A stretch of 64,000 nt of DNA, taken from contig CAVRDX010000004.1 of NCBI GenBank assembly GCA_963719945.1, positions 64,001-128,000 of the forward strand. Reading direction: 5' to 3'. Source of the DNA: an uncultured Thermoplasmata archaeon (GTDB taxonomy: Archaea; Thermoplasmatota; Thermoplasmata; UBA10834). Within the stretch, counting starts at the first letter, position 1, and every line of letters starts with the position of its first letter. Below the pieces are notes generated by a model, which had not been told where the DNA came from, did not search any database, and was given only the letters and a program-made list of their open reading frames with translations. Shown here in pieces: positions 1 to 64,000 of the stretch. Position numbers and translations under genes: made by a program.

Positions 1-72
1 TGCACCGTACATTCCGAAAAGGAGCAGGAATCCGAATGGGCTAAAGAACTCGAAAGGTGGAGAAGAGCCTGA
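1..72 (+). CDS. possible 3' end of an upstream gene (…CTVHSEKEQESEWAKELERWRRA*)
   Basis: Frame is open from base 1 to TGA at 70-72 and looks protein-like; truncated by the window edge. Confidence 0.3.
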   Translation, partial: CTVHSEKEQESEWAKELERWRRA

Positions 73-262
73 CAGGAGTTCAGCAGTGATTGGGGACAGG
101 AGTGCGAGGAACCAGACAGCCCGCCCTTTATCGCTGAACACACCCGCATATTGACAGAATGGATATTAATCTCTGCAGCAAAGGAGGGCGAGGACAAGAC
201 TTATAACCAGCCCTCGTCAGTATACTGAATCCGAAGAACCCAAAGACACGGGACGGTTTGAT

Positions 263-820
263 ATGGCTTGGATAAGGACAATAGACCCCCTAGAAGCGAC
301 AGACAGGACGAAGGAAGTCTATGAGAGGATAGAGAAGGAGAGGGGACATCTAGCCAATATATTCAGAGCTGAGGGGATGGAGCCTGACATCCTTTCGCAC
401 CAAGTCGCTATTTACGAGGGTCTGATGATGGGGCCCGGACCTCTTTTGAGGGAGGAGAGGGAGATGATCGCTGTCGTGGTCTCGGCGGCGAACAAGTGCG
501 CATATGGTGCTGTGCACCATTCGGAAGCGCTTGAGTGCGTGGAGAAAAACCCGAGCGCTCTGAGAAGCCTTCTTGCAGAATACGCCTCGAAGCATGAGAC
601 TCCTAGGAACAAGGCGCTCCTGGCATATGCCGCGAAGCTCACTCTCGATCCGAAGGATATCACAGCCGATGACATAAAGGACCTAAGGGATGCTGGACTG
701 ACCGACCAGGAGATCCTCAGAGCGAACCTTATTGCGAGCTACTTCAACTTCTCGAACAGGATCTCTCTCGGACTGGGTGTCGAATTGGAGACCGGCAAGA
801 CGAGGACCTACAGGTACTGA
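263..820 (+). CDS. peroxidase-related AhpD/carboxymuconolactone decarboxylase family protein
   Basis: EREMIAVVVSAANKCAYGAVHH, YAAKLT, LRDAGLTD and YFNFSNR are typical of the family. The second Cys of CxxC is Gly. Confidence 0.85.
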   Translation: MAWIRTIDPLEATDRTKEVYERIEKERGHLANIFRAEGMEPDILSHQVAIYEGLMMGPGPLLREEREMIAVVVSAANKCAYGAVHHSEALECVEKNPSALRSLLAEYASKHETPRNKALLAYAAKLTLDPKDITADDIKDLRDAGLTDQEILRANLIASYFNFSNRISLGLGVELETGKTRTYRY

Positions 821-902
821 ATGTCGCGTGCCCGACCATGGCCGAGGGAGCGAACAGCACAGAAATCCTAATATGCAATCGGGCGTTTAGGAGCAATCGC
901 AC

Positions 903-998
903 GGGCCCGTAGCTTAGTCCGGCGGAGCGATTGGCTCATACGGGAATAAGATTCCCTGAGAGACCAGTTGGTCATCGGTTCAAATCCGATCGGGCCCA
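903..998 (+). tRNA. tRNA with CAT anticodon, most likely tRNA-Ile2 (agmatidine type), with a 22-nt intron at 37/38 (941-962)
   Basis: Acceptor stem GGGCCCG/CGGGCCC with A73; anticodon stem ATTGG/CCAGT; T-loop TTCAAAT. BHB motif: CTCA/TGAG helix, bulges TAC and AGA, intron stem GGGAAT/ATTCCC. Confidence 0.93.
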
Positions 999-1097
999 CT
1001 CAATCTAATACTATCATAAATGACAGCACTGGCCTCGTGTCATACGATGAGCCCTGAGCGATACCCTACACAGTGGACGACTGATGTCGACGAGAGC

Positions 1098-1217
1098 TCA
1101 CATTTCTCTCATAGGCTTGTTGCAGCACACCAGGACTCCGACGCCTTCCTTTGTGACCTTCACTTCCTGACCACAGATGTCGCAGTGATATGTCTTGCCA
1201 AGTTTTCCCTTCACCAC
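1098..1217 (-). CDS. desulforedoxin-like Fe(Cys)4 mini-protein, 39 aa (MVKGKLGKTYHCDICGQEVKVTKEGVGVLVCCNKPMREM)
   Basis: Manual translation. Has the YxCxxCG-x-V-x-V…G-x-LxCCxxPM signature; GTG start 5 nt after GGAGGTGA. Below the ORF-track cutoff. Confidence 0.88.
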   Translation of the reverse strand: MVKGKLGKTYHCDICGQEVKVTKEGVGVLVCCNKPMREM

Positions 1218-1378
1218 ATTTCTCACCTCCAGATAATAGACTGAAGCAGCCTGGGTTTGAATAAACATTTCCCCATAGAAGGAGGACTGGTTTTGCAGGG
1301 ATGACTCTAAAAAGGAGCGTATATGAAAAGTATCGGGTTTGTGGATTTGATATCGAGCAGACAGACCAGTCTATAGCC

Positions 1379-1558
1379 TTAGAATCGGCGTGGTGGTCTG
1401 TGCTTCTGATAACATTCCTTGCAGTACACTGGTCGGCCCTCAGTTGGCTTAAAGGGGACCTGTGTGTCGGCACCACAGTCAGAACACTTCACGTTGTGCA
1501 TTTCGCGTGGGCGTGAATCGTATCCGCCGCGGTTCTGTCTGCGTGGTCTGTCGTCCAT
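1379..1558 (-). CDS. CxxC-x17-CxxC zinc-ribbon small protein
   Basis: PREMHNVKCSDCG…VPFKPTEGRPVYCKECY signature; GGAGG upstream of ATG 1558. Confidence 0.9.
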   Translation of the reverse strand: MDDRPRRQNRGGYDSRPREMHNVKCSDCGADTQVPFKPTEGRPVYCKECYQKHRPPRRF

Positions 1559-1977
1559 TTGGACTACCTCCATTATATGTTCCCGAACTGTGTGATCAGC
1601 CCGGTATAAACCCTCATGACCTTAACCACTATAATATATGATTTGCGCCAACCCAGATTTTGTGTTGATAGGTATTTGTCGTCGTTTCGAGTGTGATTCG
1701 ACGCCTAAACAGCGAATAATACGACGATTTGTGAACAAATTGGCCATACAGATATGGCAACCGATGATCTTCTTTGCTCGAGAGAAGAGTCGAAAGGCAC
1801 GGCCCCGGATGACCCATCGAGTTGGTTCGAGAAGAAGAGGGTAGTGGGCAAGGTCTGCTAGTCGAGGAGGGGTTTCATGACTCGGACATACACTACACGC
1901 AGCTGGATATAGGTGGCGAATAGAATGCTGGAAACAGTAGTCGCCCGCCATGATCGCTGGTTCTGACAAGAGTGGTT

Positions 1978-2943
1978 TCAGGTCTTCCGATAGTAAGGGT
2001 TGACCAGGTCTTCAAAGCAGGATAGAGCTGCCGCCGCTCCTCCGTGCACTGCCGCGACTATCTGCCGAATACCTCCAGACACATCTCCCGCCGCATAGAC
2101 AAAAGGTACGTTCGTCCTGAATGACTGGTCCACGATTATGAAGCCGCCTGGATCTTGGTTCAACCCGAGCTCGGATGCGAGCTGGCTGCTGGGGACTTCG
2201 CCGATTGCAACGAAGACGCCGTTGACCACTTTCTCTTGCGTGACCCCGGTCTTCAGATCCTTGAGCCTAACCCCGGTCACTCCGCTCTCCCCAAGTATCT
2301 CCTCGACCACAGTGTCGAACAGCACCTGGATCGTCCTTTCAGCAATGCTGTCCTGAAGATGTTTGTCCGCTCTGAACGACTCTCTACGGTGTATTATCGT
2401 CACCCTGCAATCAATCGAATGAAGGTAAAGGGCATCAGTCAACGCGGTGTTTCCTCCACCGATGACGACGACCTCCTTCGTCTTGTAAAAGAACCCGTCG
2501 CAAGTCGCGCAGTAGCTTACGCCTCTGCCAGCCAACTTGTTCTCACCGAGCGCGCCTAGCTTTCTGTGGGTGGCTCCAGTCGCCAGAATAAGGGCTCTGG
2601 AGATGTACTTAGAAGATGTAGTCGATAGCTCGAACCGTTCTCCACTGCGCACTCGTAGGACTTCCTCCCCTTCCCGTATGTCGACATACCTTCTCGCATG
2701 GTCGGCCATCGTATCCATCAGCTTCATGCCCTCGATCTCAGGAAACCCAGGATAGTTCTCGATCATCGGACTGGTGAGGACCTGACCTCCTGGAACCCCT
2801 TTCTCCAATATGATGCAGTTCAGGCCTGCTCGTTTGGCATATATTCCCGCAGCGAGTCCTGCTGGACCCGCGCCTATGATCAAGACATCGAATTCCTGAG
2901 GACTGATATCCGAGGAATCCGAGGATACGCCCTCGATTGTCAT
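1978..2943 (-). CDS. trxB: thioredoxin-disulfide reductase
   Basis: IIGAGPAG FAD motif, CATCDG active site, GGGNTA…HRR NADPH motif, AAGD. Confidence 0.93.
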   Translation of the reverse strand: MTIEGVSSDSSDISPQEFDVLIIGAGPAGLAAGIYAKRAGLNCIILEKGVPGGQVLTSPMIENYPGFPEIEGMKLMDTMADHARRYVDIREGEEVLRVRSGERFELSTTSSKYISRALILATGATHRKLGALGENKLAGRGVSYCATCDGFFYKTKEVVVIGGGNTALTDALYLHSIDCRVTIIHRRESFRADKHLQDSIAERTIQVLFDTVVEEILGESGVTGVRLKDLKTGVTQEKVVNGVFVAIGEVPSSQLASELGLNQDPGGFIIVDQSFRTNVPFVYAAGDVSGGIRQIVAAVHGGAAAALSCFEDLVNPYYRKT

Positions 2944-3129
2944 CACGACGTGAATCGACTGGATGATAAATAACGATTGGGCTATCGGACATGGGCCCTA
3001 CGAAATCCATGGCCAATGACTGCGAAGCCAATACAATAAAATACTAACCTGGGCGTTTCTCTGAACTGTCGAGCTATTTCGGATTGTATAGCAGAATTCC
3101 GTCATAGAAGACGGCCACTAACGGTGTGC

Positions 3130-4422
3130 ATGGATATGGATACGGGGACGATAACAGCATTCTTGGCAATCGGCTCCATCATATTCCTAGGATTCTTTGG
3201 GAATGTAGTCTTCACAAGATACAGGATACCAGATGTACTGATTCTCATAATCCTTGGCATGGTCATCGGCCCGGATGTATTCGGTGAACGGTTCAATCTG
3301 GTCAGCCATGATGCTCTCGCAGCCATCGACAATTTCAAAGAGCTGTTCCTTTCGGCAGCACTCGTGATAATCCTCTTCGATGGTGGGTTGAGCCTCGACA
3401 TGAGATCCGTCATTGAATCCTTGCGGCTATCCGCGTTCATGTCCATCGTGGCGTTCTTCCTCACATTCATTACCGTCGCCGTCGCACTCCACTTCCTGAT
3501 GAATATTGACATCCTCATCGCCTTGACCATGGGGGCCATAATCGGGGGTACGAGCGGGGCGATCGTGATACCCATTGTAAGCAAGATGAGGATAAGACCA
3601 CAGACAAAAGCCATGCTGATAATGGAGAGCATAACAACGGATGTGCTCGTCATAGTCGTCTCCCTCTCCTTGATCCGCGTGATATTGACAGAGGATCTGA
3701 ACTGGGTCTTGATAACCAGGGACCTTGCTTCGAAATTCTTGGTTGGAGGGGTCGTCGGTTTCGTGGCCGGGACACTATGGCTCTTCGTGCTGCAGAAACT
3801 CCAGAACCAGCCTCTATCATACATGATCACGGTCGCTGCCCTGTTCATCGTCGCAGGAATAGTCGAGCTGTCACCCATCAGCAGCTCTGGGGCGGTCGCC
3901 GCTCTCGCATTCGGATTAGCCATAGGGAACCGTCAGTTCATCAAGCGACGGTTGTCCAGCCTATCACTCACATTATCATCCAATGTGCAGATACAACAAT
4001 TCCATTCTGAGATCACTTTCTTCGTCAGGACTTTCTTCTTCGTCTATCTCGGGCTGTTATTCAGATTCAGTACATTCACCGAGATACACCTGGTCGCGGG
4101 TTTGCTGATGATAAGTGTCATAGTCCTCATCCGATGGATGGCCGCGATGTTCGCATGGAAGCTGGGGAACCTGAACATAGAGGATGCCGAAACTGTCTTC
4201 GCCAGCATGCCGAGAGGACTGGCGGCTGCGGTACTGGCCACGCTTCCAGCAGTTGTCCTGGCAGATTCGGCGATATGGGACCCTGAACTCGGTGTGCTGA
4301 TCTTGAACACCACACTCATCGTGATATTCGGAACCACACTCCTGACCACGATCTTCAGCGTCATGACTGAGAAGGGCATCGACAGTAGACAGAGGAAGGA
4401 GCTCAGGAAGAGACTGAGCTAG
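3130..4422 (+). CDS. cation:proton antiporter (CPA1/NhaP type)
   Basis: About 13 hydrophobic segments; IILFDGG, ESITTD, RTFFFVYLG and PRGLAAAV motifs. Confidence 0.88.
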   Translation: MDMDTGTITAFLAIGSIIFLGFFGNVVFTRYRIPDVLILIILGMVIGPDVFGERFNLVSHDALAAIDNFKELFLSAALVIILFDGGLSLDMRSVIESLRLSAFMSIVAFFLTFITVAVALHFLMNIDILIALTMGAIIGGTSGAIVIPIVSKMRIRPQTKAMLIMESITTDVLVIVVSLSLIRVILTEDLNWVLITRDLASKFLVGGVVGFVAGTLWLFVLQKLQNQPLSYMITVAALFIVAGIVELSPISSSGAVAALAFGLAIGNRQFIKRRLSSLSLTLSSNVQIQQFHSEITFFVRTFFFVYLGLLFRFSTFTEIHLVAGLLMISVIVLIRWMAAMFAWKLGNLNIEDAETVFASMPRGLAAAVLATLPAVVLADSAIWDPELGVLILNTTLIVIFGTTLLTTIFSVMTEKGIDSRQRKELRKRLS

Positions 4423-4435
4423 ATATGATCGCACC

Positions 4436-5608
4436 TCATATCCTCGCAACGACCTCTGCTGCGTACTTCCTCGTGTTAACATAACTGGTTGATCCCATCT
4501 GTCGCGCCACGTCCCAGGTCACAAGTCCATCGGATATCGTCATCTCAAGAGCGTTCTCTATCGACCTTGCGGCTTCGGTCAATCCGATGTGGTCCAGCAT
4601 CATCGCGCCGGAGAGGATGAGCGCGCTGGGATTCGCGATGTCCTTGCCTGCGTACTTCGGCGCCGTCCCGTGGACAGGTTCGAAAACCGCGATGCCGTTG
4701 CCGATGTTCGCGCCTGGCGCGAACCCGAGACCCCCGACTTGAGCAGCACATGCATCGGCGAGATAGTCACCGTTGAGGTTCGGGGCTGCCAACACGGAGT
4801 ACTCATCTGGCCGGGTCAGTATCTGCTGGAACATGTTGTCCGCTATCCGGTCGTTCAACAGGATCTTGCCATCGATATCTGCAGAATCTCTTTCTCTTCC
4901 TTCGAATATCGTCACGTCTGAGAATTCGTCCCTTGCGAGCTCGTATCCCCAGTCGCGGAAGGCTCCTTCGGTGTACTTCATTATGTTCCCCTTGTGAACG
5001 AGTGTGACCGACTTCCTTCGATGCCTGATCCCATACTCTATGGCTGCTCGGATCAGCCTCTTCGATGAGGATTCGGATATCGGTTTGAGCCCGAGGCCGG
5101 AGTCCTCAGAAATATCGACACCCAGATCAGATTTGAGGAACTGTCTCAATCTACCCAGTTCCTCTGAACCGCGCTTCCACTCCAGGCCTTTGTAGACGTC
5201 TTCAGTGTTCTCGCGGAATATGACCAGGTTCATCTTCTCAGGATTCTTGACAGGACTAGGAACCCCGCGGAAGTGACGAACCGGTCGGACAGATGAATAG
5301 AGATCCAACACCTGCCTGAGGGTGACGTTCAGGCTCCTTATCCCCCCGCCTACAGGAGTCGTCAATGGTCCTTTGATTGCGATGCCGACCTCCTTTATCC
5401 TGTCTATCGTCGAACGAGGCAGCCATTCGCCAGTAGCATCGAATGATTCCTGTCCGGCCATCAAGTGTTCCCATTTGACCCGGACCCGGTCGACGGTGGT
5501 CTTTTCGATGGCCGCTTCGATCACTGCCTGGGCGGCTATTGTGATATCGGGACCGATCCCGTCACCTGGGATGAACGGTACCAGCAGCTCTCGGTTTTCA
5601 AAAGACAT
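4436..5608 (-). CDS. icd: NADP-dependent isocitrate dehydrogenase
   Basis: [58 protein letters not shown] (KY indicates NADP). Confidence 0.92.
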
Positions 5609-5614
5609 CCATCA

Positions 5615-6139
5615 TCACTCCGTCCTATCGGTTGCCAAAGAGAAACCATTGTGTTTCATTATGTGAGAAGTGAGACCGCCGTCGGATAGCAGAGTCTGCA
5701 TGACCTGCGGGATTCTAGAAGTGGACACTACCGTGCCTGTCGATTCCCGACGGACTTCGCCCTTCGATAGATCCACCTCTATCGTGTCACCGCTGCGCAT
5801 CCAACCTGTTTCACAAGTCATCAGAGGAAGGCCGATGTTGAACGCACTCCTGTAGAATATTCGAGCGAAAGACTCTGCCAGTATTACGGACACGCCAGCA
5901 GCCTTGAGAGCTCTAGGAGCCTGCTCTCGACTCGAACCACATCCGAAATTGCGACCTGCAACTATGATGTCGCCTTGCTCGACCCGATCTGCAAAATCTG
6001 GGTCGATGTCTTCCATCACATGCTCGGCCAGCTTCCGGATGTCATCTATCTTGAACTTGTACCTTCCTGAGATTATGTAGTCGGTGTTGATGTTGTCGTT
6101 AGGATCGAATCTATGAACCCGCCCGCGAAGAACTGTCAA
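5615..6139 (-). CDS. aconitase-family hydro-lyase small subunit (LeuD/HacB-like)
   Basis: [28 protein letters not shown]; atypical substrate loop GRYKFK. Confidence 0.88.
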
Positions 6140-7396
6140 CTACATCACCTCTCGTGGATCAGTTATCATTCCCCTGATCGCGGTCGCCGCAGCTGTCTCT
6201 GGAGAAGAGAGGTAGATGCTGACGTCCCTGTTGTTGCCCATCCGTCCTTTGAAGTTCCGATTCGCGGTCGATAGGACTGTTTCGCCATCAGAGGGTATGC
6301 CAGCATGTGTGCCTACGCAAGGTCCACATCCCGGAGAGACTATGACTGCGCCTGATTTGACCAATTGATGAATTACGCCAGCTTCGATAGCTTTCAGCAA
6401 TATCAGTCTCGAGGCAGGAGCGACGATCAATCGCACTCCCTTCTTCACTGTCCTGTCCTTCAGAATCTTCGCGGCAGCCTCCAGGTCGTTTAATCGCCCA
6501 TTTGTACATGTCCCGATGAAGACCTGATGAACTGGAACATCTGCGAGCTCTGATACGGGGCACACATTATCCACACTGTGTGGCCTCGCAACCACAGGGA
6601 CGATGTCGTCCGCGGAGAAAACCATCTCCCCCTCGACTCGCGCATCCGGATCGCAAGACAAACCGTGTTCTGCAGGGATTCCATGTTCAGAGAACCATTT
6701 GGCGGTGGTAGAGTCGAACTCGAACGGACAGAACTTGGCCCCCATCTCGACGGCCATATTGGCGATGGTCATCCTGCCATCCATGTGCATGGAATCTATC
6801 GCGGAGCCTTTGAACTCAAGGGACTTGTACGTCGCACCATCCGCCGTGAGCTTTCCGATGATGGTCAGTATGAGATCCTTTGCCCCCGTCATCCGACAGA
6901 GTTCCCCATCCACTCGAAGCACCATCGTCTCAGGGACCTTGAACCAGAGTTTGCCTGTGTAAGCAGCGGCAGCGACATCAGCCGATCCGAGCCCAGTTGA
7001 GCAGGCGTTCAATGCACCATAGGTGCATGTGTGAGAATCCGCCCCGACCACGAGGTTTCCCGGGAGCACCTTCCCACGCTCCAGAACAATCTGGTGACAG
7101 ACTCCCTCCCCTATGTCATGCAGAGGGATCGAATGAGAATCCGCAAAGCTACGGATGGCTTTGTGTATCACAGAGACATCCGCTGATGGACATGGTGAAT
7201 TGTGATCTATCACCATGGCCATGCCATGCTTCGTCTTTGGAGAAACGAATCCCATCGAATCGAGCTCCCTCATCATCATCGACGATGTCCCGTCCTGGGA
7301 CATGCAGAAGTCGACGTCCGCGACCACTATATCCCCTGGGCGGCAGTCCGATCCAGAGTGCGATGATAGTACCTTTTCTGCAATGGTCTTTCCCAT
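6140..7396 (-). CDS. aconitase-family hydro-lyase large subunit (LeuC/HacA-like)
   Basis: GKTIAEK, IDH, GVCHQ, GADSHTCT, FIGTCTNGR, GCGPC, STANRNFKGRMG. Confidence 0.9.
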   Translation of the reverse strand: MGKTIAEKVLSSHSGSDCRPGDIVVADVDFCMSQDGTSSMMMRELDSMGFVSPKTKHGMAMVIDHNSPCPSADVSVIHKAIRSFADSHSIPLHDIGEGVCHQIVLERGKVLPGNLVVGADSHTCTYGALNACSTGLGSADVAAAAYTGKLWFKVPETMVLRVDGELCRMTGAKDLILTIIGKLTADGATYKSLEFKGSAIDSMHMDGRMTIANMAVEMGAKFCPFEFDSTTAKWFSEHGIPAEHGLSCDPDARVEGEMVFSADDIVPVVARPHSVDNVCPVSELADVPVHQVFIGTCTNGRLNDLEAAAKILKDRTVKKGVRLIVAPASRLILLKAIEAGVIHQLVKSGAVIVSPGCGPCVGTHAGIPSDGETVLSTANRNFKGRMGNNRDVSIYLSSPETAAATAIRGMITDPREVM

Positions 7397-7413
7397 GTAT
7401 CATCACACTCCTA

Positions 7414-8727
7414 TCAGTGTTTCCACTCGATGTTCGCATCGACCGCAGCAATTCGCTTCTCAATGTCGGCACCAGTATACTCCTTGGATGCGTCACCCTC
7501 CACGATGTTTCTGTAGATCGCGATCAGTTCGGAATCGGTAAGGTTGTCTTTCTTGCGTTCCCCTACCCGATTGACCTCGATCCGAATCCTTTCCACTACA
7601 TCTGCAGAAGCCTCCAGCTCGAGCAGTTTGAGCTTGTGTTTGATGGACGCACTGCCAGAGTGTTTGCCTATGACGATCTGCCTCGAGAGTCCGAGGATTG
7701 ATGGATCGAATGACTCGTAGAGGTGAGGGTCCTTCAGAATGCCATCGACGTGTATCCCGGACTTGTGGGTGAACATGTTTCCACCCACGATCGGATAGTT
7801 CAGCGGGATGCGGAGTCCGCTGGCGTGCTCGACGCCCTTGCAGAGAGGTACTATGTGTTCCACATTGTACTTCGCCAGGCCGTAGTGTGCTCTCAGATTC
7901 ATCACCAGCACCTCAAGTGGAACGTTTCCCGCCCGCTCACCCAGACCATTGATAGTTGTCGATATCCATATCCGACGACCATCGAAAGCAGAAGACGCTT
8001 CACATGCTGAGAGTGCATTCGCGACGGCAAGTCCGAAATCGTTGTGAGCGTGGAATTCCAGGTCGATATTCACGCGTGACATGAGAGAATGGACGAGCCT
8101 TGCGGAAGTCGAAGGTGTCAGAATGCCGATTGTATCGCATATTCTGAACCGATCGGCACCCGCTTCCAGTCCCGCCTTTGCAAATTCGATGAGATAACTC
8201 TCATCCGTCCTCGTAGCATCTCCAGCATTGAAACAGACGTATACTCCATGATCCTTCGCGAACTCGATGCAATCGACCAGACGAGAGAGCTGCTGCTCCC
8301 TTGTGATCTTGAGCTTAGTCGATAGAGAGATGTCGGAAGTATCCGTAGATATGGAGACAGCGTCGACATCATGGCTGATGGAATCGGAGATATCAGCCTT
8401 GACGAGCCTGTTCCAGCCCATTATCGATATGTTTCCCATCTTTGACCGGAGCTGTTTCGCACATTTCCTGTCGCTGTCATTGTAGGTCGCAAATGTCTCG
8501 ATCTGTTCGATCCCCATCTGCTCCAACCCACTGGCGATCATCAACTTGTCAGCACTGGTGAATGCGACTCCTGGCATCTGTTCTCCGTCGCGGCAAGTAG
8601 TGTCAACGATACGCACTTCTCCAAGACTAGGTCTCCCTGAGGCAACAGAATTCATTCCGACGTGCATTCCATCATTCCCACAGGAGCCATGGCTCGATCC
8701 AACGGTCGTTCTGTCTTTCGCGTTCAT
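7414..8727 (-). CDS. DRE-TIM acetyl-CoA condensing enzyme (homocitrate synthase / Re-citrate synthase-like)
   Basis: DTTCRDGEQ, HAHNDFG, GLGERAGN, HKSGIH, IGKHSG; no LeuA regulatory domain. Start placed after GAGGTGAT. Confidence 0.85.
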   Translation of the reverse strand: MNAKDRTTVGSSHGSCGNDGMHVGMNSVASGRPSLGEVRIVDTTCRDGEQMPGVAFTSADKLMIASGLEQMGIEQIETFATYNDSDRKCAKQLRSKMGNISIMGWNRLVKADISDSISHDVDAVSISTDTSDISLSTKLKITREQQLSRLVDCIEFAKDHGVYVCFNAGDATRTDESYLIEFAKAGLEAGADRFRICDTIGILTPSTSARLVHSLMSRVNIDLEFHAHNDFGLAVANALSACEASSAFDGRRIWISTTINGLGERAGNVPLEVLVMNLRAHYGLAKYNVEHIVPLCKGVEHASGLRIPLNYPIVGGNMFTHKSGIHVDGILKDPHLYESFDPSILGLSRQIVIGKHSGSASIKHKLKLLELEASADVVERIRIEVNRVGERKKDNLTDSELIAIYRNIVEGDASKEYTGADIEKRIAAVDANIEWKH

Positions 8728-8915
8728 ATAGATCACCTCGATTCGACAACGCAGGTCGACCACCCCACTATGTCAGCGGTTCCGTCCTGGATAAGGACCA
8801 AACAGCCTCAGGGGTGGCTGGTTGCGTCACAGGAAAGTGTTCGTTCCTGTGATTACCATTATGCCCATTAATTATGCGATATATAGACTATATGTCGCGA
8901 TTATGACTTTCATAA
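8728..8915 (-). promoter_or_regulatory. structured leader and operator-like palindromes upstream of the synthase operon
   Basis: Inverted repeats at 8827-35/8844-52, 8760-66/8811-17 and 8784-88/8794-98; palindromes at 8876-8898 and 8901-8915. Confidence 0.4.
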
Positions 8916-9051
8916 ACGGCATTTGCCCTCTTTTACATCAATATAGTGTTCATATGAATTCAAACATTGCTCGAATTCGGATGCGGGCTTCCGCTATCGA
9001 CAAGAAAAAGGATGATCGAGTGCACGAACTGCAATCGCTCAGATTGACGGC

Positions 9052-10332
9052 TTATCGCCTGGAGAAGATCTCCTTGCCTGGGAATCTGGCCCTCGAACCA
9101 AGTTCCTCCTCTATCCTCAAGAGTCTGTTGTATTTCGCAGTCCTCTCGCCCCTTGAAGGGGCGCCGGTCTTGATCTGGCCAGCGTTTGTGGCGACGCTTA
9201 TGTCACTGATAGTGGTGTCCTCTGTCTCGCCGGATCTGTGCGAGACGACACAATTGTAATCTGATTTTGACGCGAACCTCATAGTCTCGAGTGTCTCTGT
9301 CAGAGTCCCAATCTGATTGACCTTTATCAGAATGGCGTTCGCAATTCCTTCAGCAACACCTTGTTCGAGTATCTTCTTGTTCGTGACGAACACATCGTCG
9401 CCGACAAGCTGGACTCTGCGTCCGAGCCGCTTCGTTATCGTCTTCCAGCCAATCCAATCATCTTCAGACATAGGATCTTCTATTGACACCACAGGGAAGG
9501 ATTTGCAGAGGTCTGCGTACAGATCGACCATCTCCTCCGGGGACAACTGCTCCATCGTGCTCTTCTTGAAAACGTACTTCGAGCCATCGTAGAATTCGCT
9601 GGCAGCCGGATCCATTGCAAGAAATACATTTCGCCCTGGCTTGAGGCCGACTGATTCTGCAGCTTCGACAATCAAGGACAGTGCCTGTTCATTGGAGCCC
9701 AGCTTCGGGGCGAACCCACCTTCGTCTCCGACCGCCGTGCTCAGCTGTTGCTTGCGGAGCAGGCTTTTGAGTGCGTGGAATATCTCGGTCCCCTGTCTAA
9801 GGGACTCTCTGAAGGTCTTGCCGAGCGGGACGACCATGAATTCCTGGAAATCGAGGTTGTTGTCCGCATGTGCCCCACCGTTCAGAATGTTCATCATGGG
9901 AACTGGCAGCGTCTTTGCTTTCACACCGCCGATGTAGCGATAGAGTGGGATTCCGGCATCCGCAGCTGCGGAATGAGCTGCAGCGAGAGATACGCCCAGA
10001 ATGGCATTTGCTCCGAGTTTGGATTTGTTCTCGGTTCCGTCAAGGGAGAGCAGCAGCCCGTCGATGCCCTCCTGGTCACACGGGTCCTTGCCTTTCAACT
10101 TGGGTGCGATCACCTTGTTCACATTATTGACCGCTTTCTGTACACCTTTGCCCATGAAACGCGCCTTGTCCCCGTCCCTCAGCTCGACGGCTTCGCGCAC
10201 ACCGGTCGAGGCGCCTGATGGCACAGCGGCCCGTCCGATCCTGTTACTGGAGAGAATCACGTCGACTTCGACCGTGGGATTGCCTCTGGAATCGAGTATC
10301 TCTCTGGCCTTTACAGACTTGATATTAGACAT
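9052..10332 (-). CDS. eno: enolase
   Basis: [47 protein letters not shown]. True start is MSNIK. Confidence 0.97.
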
Positions 10333-10507
10333 CGTTATCGTGAGGAGGTTAAGAGGTGTCCATGATAAAAACGATTGCAGGAGAGGGCAAATAGGCGATG
10401 CCAGGCACCCTGATTGGGTCAATCAACTCGAAAAACATGAATGGCCCGGGAGACAGGAGGCTTTTCTCCTCCCGGGAAATGGATTAATAAGAGGTTTCTT
10501 CGTCAAT

Positions 10508-11812
10508 CTAGGCCGAATCGTCGACGTATACCATCGAGAACTCGAACAGGAACTCGTCCCAGAGCGTATTGTCCACAAGGTCGAGATTGCTGGTCAGGTA
10601 GTTCTCATACAGCTTGTCCCACGAGCATGTGAAGTAGATCGACATGCCGTATGTGTTGAGGGCACCGCCGTAGTCGGAAGTGACCGAGCTCACATGAACG
10701 ATCGCCTCATCGAGCAGATCGAAGGTCGTATTACAGAGATCGGACAGTTCCGGGATCTTATCGGCCAGGAGCGTCACATACCAGCTGATGTCGATGAATG
10801 GGAACTGCTCGCCCATGAACTGGAGCTGTGGTGTCTGTGATTCCGAAGACTCGATGGCGCCTCTCAGATAGTAGTCGTCCGCGAGGTCATAGAGCGCTTT
10901 GGCCAACGGATCTATACCATTGATCACCAGGTCATTCATCTTCGACAGGTCGAACACTGACGCGCTGACATATGCGAAACCGGCGATGCCGCTTCCGGCG
11001 CAGATCTCGTAAGATGTGATATATGCGTCGACTGTCGCTATTGCGACCGCCTCTGCAGTCTTCTCATCGAGAGCCTGGATCGAGTTCAGCAATCCAGTGT
11101 AATCCCAGCCGAAGCCAGGCACTGTTGTGATCGATGCGACCATGTAATCCGCGATATTCCTGTTCTCGTATGCTACCTCGACCATTCCCATGAAGCATGC
11201 GTCGTATCCGATGATGTCAAGATGCACGCCAGATGCCGCGACAGCGTTGGCGACCTCGTCCATGGTCAACCGGTCTTTGTAACCAGCGTCAGATACGGAG
11301 GTATCGTCATAGCAGACGCCCCACCAGCCACCGCCGTGGTCCCAGAGGTCGAGCATGTAATGATCGGCAGGTGAATACGCGACGGCCGTCTCAAGGAAGT
11401 ATGTGAGAGTTGCGGGATCGCCCATGTTGAGCTCAATCGGGCATCCGCCAGCAATCGCTATGCAATCGCAGTCATTTATCCCTTCCTCGATGTTGACATG
11501 GTCGATGCCAGCTTCGATGAAGTACCAGTGTGTGTTCTCGAGAGCGTCGAATGTGTCCATCAAGACAATCACGTTGACATCTCCGATCGAGCCGACGGCT
11601 TCCATCTCAGCGAGATCGTTCAGCGCGTCTGGCTGGAGATTGTTGTCGCCATCCAAATAGACCATGATGGTCCAATCGGCCACATCATCTGATTTTTCAC
11701 CCATCAATTTGTTCAAATGGTCAGGTTGTGCCAGCCCAACCACGCTCGCCATTGACATGGCGGCTACCAGCATAATCATAGATACAGCTATTCCAGATAT
11801 TCTCTTTCCCAA
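10508..11812 (-). CDS. secreted clostripain-family (C11) cysteine peptidase
   Basis: Signal-like N-terminus, WTIMVYLDGDNNL, WDHGGG (His) and YDACFM (Cys). Probable TTG start. Confidence 0.85.
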   Translation of the reverse strand: MGKRISGIAVSMIMLVAAMSMASVVGLAQPDHLNKLMGEKSDDVADWTIMVYLDGDNNLQPDALNDLAEMEAVGSIGDVNVIVLMDTFDALENTHWYFIEAGIDHVNIEEGINDCDCIAIAGGCPIELNMGDPATLTYFLETAVAYSPADHYMLDLWDHGGGWWGVCYDDTSVSDAGYKDRLTMDEVANAVAASGVHLDIIGYDACFMGMVEVAYENRNIADYMVASITTVPGFGWDYTGLLNSIQALDEKTAEAVAIATVDAYITSYEICAGSGIAGFAYVSASVFDLSKMNDLVINGIDPLAKALYDLADDYYLRGAIESSESQTPQLQFMGEQFPFIDISWYVTLLADKIPELSDLCNTTFDLLDEAIVHVSSVTSDYGGALNTYGMSIYFTCSWDKLYENYLTSNLDLVDNTLWDEFLFEFSMVYVDDSA

Positions 11813-12047
11813 GGTTTTCCCCCCTCGTTGGCCGCAAATCGAGAGTATCGCTAGATAGCCGTTTTGGTACAAGAATAGAACTATACTGACGAACCGAAGA
11901 GTATACATACGGATTAGAGACGCAAAGGTGATTCATCCGAAGGGGTGAATTTCACATGAGTGAAGCATTATCTAGAGCGAAAAAGGGGACATTCATCTAT
12001 CTCAGGCGGAAGGTTTTATACCTCGGATGCAGACTGAGTCAGAGTAG

Positions 12048-14792
12048 ATGAACGTCTTCCAGAAGCTGGATAGGAGGATATTGGATCTTCTCGCGGATCG
12101 AGGGATCCTCGAGCCTACTGAACCGCAGGCGAAAGCCATACCTCCGATCCTTGCGGGGGAGCACGTGTTGTTGGTCGCCCCTACAGGCATAGGCAAGACC
12201 GAGGCGGCGATGCTCCCCATACTGCACTTGCTCAGCAAGGGCAAGAGAGAGGGCATACGGTGCATCTACGTGACTCCCCTCAGGGCTCTGAACCGAGACC
12301 TATTGAAGCGCCTGGAAGAGATAGGCGATTCCGTAGAACTCAAGGTCGCTGTAAGGCACGGCGACACACCGCAATCTGAACGGACGGCGCAATCGAAGAA
12401 TCCTCCAGATATCCTGATAACCACACCTGAGACGCTCCAGATAATGTTCACTGGCCGCAACCTGCGAAGACATCTGAGCGGTGTGAAGCATGTCATAATC
12501 GATGAGATACACGAACTCGCGGAGGACGAGAGAGGAGCTCAACTTTCGGTTGCCCTGGAGAGGCTCACGAATCTCGCGGGGGAGTTCCAGCGCATCGGCC
12601 TTTCGGCGACTGTGGGCTCCGTGGAAGAGATATCAGCGTACCTTGCTGGAGAGGGGAGGACCGTCACCTCTCTCAGGATCTCGGCCATGAAGGATATGAG
12701 AATATCCGTCGAGAGTCCAGCCGTGGAGGACACCGACAAATCGTTGGCGGACCGGCTTCAGACTGACCAGAAACATGTGGCTTGCATGAAGAGGAGCAGA
12801 CAACTGGTCGAGGAGAACACGTCCACTCTCTTCTTCGTGAACACAAGAGACTACGCAGAGGCGCTAGGAGTCAGGTATCACCTTTGGGACGAGTCGTTCA
12901 GTGTGGGTGTTCATCACGGGTCCCTGTCCAAAGACATTCGAGTGCAGATGGAGGACGATTTCAAATCGCAGAAGCTCAAGGCATTGATATGCACCTCGTC
13001 GCTCGAACTCGGGATAGACGTTGGCTCGGCTGATTTCACACTCCAGTTCAACTCTCCGAGACAGGTCACGAGGTTGATCCAGAGAGTCGGGCGGTCTGGA
13101 CACCGACACGATGCTGTCTCATTTGGCAAGATCATAACGACGACGCCTTCGGAGACTGCCGAGAGCATGGTGATAGCAAGGAAGGCGATGGTGGAGGAAC
13201 TCGAAAGCTACCGGATAAGGCAGAATCCGCTCAGCGTCCTTGCCAATCAACTCGTCGCAATGACCATGACGGAGCCGAAGGTGGACAAGGAATGGGCTTA
13301 CGCGACCGTCCGAAGAGCCCACCCATTCAGGAACCTCATCAGAAAGGATTTTGACGAGGTGCTGCGACTGTTGGGAGAGCTGCACATCGTCTGGAATGAT
13401 GAAGACCAATTCCGCCGCAAGACCACAGGGATGAAGCATTTCTTCGACAACATCTCAATGATACCGGACGAACGCACCTACAAGATCAGAGACGTATCCT
13501 CGAGAGGTATCATCGGAACCCTCGATGAGAGTTTCGTGGCCAGTTACGCTGAACCATATGCCACATTCGTCGCGAGGGGAAGGACTTGGAGGGTGGTGGA
13601 GGTCGGTGAGGATGAAGTCATCGTGGAGCAGATCAACGAGATCGGAGCGACCCCGTCCTGGATAGGCGAAGAGATACCGGTCCCGTATGAGATCGCGCAA
13701 GAGGTCGGTGCCATGCGACGGCTCCTGCCTATGGACATATATCCAGCAGACGAGACGACCAAGAAGGAGATCACAGAATGGGTGTCTGGTCAGAATGGCC
13801 ATGCCGTCCCGACCGATAAATTGATCACGATCGAGCAGGGAGACGGCGTCATAGTCATAAACTGCTGCTTCGGCACCAGGGTCAATGAGACCATTGCGAA
13901 GCTGATCACAACCTTGCTCGCGGCGAGGTTCGGTGAGAGCATCGGGGTGAACACTGAGCCATATTCCATCTTGCTCGAGACGCCGAGGGGGCTGCGGGTC
14001 AGCGACGTGGTTCGAGTGATCAAGGAGACCGACGTATCGACCCTGCACCAGCTTATGAGGTTGATCGTCAGGAACTCTTCCGACCTGCGCTGGCAGTTCG
14101 TGCATGTAGCCAAGAAATTCGGCGCTGTTCGAAAGGACGCAGACTACAAGATGCTCAATGTCTCGAAGCTGGTCGATGTGTTCGAATACTCGCCGATCTT
14201 CGAGGAGGCGGTCGCCAAGACCCTGTGGGAGAACATGGACGTCGAAACCACGGCGACCGTGCTCAAGCGGATCCAAGAAGGGACGATAGAGCTAGTCATC
14301 GGCAAACTGTCTCCGATGGGGCTAGAAGCCATAGGCGAGAGAAGGCAGATAGTCCAGCCGCAGAGAGCGGACAAGACCGTGCTGATCGCACTGAGGGACC
14401 GATTGCAGGCCGAGGATATCGTGATGGTCTGCATGAATTGTAGGAGTCAGAGGAGGGGAAAGGTCGCAAACCTTCCGGAAAGGATCTCTTGCAGCAAATG
14501 CGGTGGGGTTGTCATAGCTGCGATCCAGCCATACGCGAAGAAGGACTTGGAAATACTCAAGAAAGGGATAGCGAGCGAAGAGGACAACAAGACACTGAAG
14601 AGGATATACAAGAACGCCAACTTGGTCACGGCTCATGGGAAGAAAGCTGTGATTGCCCTCGTAGGAAGGGGGGTGGGTGCGGACACCGCCGCGAGGATAC
14701 TCGCCCGGTATCACTTAGAGGAGTATGAATTCCTAAGAGATCTCCTGGCAGCGGAGATAAACTATGCCAGGACTAAGAGGTTCTGGGACTAG
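12048..14792 (+). CDS. lhr: Lhr-family SF2 helicase with C-terminal Cys-rich motif
   Basis: APTGIGKT, DEIH, GLSAT, HHGSLS, SSLELGID, QRVGRSGH, PSWIGE; CMNC…CSKC near the C-terminus. Confidence 0.9.
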   Translation: MNVFQKLDRRILDLLADRGILEPTEPQAKAIPPILAGEHVLLVAPTGIGKTEAAMLPILHLLSKGKREGIRCIYVTPLRALNRDLLKRLEEIGDSVELKVAVRHGDTPQSERTAQSKNPPDILITTPETLQIMFTGRNLRRHLSGVKHVIIDEIHELAEDERGAQLSVALERLTNLAGEFQRIGLSATVGSVEEISAYLAGEGRTVTSLRISAMKDMRISVESPAVEDTDKSLADRLQTDQKHVACMKRSRQLVEENTSTLFFVNTRDYAEALGVRYHLWDESFSVGVHHGSLSKDIRVQMEDDFKSQKLKALICTSSLELGIDVGSADFTLQFNSPRQVTRLIQRVGRSGHRHDAVSFGKIITTTPSETAESMVIARKAMVEELESYRIRQNPLSVLANQLVAMTMTEPKVDKEWAYATVRRAHPFRNLIRKDFDEVLRLLGELHIVWNDEDQFRRKTTGMKHFFDNISMIPDERTYKIRDVSSRGIIGTLDESFVASYAEPYATFVARGRTWRVVEVGEDEVIVEQINEIGATPSWIGEEIPVPYEIAQEVGAMRRLLPMDIYPADETTKKEITEWVSGQNGHAVPTDKLITIEQGDGVIVINCCFGTRVNETIAKLITTLLAARFGESIGVNTEPYSILLETPRGLRVSDVVRVIKETDVSTLHQLMRLIVRNSSDLRWQFVHVAKKFGAVRKDADYKMLNVSKLVDVFEYSPIFEEAVAKTLWENMDVETTATVLKRIQEGTIELVIGKLSPMGLEAIGERRQIVQPQRADKTVLIALRDRLQAEDIVMVCMNCRSQRRGKVANLPERISCSKCGGVVIAAIQPYAKKDLEILKKGIASEEDNKTLKRIYKNANLVTAHGKKAVIALVGRGVGADTAARILARYHLEEYEFLRDLLAAEINYARTKRFWD

Positions 14793-15411
14793 ACCGCGGC
14801 TTCTTGAAGCCAAGGCCGATCACATACACCTCTGAACTCGACTTCCTAGAAGCTTTTGGATGATGCACGCTCACTTCCTTAAACGAGCGTTTCACGGACG
14901 CGATATAATCCTTGCTCAAATCCCCGAAGAACATCTTCGCCACAAAATTGCCTTTCGGCTTAAGCACCGAGGAAGCGAACTTGAGAGCGTGCTCGCATAG
15001 TTCGATCGAACGGGCGTGGTCGTAGGAATAGTTGCCACTTATGTTCGGTGCCATGTCAGATATCACGACATCCGCACCATCTGGTATGAGTTCGAGAAGG
15101 CTAGCGACAATATCGGCATCCCGAATGTCCCCTCGTATGAATGTGACTCCGTCAATCGGTGCAAATCGGTCCAGATCCAGAGCGAACACTTTCGACCCTT
15201 CGCCTGCAATCTCGACCGCCACCTGAGACCACCCTCCAGGAGAAGCCCCGAGATCTACCACCGTGTCACCCAGGTGGATCATACCGAAGCGTTCGTTCAG
15301 CTGCTGAAGCTTGTAGGACGCTCTGCTCCTGTATTGCTCCTGCTTGGCCTTGCGGTAGTAATAATCCCTCTTCCGCTGGGCCCGCCATTGCTTCGTCACG
15401 ACACTCCCCAT
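14773..15411 (-). CDS. rlmE: 23S rRNA 2'-O-methyltransferase RlmE/FtsJ
   Basis: YRSRASYKL, DLGASPGGW, SDMAP, ASRKSSSEVY. Confidence 0.93.
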   Translation of the reverse strand: MGSVVTKQWRAQRKRDYYYRKAKQEQYRSRASYKLQQLNERFGMIHLGDTVVDLGASPGGWSQVAVEIAGEGSKVFALDLDRFAPIDGVTFIRGDIRDADIVASLLELIPDGADVVISDMAPNISGNYSYDHARSIELCEHALKFASSVLKPKGNFVAKMFFGDLSKDYIASVKRSFKEVSVHHPKASRKSSSEVYVIGLGFKKPRSSPRTS

Positions 15412-15494
15412 TCCATCAATCGGATTTATTGATTCCCACAGAGAAGGCAAAAAGTATAGATGTGGTATGCAATCGCCAATCAGAGGCGAACCCA

Positions 15495-16517
15495 GTGCCA
15501 AAAGGAATGACCTATGCGCAGGCTGGAGTCGATATAGACAGGAAATCGAGCAGCATAACCGCCCTTGTCAAGCACCTCAAGTACAAGAGAAAGGGCGTCG
15601 GGAAGCCTCTCGACCTTCCGGGCCATTTTGCAGGATTGATCGACCTCGGAGACAGAGCGCTCACGCTGTGCACGGATGGGGTCGGCACCAAGCTGCTCAT
15701 CGCAGACGCATTGAAGAAATGGGATACCATCGGAATCGATTGCATCGCGATGAACGTCAACGATACCATCTGCGTTGGCGCTGAACCGATTGCATTCGTG
15801 GACTACATAGCGATCGACCGACCAGACGAACGGGTCACCTCCGACGTGGGTAAGGGGTTGGAGGAGGGCGCGCGCATGTCCAACATGACCATAGTGGGCG
15901 GCGAAATAGCGGTCCTTCCAGAACTCGTGAAGGGGTTCGACCTTGCGGGGACATGCCTCGGGATCGTAGACAAGAAACGCATCATAACTGGCGCGGGGAT
16001 AAGACCTGGCGACGCGTTGATCGGACTGCCGAGTTCAGGCGTTCATTCGAATGGATTGACACTTGCCAGGAAGATAATCGAGAAGAACGGGATCGGATAT
16101 CGACAGAGAGTCAAGGGACTCACCAGACCAATCGGTCTTGAGCTCCTGGAACCGACAACGATCTATGTCAAACAGGTCCTGAAGATCATCGAGAAGCACC
16201 AGGTCAAAGGAATGGCCAACATAACCGGTGGCGGATTGAGGAACCTTTTGAGGTTGAAGAGCGGAGTAGGGTTCGAGATAACGGATCCGATCACTCCGAA
16301 TCCTGTGTTCGGGGTGCTGCAGAAGCTGGGGGAGGTAACTGACAAGGAGATGTATCAGACCTTCAACATGGGCATGGGATTCTGTCTTGTGGTAAGGAGA
16401 AAGGAAGCAGATGATGTCCTAAAGACTGCAGGCAGAGGCGCCAAGATCATCGGTCGTGTGACCAAGGGCACTGGCGTAACGGTTCCGGGATTGGGGCTGG
16501 AATATACCGTATATTGA
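15495..16517 (+). CDS. purM: phosphoribosylformylglycinamidine cyclo-ligase
   Basis: TYAQAGVDI, TDGVGTK, SSGVHSNG, TFNMGMG. Start at 15495 (GTG) or 15507. Confidence 0.95.
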   Translation: MPKGMTYAQAGVDIDRKSSSITALVKHLKYKRKGVGKPLDLPGHFAGLIDLGDRALTLCTDGVGTKLLIADALKKWDTIGIDCIAMNVNDTICVGAEPIAFVDYIAIDRPDERVTSDVGKGLEEGARMSNMTIVGGEIAVLPELVKGFDLAGTCLGIVDKKRIITGAGIRPGDALIGLPSSGVHSNGLTLARKIIEKNGIGYRQRVKGLTRPIGLELLEPTTIYVKQVLKIIEKHQVKGMANITGGGLRNLLRLKSGVGFEITDPITPNPVFGVLQKLGEVTDKEMYQTFNMGMGFCLVVRRKEADDVLKTAGRGAKIIGRVTKGTGVTVPGLGLEYTVY

Positions 16518-16538
16518 ACTGATCCGCCAATTCGACCA

Positions 16539-17069
16539 TCATCTACCCATAAGCGATCCGATGACGACTCCGAGTGCGGTGCATGTCTCCAGAGACAGAC
16601 CCCGGCCTGTGATGTCCAAGTGCATGCGAGCCATGTTGAATACGTCTTTTGGCAACCCGTGAGGGCCCAGGCCGAATACAAGCAACGCTGATTTCCCAGA
16701 AGCGACCATCGACCTAACCTGAGCAGTCGTCACTGCATTTCCGGGCTTCGGCTTCCTTGTGGTCACGATCACTTCACCCATCTGTGGAGGAAAACCCTTC
16801 TTTGGGAAATCGAAGGATGAGAATCTGCCCTTCTCCGAGAGTTCCATCAGATATCCCCCGCCCTCCCCGATGGTAGTCGTGGTCGAGACCCATTTAGCTA
16901 TCTCGACCGGGGTTGACAGCTCCTTGTCATAAGGGAATCCGAATGTCGCGAGATTGCAGTCGAATGCAAGTGCCAGCGGTCCGGCCCTTGCCAAGACTCG
17001 CCTGTGCGCTTCATGGAACTTCACGGGATCGTATGAATTGAATAGGCCGATCGTGACTCGTCCAGGCAT
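16539..17069 (-). CDS. DUF531 family SPOUT-class RNA methyltransferase
   Basis: TIGLFNSYD…HEAHRR, GFPPQ, GLGPHGLP…DITG…SLETCTA. Confidence 0.8.
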   Translation of the reverse strand: MPGRVTIGLFNSYDPVKFHEAHRRVLARAGPLALAFDCNLATFGFPYDKELSTPVEIAKWVSTTTTIGEGGGYLMELSEKGRFSSFDFPKKGFPPQMGEVIVTTRKPKPGNAVTTAQVRSMVASGKSALLVFGLGPHGLPKDVFNMARMHLDITGRGLSLETCTALGVVIGSLMGR

Positions 17070-17127
17070 TTGTCACACCTCCTCTTGCAGAAGCGGGGAG
17101 TGATATCGACGGCCGCCCGGACTACGG

Positions 17128-17295
17128 TTACTGGGACGCGTCCCTCGGTCTGCTGCAAATCGCATATTCGTCCCCATCGAAGAAAACATCCAGATCAGGA
17201 TTTTGGTCCTGCAGCTCCTTGATCTTCTCGAGCACCTCACGCAGGCTGAGCTCTGTGCCGTCTTTCTTTATCTTTATCAGAACCCTTTTCTGCAT
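17128..17295 (-). CDS. small hypothetical protein (55 aa)
   Basis: MQKRVLIKI…VFFDGDEYAICSR is protein-like; AGAGGTG precedes the ATG. Confidence 0.7.
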   Translation of the reverse strand: MQKRVLIKIKKDGTELSLREVLEKIKELQDQNPDLDVFFDGDEYAICSRPRDASQ

Positions 17296-17449
17296 AGTAC
17301 ACCTCTGCACCCTGCCAGGCGAGGAGTATAGATTCCTATGGGAAATCTCGATATAAATAGGTTTACTCAGGTAGATGTCACGCATGCGCAGGCCCACGTC
17401 TATGCACACTCGCCATTGTCGTGCGCATGCACATGTGTACGCATGAGGG

Positions 17450-19861
17450 CTATTCGGGGGCATGTTTGAACACGGGAACATATTGCTCTTTCGCCGCTTC
17501 AAAAGCCTTCTTCCGCGCGTCTTCGGGAAGTCGACCCAACTGCCTGATCTTCTTGTCAAAGGTGTCCACGAACTTCGGAAGGACCTTGTAGATCGGAAGC
17601 AGCATCGGGACGAATGTGAGGCGATCCTTGCCTATCCCCAGCTGATCCAATTCCGGGATGAGCGCTTTCAAGCGACGCTCCACAATCTCCGCCATCTCGC
17701 CCCCTTCCTCATCGGACAGCATGATACCGTCCGCCCCGTTTGCGAATGCCGACAGTATCTCCTTCCGCGCAACTCTGGCTGCAGAAGGCACCCTCATGAT
17801 CCTCATGGCGGTTGGATATTCCATGCGTGCAGTACCGGCTGTGTCTGCGGCGACATATGCCAGGACGTCGCCGAAGAAACCGATTATTCTCACATCGTCC
17901 GATGGTTCTGCCAAAAGCCCGCGGACTTCGGCATCCACCTGCGCGTCCGTGTAATGAGCGAGATCGAACACATGCGTAGGGCACTCGGATACACAGGCGC
18001 CACAACCGATGCATGCGATCTGATCTATCTGCGGCATGTCACCGACAGTTATCGCATGGACAGGACAGATTGTCTCGCATGCCCCACACTGAATGCACCT
18101 GCTCGCATCCACGATCTGAGCTTTGACCGGGTCGAGCAGCATCTTCCCGGTCCCGAGGAATTCGATCACATGGGCGGCGGCGCTCCTTCCATCCACGACA
18201 CTGTCTCGAACGTCCTTCGGCCCCAGAATCGTTCCAGCAGCGAAAATGCCTGACCTGTGCGATGATACAGGGTCGAGCTTTGGATGTTTCTCAGATACAA
18301 AACCGTCTTCCCCGAGAGGCACTTTGAGCGTGCGGGCGAGTGTATCTGTCCCTTCCGAGGGCATCATCGAGGTGCATAGGACGACCATGTCGAATTCGTT
18401 CTCTATGATCTCCCCGAGGGTGACATCCTCCGCTCTGACCATGATGCCGTTCTTGCCCTTCTGGATGTCGGATACACGACCGTGTACGTACTTGACATTG
18501 AATTCCTCCTGTGAGCGGACATAGAACTCCTCGAACCCGCGGCCAGCCGATCGGATGTCTATGTAATAGATGTAGACCTGCATGTATGGGAAGGTCTTCC
18601 TGAGGATCACAGCCTGCTTGATCGCATAGTTGCAGCATATCTTGCTGCAATATGGCATTCCGACCTTGCGCGTACGTGAGCCTGCACACAACACCAAGGC
18701 GACTTTCTTCACCCTGTTGCCGTCAGTCTTGCGTTTCAGGACCATCCCTGCTCCGCATTCGTTGATCATCAACCGCTCCATCTGGGTCGCGGTGATGACA
18801 TCGGGGATCGACGTGTCGTATTCTCCGAGCTTCCTGACATCGAAAAGGTCGAAGCCCGTCGCGATCACGATAGCACCTACCTGGAGGTCCTCGAACCGCT
18901 CCTTCTCATCCATATCTATCGCATGAGCGGAGCAGACCTTCTCGCATGCTCCGCACTCCTTGCAGCTGTCAAAATCGACCACGTAAGCAGCAGGCACCGC
19001 CTGAGGGAACGGTTTGTAGATCGCTTTGCGCTCATACAGCCCTTCCTCGAATTCGTTGGGGACCTTTGCCGGGCACACCTTCTCGCACTTCGCACACCCT
19101 ATGCATTTCTTGGGGTCTACTCCCCTTGGCGCCACCTTCACGCGCACGGAGTAGTTGCCTGGAGAGCCGGATACGGATATGACTTCTGATCTTGTGTACA
19201 GCGCGATATTCGGATTCGATGCAATGTCGACCATCCTCGGGCTGAGGATGCACGGGGCACAGTCGAGGGTAGGGAACGTCTTGCTGAGCTGGGCCATCCT
19301 CCCGCCGATGCTCGGGTTCCGTTCGATCAGATGGACTTGATATCCGGAGTTCGCCAGCTGGAGGGCGGATGATATCCCTGCGATCCCGCCGCCAATGACC
19401 AGCACCCCCTTTGAAAGTTCTATCTCTCTCGGATCGAGATTTTCGAGCTGGGCCGCGCGATACACACCTCCGCGCACAAGGTCCTTGGCCTTCTTTGTCG
19501 CCTCAGTCTTGTCCTTGTGCACCCATGAGCATTGTTCTCTCAGGTTGACCACTTCGAGGACGTACGGGTTCAGACCTGCGTCCTGGAGAGTCTTCCTGAA
19601 TGTCTTCTCATGCATCTTCGGAGAGCAGGATGCAACGACAACCTTCGTGAGATCGTGTTTCTTGATGTCTTCGGCAATCTGGTTCTGGCCTGGCTCAGAG
19701 CAGGTATAGATATTATCCCTGCTAACCACCACTTCGTCCAGGGTCCCAGCATAGTCCGTCACGGCCTTGCAGTCCACGATGCCACCTATATTCGTGCCGC
19801 AGTGACACACATAGACTCCTATCCGTTCCTTCTTGTCCTTCTTCCCCTTGTCTCCGGTCAT
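17450..19861 (-). CDS. hdrA: heterodisulfide reductase subunit A fused to a degenerate MvhD-like domain
   Basis: GVYVCHCG, ASCSP, NLREQCSW, GGGIAG, KTFPTLDC, ferredoxin CxxCxxCxxxC motifs, CAGSR…YCSKICC; C-terminal MvhD-like segment. Confidence 0.92.
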   Translation of the reverse strand: MTGDKGKKDKKERIGVYVCHCGTNIGGIVDCKAVTDYAGTLDEVVVSRDNIYTCSEPGQNQIAEDIKKHDLTKVVVASCSPKMHEKTFRKTLQDAGLNPYVLEVVNLREQCSWVHKDKTEATKKAKDLVRGGVYRAAQLENLDPREIELSKGVLVIGGGIAGISSALQLANSGYQVHLIERNPSIGGRMAQLSKTFPTLDCAPCILSPRMVDIASNPNIALYTRSEVISVSGSPGNYSVRVKVAPRGVDPKKCIGCAKCEKVCPAKVPNEFEEGLYERKAIYKPFPQAVPAAYVVDFDSCKECGACEKVCSAHAIDMDEKERFEDLQVGAIVIATGFDLFDVRKLGEYDTSIPDVITATQMERLMINECGAGMVLKRKTDGNRVKKVALVLCAGSRTRKVGMPYCSKICCNYAIKQAVILRKTFPYMQVYIYYIDIRSAGRGFEEFYVRSQEEFNVKYVHGRVSDIQKGKNGIMVRAEDVTLGEIIENEFDMVVLCTSMMPSEGTDTLARTLKVPLGEDGFVSEKHPKLDPVSSHRSGIFAAGTILGPKDVRDSVVDGRSAAAHVIEFLGTGKMLLDPVKAQIVDASRCIQCGACETICPVHAITVGDMPQIDQIACIGCGACVSECPTHVFDLAHYTDAQVDAEVRGLLAEPSDDVRIIGFFGDVLAYVAADTAGTARMEYPTAMRIMRVPSAARVARKEILSAFANGADGIMLSDEEGGEMAEIVERRLKALIPELDQLGIGKDRLTFVPMLLPIYKVLPKFVDTFDKKIRQLGRLPEDARKKAFEAAKEQYVPVFKHAPE

Positions 19862-20179
19862 TTTGCACCTAAGAATCAATGCGTGGGTTATTGGCCTTTT
19901 GGTTGATTCTATAGAAGGGTGCCCGGTGGGAACCGACCATGCCGCCGCGATGCGATGAATCCGATCAGAAGGAGTCGATGGATGAATTCACAATAACTGG
20001 CCCCGAAACATTGACCGAGTAAGTATATATATGGCGACCAGGTTATTTAGCACATTCATAGTTCCGAATGCACTCCATGATGCACATTATGGGGAAACGT
20101 GCTATATTGGGATTAATGATACCCCCACTAGAATTGATTTCAAGAGCCCAATCCACTCGAAGCTCAGAGGAGAACGAGA

Positions 20180-22561
20180 ATGCAGAAAAAGGATGATACG
20201 GAAAAGAAACTCGTCTCATGCCCGAATTGTGGGCAGAAGACTTCCGTTTCCGAGGGCGGCTGCGAGCATTGTGCCGCCCCATTACCAGAGGATTCTCATT
20301 CGAGCGAGGGAGGCATCGATGAACTTAGGGCAGTTCCTGGAGTCGGCGAAGCAAAGGCCCATGTCCTTCTAAAAGCCGGTTACAAGAACGTCAAGGACCT
20401 GCAGAATGCAGACCAGAGCGAATTGGCCGGTGTCAGAGGAATCGGGGACAAATTGGCCGCGAAGATAATCAAAGGTGCTCAATCACTGGCGGGCCCTGAG
20501 GACAAAGAACTAGCCCATTGGCTGGCCGGAGAGGACGAAGGCCTATCCGCATGGATCTCGGGCGAGGAACATGAGGGGAAGGATGCAATGGTAGCGACCG
20601 AACCGGAAGCCTTCCAAGACGATTCGCTGGCGAAATGGCTCGCCGGTACTGAGGATAATCTCGATTCTTGGCTTGATGAGACCAAGATGAAGAGCGTCCC
20701 GGAACCGAAGAAGACCGTGTCCGAAGAGGTGATCGAGCACGGAGAGGAGATCACACAGCTCCGTGAAACATTGAGCCAGAAACTGAAACAGTTCGAGACC
20801 GACGGATTCAACCCGCAGGCAATCCTGGATGAATTAATCCGTACGAAGAGCGAAGTCGAGGCCGCGCGCGTCCACAGAAAGCATCTGGAAGAGGAGCTGG
20901 AGAACGTCAAACGCGGAAGCATCGCTGTCATCAAGTTCATCAAGAAACAACAGGGGTCGCCCGTGGATGCGGAGAACCTCGCAGACAAGCTCGCGTCCGA
21001 GATGGCCCAGAGGGAGGACCTCGAGCTGAAGGCCATGGAACTCGAGAAACAACTCACTGATCTCAGAGAAAAGACAGAGAAGGGTATCGCCGAGATGCCC
21101 GTGGATGCACAGTCTCTCAAGCGCCAGGAGATCGAGCTGTCGCAGAGGATGGCGCAGATCGAAGCCTATGAACTACAGCTCAAGGCCAAGGAGAACACGC
21201 TCCAGGAAGGCATAATATCCTATGGCAAAGGACCCTCGGACAGCGAGGAGCGCATCAGGGAATTGGAGGAGTATTCCGCCAAGGAGCGCGCACTCAACGA
21301 GCAGATACACGAATTGGAGGCGAAGCTCTCTCGGACAGAATTCGATATGAAGCATCTGGAAGAGAAGGCGAAGATATCAGAGAAGAAGGGATCCGCAATG
21401 GATCCAGAGCTGCTGAAGAGGTTGGAGCAGGCCCAGAGCCTCGAACGATCGTTCGCTCTGAGGGAACAAGAGCTGGAGAAGCTGAAGGAAGAGTTGAGGA
21501 TACGAGACGACGAGATGAAGAAACTCAAGGAACCTTTGGCCTACAAGGAGCAGGAGATGATCCGCCGAGAGGAGGACCTGATGTTCAGGGAGAGACTCCT
21601 CGAGGAGGAACTGAAGAGGGTCTCCCAGCAGAAGGCCGAACTCACGAACACTGACGAATTGACCATGAAGCAGCGCCTCGAAGAGTTGCAGGGGCAGATC
21701 ACCCAGAAGGAAGAGGAGATAAGGAACAAGGAGAAGTACTTCTCAGCGAAGGAGGACGAACTCCGTGCGAGGGAGCAGGGACTCATAACGGACGAGATCG
21801 AGAAGAGGGAGCAGGACAGGCTCATCGAACTCAAGCAGGAGAAGGTCAAGACGGGGACCTCCAGACTCGATGATTTGCTCCTTGGCGGTGCGCCGTTCGG
21901 GTCGAACATGCTGATCTATGGTCCGCCATTCACCGGCAAGGAAGTTCTCATGAATTCATTCATCGCGGAGGGGCTGAAGAAAGGCATCCCTGCGATATGG
22001 GTCATCACCGAGAAATCGCCCAAGGAGATCAGGAACGAGATGATGTTCGTGCTCTCAGGATACGAGGAATATGAGAGCAGAGGGCTCGTGAGATACGTGG
22101 ATACTTATTCCCGGAGCATGGGCGATGAGACCGAGGACCCATACACGGAATATGTCGAGGCACCCACGGATTATGAATCGATCCAGAAGGCGTTGGAGAC
22201 GGCGGCTAAGGCGTTCAAGAAGGATCATGAATACTACAGGATGGCTTTCAGATCGATCTCCACCCTCATAGCGTATCTGGACCCGAACACAGCATTCAGA
22301 TTCCTCAGTCCGGTCGCCGGCAGAAGGAAGAGGGACAAAGCGGTCTCGATGTACACTATAGAGAAGGGCGTCCACGGAGACCAGGAGATCCAGATGCTCG
22401 GATCGCTCATGGACGGCATGATCGAATTCAAACTCGAGAACCTTAACACTTTCCTATCGGTGAAGGGTATCTGCGAGGTTCAGTCTAGGGCTTTCATAAG
22501 ATACTCGTTCACCAAGTCCGGACTGAACATCGGATCGTTCTCACTGGACCACATAAGATGA
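20180..22561 (+). CDS. zinc ribbon-HhH-coiled coil-KaiC/RAD55-like ATPase multidomain protein
   Basis: CPNC/CEHC; tandem HhH (PGVG, RGIG); several hundred residues of coiled coil; TGTSRLDDLLLGG, GPPFTGKE, MDGMIEF. Confidence 0.82.
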   Translation: MQKKDDTEKKLVSCPNCGQKTSVSEGGCEHCAAPLPEDSHSSEGGIDELRAVPGVGEAKAHVLLKAGYKNVKDLQNADQSELAGVRGIGDKLAAKIIKGAQSLAGPEDKELAHWLAGEDEGLSAWISGEEHEGKDAMVATEPEAFQDDSLAKWLAGTEDNLDSWLDETKMKSVPEPKKTVSEEVIEHGEEITQLRETLSQKLKQFETDGFNPQAILDELIRTKSEVEAARVHRKHLEEELENVKRGSIAVIKFIKKQQGSPVDAENLADKLASEMAQREDLELKAMELEKQLTDLREKTEKGIAEMPVDAQSLKRQEIELSQRMAQIEAYELQLKAKENTLQEGIISYGKGPSDSEERIRELEEYSAKERALNEQIHELEAKLSRTEFDMKHLEEKAKISEKKGSAMDPELLKRLEQAQSLERSFALREQELEKLKEELRIRDDEMKKLKEPLAYKEQEMIRREEDLMFRERLLEEELKRVSQQKAELTNTDELTMKQRLEELQGQITQKEEEIRNKEKYFSAKEDELRAREQGLITDEIEKREQDRLIELKQEKVKTGTSRLDDLLLGGAPFGSNMLIYGPPFTGKEVLMNSFIAEGLKKGIPAIWVITEKSPKEIRNEMMFVLSGYEEYESRGLVRYVDTYSRSMGDETEDPYTEYVEAPTDYESIQKALETAAKAFKKDHEYYRMAFRSISTLIAYLDPNTAFRFLSPVAGRRKRDKAVSMYTIEKGVHGDQEIQMLGSLMDGMIEFKLENLNTFLSVKGICEVQSRAFIRYSFTKSGLNIGSFSLDHIR

Positions 22562-22575
22562 TGGAATCTGGTCTA

Positions 22576-23013
22576 TCAGGCCACTTCCATGGAAGACTTA
22601 TGATCCTTTGCGCCCGGCATCCTGGCATCCCGTTTCATTGCGACCTGCGGTGGCGGCAACGGTGGTGGCAAGCCTATATCCCTCGCTACGGTGACGGATG
22701 CGGGCATGCAGTTCGCGAAGATCGCGTTCAGGATAGGGTTGAATACAGTCTGAGGGAGCTCCTTCTTGTTGGCCCATTGAGATGCGATGGTCTGCGCTTC
22801 CCCATCCCACACAACTTTGCCTTCGATCTTGATTATCCCTACACCGACGTAACTGACCGTGAAAGTGAATTCCACCATGGCGTCTTTCTCAGACATCGCC
22901 GATATGCTCGTCACAGAAGTATTGTGATCGACCCTGAGCTGAGGAACCCGTTCCCCCAATTTCGTGAATCTCTTCGCGTCGAGCGACACTAGTTCGAATG
23001 ATTTGATTGGCAT
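22576..23013 (-). CDS. conserved archaeal protein, possible SecB-like fold
   Basis: Beta-rich N-terminal half, then a helix and an ARDIGLPPP motif. Confidence 0.65.
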   Translation of the reverse strand: MPIKSFELVSLDAKRFTKLGERVPQLRVDHNTSVTSISAMSEKDAMVEFTFTVSYVGVGIIKIEGKVVWDGEAQTIASQWANKKELPQTVFNPILNAIFANCMPASVTVARDIGLPPPLPPPQVAMKRDARMPGAKDHKSSMEVA

Positions 23014-23122
23014 TCTGGTTCTCCTCCGTCCCTCAACTCATAGAACATATCAGGACATGAATCTATTCCAATAAAGGGTCACAGATCGAGGTACAGCACC
23101 TCGATCATCTTGGATATGGGAA

Positions 23123-23198
23123 TGGTGCCGTGGGCCGGACTCGAACCAGCGACTTCAAGATCTTCAGTCTTGCACTCTCCCAACTGAGTTACCACGGC
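23123..23198 (-). tRNA. tRNA-Phe(GAA), CCA encoded
   Basis: GCCGTGG…CTGAAGA…TTCGAGT…CCACGGCACCA folds as a 76-nt cloverleaf. Confidence 0.97.
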
Positions 23199-23462
23199 TC
23201 AATGCTGGGAAAGGCAGTTAGGCGGAACTCGGTATTAAATCTTCGGTGATTCGCATCATGCGGAGCGCAAGAACGGATATCGACGGCTTCAATGAGGTTT
23301 TCGGGCGAGATTAATCAACGTCGACGGCTAGTGCGACCGACCGTATCCGCCCAACCTGGAGTGGAAAAATAAGGTGTATTCCAGACGATACCAGAAACGA
23401 AGGCTTTAAATATGTTCCAGACGCTGATTAGGTTGCTTCAGAAACCCCCTTTCGGTGGTAGG

Positions 23463-24455
23463 ATGGACTTGTCAGAAATTCAAGCTAGCTATTCTGGAAA
23501 CTCCGTTATTGACCGTATAAGGCGATCGCCGAGATGGAACAATGATGAGGGGGTTGCTTCGACAATCGGCACAATCATGTCGCTGCTTGTCTTCCTTACG
23601 TTCATGGGCATGTTTACCAACCAGTTCGTCCCTGTCTGGATGAGCGATAACGAAAGTACGCACATGGCAACTGTCATCCAGCAGATGATCACGCTCAAGT
23701 CCCAGATCGACGGGTTGGTCGCAGACTATTCGAACAGCCTTCTGGCCCCGACACCCATTTTCGTCCCGATAACTCTGCATGCTTCAGGCATACCGATATT
23801 CGCCGAACCTACTGCAGGAATATTACGATTCAGTCCTCAATCCACCAACGGTTACCCGTCGTTCAACGCGACATTCGCGGGAGATGAACAGACATTGAGC
23901 ACGGCTGATGACGGACACACTGGCGGATACGTCGACCTATATGCACCGAACAGGTACTTCATCGAGCAGCACCTGACCTATGATTGTGGTGCCCTGATAC
24001 TCAGCCAGCCGGATGGAGAATACATCATCGCGGGGCTTCAGTTCTCGGTCACGAATATCGTTACAGGCGCCGATACCAGCAGAGTTGTCAAATTGTCACA
24101 GGTCTCGATGCTGGGCCTGAACAAGACCATAGGCGGGACTGGCACGAAGGGGATATACGCGGATCTTCTCTATGCGAACACCAATGTATATGAAAGCACA
24201 GTAGGAGCTGACCTCACCCTCACTATAGTGAGCAAGCACGGAAACGCTTGGCTGACCTATTTCAACAAGGCGCTCAACAACTCGATGGCTGGCCTAACAT
24301 ACGGTGCAGACTTCGAAATGGGGCCTCTGACCCTGCATGACCAGATGGGTACTCAGTTCGATTACTACACATTGACAGTCACGATAAAGGATGTGAACGT
24401 CTTGGACCACACGCGCGCGACGGTCCAAGTGACACTGGGCGAGGTGGCCCCTTAG
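23463..24455 (+). CDS. large type IV pilin-like protein
   Basis: Class III-like signal NNDEG/VASTIGTIMSLLVFLTF…VPVW; first gene of the pilus locus. Confidence 0.75.
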   Translation: MDLSEIQASYSGNSVIDRIRRSPRWNNDEGVASTIGTIMSLLVFLTFMGMFTNQFVPVWMSDNESTHMATVIQQMITLKSQIDGLVADYSNSLLAPTPIFVPITLHASGIPIFAEPTAGILRFSPQSTNGYPSFNATFAGDEQTLSTADDGHTGGYVDLYAPNRYFIEQHLTYDCGALILSQPDGEYIIAGLQFSVTNIVTGADTSRVVKLSQVSMLGLNKTIGGTGTKGIYADLLYANTNVYESTVGADLTLTIVSKHGNAWLTYFNKALNNSMAGLTYGADFEMGPLTLHDQMGTQFDYYTLTVTIKDVNVLDHTRATVQVTLGEVAP

Positions 24456-24465
24456 AGGTGAGCTT

Positions 24466-26226
24466 TTGGCTGAAGCAGAGGCGAAGATTGAATATGACAT
24501 ACCCGTGAAAGCCCCCAAGCAGCCAATGGGTGCCCGCATCTGGCGCGGATACATCAACGCCGTAAGCAGACTCAAATCAGAGCCGATCAAAGTCAGATCT
24601 GCCAAGGGTGCTGCTGCTCGGAGGAAGCAGTGGAAGGACGGGAAGGGTTCACCATACACCGAGATCCCACCCATCACAGACCCAGATATCCAGGAGATGG
24701 CGTTCTATCCAGTGGTTGATCCGTTCAGCTATGTGAGAGTAACTTACAACGCAGTCACCAGTGATTACATATTGAGCGTGATCGAGCCAGTGCTCACCGA
24801 AGATGAAGAAGCGTTGATGAAGAAGATCAAGAACACCTTCGAGATGACCCTCGATTACGAGTGGGAGAAACTCGACCAGATGAACAAGAAGACCTATCTG
24901 CAGAGGAGTGTTGATAGCTACATCAGGTCGAGGGGGATCAGGCTCGAACCGATCTCGGAAGATAAGGTGAAGTACTTCATCACCAGGGATTTCGTCGGAT
25001 ATGGCCCCATAGATGCATTGATGAGCGACATCCATGTCGAGGACGTGTCTTGCGACGGCGTCGGCATCCCGCTGTTCCTCTTCCATAACAAATTCGAATC
25101 AATCAAAACCAATATCGTGTTCGAAGATGAGGACGACCTCAACTCATTCGTCATATCACTTGGCCAGAGATGTGGAAAGCAGCTCTCCGTCTCGAACCCA
25201 ATACTCGATGGTACGACACCGGAAGGGCACAGAGTCCAGGCAACTTATGCCAGAGAAGTGACCACGAGGGGTGCCTCATTCACAATCAGACGGTTCAAGG
25301 AGAAACCGTTCACGCCAGTCGAACTGATCAAGTACGGCACCGCGTCACCAGAGATAGTTGCGTATCTGTGGCTCAGTGTCGAACATGGAGAATCGGCCAT
25401 CATAGCCGGAGGCACAGCGAGTGGAAAGACGGCGACGCTCAACGCCATGTCGCTATTCATACCTCCTGGTGCCAAGGTCGTCACCATGGAGGATACTAGA
25501 GAGATCAACCTGCCTCATGAGAACTGGATACCTGGCACGACAAGATCTGGCTCCGGGGAGAGGGGACCTGACGGAAAGACCGCCGGGGAGATAGACATGT
25601 ACGACCTCGTCAGGGCGGCATTGAGACAGAGGCCGAACTACATCATCGTCGGAGAGGTGAGAGGAAAGGAAACCTACACCATGTTCCAGGCGATGGCGAC
25701 AGGTCACACGACCTTCTCGACCATGCACGCGGATTCCGTCAAAGGCATGGTCAACAGATTAGAGAACCCGCCGATCAACTGTCCCAGGATTCTGCTCACT
25801 GCCCTCAGGAATGTCATCATCCAGACACATGCAAGAGTCGGAATGGACATGGTCAGGAGAATCAAACAACTCATCGAGATCGTCGGTTTCGAACCAGAAA
25901 CGAACGAACTCATCAGCAACACGGTGTATGAGTGGGATCAGGCCACTGATAAGTTCATCTTCAAGGGTCACAGCTTCCTGTTCGACAAGATCATGGAGAT
26001 GAAGAACCTAACACATGAAGAGCTGCTGCAGGAATTCGAGCGGCGTGTTGATATCGTGAAATACATGGTGTCCAAGGACATGTCTAGCCATGTGGACATC
26101 TGGAACCTCATCAAATCATACTACAAGGATCCCAAGGCGGAGGCGGAAAGGGTTCGAAAGGACATGCGCCCAGCGGCCGCTCAGAGCGGTCTGAAGATGC
26201 CGACAGGAGGTGCTGAATCTGCCTGA
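24466..26226 (+). CDS. type IV pilus/archaellum-family assembly ATPase (FlaI/TadA-like) 1
   Basis: EDVSCDG, SFTIRRF, GGTASGKT, EDTRE, LRQRP…VGEVRG, TGH…TMHA. Confidence 0.92.
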   Translation: MAEAEAKIEYDIPVKAPKQPMGARIWRGYINAVSRLKSEPIKVRSAKGAAARRKQWKDGKGSPYTEIPPITDPDIQEMAFYPVVDPFSYVRVTYNAVTSDYILSVIEPVLTEDEEALMKKIKNTFEMTLDYEWEKLDQMNKKTYLQRSVDSYIRSRGIRLEPISEDKVKYFITRDFVGYGPIDALMSDIHVEDVSCDGVGIPLFLFHNKFESIKTNIVFEDEDDLNSFVISLGQRCGKQLSVSNPILDGTTPEGHRVQATYAREVTTRGASFTIRRFKEKPFTPVELIKYGTASPEIVAYLWLSVEHGESAIIAGGTASGKTATLNAMSLFIPPGAKVVTMEDTREINLPHENWIPGTTRSGSGERGPDGKTAGEIDMYDLVRAALRQRPNYIIVGEVRGKETYTMFQAMATGHTTFSTMHADSVKGMVNRLENPPINCPRILLTALRNVIIQTHARVGMDMVRRIKQLIEIVGFEPETNELISNTVYEWDQATDKFIFKGHSFLFDKIMEMKNLTHEELLQEFERRVDIVKYMVSKDMSSHVDIWNLIKSYYKDPKAEAERVRKDMRPAAAQSGLKMPTGGAESA

Positions 26227-27253
26227 AATCTCCGATGTCTTCATGAGAGTCGAAACCAAGAAGGGAGAGTACCTCAAAACGAAACTGACCCAGAGAGGGG
26301 AGGATATCGGGCCTCATGGAGTCCGATTGACCAAGGGTGCCGTCCCCGACTATGTCAGTTTGACCAATTATCAGGATTTCTCCTGGCGCATAATGGGCAA
26401 GTTCGCGAGCGATCGGATGACACCCGCCAATAACCAGGTCCTCGAAGAATCGCTCACCAAGGCCCATATGAAGATACGGGCCGAAGAGTACTATGCATAT
26501 GTACTCATGAGCACAGTCGTCGCGTTCATCATAGGAGTGGTCATAGCAGTGGTCGTCGGAATCATCCTCTTCGGGGTGATGGGCGTGTCATTGACACTCA
26601 GGATCATGATATCAGGTGCGGCGATCGGCCTGTTACCCGTTATGGCGTTCTTCATGCTTATGGGATCGCCTGGCGGAAAGGCAAAGTCCAGGGGCAGGGA
26701 CATCGACAAGAAGATCGCAGCTGCGATGAGCTTCATCTCTGCTATGGCATCAGCAGATGTCAACATTGATATCATATTCAAGGAACTTTCGAGGCAGACG
26801 ATCTACGGTGAGATCGCAGCTGAATCCTCGTGGATTACGCGTGATACGGAACTTCTCGGATTGGATATCTTGAGCGCCATCAAGAAAGCGGCCAAGAGGT
26901 CCCCATCGGCCAAGTTCCAGGAATTCCTGCAGGGAGTCATCACGACCTCCACATCCGGTGGGCAGCTCAAGCCGTACTTCCTGCTCAAGGCAGATGAATA
27001 CCAGAAAGAGAACAAGCTCGCCATGAAGTCCCAGATGGAGACACTGGGAATGCTCGCCGAATCGTTCGTCACAGTCGTCGTTGCTTTCCCTCTATTCCTT
27101 GTTCTCATCTTAGCGATCATGGCAATCGTAGGCGGAGGAGACTCGAGCATGATGATCACCCTCCTGTACCTTATCGTCATTGGAATGATCCCGATCTCGC
27201 AATTCGGATTCATATTTGTCATTTGGAACATGTCACAGGAAGGTGCGATGTAG
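26210..27253 (+). CDS. TadC/FlaJ-like membrane platform protein
   Basis: T2SSF-type YGEI…LGLD…SPS…F…SGG pattern plus TM helices. Confidence 0.88.
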   Translation: MLNLPEISDVFMRVETKKGEYLKTKLTQRGEDIGPHGVRLTKGAVPDYVSLTNYQDFSWRIMGKFASDRMTPANNQVLEESLTKAHMKIRAEEYYAYVLMSTVVAFIIGVVIAVVVGIILFGVMGVSLTLRIMISGAAIGLLPVMAFFMLMGSPGGKAKSRGRDIDKKIAAAMSFISAMASADVNIDIIFKELSRQTIYGEIAAESSWITRDTELLGLDILSAIKKAAKRSPSAKFQEFLQGVITTSTSGGQLKPYFLLKADEYQKENKLAMKSQMETLGMLAESFVTVVVAFPLFLVLILAIMAIVGGGDSSMMITLLYLIVIGMIPISQFGFIFVIWNMSQEGAM

Positions 27254-27254
27254 G

Positions 27255-28187
27255 ATGGCAGTGAAGAAGCTCAGCCAGGCAGAGCAGGAGAGGGCGATCA
27301 AGAAGATCCTGGCTACTGAGAAATCAGATAAGACCAAAACCATCCTGGTAGGCTCGATCGTCGCTGTGCTCATATGCGTGTTCGCAGCGATCATAGACAT
27401 GATAGGCAGCCTTTCGCTCCCATTCGACCCCATCGATTACATCATCTTTGGAATAATGGCATTCCTTGCCCCATACGGGTTCTACACATCAAGGAAGGAA
27501 AAGAACATCAGAGAGATCGAGACCAGACTGCCCGATTTCCTCAGAGATGTGGCGGAGGCAGGAAGATTCGGAATGACGTTGGCTGACTCGATTGTCGTCG
27601 CATCATCCGGCAGATACGGTCGACTGACCCCAGAGATCCAGAAGATGTCTGCACAGATAGAATGGGGGGTACCCGCATCTGAGGCCATCCGACTATTCTC
27701 GGAGAGGGTCAAGACGCCACTGGTCATAAGAATGACATCGATAATCAGGAAGGCCAACGACGCAGGTGGCAACGTCGCCGATGTCCTCACGATGGTTTCC
27801 CACGATGCCAAGGAATCCATCCTCACACAGGAGGAGCGGAATGTGACCATGTCGACCTATGTGATGGTCGTCTACATATCATTCTTCGTGTTCATCGCGA
27901 CCATATTGATCCTGGACCTGCAGTTCCTCCCTAAGATGGAGGAGGCGGGAACGACGGTGAACGATGCGGCTCAGGAGATGGGATTACAGGAGATTCCGGG
28001 AGTCAACATCAAGGTCGCCCTCATCGACGATATCTCATTCATATTCCTACTTGCGATAGTGGTGCATGCAGTTGGGGATGGGCTGCTAGCTGGTGTCATC
28101 CAGAAGGGGAGCATACCCATAGGAATGAGACACAGTTTCATCATGTTGCTTTCAGGATTCGTGTCCCTAAGGTTACTGTTTGCGTGA
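27255..28187 (+). CDS. TadB/C-like membrane platform protein
   Basis: LPDFLRDVAE…GMTL…YGRL…WG…GG pattern plus TM helices. Confidence 0.88.
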   Translation: MAVKKLSQAEQERAIKKILATEKSDKTKTILVGSIVAVLICVFAAIIDMIGSLSLPFDPIDYIIFGIMAFLAPYGFYTSRKEKNIREIETRLPDFLRDVAEAGRFGMTLADSIVVASSGRYGRLTPEIQKMSAQIEWGVPASEAIRLFSERVKTPLVIRMTSIIRKANDAGGNVADVLTMVSHDAKESILTQEERNVTMSTYVMVVYISFFVFIATILILDLQFLPKMEEAGTTVNDAAQEMGLQEIPGVNIKVALIDDISFIFLLAIVVHAVGDGLLAGVIQKGSIPIGMRHSFIMLLSGFVSLRLLFA

Positions 28188-29935
28188 TTGAGATGTCTGA
28201 AACAGAGCAGGCCAAGATTGAAATGGAACAACAGCCAAACGCGCCGGAAGCAGAGGCAACTCCGCCACCAGAGGAGGAGAAGGCGAAGAGCGGAGGCTTT
28301 CTGGCGGCGTACTATGGATTCCTGATGAAGATCAGGCCCAGGCCTATGAGGATCACAGTCATGAAGAACGAGATCCAGGTCGACACGAGTCAGATCACGG
28401 AGATACCAAAGCTGACCGAGTCGAATATAGATGAGGTCGAGATATCCCCGGTCAAGCAGAACTATTCATACGTCAGGATAAGGTACGACAACAAAGCCAA
28501 CGAATACACATATGAGGTAATCGAACCGAAGTTGCTGGGAGACGAGGCGGCTGTGGTCGCCCTCCTGAAAGAGACCCTCATAGCATCCGTCGAAAAGATG
28601 ACCGAGGAGGAACCTTCGGAGAAGGAGAAGTATCTGAGACGAATCATCGAGGAGCTGATGAACCTTCTCGGGATCTCACTGCACCCGATATCCAAAGAGA
28701 GGGTGATGTACTATCTTCTCAGAGATTTCCTCGGTTATGGTGTCATCGACGTGATGATGAATGAGCCCAATGTGGAGGATTGCTCGTGCGATGGGGTCAA
28801 CGTCCCGCTCTACATCTATCACAGGAAGTACGGTTCAATAAGGTCCAACCTCAGGTTCGAGAAGGAGGTGGAACTCGATGGTTTCGTGGTGTGGCTCGCC
28901 CAGAAGTGCGGCAAACACATCTCGGTCGCGAGTCCACTTCTGGACGCAACTATCCCGGACGGTTCTAGATTGCAGGCGACTCTGGGAAAGCATGTGACGA
29001 AGAGAGGTTCGTCATTCACCATCAGACGGTTCAAGGAGAACCCTTTCACCCCGCTTGACCTACTCAAGTTCAAGACGATGAGCACGGAGATGATGGCATA
29101 CCTCTGGATAGGCATAGAACACGGACAGTCGATGCTCGTGTGCGGAGGCACTGCGAGTGGAAAGACCACCACACTCAACGCAGTCCTCCTTTTCATACCC
29201 CCACAGATGAAGATCGTCTCGATCGAGGATACCAGGGAACTCAACCTTCCACATGAGAATTGGGTTCCGGGTCTGACCCGAGAAGGTTTCGGTGGGAAGA
29301 GCATGGTCACTGGGAAATCTTCCGGTGAGATCGACATGTTCGACTTGCTCACGGCCGCGATGAGGCAGAGACCTCAGTACCTGATGGTCGGTGAGGTCAG
29401 AGGTAAGGAAGCGTACGTCGTGTTCCAAGCCATGGCGACAGGTAAGACCTGCTATTCGACTTTCCACGCAGAGGATGTCCAGGCGATGGTGCACAGAATG
29501 GAAAACGACCCCATCAACCTGCCAAGGGCGCTGATCACAGCTCTCAACATCGTCATGCTGCAGGCTCAGGTCAAGGTCGGGACGAAGATGACCAGACGGG
29601 TCAAGTCATTGACGGAGATCGTCGGCATCGACCCTGAGACCGATGAGCTGATCACCAACTCAGTCTACACATGGAACCCAGCCGATGACACTTTCAACTA
29701 TAGCGGTCACAGCTACGTGTACGAGAAGGTCAGAATGGCCAGGAACTGGGCACCTCGAGAGATGGAAAGGGAGATCAAGAGGCGTGTCGACATTCTCGAG
29801 TACATGAAGAAGGTGAGCATCGACAACCACAGGAAGGTTGCCACAATCATATCTGCGTATTACAAGGATCCAGACAAGGTCATGAAGGAGGTCCGGGCGA
29901 AACTGGCAGAGACCGGACCACCTCAGCGAATCTGA
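28184..29935 (+). CDS. type IV pilus-family assembly ATPase 2
   Basis: GGTASGKT, EDTRE, MRQRP…VGEVRG; His box reads TGK…TFHA. Confidence 0.92.
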   Translation: MIEMSETEQAKIEMEQQPNAPEAEATPPPEEEKAKSGGFLAAYYGFLMKIRPRPMRITVMKNEIQVDTSQITEIPKLTESNIDEVEISPVKQNYSYVRIRYDNKANEYTYEVIEPKLLGDEAAVVALLKETLIASVEKMTEEEPSEKEKYLRRIIEELMNLLGISLHPISKERVMYYLLRDFLGYGVIDVMMNEPNVEDCSCDGVNVPLYIYHRKYGSIRSNLRFEKEVELDGFVVWLAQKCGKHISVASPLLDATIPDGSRLQATLGKHVTKRGSSFTIRRFKENPFTPLDLLKFKTMSTEMMAYLWIGIEHGQSMLVCGGTASGKTTTLNAVLLFIPPQMKIVSIEDTRELNLPHENWVPGLTREGFGGKSMVTGKSSGEIDMFDLLTAAMRQRPQYLMVGEVRGKEAYVVFQAMATGKTCYSTFHAEDVQAMVHRMENDPINLPRALITALNIVMLQAQVKVGTKMTRRVKSLTEIVGIDPETDELITNSVYTWNPADDTFNYSGHSYVYEKVRMARNWAPREMEREIKRRVDILEYMKKVSIDNHRKVATIISAYYKDPDKVMKEVRAKLAETGPPQRI

Positions 29936-30085
29936 TCCAGATGGTCTCGTTTTCGGTAGACTTCATGTGATATGGCATGAGCGACAGCTCTTTGCGGCTC
30001 TATACAGAGCGCATCAAGTTGATTAGCCATTAAGAAAAATGAAAAGCCATCAAAGGGTTTTGTGGGTTTTGAGGAGAGGATCAGC

Positions 30086-33000
30086 CTACTGCTGATCCTC
30101 GCTGTTGTCGGATCCGTTGCCATTCTTATCCGAAGTCCCGGCTATGGGGGTCTTGATGATCTTCTTCGGGACCACTTTTCTGTCGATGGGCCTTCTGATG
30201 ACCATCTTCGGTGCGGCGACCTGGGAAGGACCCTGTTCCTGAGCCTTCTCGACCGGCGGGGCAAATTCGCGCGCAGACGATTCTGGCAACGCCTCGCCTG
30301 AGGACGGCGGGGTCGGCGGCTGTTCTCCCGGAGGCAGCTCCTTCTCGGCTCCGAAGACCGTTCCGCACTTGTGACATACGGTCGATTCCTTCGGGTTCAG
30401 TGTGCCACATACTGGGCATGGTATTGGCCCCTCCTTCCGCTTCTCCTCTTCCTTTGCGAGCCAATCTTCGAATGAGATATATGTCGGCTGAGTCACCCAC
30501 CACTCGTCGAACTTCTTGTCGCTGAACTTCTTGCCGAGTTCGGGCTTTGCCAACTCGCGGTACTTCGAGACCATCTCATCGTACTCGCCTCTCATCTTCT
30601 CGAGGTAGTCCTCCTCGCCGATTTCCTCGCCGACGAACTTCACACCGCAGTTGGAGCATTCGGTTGATTCTGCAGGCACCCATGCTCCGCATTCAGAGCA
30701 CTTCATCGTGCCTACTTCGAACTCGACTCCACACTTCGGACATCTCTTATTCGCAGCTGGGATGAAGGCACCGCATTCTCCGCACTCCACCAGTTTGCCG
30801 AGGCCACGGAAGTAGATATAGGCAGTGACTCCAAGAACGGAACCGACGATCACACCGATTATCGCGAGCCAGACCCACAACGCAATGCCGCGTCCCGCGA
30901 CTACGCCATCGACGGCAATCGTAGTCGCGAAGTCAGGCTGCTCCTCCTCTAACACTACTGGGACCAGCGTGTATTGACCGGTCTCGAGGTTAGCCAAGAG
31001 AGCCACTTGGAACGATGCCCTGCCTGAAGGGGATGTCGAAATCGCATCAGCGCGCGAGAGAACATCACCATCGGGACTCACGAGGTTCACGGACACGCCT
31101 GGCAGCCCAGATACAGCTATCTCGTCATTGATATTCTCTGGCTCAGTCGCACCGTAGTAGATATTCACGTGTACGAGAGCGCTTTCGCCCGCTTTGTACT
31201 CGCCCGTGTCCGAGTCCACTATCATTATTATGTGATATACGAGATCCACGATTTCGAAATCAATCGATGCTTCGTTGTTCGTCTCGTTCTTCTCATTCGA
31301 TTGGTTGTTGTCGTAGTCTACGAATACGAATATGGAATATGTCCCACTAACCGTCAGATTTATCGTATACTCCATTGAGACTTCTACCCACATCTGTGGG
31401 AGTATATGCTCCACCGAAATGCCAATCTCATATTCCAATGTCCCGAATACAATGGAGAATCTGATGCTGACATCGCCCGGGTTTGTCCCGCCAATGTTGT
31501 GGACGTTTGCCGTAATCGTGACCGTTCTCCCAAATTCGTGGGGATTCGAACCATCGTCCACTGAGATATCATCCGCATCGACTTTGAAGTCTGCACGGAC
31601 ATCAAGTACGGTAATCGTGGCAGTTTCGATGTTGTTTGTCAGATCCGTCTCAATCACTGTTTCAGATGGATTGGCTTCCATGGTGAAAGTGAACTCAGTG
31701 TCGTTCGTCACAAAGGGTGCGGAATATGCAAACTCAACCGCGAATTGAGATTCTTCATATAGAATCCCATACAGTGTCATGTTGAAAATTTCGCTCTCTG
31801 AATCGCTGTATTCCACGGTCAATGATACTACCGGGTTCGAGACAGGGGCCTCACCATTGTTGTACAGCACTGAACGAACATACAATATCTGACCACCAGG
31901 TACGCTTGACACGTCGGCAGGTGGGTCGCCGGCCATGAATCCTATCGCATCTAGCGATAGGTCAGCATAGCCCAAAACTCTGATCTCAACTGAGTCCTGG
32001 TTGTTGGCGAATGACAGCTCATCGAAATCCGGTGTTCCGCCGAGACCGCCGTTGACTACTACCCATATTGTGAAGATCCCGATGCTGTTCGGGATCCAAC
32101 CAACATCAACGGTTACCTGGCTGTTCGGTGTTAGAGTCGAAATCATAGTAGAATTCAGAAGGGTTGCCGTCGCCACATCTGTACCTAGCAAGAACTCAAC
32201 TAGAGCATCTTCTGCAATGGCATCACCGGTGTTCTCGATCACCGCGAAGATTGTGCATGAAGCATTGTACACGACATACGATGGCTCAGTCCAGATATAA
32301 CCAGTCATTACGCTGAGATCTGGGAGTATGACAGTGGACATCCTCAGCACTGCGAAGGTAGCATTCTCCGTCAGGGGCTCGGTGTATGGCTTGACACCGA
32401 TAGATATCGTCTCATCCGAGAAATGCAGGACTCCGTTACTCAAGTAAGTAGAGTTGATCTTGTAGTTGCCGATGAAGGTTGAGCCATCCGATGTCATTAT
32501 TGTTCCCAGGGAATTGATCCTTGCTATTCCAGATTCATTGCTGACTGCGCTCGACCAGTATGTATTGTTCACGAAGAACCATGCCGAGACGGTCGCTCCA
32601 GACAGCGCGTTGCTTCCGCCATCCAGAACAGTCACGTGAATCCATCTGTAGATCAATGCTTCTGCGTCTTCCGTTACTACTATTGATGGAACGCTGGAGT
32701 TCGTAAATTCTCCCAGTGCATGACCAGATAGTACTGGTGCCTGCAGAAGTGTGGAATCAACGACTACGATTCTGGCTGATGAATCCCATGAAGTAGTTAT
32801 CGTACCATCGAAGACCGTGTCTCTGAGAACCACGAGTGCATCATCCATCGCGACTATGTTGACACCGTTCAGAGTTGACCCTGTTACTTCGAGCGTCCCC
32901 TCACCCTTCACTATGAGGTCAATCGCGAGTTCGCTGTTGACCATAGAGTCCTCGATCACCAGGTTTGCTGTTCCATCTACATAGACGGTTCGCTCGTTCG

Positions 33001-34882
33001 CTGTTGATTGGACCAATTCAAAGACCGCATTCCTCAATGTGAGAGTCCCATCAGATGCCACGATGACATCGCCAGCATGATAGTAGCTCATATTCTCGAT
33101 GGTTAGATCTGGCGGAACCACCAGCCACTTGGATGGATCTGGGCTCTCCGCAGATATACCTTGGATATCTACCGTAATATCAAACTGCTGATCTGCAGAA
33201 GTCATTGCGGGATAGGCCGGGAACGAAAAGGTCTCTGTGGAAGTATGTGGCAGCGTATCAATAATAATACTGCCATTAATTGCATATGATCCTACAAAGA
33301 CTGAGTTGCCTGACCCACTACTTGTTATCATATCTGTGAGATAGGGGACTAATGCTAATCCACCAGTCTTTGTCACAAGGTAGCTCTCTGAAGTTTCACC
33401 CATGTAGTTCAGAACCTCGATGGGAGGAGTCTCGCTCAATCCATCCTCAGTGAAGTACAGGGCGGTTTCTCCCTCGAGCTCAGTGGTACCTGTGAATGTG
33501 GCACTGATAGTTGCGCCTGGGATCGGCACACCATATTCATCTCCAATTGTGACGCTCAACCATCGATAGATGTATGCGTCTCCTCCAACTGTGAACATCA
33601 ACCAGAGTCTGTCAAACTCCACCGAACCTGTCCCAGCAGCACCATTGTTAATAAATCGAATATCGGTGTCCAGTACGTCTCCAACTGTGGGAAGAGATGT
33701 TATTGGGAGTTCGTAGTACCATGTTCCAGATGGATTGGACAAAGAAGGTGTGATCCCAGTAGAAGCATAGCTTCCACCATCGGGAGCCCATTGGATTGAA
33801 TTGGTGCCTACGTATGTCGGTGAGACAGAATAACTTGCGACCAGAGTGATAGAACTCACTTCTAATGAAGCGCTCATCGGGGTTGTATCCCAAGTATCCA
33901 TAGCAAGGGTTTCCTGGGCTTCCACTTCATATGTCGAACCATCGAGGGTCGCTAGATTTGCGATATTCTGACCAGTAGTATCTGCCACACCTTTAGTCAA
34001 GGGACTTGCAGGTGCCGTATTTTCACCATCGGATGCAATGGCAGTCGAACGTGACGCATATGATCCAGAATATTCATCGAAGGTACAGCCATAGAGATAT
34101 GCATGCGACTTTTCGCTCAAGACTATCATATTATGAGAGGCCAAATCGGCTACGGTAAGATTGGGGTTGAAGTCAACGCTGATGTAGCTGTTGACTGCCA
34201 ACAGGGTCGATTCTCCACTCAGTGTGAGGTTGCTGGCGGCAAGACCTAGGGAAGGATATTCGGGAAGATTCGTGATCTCGGAGTCGAACATCATCATTGA
34301 ACCGTCAATGACTGAGATCGCCGCCCCGTCATCGGCGGAATCGATCGCGATAGTCGGAGATCCTGAGAGATACAGGGATATATCCTCTGCAGGTAGCGGC
34401 TCGATGGTACTGTCATATAGTATGAGCTCGCCACCGTTCTGTACCGTGATCGTGCCTGGGAAACTGAAAAGCGACTTCTCCGAAGCTACGAGAGTTCCTC
34501 CATCGATGTTTACATCTAGGAACGGCCACGGATCGATCTGGTCCAGGTAGGTGGTGAGTGTGCCATGATCAAGAGTCATGGTTCCACCAGTAGTGACTGT
34601 TACCGTACGTTGAACACCCGAGTTGCTGATCACCAGCAAAGCAGCGTTCCTTATAATCAGCTCCCCACCACTGACGAGAACATCACCATCTACAGGCTGG
34701 TTGACATTCTCGACTGTGTATGTGCCGGCAGTTACAATCAGGTCACCGATTGGTGTCTGTGCAGCGGTAGGCGAGGGATTCGACATTACGAATAACCCCG
34801 CGAAGGCCGACAGCACGAATGTGGCGACAATCAATGCGCTCAGAGATTTGTTGGCCTGAAGAGGGCCAGCTCTGTGTTCCAT
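30086..34882 (-). CDS. very large membrane-anchored surface protein (beta-helix-like and CARDB/Ig repeats) with cytoplasmic zinc ribbons
   Basis: Signal peptide; E..E.NN CARDB-type motifs; TM helix LWVWLAII…; six CxxC motifs (three ribbons) after the TM helix. Confidence 0.85.
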   Translation of the reverse strand: MEHRAGPLQANKSLSALIVATFVLSAFAGLFVMSNPSPTAAQTPIGDLIVTAGTYTVENVNQPVDGDVLVSGGELIIRNAALLVISNSGVQRTVTVTTGGTMTLDHGTLTTYLDQIDPWPFLDVNIDGGTLVASEKSLFSFPGTITVQNGGELILYDSTIEPLPAEDISLYLSGSPTIAIDSADDGAAISVIDGSMMMFDSEITNLPEYPSLGLAASNLTLSGESTLLAVNSYISVDFNPNLTVADLASHNMIVLSEKSHAYLYGCTFDEYSGSYASRSTAIASDGENTAPASPLTKGVADTTGQNIANLATLDGSTYEVEAQETLAMDTWDTTPMSASLEVSSITLVASYSVSPTYVGTNSIQWAPDGGSYASTGITPSLSNPSGTWYYELPITSLPTVGDVLDTDIRFINNGAAGTGSVEFDRLWLMFTVGGDAYIYRWLSVTIGDEYGVPIPGATISATFTGTTELEGETALYFTEDGLSETPPIEVLNYMGETSESYLVTKTGGLALVPYLTDMITSSGSGNSVFVGSYAINGSIIIDTLPHTSTETFSFPAYPAMTSADQQFDITVDIQGISAESPDPSKWLVVPPDLTIENMSYYHAGDVIVASDGTLTLRNAVFELVQSTANERTVYVDGTANLVIEDSMVNSELAIDLIVKGEGTLEVTGSTLNGVNIVAMDDALVVLRDTVFDGTITTSWDSSARIVVVDSTLLQAPVLSGHALGEFTNSSVPSIVVTEDAEALIYRWIHVTVLDGGSNALSGATVSAWFFVNNTYWSSAVSNESGIARINSLGTIMTSDGSTFIGNYKINSTYLSNGVLHFSDETISIGVKPYTEPLTENATFAVLRMSTVILPDLSVMTGYIWTEPSYVVYNASCTIFAVIENTGDAIAEDALVEFLLGTDVATATLLNSTMISTLTPNSQVTVDVGWIPNSIGIFTIWVVVNGGLGGTPDFDELSFANNQDSVEIRVLGYADLSLDAIGFMAGDPPADVSSVPGGQILYVRSVLYNNGEAPVSNPVVSLTVEYSDSESEIFNMTLYGILYEESQFAVEFAYSAPFVTNDTEFTFTMEANPSETVIETDLTNNIETATITVLDVRADFKVDADDISVDDGSNPHEFGRTVTITANVHNIGGTNPGDVSIRFSIVFGTLEYEIGISVEHILPQMWVEVSMEYTINLTVSGTYSIFVFVDYDNNQSNEKNETNNEASIDFEIVDLVYHIIMIVDSDTGEYKAGESALVHVNIYYGATEPENINDEIAVSGLPGVSVNLVSPDGDVLSRADAISTSPSGRASFQVALLANLETGQYTLVPVVLEEEQPDFATTIAVDGVVAGRGIALWVWLAIIGVIVGSVLGVTAYIYFRGLGKLVECGECGAFIPAANKRCPKCGVEFEVGTMKCSECGAWVPAESTECSNCGVKFVGEEIGEEDYLEKMRGEYDEMVSKYRELAKPELGKKFSDKKFDEWWVTQPTYISFEDWLAKEEEKRKEGPIPCPVCGTLNPKESTVCHKCGTVFGAEKELPPGEQPPTPPSSGEALPESSAREFAPPVEKAQEQGPSQVAAPKMVIRRPIDRKVVPKKIIKTPIAGTSDKNGNGSDNSEDQQ

Positions 34883-34992
34883 AAGTTCACCCACCCAGAT
34901 GCTGGGTATTGCGAATCAAAGTAAGCAGTTCGGCTATATAAAAAGCTATTTGCCATATTTTCATGGCAAAGAAGGGTTCGAGGAGGTGCTGG

Positions 34993-36003
34993 CTAAGCCA
35001 CCTTTTTCTTTACGATCTTCTTGACGAAGACCTGTGGCTTCCTTGGTTCCTCGATGGCCTTCACTTCATCGGAGCTGTCCCCTCCATCCGATTCTGGCTG
35101 TGTCTCCCTCAAATCGGAGCCACATGCGTAACACATTATCGCATCCTTGCTGACCATCGTCTTGCACTTGGGACAGGACACCTCATCCTCCTCGGATGAT
35201 CCGGCATCGTCCTCTTGGCCAGATGACTCTTCAGAGATCTCCTCGGGCTCGACATCTCTCAACTGGTGACCACAGGAATAGCACATTATCGCATCCTTGC
35301 TTATGACAGTCTTGCACTGGGGACACTCTATCTCGTCGTCGCCCAGATCAGGCTTGGCCGTTTCCATGACATCGGACTTCTCCATAGGGGTGCTCTCGAT
35401 CACTTCTGTCTGCCTGCTGAGGAGTTTCTTTGCATCTTCCGAGAGTCTCTCGCGATCATTCCGGACAGATTCCTCTTCTGCTGCCAGGGAACGCTCACGG
35501 GCTATGAGTGCATCACGCCTCGATGCCACCTGCTCCATCAGCCTCTGGAGTTCCTCCTCGGACTTCTTCATCTGATCTTCCCGGTCGAGGAGTGCTTTGC
35601 GTTTTTGCGTCGCCTCGGACTGGGCGCGCGACGACTCCACCAACGAGGTTTCGGCTTCCCGCTCCCTCGCCTCCGCGCTCGTGAGTGCGGTCTTCGACCG
35701 TTCCTCGAGTTTTAGGACCTCAGCATTCTTCGCATCCACCTGAACGGCCTTGGCCTGGACGGACTCCTCGCGGGCTGTGATCTCCGCATCCTTGTTCTCG
35801 AGGGACGATTCCTTTTCTCTCAAGGAGTCCTCCTTCTCGCGGATCCTCTGCTCGCTGGACTCCAGCTCAGCCTTCATCTTCTGAAGCTCTGACTTCTGGG
35901 CCTGAATATCCTGGTCTTTCTTGCGGACCTCGGCCTCCTGGGTCCTCAAGCTCTTGACTGCGTCTTCAATTATCTGCGAAATGCTCTGGTCTTCTGTCAT
36001 CAT
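34993..36003 (-). CDS. coiled-coil protein with two tandem zinc ribbons
   Basis: About 190 aa of heptad repeats; CPxCKTxxSKDAIMCYxCG occurs twice. Confidence 0.8.
   Translation of the reverse strand: MMTEDQSISQIIEDAVKSLRTQEAEVRKKDQDIQAQKSELQKMKAELESSEQRIREKEDSLREKESSLENKDAEITAREESVQAKAVQVDAKNAEVLKLEERSKTALTSAEAREREAETSLVESSRAQSEATQKRKALLDREDQMKKSEEELQRLMEQVASRRDALIARERSLAAEEESVRNDRERLSEDAKKLLSRQTEVIESTPMEKSDVMETAKPDLGDDEIECPQCKTVISKDAIMCYSCGHQLRDVEPEEISEESSGQEDDAGSSEEDEVSCPKCKTMVSKDAIMCYACGSDLRETQPESDGGDSSDEVKAIEEPRKPQVFVKKIVKKKVA
35132..35326. repeat. intragenic direct repeat (duplicated zinc ribbon)
   Basis: CACATTATCGCATCCTTGCT is identical at 35132-35151 and 35282-35301; similarity extends about 45 bp. 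Confidence 0.8.
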
Positions 36004-36119
36004 CGATCCCTTTCCCTGTCGGCAAGGTCATTCGTGATCCGCGCCAAATCCCAGGGGGATGGAAGGCGCACGTTCGTAGGGTTTCACGCAACACGAGCCA
36101 CATCGACCGTGTCGCATCG

Positions 36120-36833
36120 TCAAGTGCTGAGCAACGGACCCAGCACCTGCATTCCGGATTTGTTGACTTCGATGGCGTGTTTCTCCATGCTGTGCTCCGC
36201 AGCTCTCATCTTCTCGACCTGCAGGTATCTCACCAGCTTACCCCTCTGGCGGTCAAGGCCCAGCATCACGATGCCGTCTGCGAGAAAGCCTTCGTTTCCG
36301 AGAAGCTGCGATTCACCAGTCAACGACCGTTCCATGATTATGAATGAAGTGAGGTTGTTGTCTCTGAGCATCTTGAAGAAGTAGAACATCTTCTTCCTCA
36401 TGTCCTCAGCGTTCTCCATCAGGGAGTAGAGCGCGCCTAACGAATCGAGGACGAATATCGAGAACTTGTCTCCGTGAGTCCTCCTGAAACGCTGTATCAT
36501 CTTCTCTATGAAGAGTACATAATCCGTCTGTGCCGAATCGCCGATGACCTCATCGATCTGATCGATCTCCCTGAGGTCAGTCATATCCGATATCTGCATC
36601 TTTGCGGAGAGTTTCACGCCCATGCTCTCCATGTTCTTCAGGTGACTGTCGACCGTCTCTTCGAGGGTGGCGTATAGGCCGAACTCGTTCTTGTCCCTCA
36701 GGTAGTGCGACATCAGGGAATAGCAGAAGCTCGTCTTCATCGATCCCGGGGGACCCGTGACGAGTATGACTTTGGGTCTCTCGATGTCGTTCTTGAAAAC
36801 CTTTTCCAAACCTGGTATCGAGTCTCTAAACAA
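36120..36833 (-). CDS. single-domain KaiC/RAD55-like ATPase
   Basis: IPGLE, GPPGSMKT, TLEE, VLDSL, FLADG, VEKMR. Confidence 0.88.
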   Translation of the reverse strand: MFRDSIPGLEKVFKNDIERPKVILVTGPPGSMKTSFCYSLMSHYLRDKNEFGLYATLEETVDSHLKNMESMGVKLSAKMQISDMTDLREIDQIDEVIGDSAQTDYVLFIEKMIQRFRRTHGDKFSIFVLDSLGALYSLMENAEDMRKKMFYFFKMLRDNNLTSFIIMERSLTGESQLLGNEGFLADGIVMLGLDRQRGKLVRYLQVEKMRAAEHSMEKHAIEVNKSGMQVLGPLLST

Positions 36834-36960
36834 AGTGCAGCCCTCCTTGTTCGGGCGAGTCGGACTCCTCTGCGGATTTCAATAGATTGTCTACTAATAA
36901 AGGTTTGCGGGTCGTTATCAGGAGTGAGACGCTGGCCAGATGGTTGAAAAACACACCTGG

Positions 36961-39543
<2,583 letters not shown>

Positions 39544-39553
39544 GAGTGATCAC

Positions 39554-41906
<2,353 letters not shown>

Positions 41907-43131
41907 TTGCGGAGCGGAAGGAATCGAGCCAGACAAGTTGATCAGATTGTTCGAAAATGGGAGAGTTGTAATCCCATCCAACCCTAAACACAAGAACCTC
42001 CGGCCAAGAGCCATCGGTGAAGGGTTGACTGTCAAGGTCAACGCGAACATAGGCACCTCAAAGGACAGGATCAACCTGTCCGAGGAGCTGGAGAAGGTTA
42101 GAATTGCCCTACAATATGGTGCTGATGCGGTCATGGATCTCAGCACTGGAGGAGACCTTCACGAGATAAGGAAGAAGGTGATCGGCGAGTGCGACGCCCC
42201 AGTGGGGACCGTCCCCATCTACGAAGCAGTATGTAGGACATCGAAATCTGGTGGACCGATGTCGATGACCAGCGACGACCTTTTCAAAACCATCGAGAAG
42301 CAAGCTAAAGATGGTGTCGATTTCATGACCGTGCACTGTGGCATAACCAAAGAGACTGTGTCCACATTGAGAAGCCATAAAAGGCTGACAGGTGTCGTAT
42401 CCAGAGGAGGAGCGATCCTGGTCGCATGGATGCACGAGAATTGCAGGGAGAATCCCCTCTACGAGGAATACGATTACCTTCTAGAGATGGCCAGAGAACA
42501 TGGCTTCGCGCTGAGCCTGGGGGATGGCCTGAGACCGGGATCGACCGCCGATGCCACGGATGGACCGCAACTCCATGAACTGATCGTCCTCGGGAAACTC
42601 GTCGAGAGAGCACGAGCAGCTGGCGTCCAGGCCATGGTCGAAGGACCTGGACATGTGCCGCTGAACCAGATAGAGGCGAACGTGAAGGCGGAGAAGACCA
42701 TCTGCAAGGGGGCACCATTCTATGTCCTTGGCCCGATCGTTTGCGATGTGGCAGCAGGATATGACCATATCGCGGGAGCAATCGGAGGGGCTTTGGCTGC
42801 CTACCACGGTGCAGATTTCCTCTGTTATGTCACTCCATCGGAACACCTTTCACTGCCGACCGTCGACGATGTAAGAGAAGGGGTCATCGCGAGCAAGATA
42901 GCAGCTCATTCGGCCGATCTCGCGAGAGGTAGAGGCGGTGACAGGGACCAGAGAATGTCTCGCGCCAGAAAGGCTTTTGATTGGGACACCATGTTCGAAC
43001 TGTCGTTCAATCCCGAGAAGGCGAAGGCCTACAGGGACCGATGCAAGTCGAAGAGCCCAGATGTCTGTTCGATGTGCGGAGACCTCTGCGCAATGAGGAT
43101 GGTGGACAGACTCCTCGACGAATGACGGCCG

Positions 43132-44040
43132 TCAGAAATTTATCCCTATCGGCAATCGCATGAAGGAGCCGACGATGAGTGCCACTATTCCTGCAGCGAC
43201 GCCTGCGAGGATGGCGCACAGGGCTGCGGAACCCGTCGATATGTCGTTCGCTATTCCGATCGCCTTGCTCACGATACGAAGGAGCCATGCCAGACCAGCA
43301 AGGATCATGACCAGGAATATCGCACCGAACACCATGGCTTGTTGAATCTCGTCATCGGCCCAATTCTCGACTCCTGCGAGGTCCAGACCCACAAACCCGT
43401 AGTCGAAGATGGATAGAAGGATTATCGAAAGGACCACGAACCATGGATAGCAATGTGCGACCAGGGTCAAGGTCGATCCTTTGTCTCCCCGCCCGCCGAA
43501 GATCTCGTGGGACAGCAGCGCAGCCACGACTCCGAATATGAGGAACGATAACAGGGTGACGATCCATCCCACGACCCCCTGCAAAGCGATGCCCACTGCA
43601 TCCTTTGAAGTGTACCCGACCACTTCTGCCATATCGTGCGTGATGAACACGCTGAACATCGTGGAGATCACGCTGAACGCCAGGACTATCGCGATTGCAT
43701 GCCTCAGATCGGTGGACAGATACAGATTCATCAGGGACTTGGTCGGGCGGATCGATGTCAGGACCATGTTCCGAAGGTCGAACCTTGGAGCGTGTCTGGG
43801 TTGAATGTAGAGGCCAGGATAGTGACTCCTGGTCGTCTGACCACCCCCGAGTTCGATAACCTCGTCGGGACTGGACGGCGGCGCAATCCCAGCTGCGATC
43901 TCGCGGACAACAGGGCTGCCGCAGTTCGGGCAGACGAACGTTGCTTTCCCATCGCCCTGGACCTGCAAGTAGTCTGAGATGGAGGTGCCGCAGGCCGAAC
44001 ACTTGGAATCTGGCATGAACACGACGGATTTGCCCGACAT
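43132..44040 (-). CDS. Yip1-like membrane protein with N-terminal zinc ribbon
   Basis: CSAC…CPNC followed by about 5 TM segments with a FGGRG loop. Confidence 0.7.
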   Translation of the reverse strand: MSGKSVVFMPDSKCSACGTSISDYLQVQGDGKATFVCPNCGSPVVREIAAGIAPPSSPDEVIELGGGQTTRSHYPGLYIQPRHAPRFDLRNMVLTSIRPTKSLMNLYLSTDLRHAIAIVLAFSVISTMFSVFITHDMAEVVGYTSKDAVGIALQGVVGWIVTLLSFLIFGVVAALLSHEIFGGRGDKGSTLTLVAHCYPWFVVLSIILLSIFDYGFVGLDLAGVENWADDEIQQAMVFGAIFLVMILAGLAWLLRIVSKAIGIANDISTGSAALCAILAGVAAGIVALIVGSFMRLPIGINF

Positions 44041-44100
44041 CAAGAAGCCGATTGACTCGTTGGCATATTAGAGTTGTCACTCGGACAACGAGGATGGATA

Positions 44101-44204
44101 TGGAGCCACTGGAGGGTCTCGAACCCCCGGCCTGCAGTTTACGAAACTGCCGCTCTCTAGCGGCACCTGCATGGTCGCAGGCGCAACCGCTGAGCTACAG
44201 TGGC
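44101..44204 (-). tRNA. tRNA-Thr(CGT) with a 29-nt D-loop intron (44157-44185), CCA encoded
   Basis: Acceptor GCCACTG/CAGTGGC; anticodon arm GCAGT-TTCGTAA-ACTGC; perfect BHB around the intron. Confidence 0.93.
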
Positions 44205-44339
44205 AGACGGAATGTTGGGAAGATTGTCTCTGTAGTTAAGCCTTTTGACTTGGAAACAGCAGCATCGGTCAACACCAGCGCCTGGGGCAAGCAACAAGGG
44301 TTAATAGGTTTCGATAGTATTCACAGCACGGACCCAGAT

Positions 44340-46481
44340 ATGGTTAGCGATCTCCGAATTCCTGAAGGGATAATTGTCAGGACTGCCAAAGGAGGCCCTG
44401 ATTCGCTGAAGGGCATACTGTCCGACCTGAAACAGTATAGCTTCACTGGTTACCTGAAGGTCACGCTCGAGAAATCCGTGATGAACTCCACGGGTTACAT
44501 CGTAGTGGAATTGGGAGCGCCCGTCATGGCGATCTACGAGTTCGAGAAATCGAAACCCAGGGAGCTGCGGAGGATATACACCGGAGAGAAGTCACTGAGA
44601 TTCATACTCGAGGATTCGCAAGACAAGGGATCCAACATCGAACTCCACAGCCGTGTCCCCAAGGAGGAGTTCGAGCGTAGGTTCCCTGACGCCTATATCG
44701 CTGGAGGAGCCGCCCCCAAACCGACCACTAGGACCCCCCGGGACGAAGCGAAGGTCAAGGAAGAGGTGGAACTCGATCCGTATGTCGAGAAGATTGAGCA
44801 GTGGCGCAGGAAGGGGTACAAGGTAGATACGCTTGAGACGGCGAGGGAGCAGGGAGTCCAGGAGATCTCGAAGGAACTTACAGGTTTCGAGCGCGACACG
44901 AACAAGCTCAGGCAGTTCGAGACGATCCTGAACAACTTCCCGATACTGGGGCTCGAGCCGGAGATCGCGGAGATAAGGACCAAACTGAACGATCCCACTC
45001 GAATCGCTGAGATAGAATCGGATATCGAATTCCTGCAGGAGAAGATCCGCCGGAAGATACAGAAGAGGAAGGCGGAAGAGGATTCGATAAAGCAGGAGAT
45101 GGAACGGAAGAAGAGGGATGAGAAGGCGTCGGACGTGTACGACCTGATCCTCAAGTACCAGACGACGCCCGAGGGTGAGGAGGCCGTGGAAGCCGTGAAG
45201 TGCCCCATCTGCGGCGGAGAGCTGGAAGATGGACAGTGCAGCAAGTGCGAGAAGGAGCAGAAGTTCACCAAGACATTCCCGACAGAGATGAGGTTCGACA
45301 ATTTCGTGATAGGCCCTGGCTCGAAGTTCTCGGCAGCGACCGCAGTCGCTGTAGCTGAGAATCTAGGCAAGGCATACAATCCGCTCCTGATATTCGGTGC
45401 AACTGGCCTGGGAAAGACGCATCTTCTATCAGCCATCGGAAACCACATACTGAACAAGAACAGTGGATTGACCGCCCTATACGTGCCAGCCGACAAGCTG
45501 GTCGATGCCGTTGAGCACAGTACGACTCCTGACGCCATCAGGATGTTGAGGGAGGAACTGAAACGTGCCGAACTCCTGCTTGTCGACGACATGCAGTTCC
45601 TCGCCGCCAATGAACAAGCTCAGGGTGAGATGGTCCACATCATCGATTCGCTCATCGACTCTGGAAAGCAGGTCGTGCTCGCTAGTGACAGACTGCCTAC
45701 ACAGATTCCGGGCTTCAGCGACAGACTGAATGCCAGAATCCAGAAGGGGTTGACCGTCGATCTGCAGCCGCCGGACGAGAGCACCAGGATCAAGCTCGTC
45801 AGGGTGAAGGCGCATGAGAAGAAGTTGAAGCTCAGCGACGAGATAGTCAAGTACATCGCCGAAAAGGTCACCCAGAATGTTCGCGAGATAGAGAGCACTC
45901 TGAACAAGGTCGTTGCGTTCTCCACCATAATGAAGATGGAAATCGACATGACCCTCGTCTCGGACATACTCAAGCCGCTCGCTCCCGTGCAGGAGACCAG
46001 GAAGGAGATCATGAAGGAGGTCAATGTTCAACCTGGCCATTGCTACCTGATAGAGGAGGAGAAACCGACCTACAGCAATGTCTTGCTGGGGCGGATGATG
46101 GCCGAGAACTATAGAGGGCTCATAATAACGAGGATGAACCCAAAGAGAATAAGAGATGATTTCGAAAAGGACCCTCGAATACTCTGGCTTACCGACAAGG
46201 ATAGTTCGATGGAGAAGACCATCCCGCCATCCCTGGAGATGATAATCCACAAGATCCAGGAATTCATTTCAGAGGAGGGGAACGGCATGGTCGTCCTCGA
46301 TGGCATACAATATCTCATCAGCAGCACCAATTTCGATTCGGTGCTCAGGTTCCTGAGGAGCATAATCGATGAGATGTCAGAATCGAAATGCATATTTGCG
46401 GTATCGATTAGCCCTGAAACCATGAAGGAGCAGGAGATATCGATAATGGAGAGGGAGATGGAGGTCCTGAACCTGACCTGA
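44340..46481 (+). CDS. DUF2226/PATAN-like + coiled coil + zinc ribbon + DnaA-type AAA+ + DUF835 fusion protein
   Basis: FTGYLKV…GYIVV..G; CPIC/CSKC; FDNFVIG…YNPLLIFGATGLGKTHLL…LLLVDDMQFL…ASDR…NVRE; C-terminal GLIITRMNP…WLT…LDGIQYL…NF. The ORF-track start overlaps the tRNA; ATG 44340 is the likely start. Confidence 0.88.
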   Translation: MVSDLRIPEGIIVRTAKGGPDSLKGILSDLKQYSFTGYLKVTLEKSVMNSTGYIVVELGAPVMAIYEFEKSKPRELRRIYTGEKSLRFILEDSQDKGSNIELHSRVPKEEFERRFPDAYIAGGAAPKPTTRTPRDEAKVKEEVELDPYVEKIEQWRRKGYKVDTLETAREQGVQEISKELTGFERDTNKLRQFETILNNFPILGLEPEIAEIRTKLNDPTRIAEIESDIEFLQEKIRRKIQKRKAEEDSIKQEMERKKRDEKASDVYDLILKYQTTPEGEEAVEAVKCPICGGELEDGQCSKCEKEQKFTKTFPTEMRFDNFVIGPGSKFSAATAVAVAENLGKAYNPLLIFGATGLGKTHLLSAIGNHILNKNSGLTALYVPADKLVDAVEHSTTPDAIRMLREELKRAELLLVDDMQFLAANEQAQGEMVHIIDSLIDSGKQVVLASDRLPTQIPGFSDRLNARIQKGLTVDLQPPDESTRIKLVRVKAHEKKLKLSDEIVKYIAEKVTQNVREIESTLNKVVAFSTIMKMEIDMTLVSDILKPLAPVQETRKEIMKEVNVQPGHCYLIEEEKPTYSNVLLGRMMAENYRGLIITRMNPKRIRDDFEKDPRILWLTDKDSSMEKTIPPSLEMIIHKIQEFISEEGNGMVVLDGIQYLISSTNFDSVLRFLRSIIDEMSESKCIFAVSISPETMKEQEISIMEREMEVLNLT

Positions 46482-46496
46482 CCTCGTCGGTCAAGT

Positions 46497-48227
46497 TCAC
46501 ATGGTCTTCTTCGCCATCTCTTTGAATTCCCTCAACTCTTTGAGCGCCTGCGAATAGTTCTTCGATTTCGTCAGGTTGGTCACCGACTTCAATATCGTCA
46601 ACATAGGCGTTATGTTCACGTTCTTTATCTTCGCGTCCACTAGCAGGTGACGAGCGCTCTTGATCTCCTCGGTGAGACGCTCTGGGATGGCTGCATTGAG
46701 ACGCTCGTTCGTCTGCTTGATGAGCATCTCGGCCTTATCGAAGTCCCTGGAATCGAACGCTTTGTTGGCTTCCACGAAGGATGCGCGAGCCTCTCGTGTA
46801 TCGAGTATGAGCATCTCGCAATCCGCAAGCAATGATTTCAAAGAATTGAGCCTCTTCTTCGCTTCGTTGTATCTGCCCGTGATCGGAAGGAGTTCGTTCG
46901 AGACTTTATCAGAGTAGATGAACGCGGCCTCCGCATCCCCACTGGATTTGGCCTTCTCCATCTCGCTTATGTAGGTCATCGATCGGGATACTTCGCCACC
47001 GAGCTCCTTAGCCACTTGGACCTCTTCCCTCAGCTGGTCGAGGTCATCTGTAAGCCTGGCATCTATTGTGTCCATGAGGATCGCGCGAGCCGTGTTCACG
47101 AGCTCAAGCGCTTTCTCTAGCTGCCTATCTCGCCCAGCTGCGGCTGCGTCATCGATGAGCTGCTTGCTCTCAGATATCTCAATCTCCTTCTGCATGGCAA
47201 GAGACAGGAGCGGTTTCATCTCGGCCACCATCCTCGCGAGCTCCTTCCCCTTGTCCTTCGAATCTGCCCTCATGGGGGTGATCTTCGGGGCTGGGGCCGC
47301 CTTGGTTATCTCCGGTTCAGGTATCCTTGGCCTAGGCTCTTCCTTTAGATGACGGAATGGTTCTGCCTCGACGGGCTCTTGCTTCGATTGAGGTTCTGGT
47401 TCCGTTACAGGTTCGGGTTCCGCCTCATCTTTGGCCTCGTCCTTCTTGCGCTTCTTCAGCCAGCCGAATGGTGAACGGCCCTTCTTCTCCTTGGGGGCCT
47501 TCTCTGGCTCTTCAACCTCATCAGCAGATGGTTCCTCTGCCTCCTCGGGTTCGACCTCGACCTCCGGCTTCATGGCCGGGACTTCTCTGACAGTCGGGAC
47601 TTCGGCGACTGGAGGCTCGATCTCTGGCTGAGTCGACGCTTGCTCAGTCGCCTCCTCCTCGGACTCGACGAACATGGCGCCACAACCGGGGCAGGTTTTG
47701 GCATCGACATTGACAAGCGTGTTACATGCAGGGCACTGGAATACTTCTGTGCCTTCGTCCGAGAAGATGACACCGCAACTCGAACAGGAGGATGCGGTCA
47801 TGCTCACCTTTGCACCGCACTCAGGACATGAGAATTGGTCTTCTTGGACGGTTTCGACCATCGGTATCTCGGATGTAGTCTCATCCTCGACAGGTGCCGA
47901 TTCCTCTGTGTCTGGCCTGACATCAGATGTGGATCGCGAGAACAGGGAAGCGGCGGTCGCAGCGGATTCATCCGAGACTTCTTCCTTCGGAGTCTCGGCC
48001 ACCTTGGGCTCACCGCGAGGGGGCGATATGACTTCGCGAACAATCGCATCGATCGATTTCTTTGGAGCCGGAGCGCTAGGCGTAGGCTGAACAGTCTGCT
48101 CAACAGGCTCATCGACTTCCATATCGAATATGGACAAATCTGTCCCACAGAACCCGCACTTCTTCGATCCGGGCTGGAGTGGAGAATCGCAGATGGGGCA
48201 AAGTTTGTCCCCGCTAGAACTTGGCAA
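46497..48227 (-). CDS. multi-zinc-ribbon protein with Pro/Glu linker and C-terminal helical repeats
   Basis: Three double-CxxC ribbons; about four helical repeats of roughly 66 aa. Confidence 0.8.
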   Translation of the reverse strand: MPSSSGDKLCPICDSPLQPGSKKCGFCGTDLSIFDMEVDEPVEQTVQPTPSAPAPKKSIDAIVREVISPPRGEPKVAETPKEEVSDESAATAASLFSRSTSDVRPDTEESAPVEDETTSEIPMVETVQEDQFSCPECGAKVSMTASSCSSCGVIFSDEGTEVFQCPACNTLVNVDAKTCPGCGAMFVESEEEATEQASTQPEIEPPVAEVPTVREVPAMKPEVEVEPEEAEEPSADEVEEPEKAPKEKKGRSPFGWLKKRKKDEAKDEAEPEPVTEPEPQSKQEPVEAEPFRHLKEEPRPRIPEPEITKAAPAPKITPMRADSKDKGKELARMVAEMKPLLSLAMQKEIEISESKQLIDDAAAAGRDRQLEKALELVNTARAILMDTIDARLTDDLDQLREEVQVAKELGGEVSRSMTYISEMEKAKSSGDAEAAFIYSDKVSNELLPITGRYNEAKKRLNSLKSLLADCEMLILDTREARASFVEANKAFDSRDFDKAEMLIKQTNERLNAAIPERLTEEIKSARHLLVDAKIKNVNITPMLTILKSVTNLTKSKNYSQALKELREFKEMAKKTM

Positions 48228-48408
48228 CTCGCAGGGCCTCCTTAGACATGTTTTACAAGTCTACGGTATGCCTGGATAAATAGTTAACCATTTTGATTCC
48301 GCCCGATGATAACAGGGGAGGGGCTGGCAAAAAAACAATGCATGCACCAGCCATGCGGAGAAAGATTTTTCCCAACGATCATCCTTCTCGCCAAAGGGGT
48401 TTGCTGTC

Positions 48409-48891
48409 ATGGAAATGCATTCAGTCAAGGTAACAATCCCGGATAACGCGAATGTTGTGATAGGTCAGAGTCATTTCATCAAGACGGTCGAGGACATCTA
48501 CGAGGCGATAGTCAGTACGGTCCCACAGGCTAAGTTCGGAATCGCGTTCTGCGAGGCTTCGGGCCCATGCCTGGTGAGAGTTGACGGGAATGACGAGGAT
48601 ATGAAAAAATCAGCGTCAGAGAATGCGATGAGCATCGGTGCTGGGCACACCTTCGTCATCATGTTGAGGGATTCGTATCCGATCAATATCATGAACAGGC
48701 TCCGTGATGTACAGGAGATATGCACCATATTCTGCGCTACTGCGAACCCCTTGGATGTGGTCGTGGTCGAGAACGAGAGGGGACGAGGGGTAATCGGAGT
48801 GATCGACGGCGAAAAACCCAAAGGCGTGGAGACAAAAGAAGATGAGGACGACAGGAAATCACTCCTCCGCAAGTTCGGATACAAGAGATGA
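48409..48891 (+). CDS. adenosine-specific kinase family protein (PAE2307/COG1839-like)
   Basis: GQSHFIKTVED, FCEASG, GAGHTF, CATANP, GVIDG. Confidence 0.9.
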   Translation: MEMHSVKVTIPDNANVVIGQSHFIKTVEDIYEAIVSTVPQAKFGIAFCEASGPCLVRVDGNDEDMKKSASENAMSIGAGHTFVIMLRDSYPINIMNRLRDVQEICTIFCATANPLDVVVVENERGRGVIGVIDGEKPKGVETKEDEDDRKSLLRKFGYKR

Positions 48892-48913
48892 TTGGTGATT
48901 GGAAGAAACCATC

Positions 48914-49780
48914 ATGAGATTCTCGCTAAAGATCGCGCCTCTGGATCTGGACCTTACACTTGGATGCGGACAGGTGTTCAGATGGTCCAGGACGGATAGG
49001 GGCGAATGGATTGGGCCCCTCGGGAGACATCTGGTCACTTTGGGATGGAAGAACGGTCGATTGACCGTAAGTGCCGATCCCGGGGAGCCGCGAATGCATG
49101 ACCGAATCTCCGAGTTTCTGAGAGTGTCGGATAACATCACAGAGATACAATCGTCGCTCTCCAGGGACCCTGTGCTGTCACCTGGTCTCGATCGGTTCAG
49201 AGGACTCAGGATCGTCAAAATGGATGAATGGGAATGCCTGGCGAGCTATGTACTGGCCACCTACGCGAATATACCCAGGATTGCAAAGATGATAGATGAG
49301 GTCTCCAAGCATTTCGGCCATGAGATCGTGGATGGGGTACGATCGTTCCCAAAACCATCCGATCTCAGAAAAGCTAGTGTTAGAGAACTCGAGAAGTGCG
49401 GACTTGGATATAGAGCGAAATATCTCCACTCAATCTCCAGAAGTGTTGATCTGGAAGAGATCAGCCGATTGAAAAGGCTCGGGTACAAGGATCTGCGGAG
49501 AGAATTGATGGACCTTCCAGGAGTCGGGGAGAAGGTCGCTGATTGTGTCTCTCTGTTCGGCTTCGGCAAGCTGGAAGCGTTCCCAATCGACGTCTGGATA
49601 GAGCGCGCAATCTCGAGATTGTACGATGTGGAAGGACCGTACAAGACGATCAGAGGGTTCGCGGCAGAGAGATGGGGGGATTTTGCAGGCTATGCGCAGG
49701 AGTATCTCTACTTCAATGAGAGGACCTTGGCGAAGAGCAGTGGTTGTGAATTCTCCAGATGCGCGGAAGATAATGGATGA
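48914..49780 (+). CDS. ogg: 8-oxoguanine DNA glycosylase (OGG1-type HhH-GPD)
   Basis: TLGCGQVFRW, NIPRI, GLGYRA, PGVGEKVADC (catalytic K), FPIDVW (catalytic D), AGYAQEYL. Confidence 0.9.
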   Translation: MRFSLKIAPLDLDLTLGCGQVFRWSRTDRGEWIGPLGRHLVTLGWKNGRLTVSADPGEPRMHDRISEFLRVSDNITEIQSSLSRDPVLSPGLDRFRGLRIVKMDEWECLASYVLATYANIPRIAKMIDEVSKHFGHEIVDGVRSFPKPSDLRKASVRELEKCGLGYRAKYLHSISRSVDLEEISRLKRLGYKDLRRELMDLPGVGEKVADCVSLFGFGKLEAFPIDVWIERAISRLYDVEGPYKTIRGFAAERWGDFAGYAQEYLYFNERTLAKSSGCEFSRCAEDNG

Positions 49781-49794
49781 TGACATGACCGAGG

Positions 49795-52700
49795 TCAGCC
49801 CATTCCAGGGTGACTCTTCCTGTAGAATTCCATGATCTCCCATTCGGACAGACTGCCCTCCGCTCTGTCCGAAAGGGCGACACCCAGCCTCTTGGCGAAC
49901 CCCTCTATGGCCTCTGCACAGTCATCCTCGCCCTGAAGGTCTTCGACCACCAGTTTATTCTGCACTATATGCCCGACGAACGAGCCGATAAGGTTGGGTC
50001 CTGAATAGACCGCGTATCTTCCTGTCTCGGGCAATGAGTCTCTGAAGCCAGCACGCAGGTATCCGACCATGCTGTCTTCGGGAGCCACCACGACCGAGGC
50101 TCGCGGAACCGATTCGCCCATGAGCGCGTGTGCTTCCTTGGTCGCCCAGTATATGGTCGTTGAGCCCCGGAGCAGGTGCCCCTTCACCAAAGTGCCCTCA
50201 CCCTCAAGCAACCTCAGGATGCCCCTCAGCTCCCGCATGGGAATCTCCGAGCCGATCATCATCGATAGCGCCTCGGCCGAGCAAATGCCATAGCTGCGGA
50301 AGATGCGCCTGATTATCCTGACCCAGGCAGATCTTCTGGAAAGACGTGTCTTGGGAGCCGCGACGTATCCCCTGGTGGTGTCGAGATAAAGCATGGAAGA
50401 GGAATACAATGATTTGAGCGCCTCAGTCGTATCCTCGGTACCCAATGGCGATACTGTGAGGGCTCTGTCCCGACGGATCGGTTGCTGGTCCTTCACGATC
50501 CTCAGGACCAGCTTCTCCTCTGGGGTCAGCTCGCGGGACCTGGCCGCCCGATATACCGATGCGTCTTCCTTGGTGCAATATCCGACCCTGTCGGGCACGA
50601 GGTGTCCGCGGACGACCAGCCCCTTCTTCAGGAGTATCTCGAGTGGCGCGAACCCATCGACGCGGATGAGCGCTTCGGAGTTGCTTCTCAGGCCGCCATA
50701 ATTCGCCAGCGCCACGGACATGTCATCCAATCTATCCCGGTCGCTCCAATGTTGCAACGAGAATACCACATCAAGCAACTCCGACCTTTCGTAACAGTCC
50801 GTCACCAGAGAGCCTTTGACCAGCATACCGTTCGACGCTCTGTAGCCGTGGTTGTTGAATTCCTTAAGCACTCCAGCGTCCAATTCATTTATGTCCGATC
50901 CGAAGGCCCGTTTGATTCGGATGATGTCCACGTTGATAGACCTGTAGAAATCCATCACGCTGTCCAGCTCATCCAACAAAGGTCCTAGCAGCCTCTGATC
51001 GTCCAGCCGGATCTCACGTATGTCGATCGCTCCCGCCATCAACCACTCCTCGACCATCCCTGCGATCTGGCCGTTGTGGATGACTGGGAATATCCAGCCT
51101 TCTCCGTACTTCGACGTTATCTCGACCCATCGGTCTCCGAGGAATGGGTCATAGAGAGAGAGCACGCGAACCCGGGTATCGGCCGTTCTCATCTTCCCGA
51201 TATCCGGCAACTCGTCCTTCATCACGAACATCTCGGTCTGCTCCAAACCGACGGTTATCGGTTCTGTCCCGATCTTCCTCAGGAGAGCTCGGGCCGTGTC
51301 GACTTCGACATCGAGATGGGACGCTGCTTGAAATGCTGTCACGGGGCCGTATCCACGGACGTACTTCGAGAGCACGAGCTCGAACGCGCCGTTCAGCTCA
51401 GGCTCGACCGAGCAGACGGCATATACGTTCCTCGAGGTCCATACATCCGACCCGTCGAAATTCCGGACTAAGTACCCCTTCCGGTCGAGGGACTCGAAGT
51501 GTTCCCGCATCACCTCCCCAGGTATGCCAGCCGCCTCGGCGATCTCCTGATAGGTGCCAGGCCCCAACCGTTCAGCAGCCTTCAGTATCGCGTTCTCATA
51601 CTTCGAAAGGCGGCCCCTTCTGAAAACACCGAGATAATATTGGACCTCCTCAGAGAGGATGTATCTCAATCTCCCTCGGACAAACCTGCCGAGCACCACT
51701 TCTCCGCGGTCCCTCATCCCTCCGAATTCCTCTATGGAGAATCCTCTGACCCTGACGGCGATGTCATACGGCATGCCGATGTCGCCGAATCGTTCGAAGA
51801 ATTCGCGAGCGGAGTGGATATCGCCTAGCAACTTCGATTCGACATAGGAGCGGACTGTCTCCCGGTCGAAAACCGGGCGTTCCTTGGAGAGCAATGCGAG
51901 GTAATCCCTGGCGAGCATGAACTGCTGTTGCTCACCTATGACGAACCTGCCGGACACTACTAGCTCCTTCGCAAGCAGCGACCTCAGGGCTTTCTCGGTC
52001 GCCTCCTCGCTGGTGCCGACCTCATACGCTATATCCTCGATGGACAGGGGGGCGTGGTATGCGAGGTGTCTCATAACCGCATCTCTGGCGCAATCGTCGA
52101 TTTCGATCGGATCGTGCGTGGATGACGAGTATTGGAAACGCCCCCCATGGATGCCGCTCCTGTGCACCAGGTTAGCGATCTCGAGCCGCTTCACGATATC
52201 CTTGGCGTCATCCTTGTTAAGATCGAGTCGCTCGCTGAGTGTGGATATATCGAGAGGTTCGTCCGACATCTCATCCATCAATGCTTCCTCGACGACGGAA
52301 GGTGTATGCGGACGATGATGTAGGCTCGAATACAGTGGCCAATCATTCGAATGGACATAGACATCCTCTCCGATCCATACGGAACGGACCTTTCCTTCCC
52401 TCAGGAGTTCGGTAGACCATGAATGGAGGTCATCGTAGTTCCCTATCGAGCGGGTGTATATGTTCTCGCCCTTCTCCTTGAAGAGATTCATGGGGCCCAC
52501 GAGTCGTAACGCGTCCAGGATATCGTTCTTGGTCCGGATGCTGGGGAACTTGGCGTCGAAATATTCCGTCACGACCTCCGCATCGAATGTGTATTCGGAT
52601 AGGGCGTCGTCGCCAAGCACTCTGGCTAGGACCTTCCTGTGAAGGTCCCTGAGGAGCATGCTCCGATCCTCCATTAGGACTATATCAGACACACCAATCA

Positions 52701-55179
52701 GTATCACATTATGTGCCAATGGGGATGGCACCCCGGAGAACTGTATGTACTCGACTGAACGAGTGCCGGCCTCGATCGTCGACAGCACTTCCCGTGCGTG
52801 CTCCAGGTCCATCACCTCGGTCAGTATCTCGGAATATGTCTCTGACATGACGGGGAAGTCTGACAACTCGTGTAATGCGTCCAACAATCGCTGGGAGCGC
52901 AGCTGCTGTCGCGCTACAGACATCGCCCGTCCCTTGTAGTTGCGTAGGACCATGAAGCTCCTGGTCGCTGTGTGTCTGAACCTATGATGGAACAGTTCGG
53001 AGTCCTTGACTGCATCCTTCAGGACTCTCTCTATGTCCTGCGAACTCAGAAGCCGTTCTAGGCCATCCAGCTTGAAATCCCTGGGCGCGGTGAGCATGAA
53101 ACAATCATCAGTCACAGATACGGTCACGTTGCACCCGAGCTTCTTGGAAAGAACCCACGCATATGATCGGCTGAGCGCATCATTGACTCGACGACCGAAT
53201 GGGAAATGGAATATGGCGTTCCTATTTCCAGATGGATCGATGTATCCTTCTATGACGAGGCGCCCATCAGTGGGGAGCTTCGCCACCATCTTCTGTTCTC
53301 GGAAATAGCTGATGATCGTGGCCGCAGAACCCTCATCCACCATGAATTCGTCCATGATCCATTTAGATATCAGATCGACAGGGTCTCTGTCGAGCCTCTC
53401 TTCGAATTCCCCGCGGAACTTGCCGATGAGAACGGACAGGTCGAAGCTTCTCGGGAGCGTCTCCCCGGTCCATGAGGGGACCGTGGGCTTCCTGCCGCTT
53501 GCACTCTTGACAAAGGCCTTGGTGCCTTTCGCACGAACGAACTCGTAGCTTCGTCCTCCGAGGACGAATATGTCCCCCGCTGAGAGTCGTTCGACGAACT
53601 TCTCGGACAGGGAACCTATCGGGGCGCCGCGCTCTGAATATATCTTGTAGTCCGCCTCCTCGGGTATGGTGCCCTGGTTAAGGTAGAATATCATCCTGGA
53701 ACCGCGCTTCTTTCCGAAAGTATCTGTACCGACATCGAACCATATCTTGGAATAGACCCCTTCGAAATCGTCCTTGCCAGCGAGATATCTGACCACGCTG
53801 CGCATCTGGTCGATCGTAAGGGTTCTGTAGCAGTATGACTGCGTGATCAGTGAAAATGCCTCGTCAACAGTCCAAGGATGATCGAGCGATAGACCGACTA
53901 TCATCTGCGCGAGAACGTCGAGGGAATTTACTGGTATGGAGACCCTGTCGATCATCTTCTTATGAGCGGCTCTCGAGAGGACCGCGCATTCCACCAGGTC
54001 GTCGTTATCGAAGACGAGCATCCGGCCCTTTGACGTGCCACCGTACTGATGACCCGCTCTGCCTATCCTCTGCAGACCTTTCGCCACGGATTTTGGAGAA
54101 CCTATCTGGACAACCAGGTCGACGGACCCGATATCAATCCCCAGCTCGAGGGAGGTCGAGGAAACGACCGCCTTGAGTTCGCCTCTTCTCAGGCGCTCCT
54201 CGACCTCGAGTCTGGTCTCCCGGCTCAGGCTTCCATGGTGTGCGCCGACGTTCTCGAGACCTCGTTCCTTCAACTTGTACACGACGCTCTCCGTGCCACT
54301 GCGAGTGTTGGTGAAGACCAGAGTTGTCTTGTGAGAATCGATCATGTCCTTGAGGACGTCGTACATCTTGGAGTTGACGACTTCGAATGAAAGGGCAGTC
54401 ATGTCACTGGCAGGGCACATGACCTGCAAGTCCAAGGATCGCTGACGGTACACCTCGATGATCTTCATCGCTCGAGGTTTCCCGCCTTCGACGCCTGCAA
54501 GAAAATCCGCAACCTCTTGGATGGGGGCCACGGTTGCCGAGAGCCCTATCCTCACGAAATCCTTTGTACAGATGCTCCTGAGCCGCTCCAACGCCAGAGA
54601 AAGAGCGACGCCGCGCTTCGAGTCGCATATCTCATGGACTTCGTCCACAATCACATAGCTCACTTGCTCGAACTTCTTGCGGAATACTGGCGTGGACAAT
54701 ACCAAGGACAACGATTCAGGAGTCGTGATGAAGATATGCGGTGGCGACCGGAGCTGTTTTTGTCTCTCGTTGGGAAGGGTATCTCCTGTCCTGACACCTA
54801 CTCTGATCTGCGGTACAGGACGACCTTTGCTCCTGAACAGCTCTGAGATCTCATCGAGCGGGCGGATCAGATTCGCGTTTATATCGTTCGCGAGGGCTTT
54901 CAATGGAGAGACATAGACGGCATAGACTCGATTCTCGAGCTCTTCCTTCTCCGCCATGAGGGTGAGCTCGTTCAGGATCGCCATGAAGGCGGTCAGAGTC
55001 TTCCCAGAACCTGTGGGGGAAGAGACGAGGACGCTTTCCTTCGAATGGATGAGGGGGACTGCCATGGCCTGGGCCTCAGTCACTTCCGTGAATCGAGACT
55101 TGAACCATTCCGCGATGACCGGGTGCATCAGGGAGAGGACCCTTGCTGTGCTCGCACTACTCTTACCCTTCTTCATCAT
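49795..55179 (-). CDS. lhr: long Lhr-family helicase with about 900-aa C-terminal winged-helix/AlkZ-like extension
   Basis: SPTGSGKT, DEVH, GLSAT, HHGSLS, QRIGRAGH, PSWTGE; C-terminal YGPVT…LSLYDPF (HTH_42-like). Confidence 0.9.
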   Translation of the reverse strand: MMKKGKSSASTARVLSLMHPVIAEWFKSRFTEVTEAQAMAVPLIHSKESVLVSSPTGSGKTLTAFMAILNELTLMAEKEELENRVYAVYVSPLKALANDINANLIRPLDEISELFRSKGRPVPQIRVGVRTGDTLPNERQKQLRSPPHIFITTPESLSLVLSTPVFRKKFEQVSYVIVDEVHEICDSKRGVALSLALERLRSICTKDFVRIGLSATVAPIQEVADFLAGVEGGKPRAMKIIEVYRQRSLDLQVMCPASDMTALSFEVVNSKMYDVLKDMIDSHKTTLVFTNTRSGTESVVYKLKERGLENVGAHHGSLSRETRLEVEERLRRGELKAVVSSTSLELGIDIGSVDLVVQIGSPKSVAKGLQRIGRAGHQYGGTSKGRMLVFDNDDLVECAVLSRAAHKKMIDRVSIPVNSLDVLAQMIVGLSLDHPWTVDEAFSLITQSYCYRTLTIDQMRSVVRYLAGKDDFEGVYSKIWFDVGTDTFGKKRGSRMIFYLNQGTIPEEADYKIYSERGAPIGSLSEKFVERLSAGDIFVLGGRSYEFVRAKGTKAFVKSASGRKPTVPSWTGETLPRSFDLSVLIGKFRGEFEERLDRDPVDLISKWIMDEFMVDEGSAATIISYFREQKMVAKLPTDGRLVIEGYIDPSGNRNAIFHFPFGRRVNDALSRSYAWVLSKKLGCNVTVSVTDDCFMLTAPRDFKLDGLERLLSSQDIERVLKDAVKDSELFHHRFRHTATRSFMVLRNYKGRAMSVARQQLRSQRLLDALHELSDFPVMSETYSEILTEVMDLEHAREVLSTIEAGTRSVEYIQFSGVPSPLAHNVILIGVSDIVLMEDRSMLLRDLHRKVLARVLGDDALSEYTFDAEVVTEYFDAKFPSIRTKNDILDALRLVGPMNLFKEKGENIYTRSIGNYDDLHSWSTELLREGKVRSVWIGEDVYVHSNDWPLYSSLHHRPHTPSVVEEALMDEMSDEPLDISTLSERLDLNKDDAKDIVKRLEIANLVHRSGIHGGRFQYSSSTHDPIEIDDCARDAVMRHLAYHAPLSIEDIAYEVGTSEEATEKALRSLLAKELVVSGRFVIGEQQQFMLARDYLALLSKERPVFDRETVRSYVESKLLGDIHSAREFFERFGDIGMPYDIAVRVRGFSIEEFGGMRDRGEVVLGRFVRGRLRYILSEEVQYYLGVFRRGRLSKYENAILKAAERLGPGTYQEIAEAAGIPGEVMREHFESLDRKGYLVRNFDGSDVWTSRNVYAVCSVEPELNGAFELVLSKYVRGYGPVTAFQAASHLDVEVDTARALLRKIGTEPITVGLEQTEMFVMKDELPDIGKMRTADTRVRVLSLYDPFLGDRWVEITSKYGEGWIFPVIHNGQIAGMVEEWLMAGAIDIREIRLDDQRLLGPLLDELDSVMDFYRSINVDIIRIKRAFGSDINELDAGVLKEFNNHGYRASNGMLVKGSLVTDCYERSELLDVVFSLQHWSDRDRLDDMSVALANYGGLRSNSEALIRVDGFAPLEILLKKGLVVRGHLVPDRVGYCTKEDASVYRAARSRELTPEEKLVLRIVKDQQPIRRDRALTVSPLGTEDTTEALKSLYSSSMLYLDTTRGYVAAPKTRLSRRSAWVRIIRRIFRSYGICSAEALSMMIGSEIPMRELRGILRLLEGEGTLVKGHLLRGSTTIYWATKEAHALMGESVPRASVVVAPEDSMVGYLRAGFRDSLPETGRYAVYSGPNLIGSFVGHIVQNKLVVEDLQGEDDCAEAIEGFAKRLGVALSDRAEGSLSEWEIMEFYRKSHPGMG

Positions 55180-55333
55180 GGCACCCTGACCGTCGATTCT
55201 ACTTCGTTATCAGGTGTCTATATTAATACGTTTTCAGAGGGGTGTACGAATCATGTATGGAAGGTTCGGCAAACGTATTTATCGCGACTACGTGATTGAC
55301 GACCACTGGAGCACCCTCGTGACGCATCAACCA

Positions 55334-56950
55334 ATGTCTCTGTCTGTCAGGGTCCTGCTCGTTGCGGTCCTCGTACTCTCGATGCTTCCATCCTGGAGCA
55401 TGCTCCAATTTCAGATAGCAGATTCCGATCGTGCCACTATTCAGGCGATTGAATACAACGCCACCATAGTCGTTACCGTCACTGACGACGTGGGAAGAAC
55501 AATCGAAGGAGTACTCGTGCAGCTGGTTGGAACAACCCTCAGCAACCAGACAACAAACATCAGCGGCATGACGGCATTCACGGCATTGATGGCAGATACG
55601 AATGGTACTCGCTACAACGTTTCCGCCCAGAAGATTGGATACACCCCTTCGGGCGTCTTGGAGGTCGTCGCGACACCTGGAAATGTGTCTTCGATAACAC
55701 TGACGATATATGGCGGAAGCATACTAGGCACGGTCAGCTATTCGATGGGGCCCATTGCTGGCGCGATGGTCTCGATCTCGTCACTGGGATACTCGAACAT
55801 TACCGACAGCCTTGGCCACTATCGATTGGATGGCGTGCCCGGCAATACATTTCCTTACGCATTGACTGCCAGCGCCCACGGATATGTGAACAAGACGAAT
55901 GATGTGTATCTCAGCACCGGAGGTGTGACACAATCAGATTTCACCCTGACCTCGCTCACTGGATCGATATCTGGGACTGTCCGTGACTCGGAAACTTCCG
56001 AACCGCTCGCTGGTGCAACTGTCTCGGTGATAGTCGGAACTGTGACCGTCACTGCAACGACGAATGTCAATGGGACCTTCATGATCCCGGGCCTCGCTGC
56101 TGGGTCGTACTCGCTGAACGCTTCATTGGAGGGGTTCAATTCGGTCACAATCTCCGATATAATAGTCGAAAGCGGTGTCCATACGACTGGCATCGACTTC
56201 CAGCTCACAGAGAAGTCGACGCGCATTTATGGAGTGGTGAAGGCTGGCACTTTTCTGATACCTGGAGTGCTTATCACTATCGTGGGCACCGAGTTCATGA
56301 CCAACTCGTCTATCGATGGTGAGTATGAGATTCTGAATGTGACTGCTGGCACATACACCGTCGTTGCATCACGGGAAGGATATATCACGACCACGGTGGT
56401 CAATGTTGTAATCCCTAGAGGGGGAGAGAAACTGCTCAATATCGCCCTGGAAGGATTGCCGGGGTCGTTGTCTGGAAAGGTGATTTCCAGCGAGACAGGC
56501 CAGCCGATATCTGGTATCAAAGTCACGATTGCCAATCTCATAATGCAGCGGGAGACCGTGACCAACATCTACGGGGAGTTCGAATTCACAGGGATGGACG
56601 CGGGCAATTACACGGTAACGTTCGTTCTCGAAGGGTACAAGTCGAAGGAACTTGGACCGATCAGAATAACTCAGGAAGAGACTACGAAGCTCGACCAGGT
56701 TCTGATGGAGCCAGCAAGTGAGAGTTTCGGAGGGTTCATATTCGGTTTCGACCTCGCGCACTCGATGATGATACTAGCGCTATTCCTTACGATAATAATA
56801 CTCGCTCTCGCAGTCATCCTCAGAATAAGGACTTTCGAAACGCCCAACAATGCCCCTGCAGTATATGACGAGCAGGAGGAAGAGGCTGAGAAGGAGAAGT
56901 CCGGCGAGGCGATTGACGACGAAGTCGATAAAACAGAGATAGAAGGCTGA
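55334..56950 (+). CDS. membrane-anchored surface protein with carboxypeptidase-regulatory-like repeats
   Basis: Five repeats of G.I.G.V…GA.V…G.Y…GY; signal peptide; C-terminal TM helix and acidic tail. Confidence 0.85.
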   Translation: MSLSVRVLLVAVLVLSMLPSWSMLQFQIADSDRATIQAIEYNATIVVTVTDDVGRTIEGVLVQLVGTTLSNQTTNISGMTAFTALMADTNGTRYNVSAQKIGYTPSGVLEVVATPGNVSSITLTIYGGSILGTVSYSMGPIAGAMVSISSLGYSNITDSLGHYRLDGVPGNTFPYALTASAHGYVNKTNDVYLSTGGVTQSDFTLTSLTGSISGTVRDSETSEPLAGATVSVIVGTVTVTATTNVNGTFMIPGLAAGSYSLNASLEGFNSVTISDIIVESGVHTTGIDFQLTEKSTRIYGVVKAGTFLIPGVLITIVGTEFMTNSSIDGEYEILNVTAGTYTVVASREGYITTTVVNVVIPRGGEKLLNIALEGLPGSLSGKVISSETGQPISGIKVTIANLIMQRETVTNIYGEFEFTGMDAGNYTVTFVLEGYKSKELGPIRITQEETTKLDQVLMEPASESFGGFIFGFDLAHSMMILALFLTIIILALAVILRIRTFETPNNAPAVYDEQEEEAEKEKSGEAIDDEVDKTEIEG

Positions 56951-56986
56951 CGGGCGAGAACCGTCCGGTCAGCCGTTTGAAATCGT

Positions 56987-57589
56987 TTACTTGAGGCCGA
57001 GCTTCTCTCGGGCCTTCTGTTCGTTCGCTTTGATCTTGACGCCCACATCCGTGTATAGACTGCTACCGTGTGCATCGATCGCGACTGTCAGAGGTCCGAA
57101 GTTGTCTGCATCCATTATCCATATGGCCTCGGGCATCCCGAGCTCGTACCACTCGACCCCTTGAACGTTCTTGATGCCTTTGGCTGCGAGCACGGCTGCG
57201 CCACCAGTAATGGCCAGGTAGACACATCCATATTTCTTCATGGCATCAACAGTCGGCTGAGACATCCCACCTTTTCCGATGATGGCGCCAGGCCTAAACT
57301 TCTCGATGAACTGTGGTTCGAGAGAGTTCATCCTCGATGATGTCGTCGGTCCTGCGGCGACTACAAACCACTTGTCGTCGACCTTCTTCATGATCGGGCC
57401 GCAGTGGAACAACGCCGCCCCCTTGAAATCGACCGGGATCTCCTTGCCGTGCTCGAGGTGCTCCAGAGCGTGTATGTGGACCTCGTCCCTGCCAGTATAG
57501 ATGACCCCATCCAGGTATATTGTCTCTCCAGCTTTGAGCCCGCGAACGTCCTCTTCCGACAGTGGTGTCTTCAATCTCTTAGGCATCAT
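56987..57589 (-). CDS. class I fumarate hydratase/tartrate dehydratase beta subunit
   Basis: TGRDEVH, HCGP, GPTTSSRM, IGKGG, LGMPEA. Confidence 0.9.
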   Translation of the reverse strand: MMPKRLKTPLSEEDVRGLKAGETIYLDGVIYTGRDEVHIHALEHLEHGKEIPVDFKGAALFHCGPIMKKVDDKWFVVAAGPTTSSRMNSLEPQFIEKFRPGAIIGKGGMSQPTVDAMKKYGCVYLAITGGAAVLAAKGIKNVQGVEWYELGMPEAIWIMDADNFGPLTVAIDAHGSSLYTDVGVKIKANEQKAREKLGLK

Positions 57590-57591
57590 TC

Positions 57592-58464
57592 TCACCCCTC
57601 ATGGATCGGGAAGGTGGTCTTCCCGTCCGGATATATCCTGACGTTGCCCCTTCTTCCAGCCCAACATTGCACATTGATCGCGACAGGCAAGCTTGCAGTG
57701 TGACAGTATGCGTACTCGATGTTCAGACCGAGCATCGTGGTCTTACCGCCCAGGCCCATCGGACCTATGCCAAGCATGTTGATCGCCTCGAAGAGATCCG
57801 TCTCGAGCTTCGCGATCTCAGGATCCTCGTGCCTCTTGTCCAACGGTCGCAGGAGGGCCTCTTTGGCCAGCTTCATGCAGATGTCCGATGAACCTCCGAT
57901 GCCCATCCCTATGATGGTCGGAGGGCACGGGTTGCTGCCAGCCCTCAGGAGAGTGCTGAGCGCGAACTCCTTGATACCCTTCAATCCCGCACTGGGTGTA
58001 AGCATCGCGAGGGCGCTCATGTTCTCAGATCCTGCACCTTTGGTCATCACTGTGATCTCGATGTAGTCCTTGTCCCCGACTTTCCAGTTGATGTACGGCA
58101 TTCGGTTTCCGACATTATCGCCTGGGTTCTTCCTCGTTATCGGATGGACTGCATTCGGTCTGAGAGGGACCTCTTTTGTGGCCCGTCTCACACCTTCGAT
58201 GATGCCTTTCTCGACGTCTACCTTACACCCCTTTGGAAGGGTCACGTAGAATATCGTTACGCCAGTATCCTGGCACATCGGTGTGTTCCCCTTCTTAGCA
58301 AGCTCTATGTTGTCCAGGATTGCCTTCAGCTGCATCCGAGGGACCTCGTCGGTCTCCGTCTCATAGGCCCTATTCAAGGCCTTTTCGACATCGGACGGAA
58401 GTCTGACGACGGTCTTCCTAAGCAGCTCGACAACCGCATTCTGGATATCGGCTTCAGTGACCAT
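57592..58464 (-). CDS. class I fumarate hydratase/tartrate dehydratase alpha subunit
   Basis: PMCQDTG, PLRPN, KGAGSEN, NPCPP, GIGPMGLGG, HTASLPV…QCWA. Confidence 0.9.
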   Translation of the reverse strand: MVTEADIQNAVVELLRKTVVRLPSDVEKALNRAYETETDEVPRMQLKAILDNIELAKKGNTPMCQDTGVTIFYVTLPKGCKVDVEKGIIEGVRRATKEVPLRPNAVHPITRKNPGDNVGNRMPYINWKVGDKDYIEITVMTKGAGSENMSALAMLTPSAGLKGIKEFALSTLLRAGSNPCPPTIIGMGIGGSSDICMKLAKEALLRPLDKRHEDPEIAKLETDLFEAINMLGIGPMGLGGKTTMLGLNIEYAYCHTASLPVAINVQCWAGRRGNVRIYPDGKTTFPIHEG

Positions 58465-58539
58465 GATGACTGCCTCTGTTCACGGGTAGGCAACGATAGA
58501 ATTAATGCCTTTTCATGGAACTCAGCGCGATTGAGACGA

Positions 58540-59577
58540 CTACCAGCTGTCGCTGAGCACGTACACGCCGAGCCTCGTCTTTACAAGGCGTACCTGTTCA
58601 CCTTTGCGGACAAATCCTGATGGCTTCCTGAGGTCCAAAGGAAGCATGGTCTCTGGATCGAGCACCTGGACCTCCTTATCGGTCTCCATAAGCACGACCG
58701 CGCTCCTGATCTGAGAGGCACGAAGGGAGAGCCTGAAGTCTGACGCTTCTTTCATCTTCAGAGGTTTGGAGTCCCCTTGCTTGAGGTCGATGCCATAGAC
58801 CGATCCCTTGGACATGCTGCGAACGAAGTAGTCCTTTGAGTCGTACTCGATGATGTCCCCTTTGTCGAATCCTGGCATCCTTACGAGGTAGGTCATCCTG
58901 GAGACCTCTTCCCCCTCGCGCATCCCCCACATGCTGGAGGATTCCTTATACTCCGCGCATCGGGTGTCCTGCAGCTCCCTGGCCACGTTCCTGGCAGGCT
59001 GCGCCTTGCTGAAGTAGAAGTCAAGACCGCCCTTCACCCGCTCTATCTTACTTATGAATAGGTCCCGGCTATCCCCCTTCATCGATTCCATCCTCAAGGT
59101 GACGAAAGTATTGAGCTCCTGCTCCATCTCATCGTCCATGGACTTGCCAGCGCCCCTCACCTGGAGAATGGCCTCGAAATAGTTACCCATCTTCTTTGAA
59201 CATTCTTTGCATGAACCACGCTTGAGCCTCACGACGGTCGAGACGGACCTCTCGAAGTTAGCGCCGCGCGATGCAAGTGTAAGGTCCACCTTCGCAAGGA
59301 AATTCCTCGGATCATTCTCCTGCAGAGTAATTCGTGTGTCTACGATCGTCACATCTCGAGGTGCGGATATCGAGCTCGTGACCGCCGATCCCATCGCCTC
59401 CGTCATGGAATCGATGGCCCTCCAGCGCCCTTCGATCTCGATGTGGGAGCAATGGGCGCAGATGGGCAGATCGACATGATCAGGTATCGTCACCCACACA
59501 TGTTTCTTGGCGTAGCAATCCTTGCAGAGAGAGTCGACGATCTCACAGTCCTCCGCTCCGCACTCGACACAGAACAA
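58540..59577 (-). CDS. nmd3: NMD3 family ribosome biogenesis protein
   Basis: FCVECG…LCKDC…CAHC…CKECSK…YFEAILQVR, GGLDFY. Confidence 0.9.
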   Translation of the reverse strand: MFCVECGAEDCEIVDSLCKDCYAKKHVWVTIPDHVDLPICAHCSHIEIEGRWRAIDSMTEAMGSAVTSSISAPRDVTIVDTRITLQENDPRNFLAKVDLTLASRGANFERSVSTVVRLKRGSCKECSKKMGNYFEAILQVRGAGKSMDDEMEQELNTFVTLRMESMKGDSRDLFISKIERVKGGLDFYFSKAQPARNVARELQDTRCAEYKESSSMWGMREGEEVSRMTYLVRMPGFDKGDIIEYDSKDYFVRSMSKGSVYGIDLKQGDSKPLKMKEASDFRLSLRASQIRSAVVLMETDKEVQVLDPETMLPLDLRKPSGFVRKGEQVRLVKTRLGVYVLSDSW

Positions 59578-59874
59578 TCAGATCATCCTCGCCATCTGAG
59601 CATGGGGGACGCACCCTATCATGATTATGTTGTCCTTGTCTACGAACCCGTTGTCCACCGCTATGCCCACAGTCCGCTCACCTACGAGGTTCGCTATGGT
59701 AGCTAGGCGGAGCCAGTTCAGCAGGACTTCGTCCTCCACCACGTCCTCCTTGTAGAACGATTCCGCGACTTCGATCCTGAGCTTGCCTGAACTGAACGTC
59801 TTGCCCACGATATCGGCATCGCATGCGGCCAACAGACGTTCGGTGCCCTTCGTGTGTATCTTGATGCATATCAT
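59578..59874 (-). CDS. DUF424 family protein
   Basis: LLAACD…G…FY…ATIANLVG…GCVPHAQ. Confidence 0.88.
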   Translation of the reverse strand: MICIKIHTKGTERLLAACDADIVGKTFSSGKLRIEVAESFYKEDVVEDEVLLNWLRLATIANLVGERTVGIAVDNGFVDKDNIIMIGCVPHAQMARMI

Positions 59875-61994
59875 CCGATCCGCTCCTCGGTCGCAAGCTT
59901 GAAGTATCCTGGCTGTGGGGAATATATCTCCCCAGCATCGCTCAGCCGTTTGAGAAGCGCACGCACCTGCTCCTCGCTTATGTTGTCGGAACTCGCCTTC
60001 TGGATGAGCTCGTCCATGCTGACGCCTCTGCGTTCATCGGACAGCTGTTGCACGAGGTTCTTCAGGACGTAGATCTTCTCCCTCTGGCTCCTGCTGGTCC
60101 CTGTCGCGAGGATGTCTATGTCCATCCGCCCGCCCTCACTGGCGACCTTATTCAGATAATACTGGACGATCCCGATGGCCCTGCTCGCGTCTTCCGCGCT
60201 GACGACAGGCATCAGGCTAGCCCTCGCGCTCGCCTCGGACATACGGATGAGGGCCTCGAGCTGCCTGGCAGTGATGGGGACGGACGCTCCCTCGCCTTCT
60301 CCGAGCTTCCTTATCGACACATAGTAGTTCTCTATCGTCCGCATCGCCTCGTCACTCATGATAGGCGTGATGCGCTTGCTGAATGCCACATACTTCCTGA
60401 GGAAATCGCGTTCCATCGTCGGAACCAGCACATCGCTCTCACTAATTATCTGGTCCCTGTCGATCCCGGGTATAATCTCGGAAGAATCATGGAGCATCAC
60501 CTCTCCTCGCCTGTGGACAGTGAGTATGTGTTTCGCGATCCTCATATCCATATCCGAATTCGGGCGGTCGGTCATTGTGAATATCGCATCGAACCTGGAA
60601 AGCAATGCTGGAGGGAGGTCGATCTGTTCCGCAATGCTCCTGTTCTCATCGAACCTGCCGTACTTCGGGTTCGCAGCCCCCAGGACTGCGCATCGCGACT
60701 GGAGGGTTGCCGTTATCCCGGCCTTGGCAACGGAGATAGTGCCCTGCTCAAGACTCTCGTGGATGCTGGAGCGGTCCTGATCGCTCATCTTGTCCAACTC
60801 ATCAATGCAGGCGAGACCTTTGTCCGCGATCACCAGGGCGCCGGCTTCCAGAGTCCATCTGCCCTCCCCGAACTCGTCTTTGACCGCCGCCGCGGTAAGA
60901 CCCGCTGCGGACGACGCCTTGCCAGAAGTGTATATGCCCCTAGGGGCGAGCATTGCCATGTATCGCAATATCTGGGATTTCGCAGTGCCAGGGTCGCCGA
61001 TCATGACGATGTGTATGTCGCCTCTGATACGGGTACCGTCATCGAGCGTCTTGGAGACTCCGCCGAAAAGCTGCAGCGCGAGTGCCTCTTTCTCCTGCTT
61101 GTAACCGTATATCGTGGGGGAAATCGAGGACACCACTTTATCCAGCACATCCGGAGATGCTGCGAACTCCCGAATCATCTCCTCGTCCTCCGGGGTTATC
61201 ACGATCTCCTCGTACTCGTGCTCCTCGTATTCCACCGAGTTGACGTCTATGCTGATGTCAAAGAGGGTGGACTTGATCTGGGCGCCCTTCTGCTGGCTCT
61301 TCAGGATGCCGTTGATTATGATCCTATCACCAGGAGACAGCTTACCTGCGATGTCGTCTTCGATGTAGCCAACAAGACGCTCTGGTTGGGCGCCTCCTCT
61401 CAAACCCTCAGGAGGTTCCTGTATCTCGATCTTCTGAGTATCAACGAAGGTCGAAGGATCTGTGACCAATCGGAACTTGGTGGACCCTGACCCCCTCCCA
61501 CAACCGCCATCATCCTTTGGACATTCGAGGGGTTCCTGGAACTGCATCCCATCCTGATCTACAGATATCTGGAAGCCGCAACGAGCACATTCGAATTCGG
61601 CAATCGTAACGCGCGGCCGGACCTCGGTGGCCTTCCTTACCAGCCCTTCGACGGAGACAAATGTGCCGAGATGCTTCGCCCGCAGCTTCCTTACCTCCAC
61701 CCTGGAATCGCGCGGAAGACCCTTGATCCTGAAGTGCAAGAACGGGTTTGTCAGAGCGTGTGACACCATCCTCTTTATCGCGTCCTCGGCTGCGCCAAGG
61801 GACCGCGCAGGATTGATGAGTGTGTAATTGGCAAGGTCGGGGTCGAACTTCTCAATGGAGGAAAAGTCAACGTACATGCTTCGCACGTCTGGATACAGGT
61901 CGGCGATCGTGGAGACCTGGTGCCTCCGCTCCTGATCTCCGAGAAACTCTTCCCATATTGCTACAAGATCCTCAGGTGTGTAATCCTTAGGCAT
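59871..61994 (-). CDS. mcm: replicative helicase MCM (no intein)
   Basis: Zn motif, GDPGTAKS, AGLTAA, IDELDKM, AANP, SRFD, TARQLE, C-terminal winged helix. Confidence 0.97.
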   Translation of the reverse strand: MPKDYTPEDLVAIWEEFLGDQERRHQVSTIADLYPDVRSMYVDFSSIEKFDPDLANYTLINPARSLGAAEDAIKRMVSHALTNPFLHFRIKGLPRDSRVEVRKLRAKHLGTFVSVEGLVRKATEVRPRVTIAEFECARCGFQISVDQDGMQFQEPLECPKDDGGCGRGSGSTKFRLVTDPSTFVDTQKIEIQEPPEGLRGGAQPERLVGYIEDDIAGKLSPGDRIIINGILKSQQKGAQIKSTLFDISIDVNSVEYEEHEYEEIVITPEDEEMIREFAASPDVLDKVVSSISPTIYGYKQEKEALALQLFGGVSKTLDDGTRIRGDIHIVMIGDPGTAKSQILRYMAMLAPRGIYTSGKASSAAGLTAAAVKDEFGEGRWTLEAGALVIADKGLACIDELDKMSDQDRSSIHESLEQGTISVAKAGITATLQSRCAVLGAANPKYGRFDENRSIAEQIDLPPALLSRFDAIFTMTDRPNSDMDMRIAKHILTVHRRGEVMLHDSSEIIPGIDRDQIISESDVLVPTMERDFLRKYVAFSKRITPIMSDEAMRTIENYYVSIRKLGEGEGASVPITARQLEALIRMSEASARASLMPVVSAEDASRAIGIVQYYLNKVASEGGRMDIDILATGTSRSQREKIYVLKNLVQQLSDERRGVSMDELIQKASSDNISEEQVRALLKRLSDAGEIYSPQPGYFKLATEERIG

Positions 61995-62117
61995 CGGTTC
62001 TCCCCCCGTTTCTGTCGATGAAGCATGATTCCGATTAGACCCTTTGGAAGAAGGGGTACGGAATGGCTGTTTGATACAAATGGTTTTGCTACTCTATAAC
62101 CGCCTTTACAAGTAGTC

Positions 62118-62639
62118 TCATGGCGCGCGTCCCACAATATCGTTCTGGATCGCGCAGACTTCCGCACTGGTCTCCACGGATGCGTACGCGTCAAGTATCT
62201 CTCTGTTCACCTTGATGAACACCGGCCCCCATTTGAACCTGGACATCAACCTCTCTGCATGCTCCGGGTAGCCGAGTATATAAACGGCGGCTGCGAGCGC
62301 CTCTGCAGTCGTCAGCTTCTGTGCCTTGCCGAAGTTAGTGGGGTTCGCGGCGAGGACGAACGGCAGGGCTCGGTGTCTGAGCCCCGGGCGGACGAATGGA
62401 AACTTCGAGAGCTGATTCCAGGAGCAATCGACAGCAAGAAGGCCCAGCTTCATCGCGATCTCCCGGTCCTCTCGCGATATGGACTTCTCTGCTTCCGGGT
62501 CGAGGACTATCGATCCGCCTGGTATTCGTGACCTGTCCTTGACAGGCCGAGCCTCTTCGAACTTTGTCAGCCTGGCGGCAGTGCACTTGCGCGGATCATC
62601 CTCGTGTTCCATCAAGATGTATAGCCGTATCTGCTGCAT
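62118..62639 (-). CDS. tsr3: 16S rRNA aminocarboxypropyltransferase Tsr3
   Basis: DDPRKCT, DCSW, RALP..LAANPTNFG, LTTAEA, FKWG. Confidence 0.92.
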   Translation of the reverse strand: MQQIRLYILMEHEDDPRKCTAARLTKFEEARPVKDRSRIPGGSIVLDPEAEKSISREDREIAMKLGLLAVDCSWNQLSKFPFVRPGLRHRALPFVLAANPTNFGKAQKLTTAEALAAAVYILGYPEHAERLMSRFKWGPVFIKVNREILDAYASVETSAEVCAIQNDIVGRAP

Positions 62640-62726
62640 CTAGTTGAGGCAGTGGCTGCCATAGTATTTAGGATACGTTGAGCGAGCTGGACAAGGGTTC
62701 TTAAAGGTGGGATGAATATATGCTGA

Positions 62727-62788
62727 TGCCACGATGACGAAAGAATTCCTGCTGACATAATGATGAAAGACGGGCGATCGGAGTGGCA
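62727..62788 (+). ncRNA. C/D-box sRNA, predicted guide for 16S Cm1402 (E. coli numbering)
   Basis: Terminal stem TGCCAC/GTGGCA; box C ACGATGA, D' CTGA, C' ATGATGA, D CGGA; D guide GACGGGCG is complementary to the conserved CGCCCGUC. Confidence 0.7.
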
Positions 62789-62846
62789 GAGCTGGGCATC
62801 ATGAGATGCCCATGTTCGGGAATCGGAAAACGGGATGGAAGGTTGC

Positions 62847-63281
62847 ATGGTCACAGGATTTGACTACCTGAGCCACGACTCTGCTTTGCGAGAGCACTGG
62901 CTGAAACGCTTCATAGCCATTGTGATAGATTTCGCCATAGTCTACACACCCATATGGATCATCTGGGTGGCTCTCGGCCTGCCGATGCTATTTCCAGGCT
63001 ACTTCGCTGGTGTCGCGCTGTTCGCATATTCATTCCTCTTCGAATCCACGATCGGAGGGACTGTCGGAAAGATTATAGTCCACATGAAGGCGGTCCCTAT
63101 CCACGGGTCCATGTCCCCGTCTCAGGCACTGATAAGGAACTTCACCAAAGTGTTCCCGGTATTCCTCATCCTCGATTGGATCATCGGGATGGCGGTCGAC
63201 ACGAATGACCCGAGACAGAAATGGACGGACCATGTAGCGCACACGGCGGTCATAGTCTTCGACCATCCGAGAGCGCCTTGA
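62847..63281 (+). CDS. RDD family membrane protein
   Basis: KRFIAIVID, GGTVGK, LIRN, RQKWTDHVAHT. Confidence 0.85.
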   Translation: MVTGFDYLSHDSALREHWLKRFIAIVIDFAIVYTPIWIIWVALGLPMLFPGYFAGVALFAYSFLFESTIGGTVGKIIVHMKAVPIHGSMSPSQALIRNFTKVFPVFLILDWIIGMAVDTNDPRQKWTDHVAHTAVIVFDHPRAP

Positions 63282-63285
63282 GCAA

Positions 63286-63525
63286 CTATTCGGCAAGGCT
63301 CCAAAGCCAGCCCCTCTTCTCGTGAGATACTTCCCCGCGTATCAATCCCTTGCTGCGCATCTTCGCAAGGAATATCACAGTCTGGTCAGGGCACCTCTTC
63401 TTCTGATCGGCCGCGAGTGTCTCGATCTCCATGGTCATCAACGGTCCATTGGAGCGCAAGAGTGAGATAATGAATGACTCCGCATCGGAGGGGGTCATAG
63501 CAACGGTCGAATCGCCGGGATCCAT
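63286..63525 (-). CDS. small winged-helix protein
   Basis: IISLLRSNGPL…FLAKMRSKGLI…WLW pattern. Confidence 0.6.
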   Translation of the reverse strand: MDPGDSTVAMTPSDAESFIISLLRSNGPLMTMEIETLAADQKKRCPDQTVIFLAKMRSKGLIRGEVSHEKRGWLWSLAE

Positions 63526-63662
63526 TGGACCCCTCATGCGTGTGGCGGTTAATCCCAATTGCCATGTGGGTTGAGTGGCGAGACGTGCAGGATGATGAAG
63601 AACAAGAGAAATATTAGAAAAGGAAGGGGTTTGTCTCAAACCGACCCGCTCAACGGTTTCGT

Positions 63663-64000
63663 CTAACCGGTGAATGATGTGTGGGTCATTTCGCTCGATG
63701 TTGGCGAGTACATCAAGGTCACCGTGTAGGTGCTTGTGCTCGTGAACGAACCTGCGGTCATGGTGAGTGAGTCACCATAGTTCGCATATCCGTTACCTGC
63801 CAGATCGGTTATGTTCAGCCAGACTACGAGAGTTCCAAGAGTCTTGGATGCGTAGTTGTGCTTGATAACCTCTCCGCCATCGAGATCTTCGGTAGTGATG
63901 TTAATCCAGTTCACGTTGTTCGATCCATCGGTCAACAGAACGCTAACGTCACTCCAGAGAGTATCTATGCTCACAGCTGCCAAAGACAACTTGACCCCAT
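63663..64000 (-). CDS. C-terminal part of a secreted/pilin-like protein (5' end outside the window)
   Basis: Frame is open to the window edge; Thr/Ser-rich, with DLAGNG…GD…YTVTLMY resembling Thermoplasmata pilin C-termini. Confidence 0.55.
   Translation of the reverse strand, partial: GVKLSLAAVSIDTLWSDVSVLLTDGSNNVNWINITTEDLDGGEVIKHNYASKTLGTLVVWLNITDLAGNGYANYGDSLTMTAGSFTSTSTYTVTLMYSPTSSEMTHTSFTG

What the first reader, a model, noticed from the sequence alone, without database searches (positions are those of the whole stretch)
4436..8727. Synthase + LeuCD-like + true Icd operon: possible Re-citrate synthase with a two-subunit aconitase
Seen: four genes separated by 0-17 nt. The dehydrogenase has isocitrate-specific residues (RSLNV) and NADP residues (APKY), unlike LeuB or homoisocitrate dehydrogenase. 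The synthase lacks the LeuA allosteric domain. The small-subunit loop is GRYKFK. Established: a basic residue in this loop (YLRT in methanogen homoaconitase) favours tricarboxylate substrates, and Re-citrate synthases are NifV/LeuA-family enzymes. Inference: the operon converts acetyl-CoA + oxaloacetate to 2-oxoglutarate using a LeuCD-type pair as aconitase. Pipelines would mislabel it as leucine or lysine synthesis; no lysWXYZ or leuB is present in the window.
Basis: partly seen in the sequence, partly recalled or inferred. Interest (0 to 1): 0.7.

Follow-up and report, generated by a model that had tools for sequence, protein, structure and literature searches.

The report
Archaeal citrate-to-2-oxoglutarate operon, split aconitase
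Four tightly packed genes in an uncultured Thermoplasmata archaeon most likely make 2-oxoglutarate from oxaloacetate and acetyl-CoA, using a leucine-pathway-like citrate synthase, a two-subunit leucine-pathway-like aconitase and an ordinary isocitrate dehydrogenase; this layout is common in anaerobic bacteria and routinely mislabelled, and only the synthase is unusual here.

Summary
On the minus strand lie a short HMGL-type synthase (7414-8727), a LeuC-like large subunit (6140-7396), a LeuD-like small subunit with loop GRYKFK (5615-6139) and a true NADP-isocitrate dehydrogenase (4436-5608), with gaps of 17, 0 and 6 nt.

- The genome (87% complete) has no Si-citrate synthase and no AcnA/AcnB. 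It has a separate leuABCD operon.
- Among 401 Thermoplasmata genomes, synthase orthologues occur only in this order, where PF00285 is almost never found (1 of 48).
- Four relatives lack synthase, large-subunit and Icd orthologues together.
- 80 bacterial loci were fetched through the small-subunit loop motif alone. Most of those with enough flanking DNA read Re-citrate synthase, large subunit, small subunit, Icd.

So the LeuCD-like pair belongs to a distinct family that sits beside Icd and is labelled IPM dehydratase in databases.

The synthase is its own deep lineage. It carries the Trp/Asn active-site signature of context-verified Re-citrate synthases, but has Gly where the family has a near-invariant Glu.

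The idea is not new: Firmicutes Re-CS operons are known, putative two-subunit aconitases have been curated, and this scan has already reported the module in other Thermoplasmata genomes. No enzyme assay of the split aconitase was found. The sources of oxaloacetate and the sink for 2-oxoglutarate remain unidentified.

The parts
7414..8727 (-). Short LeuA/NifV-family synthase (437 aa from ATG 8727; the frame is open back to GTG 8763). Proposed citrate synthase of the Re type.
   Evidence: HMGL-like + HCS_D2 and no LeuA regulatory domain. It falls below every NCBIfam equivalog cut-off. The best solved structure is Sulfolobus homocitrate synthase 6ktq at 239 bits. It forms its own deep lineage. 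Active-site columns: Trp, Cys, Asn, and Gly in place of the family Glu. SD-like GAGGTGAT precedes ATG 8727.
6140..7396 (-). LeuC/HacA-type large subunit (418 aa) of a two-subunit aconitase-family hydro-lyase. Proposed aconitase large subunit.
   Evidence: PF00330. It passes NF001614, TIGR02086 and TIGR01343 at subfamily level but falls below the LEU2 and HacA equivalog cut-offs. Cys-containing motifs GTCTNGR and GCGPC, where family members ligate the Fe-S cluster (recalled knowledge), are present. It falls in a 99* clade with operon-linked bacterial and f2 large subunits, apart from both paralogues in its own genome.
5615..6139 (-). LeuD/HacB-type small subunit (174 aa) with loop [13 protein letters not shown]. 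Proposed aconitase small subunit.
   Evidence: PF00694 and TIGR02087 at subfamily level. The loop is conserved as GRYKF[K/R/S] in all 26 Thermoplasmata orthologues read, and as G[RK][YH]KFK in f2 and in the bacterial loci.
4436..5608 (-). NADP-dependent isocitrate dehydrogenase (390 aa).
   Evidence: NF005425 scores 520.9 against a cut-off of 490. PDB 2iv0 scores 505 bits, and E. coli IDH 424 bits. The RSLNV and APKY motifs are present.
8728..9051 (-). Intergenic leader and probable promoter region between enolase and the synthase: an AT-rich TATA-like stretch (about 8870-8960) and a hairpin at 8828-8851.
   Evidence: Sequence. The fold has z = -2.84. There is no Rfam match. It is conserved only within the genus; the hairpin is kept in L012/L019 with one compensatory change.
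9052..10422 (-). Enolase, the conserved upstream neighbour. It is probably a separate transcription unit.
   Evidence: Pfam Enolase_N/C. Synteny is kept in about 30 related MAG species.

Best explanation
The four genes form an anabolic oxidative TCA branch. The synthase condenses acetyl-CoA with oxaloacetate to give citrate; it is presumably Re-specific, like its LeuA/NifV-family relatives. The LeuCD-like heterodimer, an Fe-S hydro-lyase with a KFK loop in the small subunit, isomerises citrate through cis-aconitate to isocitrate. Icd oxidises isocitrate to 2-oxoglutarate and NADPH. Shown here: gene identities, operon structure, absence of the canonical enzymes, and the phylogenetic and contextual links. 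Inferred: substrates, stereochemistry and direction of flux. The large subunit, small subunit and Icd are orthologues of a widespread bacterial module. The synthase is a separate archaeal lineage with a Re-citrate-synthase-like Trp/Asn pocket. In this family of genomes the usual Glu on strand beta5 is Gly, and an Asp/Glu appears on beta4.
For: (1) Icd is a bona fide NADP-IDH, so isocitrate must be supplied. The genome has no AcnA/AcnB and only three LeuC-type large subunits, and no PF00285. (2) A complete leuA(551 aa)-leuC-leuD(YLVT)-leuB operon and a third scattered set exist elsewhere, so this set is not needed for leucine. (3) Across 401 Thermoplasmata genomes, synthase orthologues (54% identity or more) occur only in families f1 and f2. 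PF00285 is found in 1/45 f1 and 0/3 f2 genomes, against 265/401 overall. (4) f1 genomes without the synthase (G018, G040 at 98% complete in one contig, G204, G328) also lack Icd and large-subunit orthologues. G040 keeps a 111-aa Icd remnant. (5) The order eno-SYN-LRG-SML-ICD is kept in about 30 MAG species at 62-90% identity. (6) 80 bacterial loci were fetched only through the small-subunit loop motif. Most of those with enough flanking DNA read clade-II Re-CS, LRG, SML, Icd, with either of two Icd subfamilies. They include S. wolfei, Thermosyntropha, Carboxydothermus and Desulforamulus; the cultured Pelotomaculum loci L230 and L244 show Re-CS, LRG and SML but no Icd. (7) In f2 the KFK pair sits beside the other Icd subfamily. 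(8) Operon-linked large subunits form one clade (99*), apart from LeuC paralogues and from fused aconitases. (9) The synthase has Trp and Asn at two active-site columns, as do all 29 context-verified clade-II Re-CS. The 18 cyanobacterial and alphaproteobacterial sequences that I took to be NifV have Gly at the Asn column. LeuA has Leu/Ser. (10) Clade-II Re-CS is verified genetically in H. modesticaldum and is reported as confirmed in C. difficile and D. mccartyi (PMC12016533).
Against: No enzyme of this operon or of the KFK pair has been assayed, as far as I could find. The synthase lies outside the NifV+Re-CS-II clade (98*) and is only about 31% identical to the presumed C. kluyveri-type proteins, so its specificity cannot be transferred by orthology. 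All 30 f1 sequences have Gly where the family has a near-invariant Glu; from memory of the LeuA/HCS literature, that Glu is part of the catalytic base. The genome search found no PEP carboxylase, PEPCK, PycB or LDH-type MDH to make oxaloacetate, and no GDH or GOGAT to use 2-oxoglutarate. The genome is only 87% complete. The complementary distribution amounts to about one evolutionary event, not many independent ones.
Confidence: 0.75

Rival explanations
1. The synthase and LeuCD-like pair carry out 2-oxoacid chain elongation (homocitrate/homoaconitate for lysine or a cofactor, or citramalate for isoleucine), and Icd is merely co-located.
For: The best solved-structure match is a lysine-pathway homocitrate synthase (6ktq). 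The best NCBIfam hits are IPMS and NifV models. The small subunit scores highest on HacB2_Meth, though below its cut-off.
Against: The columns that in T. thermophilus homocitrate synthase hold His72 and Arg133 are Trp and Cys here; my recollection is that those residues bind the distal carboxylate of 2-oxoglutarate. The NifV-like sequences have Gly where this protein and the Re-CS have Asn. No mcrA was found, so coenzyme B is not needed. A third synthase/LeuCD/LEU3-type dehydrogenase set is available for such roles. The dehydrogenase in the operon is isocitrate-type, not LEU3-type. The KFK pair is linked to Icd of two different subfamilies.
Confidence: 0.08
2. The LeuCD-like pair and Icd do convert citrate to 2-oxoglutarate, but the f1 synthase is not the citrate source. 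It may be inactive or have another substrate, and citrate may be imported or made otherwise.
For: The family Glu is Gly in all f1 sequences. In f2 the synthase orthologue stands alone, away from the pair and Icd. No oxaloacetate-forming enzyme was found.
Against: The synthase is conserved at 62-90% identity across about 30 species and stays first in the operon, 17 nt from the large subunit. It is absent together with the other genes. The metal and substrate motifs DTTCRDGEQ, HAHND and CDTIG are intact. An acidic residue appears on the neighbouring strand exactly where the Glu is lost.
Confidence: 0.08
3. The module runs in the reductive direction: 2-oxoglutarate to isocitrate to citrate, then cleavage by a reversible synthase to supply acetyl-CoA and oxaloacetate.
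For: Citrate synthase reversal is known for Si-type enzymes in some anaerobes (recalled knowledge). No oxaloacetate-forming carboxylase was found here.
Against: I found no report of reversal for LeuA-family synthases. In Firmicutes and Dehalococcoides the same module serves oxidative, anabolic 2-oxoglutarate synthesis (PMC12016533, PMC4720418). I did not test for a 2-oxoglutarate synthase.
Confidence: 0.04

Closest known systems
Clade-II Re-citrate synthase operons of Firmicutes (H. modesticaldum HM1_2993 / Thermoanaerobacter / C. difficile type), in the form synthase - split LeuCD-like pair - Icd seen in Syntrophomonas, Thermosyntropha, Carboxydothermus and Desulforamulus
   Same: The gene order is the same. 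The large subunit (52-57% identity), small subunit (50-57%, same KFK loop) and long-type Icd (51-56%) are orthologous. The synthase has the same Trp/Asn columns. These genes carry the same mislabels in databases: IPM dehydratase, homocitrate synthase, and even 'homoaconitate hydratase' for the synthase.
   Different: The synthase here is only 42-47% identical and branches outside the NifV+Re-CS-II clade. It has Cys for Leu in DTTLRDGEQ, Cys for Ser, and Gly for the family Glu, with Asp/Glu on beta4. The host is an archaeon.
Re-CS - fused aconitase (about 640 aa, NF005558/TIGR01342 type) - Icd operons of Peptostreptococcaceae and other Clostridia
   Same: The same three-step logic and the same synthase-aconitase-Icd order.
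   Different: There the aconitase is one polypeptide with a longer loop, TTDHIMPSNAKLLPYRSNIP. It is a separate deep clade from the split pair, and the Icd is the short subfamily.
Methanocella putative two-subunit aconitase (Mtc_1230/1231) with a 'novel citrate synthase' (Mtc_1389), from manual curation cited in PMC6046458
   Same: A published proposal that an archaeon lacking annotated TCA genes uses a two-subunit aconitase and a non-canonical citrate synthase beside Icd.
   Different: I could not fetch those sequences, so I do not know whether they are KFK-type or related to this synthase. The genes there are not described as one operon.
Methanogen isopropylmalate isomerase and homoaconitase (M. 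jannaschii MJ0499/MJ1277 and MJ1003/MJ1271; PDB 3vba, 2pkp)
   Same: The same two-subunit architecture and fold family. The small subunit shows 151 and 129 bits to 3vba and 2pkp. Specificity resides in the same small-subunit loop (established knowledge, recalled).
   Different: The loop is YKFK instead of YLVY or YLRT. The scores fall below the equivalog cut-offs. The genomic partner is Icd, not LeuB or AksF.
C. kluyveri / S. aciditrophicus-type (clade I) Re-citrate synthase
   Same: The same superfamily and the same proposed reaction.
   Different: Only about 30-32% identity and about 100 bits to the roughly 460-aa Clostridiaceae proteins that I take to be this type. PMC12016533 gives about 28% identity between clades I and II.

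Membership tests
Re-citrate synthase, clade II (HM1_2993 / C. difficile / D. mccartyi type) | HMGL-like TIM barrel plus HCS_D2 domain, with no LeuA regulatory domain | tested here: met
   Pfam.
Re-citrate synthase, clade II (HM1_2993 / C. difficile / D. mccartyi type) | Branches inside the clade that holds the context-verified members | tested here: not met
   It lies outside the 25-row NifV+Re-CS-II clade (98*) in the IQ-TREE mixture-model tree. FastTree puts it on the LeuA side. It is a deep lineage of its own.
Re-citrate synthase, clade II (HM1_2993 / C. difficile / D. mccartyi type) | Active-site columns that separate Re-CS from NifV in my alignment: Trp at the TtHCS His72 column and Asn at the Ser135 column | tested here: met
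   Trp and Asn here. Asn in 29/29 context-verified Re-CS and in 17 Dehalococcoidia. Gly in the 18 sequences I took to be NifV. This rule is empirical and made here, not published.
Re-citrate synthase, clade II (HM1_2993 / C. difficile / D. mccartyi type) | Family-wide Glu on strand beta5 (xxNAED) | tested here: not met
   CFNAGD in 30/30 f1 sequences. f2 keeps CFNAED.
Re-citrate synthase, clade II (HM1_2993 / C. difficile / D. mccartyi type) | Oxaloacetate + acetyl-CoA activity, Re-face stereochemistry, oxygen sensitivity | not testable with these tools
   Needs enzymology.
Re-citrate synthase, clade I (C. kluyveri type) | Close sequence relationship to the roughly 460-aa clostridial enzymes | tested here: not met
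   About 30-32% identity and about 100 bits. That those proteins are clade I is my inference from their length and taxon.
Homocitrate synthase (lysine type, TIGR02146; NifV, TIGR02660) | Score above the equivalog cut-off | tested here: not met
   301 bits against 413.6, and 368 against 462.9.
KFK-loop split aconitase-family hydro-lyase (unnamed family defined here) | Small-subunit loop NTDYIISG[RK][YH]KF[KRS] | tested here: met
KFK-loop split aconitase-family hydro-lyase (unnamed family defined here) | Large subunit inside the operon-linked clade, apart from LeuC and other paralogues | tested here: met
   99* clade of 17 rows.
KFK-loop split aconitase-family hydro-lyase (unnamed family defined here) | Adjacent to an isocitrate dehydrogenase gene | tested here: met
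   Window, f2, and most of the 80 bacterial loci that extend far enough.
KFK-loop split aconitase-family hydro-lyase (unnamed family defined here) | Citrate/cis-aconitate/isocitrate isomerase activity | not testable with these tools
   I found no assay in the papers searched.
3-isopropylmalate dehydratase (LEU2/leud) and methanogen homoaconitase (HacA/HacB) equivalogs | Score above the equivalog cut-off | tested here: not met
   Large subunit: TIGR02083 411.6 against 610.7, and NF040615 410.7 against 550. Small subunit: TIGR02084 164 against 246, and NF040625 185 against 230.
NADP-dependent isocitrate dehydrogenase (NF005425) | Score above the equivalog cut-off, with the Ser-x-Asn substrate motif and Lys-Tyr cofactor motif | tested here: met
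   520.9 against 490. RSLNV and APKY are present. 2iv0 scores 505 bits.

The most novel reading that the evidence does not exclude
The f1 Thermoplasmata synthase is a third, independently recruited lineage of Re-type citrate synthase within the LeuA/NifV superfamily. Its catalytic carboxylate has moved from strand beta5 (Glu to Gly) to strand beta4 (Ala/Ser/Pro to Asp/Glu). The KFK-loop LeuCD pair is a true, never-assayed class of aconitase that serves as the only aconitase in many anaerobic bacteria and archaea.
Probability: 0.4. Interest if true: 0.6.

Novelty: new variant of a known kind. Interest (0 to 1): 0.42.

Why it matters
Metabolic reconstructions of uncultured anaerobes often report that citrate synthase and aconitase are missing and infer glutamate auxotrophy or a reductive route. 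This happened for Methanocella in 2011 (PMC3146512).

A cheap sequence rule would correct many such calls and many database names: the KFK loop in the small subunit, an adjacent Icd, and the Trp/Asn columns in the synthase.

Two biochemical points are open and easy to test:
- whether a LeuCD-type heterodimer can act as a dedicated aconitase;
- whether a LeuA-family synthase can work with its conserved Glu replaced by Gly and an acidic residue on the next strand.

The pathway logic itself is not new.

Tried and rejected
- **Founding Re-CS papers not held.** I tried Li et al. 2007 (PMC1913417), Marco-Urrea et al. 2011 (PMC3187404) and a homocitrate synthase structure paper (PMC2791007). The residue roles of TtHCS His72/Arg133/Glu137 therefore rest on my memory. 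Only the alignment to 2ztj is a tool result.
- **No characterised reference sequences in the trees.** I could not obtain CKL_0973, SYN_02536, cbdbA1708, CD0832, HM1_2993, MJ0503 or A. vinelandii NifV as sequences. The trees use context-labelled and taxon-labelled genomic loci instead.
- **Large tree abandoned.** An IQ-TREE mixture-model tree of 125 synthases did not finish on one CPU. I used FastTree on 125 rows and IQ-TREE on 48 rows. The two disagree on which side the window's clade joins, so I call its position unresolved.
- **Kinship with fused aconitase rejected.** The idea that the split pair is closer to the fused clostridial aconitase does not hold. NF005558 scores are alike for all three large subunits in this genome (336, 319, 331 bits), and the fused form is a distant clade.
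- **Loop equivalence with Arg580 of mitochondrial aconitase not claimed.** Loop lengths differ, and no structure superposition was possible.
- **Rfam scan of the leader** found nothing.
- **Nearest synthase neighbours are uninformative.** P0125 stayed uncharacterised: no name, context not looked up. The contexts of P0126 and P0129 told nothing.
- **Not run:** Complex prediction, structure prediction, or read mapping. A pass for a LeuC/LeuD-type pair would follow from likeness to solved structures, and the tools return no coordinates with which to test the beta4/beta5 idea.

Full report
**What is there.**
The window is contig C4:64001-128000 of a 1.78-Mb, four-contig genome that is 87% complete. 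Related records name it an uncultured Thermoplasmata archaeon. Four ORFs follow each other on the minus strand:
- a synthase at 7414-8727;
- a LeuC-like large subunit at 6140-7396;
- a LeuD-like small subunit at 5615-6139;
- a dehydrogenase at 4436-5608.

The gaps are 17, 0 and 6 nt. The synthase frame is open back to GTG 8763. However, ATG 8727 follows GAGGTGAT by five bases, orthologues start at the same place with GTG, and database orthologues are 437 aa long.

Upstream lies enolase, separated by about 325 nt of AT-rich DNA with TATA-like stretches. Downstream, a Na+/H+ exchanger converges on the operon.

**Gene identities.**
- **Synthase.** It has HMGL-like and HCS_D2 domains only. It stays below every NCBIfam equivalog cut-off for IPMS, NifV, lysine-type HCS and citramalate synthase.
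- **Large and small subunits.** They pass only subfamily-level models (NF001614, TIGR02086, TIGR02087). They fail the LEU2, leud, HacA and HacB equivalogs.
- **Dehydrogenase.** It passes the NADP-IDH equivalog NF005425 (520.9 against 490). It matches A. fulgidus IDH 2iv0 at 505 bits and E. coli IDH at 424 bits. It carries RSLNV and APKY.

**The rest of the genome.**
- No PF00285 citrate synthase was found.
- PF00330 finds three LeuC-type large subunits and no AcnA/AcnB.
- There are three HMGL synthases and three Iso_dh proteins.
- One set is a classical operon: leuA (551 aa, with regulatory domain), leuC, leuD (loop YLVT) and leuB.
- A second set is scattered: a 401-aa synthase, a LeuCD pair with loop GRYLDN, and a LEU3_arch-type dehydrogenase.
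- The third set is the operon under study, the only one with a true Icd.
- No mcrA was found, so coenzyme B synthesis does not explain the extra sets.

**Distribution in the class.**
Among 401 Thermoplasmata genomes, synthase orthologues (54% identity or more) occur only in the window's family f1 and its sister family f2 (3/3). The next best hits drop to 44%. In the same sample, PF00285 is found in 265 genomes but in only 1/45 of f1 and 0/3 of f2.

Four f1 genomes lack a synthase orthologue: G018 (96% complete), G040 (98%, one contig), G204 and G328. They also lack orthologues of Icd and of the large subunit, and keep only the two paralogous sets. G040 retains a 111-aa fragment that is 51% identical to the Icd C-terminus. 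The genes are thus present or absent together. These patterns are clear, but they rest on very few independent events.

**The hydro-lyase pair belongs to a discrete family that sits beside Icd.**
All 26 Thermoplasmata small subunits read carry [12 protein letters not shown][K/R/S]. While looking at relatives of a Bacillota synthase, I found Syntrophomonadaceae loci with a synthase, a large subunit 53% identical to ours, a small subunit 50-54% identical with the same loop, and an Icd 53-54% identical.

I then scanned species-representative genomes with an alignment of small subunits. The scan used only the peptides NTDYIISG and [RK][YH]KF[KS][TI][LD]D[MI]. Of the 80 best loci, most of those with enough flank read clade-II Re-citrate synthase, large subunit, small subunit, Icd. 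About 60 of the 80 show the full row. Most of the rest are cut by contig ends; a few show no Icd or a synthase on the opposite strand.

Cultured organisms with the full row include:
- Syntrophomonas wolfei subsp. methylbutyratica;
- Thermosyntropha lipolytica;
- Carboxydothermus islandicus;
- Desulforamulus aeronauticus;
- Desulfovirgula thermocuniculi.

The two cultured Pelotomaculum loci (L230, L244) show synthase, large and small subunit, but no Icd within the stretch fetched.

The Icd in these loci is of either of two subfamilies. In the f2 archaea the KFK pair sits beside the short Icd subfamily, while the synthase orthologue stands alone elsewhere. Linkage to Icd across a non-orthologous replacement of Icd is good evidence that the pair makes isocitrate.

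In a tree, the operon-linked large subunits form one clade (99*). That clade is separate from both paralogues of this genome, from their f2 counterparts, and from the fused 640-aa clostridial aconitases. Databases name these proteins 3-isopropylmalate dehydratase subunits.

**The loop argument.**
Against the solved M. jannaschii small subunits, YKFK aligns with YLVY (IPMI, 3vba) and YLRT (homoaconitase, 2pkp). The invariant Lys stands at the Leu position. The position of the homoaconitase Arg is Phe. The conserved signature and its context are the stronger evidence.

**The synthase.**
A search of 1.84 billion cluster representatives shows an isolated clade. Its own representative is at 68% identity, the next is at 45%, and the rest are at 43% or less.

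One near neighbour at 43% is a Symbiobacterium/Bacillota protein followed by a fused aconitase. Its relatives include several groups:
- Peptostreptococcaceae, Thermoanaerobacterium, Desulfitobacterium and Dehalococcoidia;
- Methanomassiliicoccales;
- cyanobacterial and alphaproteobacterial sequences that I took to be NifV from their taxa, without checking for neighbouring nif genes.

This corresponds to the Re-citrate synthase clade that PMC12016533 describes for H. modesticaldum (gene deletion), Thermoanaerobacter, C. difficile and, more distantly, D. mccartyi. That paper separates it from the C. kluyveri/S. aciditrophicus clade at about 28% identity.

The window's synthase is 42-47% identical to the first clade. 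It is about 31% identical to roughly 460-aa Clostridiaceae proteins that I take to be the second clade. Trees place it as its own deep lineage. It falls outside the NifV+Re-CS-II clade (98*) with the mixture model, and on the LeuA side with FastTree. I call the position unresolved. Within that clade the NifV-like sequences and Re-CS interleave, so specificity cannot be read from the tree in any case.

**Active-site columns.**
I used the alignment to T. thermophilus homocitrate synthase 2ztj and my recollection that His72 and Arg133 hold the distal carboxylate of 2-oxoglutarate. On that basis I compared columns across groups.

| Column (TtHCS numbering) | This clade | Context-verified Re-CS | NifV-like | LeuA | Lysine-type HCS |
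|---|---|---|---|---|---|
| His72 | Trp | Trp | Trp | Leu | His |
| Arg133 | Cys | Ser | Ser (alpha: Ala/Ser) | Glu | Arg |
| Ser135 | Asn | Asn (29/29) | Gly (18/18) | Ser | Ser (TtHCS), Thr (Sulfolobus) |

The 17 Dehalococcoidia and the Methanomassiliicoccales homologues also have Asn at the Ser135 column. The pocket thus looks like that of the shorter-substrate (oxaloacetate) enzymes. This supports the Re-citrate synthase reading independently of the tree, although the rule is empirical and made here.

One feature is odd. All 30 f1 sequences read CFNAGD where nearly every other family member sampled has Glu-Asp. From memory, that Glu is part of the catalytic base in LeuA and HCS. The same 30 sequences have Asp or Glu in ST[DE]TS on the preceding strand, where other members have Ala, Ser, Pro or Val. 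The f2 orthologue keeps CFNAED and SIATS. A relocation of the carboxylate to the neighbouring strand is a reasonable guess, but it rests on one correlated change and could not be checked in three dimensions.

**Loose ends.**
- Glutamine synthetase is present.
- No GOGAT was found and no convincing GDH.
- No PEP carboxylase of either type, no PEPCK of either type, no fourth HMGL protein that could be PycB, and no LDH-type malate dehydrogenase were found.
- A malic enzyme is present.

The source of oxaloacetate and the fate of 2-oxoglutarate are therefore not established. Aspartate transamination would provide both, but I did not test that. The genome is incomplete.

**What is known already.**
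- Re-citrate synthase, aconitase and Icd as an anabolic branch is established in Clostridia, Dehalococcoides and heliobacteria (PMC12016533, PMC4720418).
- D. mccartyi IDH lies in an operon of putative TCA genes (PMC4720418).
- For Methanocella, the TCA branch was first reported as missing apart from Icd (PMC3146512). Manual curation later proposed a two-subunit aconitase and a novel citrate synthase (PMC6046458, citing Lyu and Lu 2015).
- This scan has already reported the same module in other Thermoplasmata genomes and in other phyla. Those notes agree with what I found independently here.
- I found no enzymatic characterisation of the split pair.

**Verdict.**
The large subunit, small subunit and Icd are new members of a widespread, mislabelled module. 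The synthase is a variant lineage with an altered active site. The finding has moderate interest, mainly as an annotation rule and as two simple enzymology questions.

Noticed in passing
window 8727-8880 (minus strand); hairpin 8828-8851: The leader upstream of the synthase folds better than its shuffles (z = -2.84) and holds a hairpin CACAGGAA/UUCCUGUG. The hairpin is kept in the two same-genus loci, with one A-U to G-C change and one C-G to U-G change. There is no Rfam match. Outside the genus only a GGCAYAATGAT element is shared.
   Followed up: partly
G000 C3:202113-203318; C4:314116-315878; C1:549150-550160: The genome holds a third, scattered set: a 401-aa short synthase, a LeuCD-like pair with loop GRYLDN, and a LEU3_arch-type dehydrogenase. 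Its role is unassigned. No mcrA was found, so coenzyme B is unlikely; citramalate or lysine-type chain elongation are candidates.
   Followed up: partly
whole genome G000: No GDH, GOGAT, PEP carboxylase (two types), PEPCK (two types), PycB or LDH-type malate dehydrogenase was found. Glutamine synthetase and a malic enzyme are present. How oxaloacetate is made and how 2-oxoglutarate is aminated is open (genome 87% complete).
   Followed up: partly
G040:C1:1401795-1402085: A one-contig, 98%-complete relative lacks orthologues of the operon genes but keeps a 111-aa open frame 51% identical to the Icd C-terminus. It looks like a deletion remnant.
   Followed up: no
L096-L103 (Methanomassiliicoccaceae / Methanomethylophilaceae MAGs): These methanogen-lineage genomes carry a synthase 51-54% identical to clade-II Re-citrate synthases, with the same Trp/Asn columns, but no aconitase or Icd gene within 5 kb. 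They may also use a Re-citrate synthase.
   Followed up: no
L064-L068, L075 (Intestinibacter and related): Between the Re-CS-like synthase and Icd there is only a short match (about 140 aa) to the C-terminal domain of the fused aconitase, and no large-subunit match. This could be a degraded or rearranged aconitase gene, or a separate small-domain gene.
   Followed up: no
L085 (Dehalococcoidia MAG): One Dehalococcoidia synthase also has Gly in place of the family Glu (VNAGD), without an acidic residue on the preceding strand.
   Followed up: no
P0006, P0105, P0276 (database names): NCBI records name orthologues and relatives of the synthase 'homoaconitate hydratase'. That is the wrong enzyme class for an HMGL-type synthase.
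   Followed up: no

Follow-up and report, generated by a model that had tools for sequence, protein, structure and literature searches.

The window analysed here is a 64,000-nucleotide stretch of DNA from a Thermoplasmata archaeon, and the genes under study lie between positions 20,180 and 48,227. Six of the proteins are referred to by single letters.

20180..22561, plus strand: H (793 aa), with an N-terminal zinc ribbon, tandem helix-hairpin-helix, a coiled coil of ~350 aa and a C-terminal KaiC-like domain
23412..24455, plus strand: pil347, which opens the pilus operon; possibly pilin-like, with one hydrophobic segment near the N-terminus (47-65)
24466..26226, plus strand: PilB/VirB11-type secretion ATPase 1 (586 aa; PF00437 T2SSE, 115.8 bits)
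26210..28187, plus strand: two TadC/PilC-like platform proteins (347 and 323 aa; PF00482 T2SSF in both)
28184..29935, plus strand: PilB-type secretion ATPase 2 (583 aa) with a PilB3_C end (PF00437, 112.3 bits; PF23989)
30086..34894, minus strand: S, a 1602-aa single-pass surface protein; variable ectodomain (CARDB, MG2-like), transmembrane helix 1328-1346
34993..36003, minus strand: C (336 aa), with a coiled coil of ~200 aa, two ribbons and a C-terminal KKIVKKK tail (PF13248/PF12773)
36120..36833, minus strand: K, a 237-aa single-domain KaiC-like ATPase (PF06745)
36961..41491, minus strand: gyrA and gyrB, ordinary gyrase genes (Pfam)
41860..44043: thiC (plus strand) and a zinc-ribbon/Yip1 membrane protein (minus strand), identified with Pfam; outside the conserved cluster
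44340..46481, plus strand: D (713 aa), with a DUF2226-like N-domain, helical linker, zinc ribbon, DnaA domain III and lid, and DUF835
46497..48227, minus strand: Z (576 aa), a four-ribbon protein with long linkers rich in acidic residues and Pro, ending in an array of four helical repeats

All of the gene content described in an earlier note on this DNA was recovered. Pfam matches identify three KaiC-fold proteins, H and K through PF06745 and D through DUF835, and CxxC...CxxC ribbons occur in all six proteins for which they had been named: one in H, four in S, two in C, four in Z, one with a long spacer in the Yip1 protein (43132) and one with C2-C8-C2-C spacing in D. The consensus C-x2-C-x3-V-x3-A-x2-C-x2-CG, said to recur often, is less general, as its strict [VILA]/[AS] form is found in S, C and Z and is absent from the other three. 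Long helical or coiled-coil regions are present in H and C (weak SMC/RNase-Y-type matches) and in D and Z (AlphaFold models). The receptor-like surface protein is there, with an N-terminal hydrophobic segment, CARDB, a transmembrane helix and a ribbon-bearing tail, and gyrB, gyrA and the genes for K, C and S all lie on the minus strand.

The pilus locus is also present, as two T2SSE ATPase and two T2SSF platform genes with one upstream membrane protein. The two PF00437 and two PF00482 genes of this single operon make up an archaeal type IV pilus core, and each TadC/PilC-like protein has three hydrophobic segments. The upstream protein, pil347, gave no Pfam or NCBIfam match; its single N-terminal hydrophobic segment is preceded by EG/VAS and matched no pilin family. 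Comparisons were made across a class sample of 141 Thermoplasmata genomes, with families labeled f1, f2 and so on and the window's own family being f1. At 32-36% identity, pil347 is kept at the operon head in f15, f21, f23, f25 and f29. Matches to ATPase 2 (E<=1e-150) were obtained in 112 of the 141 genomes, nearly all with two matches, the second ~50% identical.

H, which matches Pfam HHH_5 and KaiC/DUF7504, has its PF06745 match at residues 556-755 (64.6 bits) and a deviant P-loop, GPPFTGKE. It is found in 113 of the 141 genomes, a phyletic range that follows the pilus and not K and D. H adjoins the pilus genes in f1, f2, f22 and f26, is near them in f7 and f8, and lies elsewhere in f15, f21, f18 and others. 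Four families (f7, f10, f11, f20) have the pilus and H without K and D, from which we infer that the pilus works without K and D.

Ribbon proteins, the KaiC-like ATPase and the DnaA fusion

The ectodomain of S is 24-31% identical across families, as compared to 39-56% for its conserved cytoplasmic tail, which holds four C2-C10-C2-C ribbons and a KKIIK motif. A TATA-like box was read by eye upstream of S (about 34944-34935). The gene for C follows that for K in almost every relative examined, and the tail motif of C is conserved. The pattern KK[IV][IVLM]K[KRT][PK] occurs in only 2 of 1882 ORFs, those of S and C, whose orthologues also have it. The double zinc ribbon PF12773 (DZR) is above threshold in S (33.3 bits), C (42.7) and Z (37.8), and H, D and the Yip1 protein have ribbons that fall below the Pfam double-zinc-ribbon threshold.

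The earlier note had asked for a test of local ribbon enrichment, and this stretch is the genome maximum, with 6 ribbon genes per 19 consecutive genes (7 with the Fe-S protein HdrA included). However, a generic ribbon is present in 103 of the 1882 crude ORFs, and counts of at least 6 arose in 13.6% of shuffled gene orders; under a tighter definition the 5 ribbon genes here were equaled in about 10% of shuffles. The 1.78 Mb genome has 15 matches to PF06745, 14 to DUF835 and 67 to PF12773, 5 of the last in this stretch. Ribbon and KaiC-fold genes are therefore only weakly in excess here. Nor does the ribbon behave as an interaction module specific to the locus, as had been proposed: the C2-C10-C2-C form occurs 81 times in 48 proteins of the genome, the ribbons of the cluster show no significant extra likeness as compared to those of random ribbon proteins (P=0.13), and 5 of 29 KaiC/DUF835 genes genome-wide adjoin a ribbon gene (P=0.07).

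K matches PF06745 at 117.7 bits (cut-off 26.6) over model positions 5-227 of 231. Its Walker A motif, GPPGSMKT, has Met for the second Gly and departs from the canonical GxxxxGK[ST]. This Met is found in 29 of 30 orthologues, with Leu in one, and the catalytic TLEE glutamates and the Walker B LDS (IFVLDS) are invariant in the 30 sequences; the motif LDSLGALYSLM is conserved alongside. Judging from these alignments, K is under strong constraint, and the Met may impair nucleotide handling. K is single copy in 82 of the 141 genomes, at 50-99% identity. It was rejected as a circadian KaiC, being a single domain that scores 44.2 bits against 546 for TIGR02655 and 88.2 against 408 for NF006799, and as ArlH/FlaH (NF052589), where it reaches 26.6 bits against an equivalog cut-off of 215.

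D is the only DnaA-type match in the genome and is single copy in 81 of the 141 genomes. It matches PF00308 at 163.8 bits (cut-off 23) and PF05763 at 99.1 bits (cut-off 33.1), and aligns with B. subtilis DnaA (8btg, residues 113-369) at E 1.2e-57. The AAA+ core has intact Walker A and B, sensor I and II and box VII Arg, all invariant in the D alignment. Domain III is the sole DnaA domain matched, with no Pfam match to domain I or IV in a scan at E<=0.01. The DUF835 domain has a KaiC-like fold that lacks the P-loop, with no GK[ST] in the aligned part. With DUF835 at its C-terminus and the DUF2226-like domain at its N-terminus, D was rejected as a full bacterial DnaA (TIGR00362, 270 bits against 343.9), and likewise as Hda (TIGR03420, 103.9 against 194.8). 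Its neighbor Z, modeled by AlphaFold with a pLDDT of 91.6 as a repeating long-helix/short-helix unit, had no significant match in the PDB; of the more than 25 D loci examined, only 4 lack an adjacent Z.

A ten-gene cluster in distant families

Ten of these genes, over ~17 kb, make up a cluster conserved in many families of the class, and in distant families they form a contiguous array. One strand carries pil347, a PilB-like ATPase, two TadC-like genes and the second PilB-like ATPase; facing them are S, C and K, followed by the divergent Z and then the convergent D. This order, free of gyrase, is found in f15, f21, f23 and f25 and in part in f29, and none of the gyrase, thiC, Yip1 or HhH-KaiC (H) genes lies inside the contiguous array of the distant families. 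The pilus ATPase is 5.6-7.4 kb from K in f1, f2, f15, f21, f23, f25 and f29. In f1 a block of gyrB-gyrA, thiC and the Yip1 gene separates K from the D/Z pair, which is inverted.

The synteny in relatives that the earlier note had asked about is thus found, and the cluster is real. A chance run of common domains in a ribbon- and KaiC-rich genome, held together by general collinearity, would account for the 10-14% of shuffles that are as rich in ribbons as the locus itself and for the collinearity of the whole 50-kb region, housekeeping genes included, within the family. Such within-family collinearity, however, says nothing, and the chance explanation is contradicted by the ten genes staying together in families that share none of the flanking genes and have the block inverted or rearranged; we consider it highly improbable.

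The gyrase genes were originally placed at the center of the locus, in a single signaling system whose shared ribbons connect surface sensing and pilus activity to DNA topology and replication. Gyrase and the DnaA-type protein would provide that connection. The recurrence of K-gyrA-gyrB adjacency in f1, f2, f8 and f26, the genuine DnaA-type AAA+ core of D and the HhH motifs of H agree with this proposal. Nonetheless, those four families are the only ones in which gyrBA lies between K and D; it is absent from the contiguous clusters of f15, f21, f23 and f25 and from the loci of f3 and f9, where K and D adjoin each other directly. Read by eye, the sequence has a T-run after the gyrA stop and, for K, a separate TATA-like box (about 36901-36894). 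Together with the lack of a Pfam DnaA domain I or IV in D and the generic, genome-wide nature of the ribbon, these observations make the proposal very unlikely. The gyrase genes look like passengers that came to lie between K and the D/Z pair. Only f1 genomes yielded the Yip1 gene, and thiC flanks the D gene in some families. Of the original proposal, the link between surface, pilus and KaiC-type proteins retains support from synteny, and the extension to topology and replication does not.

A pilus for DNA uptake or exchange, with H, the ribbon proteins and the DnaA-type ATPase handling nucleic acid at the membrane, would be another way to read this gene content. In other organisms, type IV pili are used to take up or exchange DNA, the tandem HhH of H belongs to the RadA/ComEA type, H follows the pilus in its phyletic distribution, and ribbons and basic tails can bind nucleic acid. 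However, the cluster showed no genes for nucleases, translocases or Ced/Com-type proteins, D has no Pfam DnaA DNA-binding domain, and H lies outside the cluster in most families, which leaves this reading unlikely.

Co-occurrence of K and D and a proposed mechanism

K and D presence and distances across the 141 genomes were obtained from search matches read by hand. Both genes occur in 77 genomes and neither in 55; 9 are discordant, in tallies that ignore kinship among relatives that are not independent of one another. Five of the 9 lack D only at the cut-off used, and a shortened DUF835 form is present in G120 and in G029, a relative of the four f4 genomes among them. As few as one or two gain or loss events within the class could account for the co-occurrence of K and D. 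The two genes are separated by 1.6-2.4 kb in 17 genomes of f3, f9, f15, f21, f23, f24 and f25, by 6.6-7.5 kb in f1 and f2, and by 10-14 kb in f8. Synteny is the line of evidence that ties the cluster to the pilus and cell surface, and it supports that tie. Given the conserved neighborhood and the K/D co-occurrence, a functional link between the surface, pilus and KaiC-type proteins is reasonable, and it agrees with the pilus association already published for KaiC-family ATPases (PMC4858521).

The same genes might instead belong to two independent systems, a pilus/adhesin with K-C and a separate D-Z ATP switch, as ancestral neighbors whose adjacency is historical and uncoupled. The cluster is broken in f16, f18, f22 and f28, where K/C and D/Z are on separate contigs or far apart (630 kb in G057 of f18) and each pair mostly persists: K-C is intact in f18, f22, f4 and one f16 genome, and D-Z in f18, f22 and f29. 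Short D forms without the AAA+ module occur in f26 and probably f4, and DnaA-type AAA+ modules are found in other architectures elsewhere in the phylum. The low number of discordant genomes speaks against uncoupling, as do K and Z being divergent neighbors in seven families and the origin of DUF835, which is a KaiC-derived domain and makes K the obvious partner of D. On balance we regard two independent systems as rather doubtful.

Our preferred reading, to which we assign a probability of roughly 55%, is that a conserved cell-surface cluster is present in the window in a split form specific to this lineage, and that K, C, S, D and Z act with the pilus as follows. S would span the membrane once, with its conserved tail in the cytoplasm. 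The DZR ribbons and basic KK[IV][IVLM]K end motif common to the S tail and a dimeric C suggest that both bind either a single shared partner or the membrane. K, probably a KaiC-type oligomer with its deviant P-loop, would sit on this S/C scaffold and regulate one or other of the pilus ATPases, in a role analogous to that of ArlH on ArlI. D may be an ATP-dependent switch that oligomerizes through its DnaA-type AAA+ core, with the inactive KaiC-like DUF835 coupling it to K and Z serving as its adaptor; gyrase would be a passenger. More tentatively, the whole may be an envelope-to-cytoplasm apparatus of many Thermoplasmata families, which connects an adhesin-like S via ribbon/coiled-coil scaffolds and K to a two-motor pilus, with a domesticated DnaA/DUF835 protein as assembly switch. 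If true, a DnaA module has been put to new use outside replication, in an apparatus that is undescribed.

Comparison with known systems

In domain III and the lid, D aligns end to end with bacterial DnaA (8btg; T. maritima 2z4r; A. aeolicus 1l8q/2hcb) at 36-41% identity and has all the nucleotide motifs. Unlike bacterial DnaA or Hda, it scores below the equivalog cut-offs and lacks Pfam domains I and IV, and its core, in an archaeal host, is flanked by the DUF2226-like domain, the ribbon and DUF835. D resembles the iKaiC output domains of archaeal signaling proteins (Galperin et al. 2018, PMC5847659) in ending in a DUF835 without a P-loop. The fusions known from that work, REC-DUF835 and REC-PAS-DUF835, do not include a DnaA-AAA+ fusion. 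No such protein, and no paper with both terms DUF835 and DnaA, was found in the searched literature.

K is comparable to ArlH with ArlX or ArlCDE as a ~230-aa single-domain KaiC-like protein near a PilB-family motor and a coiled-coil scaffold, with its mode of action proposed by analogy. It differs from archaellum ArlH in its score (26.6 bits against the cut-off of 215) and in the P-loop Met for Gly, C differs from the ArlX/ArlCDE scaffold in having ribbons and no membrane anchor, and no archaellin genes are present in the locus.

The association of KaiC with pili is already a published theme, whereas the DnaA-AAA+/DUF835 member is absent from the searched literature. In the parts of Makarova, Koonin and Albers (2016, PMC4858521) consulted, archaeal type IV pilus loci are associated with KaiC-family ATPases, those of euryarchaeal clade 2 commonly have two tadC genes, and double zinc-ribbon and coiled-coil proteins are cytoplasmic pilus-associated proteins in other lineages. 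The present cluster resembles those clade 2 loci in its PilB/VirB11-type ATPase, two tadC-like genes and nearby KaiC-family ATPase. What sets it apart from the loci as described there is the presence of two paralogous ATPases, the constant grouping of K and C with a giant surface protein whose tail bears ribbons, and a DnaA-AAA+/DUF835 protein paired with a ribbon protein of its own.

Gene order in the window and in relatives

Gene content was taken from an ORF listing together with Pfam and NCBIfam scans of the window. The earlier note had proposed a signalling system joining KaiC-like proteins, zinc ribbons (CxxC...CxxC), a pilus and gyrase; all the items that it listed are present, the ribbons by a pattern check. 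The features are as follows.

17450-19879, minus strand: HdrA-like flavoprotein fused to an MvhD-like domain, outside the finding
20180-22561, plus strand: H, comprising a zinc ribbon, tandem HhH and a long coiled coil, plus a KaiC-like domain whose P-loop reads GPPFTGKE
Between H and the pilus operon: tRNA-Phe
23412-29935, plus strand: pilus operon (unassigned membrane protein, T2SSE, two T2SSF, second T2SSE with a PilB3_C end)
30086-34894, minus strand: S, giant surface protein of 1602 aa with an N-terminal hydrophobic segment and CARDB and MG2-like domains
34993-36003, minus strand: C, a coiled coil of ~200 aa followed by two ribbons
36120-36833, minus strand: K, single-domain KaiC-like ATPase of 237 aa
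Between K and D: gyrA and gyrB (minus), thiC (plus), ribbon-Yip1 membrane protein (minus)
44340-46481, plus strand: D, DnaA-AAA+/DUF835 fusion of 713 aa
46497-48227, minus strand: Z, 576 aa, bearing ribbons and acidic linkers, with a helical domain at the C-terminus

No hdrBC or mvh neighbours of the HdrA-MvhD fusion gene were seen in the stretch examined. At 903-999, ARAGORN calls a 97-nt tRNA, listing its type as undetermined and its anticodon as the four bases 'cata'; this tRNA may contain an intron.

The window is collinear over ~12-62 kb in six genomes of four genera of the same family (f1; families of the class are numbered f1, f2 and so on), and collinearity breaks at the surface gene in one family genome. 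Because housekeeping genes are equally collinear, synteny at this level was rejected as functional evidence. Distant families are more informative. In f15, f9 and f3, D, Z, K and C follow one another directly, without gyrase, as they do in further loci, in one of which S comes after C. Comparison of whole neighbourhoods revealed one contiguous array in f21, f15, f25 and f23, and part of it in f29. One strand carries pil347 (the first pilus-operon gene), PilB-like ATPase 1, two TadC genes and PilB-like ATPase 2; the opposite strand carries S, C and K, and the array ends with Z divergent from K and D convergent on Z. The cluster is therefore real and conserved.

Within the contiguous array we found no gyrase, Yip1 gene or H, and thiC at most flanks it (G051). 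Gyrase genes lie between K and D in f1, f2, f26 and f8 only. Gyrase, thiC and the Yip1 gene thus look like passengers, and a reading via DNA topology or replication, which the earlier note had put forward, is not supported. The negative result also counts: a gyrase neighbour at this locus is no reason to assume a link to DNA topology.

Co-occurrence was tallied in 141 genomes of the class, with coordinates compared between gene searches by hand. D and K are each single copy, in 81/141 and 82/141 genomes respectively; they occur together in 77, neither occurs in 55, D stands alone in four and K in five (f4 and f26). Pilus ATPase 2 was found in 112/141 and H in 113/141, both tallies including one unpublished genome (G116, f11) that enters no other claim. 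The phyletic range common to the pilus and H extends to families without K and D (f7, f10, f11, f20), so pilus and H make up an older layer of wider distribution, to which S-C-K with Z-D has been added. Searches of f6 gave neither pilus nor H, and those of f19 gave H alone, in 1/10 genomes.

In the main rival explanation there are two separate systems, K-C-S plus pilus and D-Z, which have inherited their adjacency. K and D are far apart or on separate contigs in f16, f18 (630 kb), f22 and f28. At split loci C mostly stays with K, as S sometimes does, and Z stays with D in f18, f22 and f29; in f16 and f28, no Z was found next to D. On the other side stand the joint tallies of K and D and their spacing, which is 1.6-2.4 kb in 17 genomes of seven families, 6.6-7.5 kb in f1 and f2, and 10-14 kb in f8. 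In f1, f2, f15, f21, f23, f25 and f29, the distance between K and the pilus ATPase is 5.6-7.4 kb.

Transcription units and ribbon density

Spacers were read by eye for promoters and terminators, the host being archaeal. A T-run lies 3' of the gyrA stop, a TATA-like TTTATTAG at ~36901-36894 and GGAGG 8 nt before the K start, whereas the K-C spacer is GC-rich and, by eye, without a TATA-like box. In the C-S spacer (34969-34932, minus strand) a perfect 7-bp hairpin (TTGCCAT...ATGGCAA) is followed directly by TTTTTATATA, a TATA-like element at ~34944-34935 ahead of S. The hairpin is a possible terminator after C, abutting a putative S promoter. Taken together, these signals suggest that the co-directional run is probably three units: gyrBA, K-C and S. 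Upstream of D, the open frame at 44052-44339 does not code for D; its translation is kept in a distant genome (G120, 68% over 34 aa), as expected of a structured RNA gene, and ARAGORN calls no tRNA-Thr there.

Densities were computed from 1882 crude ORFs called over the whole 1.78-Mb genome, 103 of which carry the generic ribbon. The proposed local enrichment of ribbons holds in that the stretch is the genome maximum per 19 consecutive genes (six ribbon genes, or seven counting the Fe-S protein HdrA), but at least six are reached in 13.6% of shuffled gene orders, and under a tighter definition the observed five are matched in ~10%. Genome totals are 67 PF12773 matches (five within this stretch), 15 for PF06745 and 14 for DUF835, counts that take in a KaiC trio just past the window end. 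A ribbon gene is the immediate neighbour of a KaiC or DUF835 gene in 5/29 cases, three of them here (P=0.07), which does not establish the ribbon as a general KaiC partner. A cluster-specific subtype was likewise rejected, as the likeness of the S, C and Z ribbons against random multi-ribbon proteins gave P=0.13. With these statistics, the case for enrichment from one genome is weak. Genome-wide, 48 proteins together carry 81 copies of the C2-C10-C2-C ribbon; it is a generic, promiscuous module, and its suggested role as a special linking element is not supported.

Elsewhere in the same genome (G000), a canonical-P-loop KaiC gene adjoins the gene for a 314-aa three-ribbon protein (C1:486109-487880), and the gene for a 1619-aa DUF835 protein adjoins that for a 398-aa two-ribbon helical protein (C1:521119-527244). 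Just past the window end, at C4:128441-130471, lie three or four adjacent KaiC-family genes, two without a recognisable P-loop.

The component proteins

K is under strong constraint, its orthologues in the class being 50-99% identical. In 29/30 orthologues the P-loop reads GPPGSMK[TS], with Leu in place of Met in the other, and TLEE and LDSLGALYSLM are invariant among the 30. Against the ArlH and KaiC equivalog models, K remains far under the cut-offs; among solved structures it is closest to KaiC and to the single-domain PH0186, PH0284 and SSO2452. The closest paralogue in the genome (C1:639684, 30% identical) also has a Met P-loop (GTPGTMKS). About 3 kb away are the genes of two multi-ribbon proteins, one of 281 aa (five ribbons) and one of 1164 aa (three); the set is a possible paralogous cassette (C1:632050-640409).

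D matches B. subtilis DnaA residues 113-369 (E 1.2e-57) and is 36-41% identical to bacterial dnaA genes; a contig-collection pattern scan with the D alignment returned mostly the latter and only six archaeal loci. Eight aligned orthologues, 30-69% identical to the window protein, all keep Walker A, Walker B, the sensor motifs and the box VII arginine unchanged. No match to DnaA domain I or IV was found in the Pfam scan, and D falls short of the equivalog cut-offs for DnaA and Hda alike. In public records, automatic annotation labels the family 'DnaA/Hda family protein' or 'chromosomal replication initiator protein DnaA'. The AlphaFold model shows confident domains separated by low-confidence linkers. 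The N-domain is weakly like DUF2226 (Atlas 0.85; Pfam E 0.02, below cut-off) and PatA_N (Atlas 0.84), both leads only. Short forms in G120 (f26; L123 9699-10694) and a further f4 genome (G029; C166:1227-2540) retain the N-domain and DUF835 but have neither coiled coil nor ribbon nor DnaA AAA+ module; the f16 protein is the opposite truncation, ~560-625 aa lacking the N-domain. Elsewhere in the phylum, the same fusion and other DnaA-AAA+ architectures are seen in a few families. In other Thermoplasmatota classes (e.g. G231, G235, G239, G189), DnaA-type AAA+ modules lie within 430-1500-aa proteins of differing architectures, with five matches in G231.

In the AlphaFold model, the C-terminal 257 aa of Z (pLDDT 91.6) form four repeats, each of one long and one short helix. 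Foldseek against the PDB returned nothing at E<=0.001 for this domain and designed helical repeats only; Atlas feature search gave unnamed Thermoplasmatota clusters plus EzrA (0.80, a weak lead). S has a transmembrane helix at 1328-1346, and the tail beyond bears four ribbons; between families this tail is 39-56% identical, the ectodomain 24-31%. S and C have more in common than ribbons: KK[IV][IVLM]K[KRT][PK] occurs in exactly 2/1882 ORFs, S and C, near both C-termini, and their orthologues keep related basic motifs.

A proposed model and known systems

We know of few partners for archaeal KaiC-like ATPases. Alongside the gene order, co-occurrence, domain content, motif conservation and S/C tail motif observed here, we propose a model in which the S ribbon tail and C would form a cytoplasmic scaffold anchored by S. 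K may bind this scaffold and modulate a pilus ATPase, by analogy with ArlH on ArlI. D could act as an ATP-driven oligomeric switch coupled to K by DUF835, with Z as adaptor. If such contacts exist, they would provide a model, open to testing, for the coupling of archaeal surface structures to ATPases in the cytoplasm.

The literature searched contained neither the fixed S-C-K trio nor the D-Z pair, nor the combination of both with a two-ATPase pilus, and no paper in it named DUF835 and DnaA together. Parts of the cluster have precedents. The archaeal type IV pilus loci described in PMC4858521 include KaiC-family ATPases, doubled tadC genes and, occasionally, double-ribbon and coiled-coil accessory proteins. 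DUF835 is an inactivated KaiC output domain (PMC5847659), and PMC5847659 and PMC6393860 relay the proposal that KaiC-like ATPases of archaea serve as signalling hubs. Set beside these systems, the cluster offers a defined, widely conserved candidate partner set for a KaiC-like ATPase, encoded next to a pilus machine in uncultured archaea that are abundant, and in it the ATPase core of a bacterial replication initiator appears to be reused in an archaeal, putatively non-replicative setting.

Follow-up and report, generated by a model that had tools for sequence, protein, structure and literature searches.

A conserved Thermoplasmatota protein family that combines a DnaA-type AAA+ module with a DUF835 domain

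The gene at positions 44340–46481 on the forward strand of the window (the whole stretch of 64,000 nucleotides that was analysed) encodes a member of a conserved protein family of Thermoplasmatota. In this family, domain III of DnaA with its lid, but without the DnaA domains I and IV, is set between a predicted PATAN/DUF2226-like domain, a linker and a zinc ribbon on one side and a DUF835 domain on the other. The protein is probably not a replication initiator. With somewhat better than even confidence, it is considered to be an ATP-dependent, self-assembling switch or adaptor of an envelope-associated machine that is encoded around the gene. DnaA domain III is regarded as a hallmark of bacterial initiation and has been assumed to be absent from archaea. 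Here it is intact and widespread, with catalytic residues under strong purifying selection, and it occurs, stripped of DNA-recognition domains, in the context of signalling and of pilus-type systems. Should the proposed role be true, an AAA+ assembly of the initiator clade can be reused as a switch of protein machines, and the idea of an archaeal KaiC 'hub' gains concrete, testable partners. It would also allow a better genome annotation of archaeal genes labelled DnaA.

Architecture and distribution of the family

The protein of 713 amino acids (AA) comprises five parts, as described in the initial annotation of this DNA and in agreement with the translation, Pfam, alignments and structure models. 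An N-terminal DUF2226/PATAN-like domain (residues 1–125; 44340–44714) is followed by a charged, K/E/R-rich linker of helical type that is partly conserved in the alignment (residues 126–284; 44715–45191). A zinc ribbon of the form CPxC...CxxC (residues 285–306; 45192–45257) precedes the DnaA-type AAA+ module, which consists of domain IIIa and the lid and has all catalytic motifs intact (residues 315–546; 45282–45977). The C-terminal part is a DUF835 domain, a degenerate RecA/KaiC-type fold without a Walker A motif (residues 575–707; 46062–46460). All of these features lie on the forward strand. More than 120 full-length homologs with 65–92 % identity were found by sequence search. A longer open reading frame starting with TTG at 44052 is an unlikely alternative, as the homologs begin at the same MV(T/S)DLRIPEG as the ATG start. 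Among the sequencing runs that were searched, no RNA run contains the gene.

The modules proposed to flank the AAA+ core fared differently. DUF835 and a zinc ribbon with four cysteines were confirmed, and the PATAN/DUF2226-like domain is suggested by predicted folds. What had been called a coiled coil is a K/E/R-rich tract that is presumed to form one. In an alignment of 15 homologs, some of which share 35 % identity, C288, C291, C300 and C303 of the zinc ribbon are invariant, and the region has a weak DZR match in Pfam.

To describe the distribution of the fusion, 80 species loci gathered with the DUF835 alignment as query were used, covering Thermoplasmata, Methanomassiliicoccales and Saliniplasma metagenome-assembled genomes (MAGs). 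The AAA+ module and DUF835 occur together in all 80 of them. An assembly chimera can therefore be rejected, and the fusion is real and conserved. DnaA-type modules were detected in 44 of the 401 sampled genomes of Thermoplasmatota, with up to eight copies per genome. In archaeal MAGs, many of these genes carry the annotation 'chromosomal replication initiator protein DnaA'.

Neither a published description of the family nor an earlier functional characterisation of its architecture was found in the literature searched, and the same applies to any DnaA-type AAA+ module joined to DUF835. Searching for DUF835 together with DnaA retrieved no paper. Nothing relevant was retrieved for DnaA in combination with Thermoplasmata or Thermoplasmatota or for Bac_DnaA/PF00308, and the combination of PATAN with DnaA returned chance co-occurrences only. 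What archaeal papers call 'DnaA-like' are fusellovirus or primase-associated ATPases and not this family.

Identity of the DnaA-type AAA+ module

The initial annotation had claimed a near-gapless DnaA domain III, and both profile searches and pairwise alignments bear this out. Bac_DnaA (PF00308) matches residues 316–474 at profile positions 4–162 of 162 (3.1e-48, 164 bits; Pfam), and TIGR00362 (DnaA) matches at profile positions 54–345 of 437 (4e-80, 270 bits; NCBIfam), ending before domain IV. For the whole 713-AA protein, this score is below the curated equivalog cut-off of 343.9. E. coli DnaA aligns with the module over 234 residues without gaps at 38 % identity in BLASTP, and B. subtilis DnaA (8BTG) over 257 residues without gaps (E 1e-57). 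The module carries the Walker A K359, the Walker B D416/D417, the sensor I D450, the box VII R462/R466 and the sensor II R515, and these residues are invariant in 77–79 of the 79 orthologs. Such invariance of the catalytic residues argues for a module that would work as an ATPase and an oligomeriser.

Domains I and IV of DnaA, which had been reported as absent, were not detected by any of these comparisons. The 713-AA protein has no Pfam match to DnaA_N (domain I) and none to Bac_DnaA_C (domain IV, PF08299) even at E-values up to 1, the TIGR00362 match stops at position 345 of 437, and the BLASTP alignment with full-length E. coli DnaA is confined to the AAA+ region. DUF835 stands where DnaA would have domain IV.

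Related AAA+ clades match less well. The Hda model TIGR03420 scores 103.9 bits (8.6e-30), below its cut-off of 194.8, and IstB 53 bits (4e-14; both NCBIfam); Hda_lid gives a weak Pfam match in the 713-AA protein. The trees place E. coli Hda, DnaC and Orc1 on long branches outside a short-branch DnaA radiation that contains the query. Together, profile scores and tree placement support an assignment of the module to the DnaA type rather than to Hda, DnaC/IstB or Orc1. Like the archaeal protein, Hda and DnaC/IstB are domain-IV-less relatives among the initiator and loader AAA+ clades. Hda is a short stand-alone domain III protein, whereas the archaeal protein comprises several domains in 713 AA, and it matches the Hda and IstB models with far lower scores.

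With bacterial DnaA (TIGR00362; structures 8BTG and 8BV3 of B. subtilis, 2Z4R of T. maritima and 1L8Q, 2HCB and 3R8F of A. aeolicus), the archaeal protein shares domain III, the lid and all catalytic motifs. In contrast to bacterial DnaA, it lacks domains I and IV, its host is an archaeon with Orc1/Cdc6, its module lies between PATAN-like and zinc-ribbon parts on one side and DUF835 on the other, and the residues that contact single-stranded DNA (ssDNA) are replaced in the lineage of the window. The quick FastTree and IQ-TREE runs gave a backbone without resolution for the relation of the archaeal to the bacterial domain-IV-less forms. For this reason, no donor lineage or number of transfers is claimed.

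Flanking domains and conserved gene neighbourhood

The N-terminal domain has sub-threshold sequence similarity to known families. DUF2226 (PF09987) reaches 14.7 bits in the 713-AA protein, below the cut-off of 22, and among 20 family members DUF2226 was matched in five (best 4.7e-5) and DUF4388/PatA_N (PF14332) in one (7.5e-4). An AF2 model of the domain (pLDDT 90.4) has TM-scores of 0.79 to a DUF2226 cluster and of 0.74–0.75 to PatA_N clusters, with predicted models on both sides of the comparison. No solved structure resembling the domain was found in the Foldseek PDB search at E-values up to 1e-3, and the best Z-score in the wide VIA search was 5.5. A comparison with one bacterial PatA_N protein that adjoins a tandem DnaA domain III gene was not significant (hhalign, E 0.12), and the genome itself contains no significant paralogs of the domain. 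Taken together, the predicted-structure matches and the sub-threshold sequence matches point to a putative PATAN/DUF2226-like domain. For Synechocystis PixE, binding of its PATAN domain to PilB1 has been described (bioRxiv 10.1101/2021.06.11.447907). The likeness to the PATAN pilus-motor regulators PixE and PixG consists of the predicted fold of the N-terminal domain and the presence of a pilus-type operon in the conserved supercluster. Differences are the missing REC domain, the sub-threshold sequence likeness and the context, which is of the PilB3 type and not that of a cyanobacterial T4aP.

DUF835 (PF05763) matches residues 575–707 with 99.5 bits against a gathering cut-off of 33.1 (1.8e-28; Pfam). 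The model of the domain (pLDDT 90.5) is similar to FlaH, KaiC CI, SSO2452, Elp4/5/6 and Rad51 with a Foldseek probability of 1.0 and TMq values of 0.57–0.65; the structures matched include Elp456, FlaH 4yds (TMq 0.59), KaiC 8dba and 4tl7, and SSO2452 2w0m. A GxxxxGK[ST] motif does not occur in residues 560–713. As proposed beforehand, the domain is related to KaiC in its fold, which by the profile match and the model is RecA/KaiC/FlaH-like and has no P-loop. Among the output domains of archaeal response regulators, PMC5847659 lists DUF835 as an inactivated KaiC, and it refers to Makarova, Galperin and Koonin 2017 for the DUF835/MEDS iKaiC output domains in archaeal signal transduction. The archaeal protein resembles these systems in its C-terminal DUF835 and in having a KaiC ATPase as a conserved neighbour. 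It differs in pairing DUF835 with a DnaA-type AAA+ module, whereas the architectures given in PMC5847659 are REC-DUF835 and REC-PAS-DUF835.

The most constant neighbour is a convergent gene on the reverse strand (46497–48227) that encodes a protein of 576 AA with zinc ribbons of Pfam zinc-ribbon families and a conserved C-terminal helical domain. It adjoins the DnaA-III/DUF835 gene in 76 of the 80 species loci and survives the loss of all other synteny. A second neighbour, KaiC237, is a single-domain KaiC-like ATPase with the Walker A motif GPPGSMKTS (36120–36833, reverse strand; PF06745, 6.6e-34). Its orthologs share 67–73 % identity. They are part of the flanks of 30 of the 34 full-flank loci and occur in two gene orders, either upstream with gyrBA-thiC in between (33 loci) or directly downstream without gyrBA (12 loci). 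The KaiC link had been proposed beforehand, and as a conserved neighbourhood it is observed directly. Downstream of KaiC237, a coiled-coil protein with a double zinc ribbon is encoded (34993–36003, reverse strand; Pfam), and in rearranged loci this gene moves together with KaiC237. The last gene of this KaiC triad encodes a CARDB surface protein of 1,602 AA with a zinc-ribbon tail (30086–34894, reverse strand; Pfam CARDB and zinc ribbons), and it also comes after the KaiC and coiled-coil zinc-ribbon genes in rearranged loci. A type-IV-pilus-like operon on the forward strand (23412–29935; Pfam), comprising orf347, a T2SSE ATPase, two T2SSF genes and a T2SSE/PilB3_C ATPase, belongs to the same supercluster and was missed by the initial annotation. 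It converges on the CARDB surface-protein gene in the window and in four genomes of the rearranged lineage, with ATPase identities of 65–73 %. This clustering survives rearrangement. Since these genomes generally share much of their large-scale gene order and the triad lies 7.5 kb from the DnaA-III/DUF835 gene across gyrBA-thiC-Yip1 in the lineage of the window, part of it may reflect inherited gene order and not selection.

For oligomerisation, the protein contacts and the cellular output, we infer the following scheme. The machine would consist of the KaiC-like ATPase, several zinc-ribbon proteins, the giant CARDB surface protein and the pilus-like operon with its two PilB-type ATPases and two PilC-type proteins. 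The DnaA core would bind ATP and then oligomerise through its arginine finger, as in DnaA. DUF835 could dock on the KaiC-like ATPase or, in the ArlH/FlaH manner of the archaellum, on a PilB-type ATPase. The PATAN-like domain may contact the pilus motor, and the zinc ribbon of the 713-AA protein may join the set of zinc-ribbon partners. In the archaellum motor, the KaiC-like protein ArlH/FlaH is bound to a T2SSE ATPase, and the core consists of ArlH/FlaH, ArlI and ArlJ. By analogy, the genes described here would resemble this arrangement in that T2SSE and T2SSF genes accompany a gene for a KaiC-family protein. Unlike in the archaellum, no archaellin and no other arl genes were identified here.

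Domain-IV-less DnaA modules also occur elsewhere. In another Thermoplasmata lineage, a DnaA domain III module is fused to a PilB3_N-T2SSE ATPase within a pilus operon. In bacteria, tandem DnaA domain III proteins are encoded in CheA/CheW/CheC or MglB/Arf-like operons, where their genes directly follow those for PatA_N. Both the PilB fusions and the bacterial PATAN-linked modules are new here. The protein had been interpreted as a captured DnaA. Its module is of the DnaA type, but a direct capture of a chromosomal DnaA by an archaeon is not established, because the domain-IV-less modules form a wider family, which the initial annotation had missed. As a tentative and rather doubtful extension, a domain-IV-less DnaA AAA+ module combined with PATAN could be an old, unrecognised signalling device of bacteria and archaea, in which ATP-dependent oligomerisation gates type-IV-pilus-like machines and not DNA melting. 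In the Thermoplasmatota, an inactivated KaiC domain would connect it to a pilus-type apparatus that works with the help of KaiC and handles a giant surface protein.

An unlikely alternative, which was the main interpretation in the initial annotation, is that the protein serves the archaeal KaiC network as a generic adaptor, without a specific tie to a pilus-type machine. DUF835 would then plug an ATP-gated DnaA oligomer into KaiC hexamers, with a regulatory output such as stress or timing. The 14 DUF835 and 14 KaiC-family matches in the genome, which imply a large network, fit this explanation, as do a DUF835 gene located 90 bp downstream of a KaiC gene (C4:171350-172494), the conserved neighbour KaiC237 and the description of DUF835 as an inactivated KaiC output domain (PMC5847659). 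However, the pilus-type operon and the surface protein accompany the KaiC triad in both gene orders, and elsewhere DnaA domain III is fused straight to a PilB-type ATPase. The link between PATAN and the pilus motor also fits a specific machine better.

ssDNA-contact residues and DNA-linked explanations

Three ssDNA-binding residues of E. coli DnaA had been suggested to be replaced by E, N and Q, and the alignments show that this is correct for the 713-AA protein, in which V211 corresponds to E392, K243 to N424 and R245 to Q426. B. subtilis DnaA also has Q at the R245 position. At the ssDNA-contact positions, hydrophobic and basic residues are missing from all 41 close relatives, whereas the distant orthologs have I, V or L at the V211 position (25 of 38) and K or R at the K243 position (33 of 38). 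The loss is therefore specific to this lineage and does not extend to the family as a whole. These residues are kept in about half of the family, which the explanation by a pilus- and KaiC-associated machine leaves unexplained. Judged from the alignments, this leaves room for a nucleic-acid role. The split into members with and without these residues can be regarded as a natural experiment on their role outside replication.

A role linked to replication or DNA is improbable. In this case, the DnaA core would still interact with DNA or with replication factors close to an origin and gyrase, and it could, for instance, regulate the cell cycle. Bacterial dnaA and gyrB form a classic gene cluster, for instance at the E. 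coli locus, so that a co-transfer of dnaA with gyrase is conceivable. The gyrB and gyrA genes lie upstream in 46 of the 80 loci, and a zinc ribbon is present. The hydrophobic and basic residues of the distant orthologs also point in this direction, but the protein lacks domains I and IV and, together with its close relatives, the ssDNA-contact residues. Moreover, the rearranged lineage loses the gyrBA adjacency and keeps the KaiC, zinc-ribbon and pilus genes, and two ordinary Orc1/Cdc6 genes are located on the same contig, about 40 kb and 108 kb downstream. The connection to an origin, gyrBA and the cell cycle made in the initial annotation was accordingly not upheld.

An anti-phage defence or mobile-element ATPase is very improbable: defence islands do contain AAA+/STAND-like ATPases that have zinc ribbons and KaiC-like partners, and there are weak PADLOC matches (1.7e-5; mad8, 2.6e-4), but these reflect a generic P-loop, stay well below family level and have no significant stretches, no integrase or transposase lies nearby, base composition is unremarkable, and the gene is single-copy, chromosomal and syntenic in at least 80 species.

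Domain composition and DnaA core

The DnaA-DUF835 gene comprises a 713-codon open reading frame at 44340-46481 (+). A longer TTG-initiated frame from 44052 was rejected, as more than 120 full-length homologs start at the same MV(T/S)DLRIPEG, and the ATG at 44340 was therefore taken as the start. Pfam matches were obtained for Bac_DnaA (PF00308, residues 316-474, profile positions 4-162 of 162, 3.1e-48) and DUF835 (PF05763, residues 575-707, 1.8e-28), and no match to Bac_DnaA_C was found in the protein, even at E-values up to 1. In NCBIfam, the DnaA equivalog TIGR00362 was hit at 4e-80 over profile positions 54-345 of 437, ending before domain IV, and its 270 bits fall short of the 343.9 cut-off; the scores for Hda and IstB were much lower, at 104 and 53 bits.

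The core aligns without gaps to E. coli DnaA (from NC_000913; 234 residues, 38% identity) and to B. subtilis DnaA (8BTG; 257 residues, E 1e-57). By alignment position, the catalytic residues are K359 in Walker A, D416/D417 in Walker B, D450 in sensor I, R462 and R466 in box VII, and R515 in sensor II. They are invariant in 77-79 of 79 orthologs drawn from 80 species loci. An exhaustive profile-free search with residues 300-560 yielded 19,341 relatives, and among the best 150 of these, bona fide bacterial DnaA proteins with domain IV are interleaved with forms lacking it. In trees of 220 domains (FastTree) and 71 domains (IQ-TREE, LG+C20, quick), the query falls in a clade of almost only DUF835 fusions, with support of 97 and 92, respectively. 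This clade is nested in a short-branch DnaA radiation with an unresolved backbone, from which neither a donor nor a number of transfers can be read. Since E. coli Hda, DnaC and the genome's own Orc1 proteins form long branches outside this radiation and the query lies inside it, the trees bear out the DnaA-type assignment of the AAA+ domain made in the initial annotation.

The single-stranded DNA contacts V211, K243 and R245 of E. coli DnaA have E392, N424 and Q426 as their counterparts, in full agreement with what had been proposed from the sequence. The R245 position says little, because B. subtilis DnaA itself has Q there. The equivalents of the contact residues divide the family: E/D/G/S/N and S/N occupy these positions in the 41 close relatives, and the 38 distant orthologs, Methanomassiliicoccales MAGs among them, have I/V/L (25/38) and K/R (33/38). 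The loss is thus lineage-specific rather than family-wide, and a DNA-related role is possible for lineages that retain these residues. This lineage-specific state is new.

Flanking modules and distribution

The N-terminal 125 residues were aligned with homologs (20 sequences) and modelled with AF2 (pLDDT 90.4). No convincing match to solved structures was found, and the model superposes on predicted DUF2226 (TM 0.79) and PatA_N/PATAN clusters (TM 0.74-0.75), as well as on clusters from Thermoplasmatota that show this domain fused directly to DUF835 or to long coiled-coil proteins. DUF2226 was reached by 5/20 alignment members (best 4.7e-5) and DUF4388/PatA_N by 1/20. The label 'DUF2226/PATAN-like' is therefore reasonable, although it rests on predicted folds, the protein's own DUF2226 sequence match being below threshold. 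The linker is presumed to be a coiled coil, and the zinc ribbon cysteines C288, C291, C300 and C303 are invariant in the aligned homologs. The DUF835 model (pLDDT 90.5) resembles RecA-superfamily structures (FlaH 4yds, KaiC CI, SSO2452, Elp4/5/6, Rad51; TMq about 0.6), and no P-loop is present in its sequence, consistent with the term 'inactivated KaiC' used for it in the literature (PMC5847659).

When one genome per species was scanned with the DUF835 part as query, 80 loci were recovered, from MAGs labelled Thermoplasmata, Thermoplasmatota, Methanomassiliicoccales/-aceae and Candidatus Saliniplasma. The fusion is real, as the DnaA core lies directly upstream of DUF835 in all 80; the N-domain is also visible in 72. 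At E up to 1e-30, 44 of 401 sampled genomes of the phylum (27 of 162 genera) carry Bac_DnaA, with at most eight copies per genome, as do 0/4 archaeal control genomes. Other architectures in the phylum include HEAT repeats with DnaA-III, DUF835 and a zinc ribbon; DnaA-III and zinc ribbons preceded by about 900 residues, in some cases with the N-domain described above; a form of 438 aa; and a fusion of DnaA-III to a T2SSE ATPase. Domain IV is absent from every one seen. Two of the larger genomes of the phylum (G162, G089) carry 6-8 separate Bac_DnaA-domain genes of 256-1511 aa, a lineage-specific expansion of the module.

No description of the DnaA-III/DUF835 family was found among the papers searched. 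Databases name its members 'DnaA/Hda family protein' or 'chromosomal replication initiator protein DnaA', and the latter label is wrong.

Gene neighbourhood and proposed role

Among close relatives (66-75% identity), gene order is conserved across all 20 kb, which is little informative alone. Distant orthologs (35-38% identity) keep gyrA-gyrB-thiC on one flank and the convergent zinc-ribbon gene, adenosine kinase, Ogg and Lhr on the other. In a second, rearranged lineage, the locus lacks gyrBA, AdoK, Ogg and Lhr, and the order is DnaA-DUF835, convergent zinc-ribbon, KaiC ortholog (67-73% identity to the product of 36120-36833), coiled-coil zinc-ribbon and giant surface-protein genes. In four rearranged genomes, orthologs of the pilus-type operon (window 23412-29935: orf347, T2SSE, T2SSF, T2SSF, T2SSE/PilB3_C) come next, convergent on the surface-protein gene. 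One gene set therefore stays together in two orders: the pilus-type operon, surface protein (30086-34894, -), coiled-coil zinc-ribbon (34993-36003, -), KaiC ATPase with an intact Walker A motif (36120-36833, -), zinc-ribbon partner (46497-48227, -) and DnaA-DUF835. This two-arrangement test of the supercluster, pilus-type operon included, is new. The zinc-ribbon partner is present in 76/80 loci; KaiC lies upstream with gyrB in 33 loci and downstream without gyrB in 12.

Based on the observed module identities, motif integrity and clustering, the best-supported reading is that the protein serves a KaiC, zinc-ribbon and pilus-type envelope machine as a switch or adaptor that self-assembles under the control of ATP. 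Oligomerisation, the contacts with partners and the output in the cell are putative. The suggestion of a KaiC network is supported in part, in that the KaiC ortholog is a conserved neighbour in both arrangements (30 of the 34 loci whose flanks are complete). A tie to the origin and cell cycle, also raised in the initial annotation, is unsupported, because the gyrBA adjacency is dispensable and the source genome has two ordinary Orc1/Cdc6 genes. Membership in a defence system found no support.

Pilus and PATAN context

The Thermoplasmata protein P0158, identical to that of L021:1447-3732, fuses DnaA-III to PilB3_N-T2SSE, and its gene is flanked by pilin-like genes and two T2SSF genes. At L132:8001-10421, which encodes the same fusion protein, the surrounding operon contains Pilin_N and DUF7289 genes, two T2SSF genes and a response regulator. 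Tandem DnaA-III proteins without domain IV have their closest named relatives in Cloacimonetes and Gemmatimonadota, and their genes end operons of the types REC-CheA-CheW-CheC-TPR-PatA_N and CheC-TPR-PatA_N/TPR-Roadblock-Arf-like GTPase, the Roadblock gene being MglB-like. On metagenome contigs (L129:7262-10067, L130) and the P0273 contig, such bacterial proteins of about 650-690 aa are encoded directly after PatA_N genes. Bacterial operons pairing PATAN genes with DnaA-III proteins are new. In Synechocystis, the pilus ATPase PilB1 is a reported binding partner of the PATAN domain of PixE (bioRxiv 10.1101/2021.06.11.447907). Together with the PilB fusion and the PatA_N operons, this context suggests that PATAN, DnaA-III and pilus motors are repeatedly associated.

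In some rearranged loci, the DnaA-DUF835 gene is separated from its zinc-ribbon partner by additional genes, namely a further stand-alone DUF835 gene and a second KaiC paralog that is divergent (about 29% identity) at L108:2386-3543 and L117:8184-9383, and a divergent KaiC paralog only at L122:5630-6286. Just upstream of the pilus-type operon, window 20180-22561 (+) encodes 793 aa with N-terminal helix-hairpin-helix motifs and a C-terminal KaiC-like/DUF7504 domain. The source genome has 14 DUF835 and 14 KaiC-family matches; on its contig C4, a KaiC gene is followed 90 bp on by a DUF835 gene (171350-172494), and outside the window (217783-219485) the second Orc1/Cdc6 gene is followed on its own strand, after about 240 bp, by a gene for a 256-aa DUF835 protein. 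In distant relatives, conserved blocks are separated by large insertions within the gyrA ORF of L045 (14383-18126, about 1250 aa) and the gyrA and gyrB ORFs of L047 (1-3408, 3293-5833), a pattern that inteins would produce. ARAGORN found no intron-bearing tRNA at 44101-44204, just upstream of the DnaA-DUF835 gene; at window 903-999 (+) it called a tRNA without assigning its type, the anticodon being given as the four bases 'cata'; the 97-nt gene probably contains an intron.
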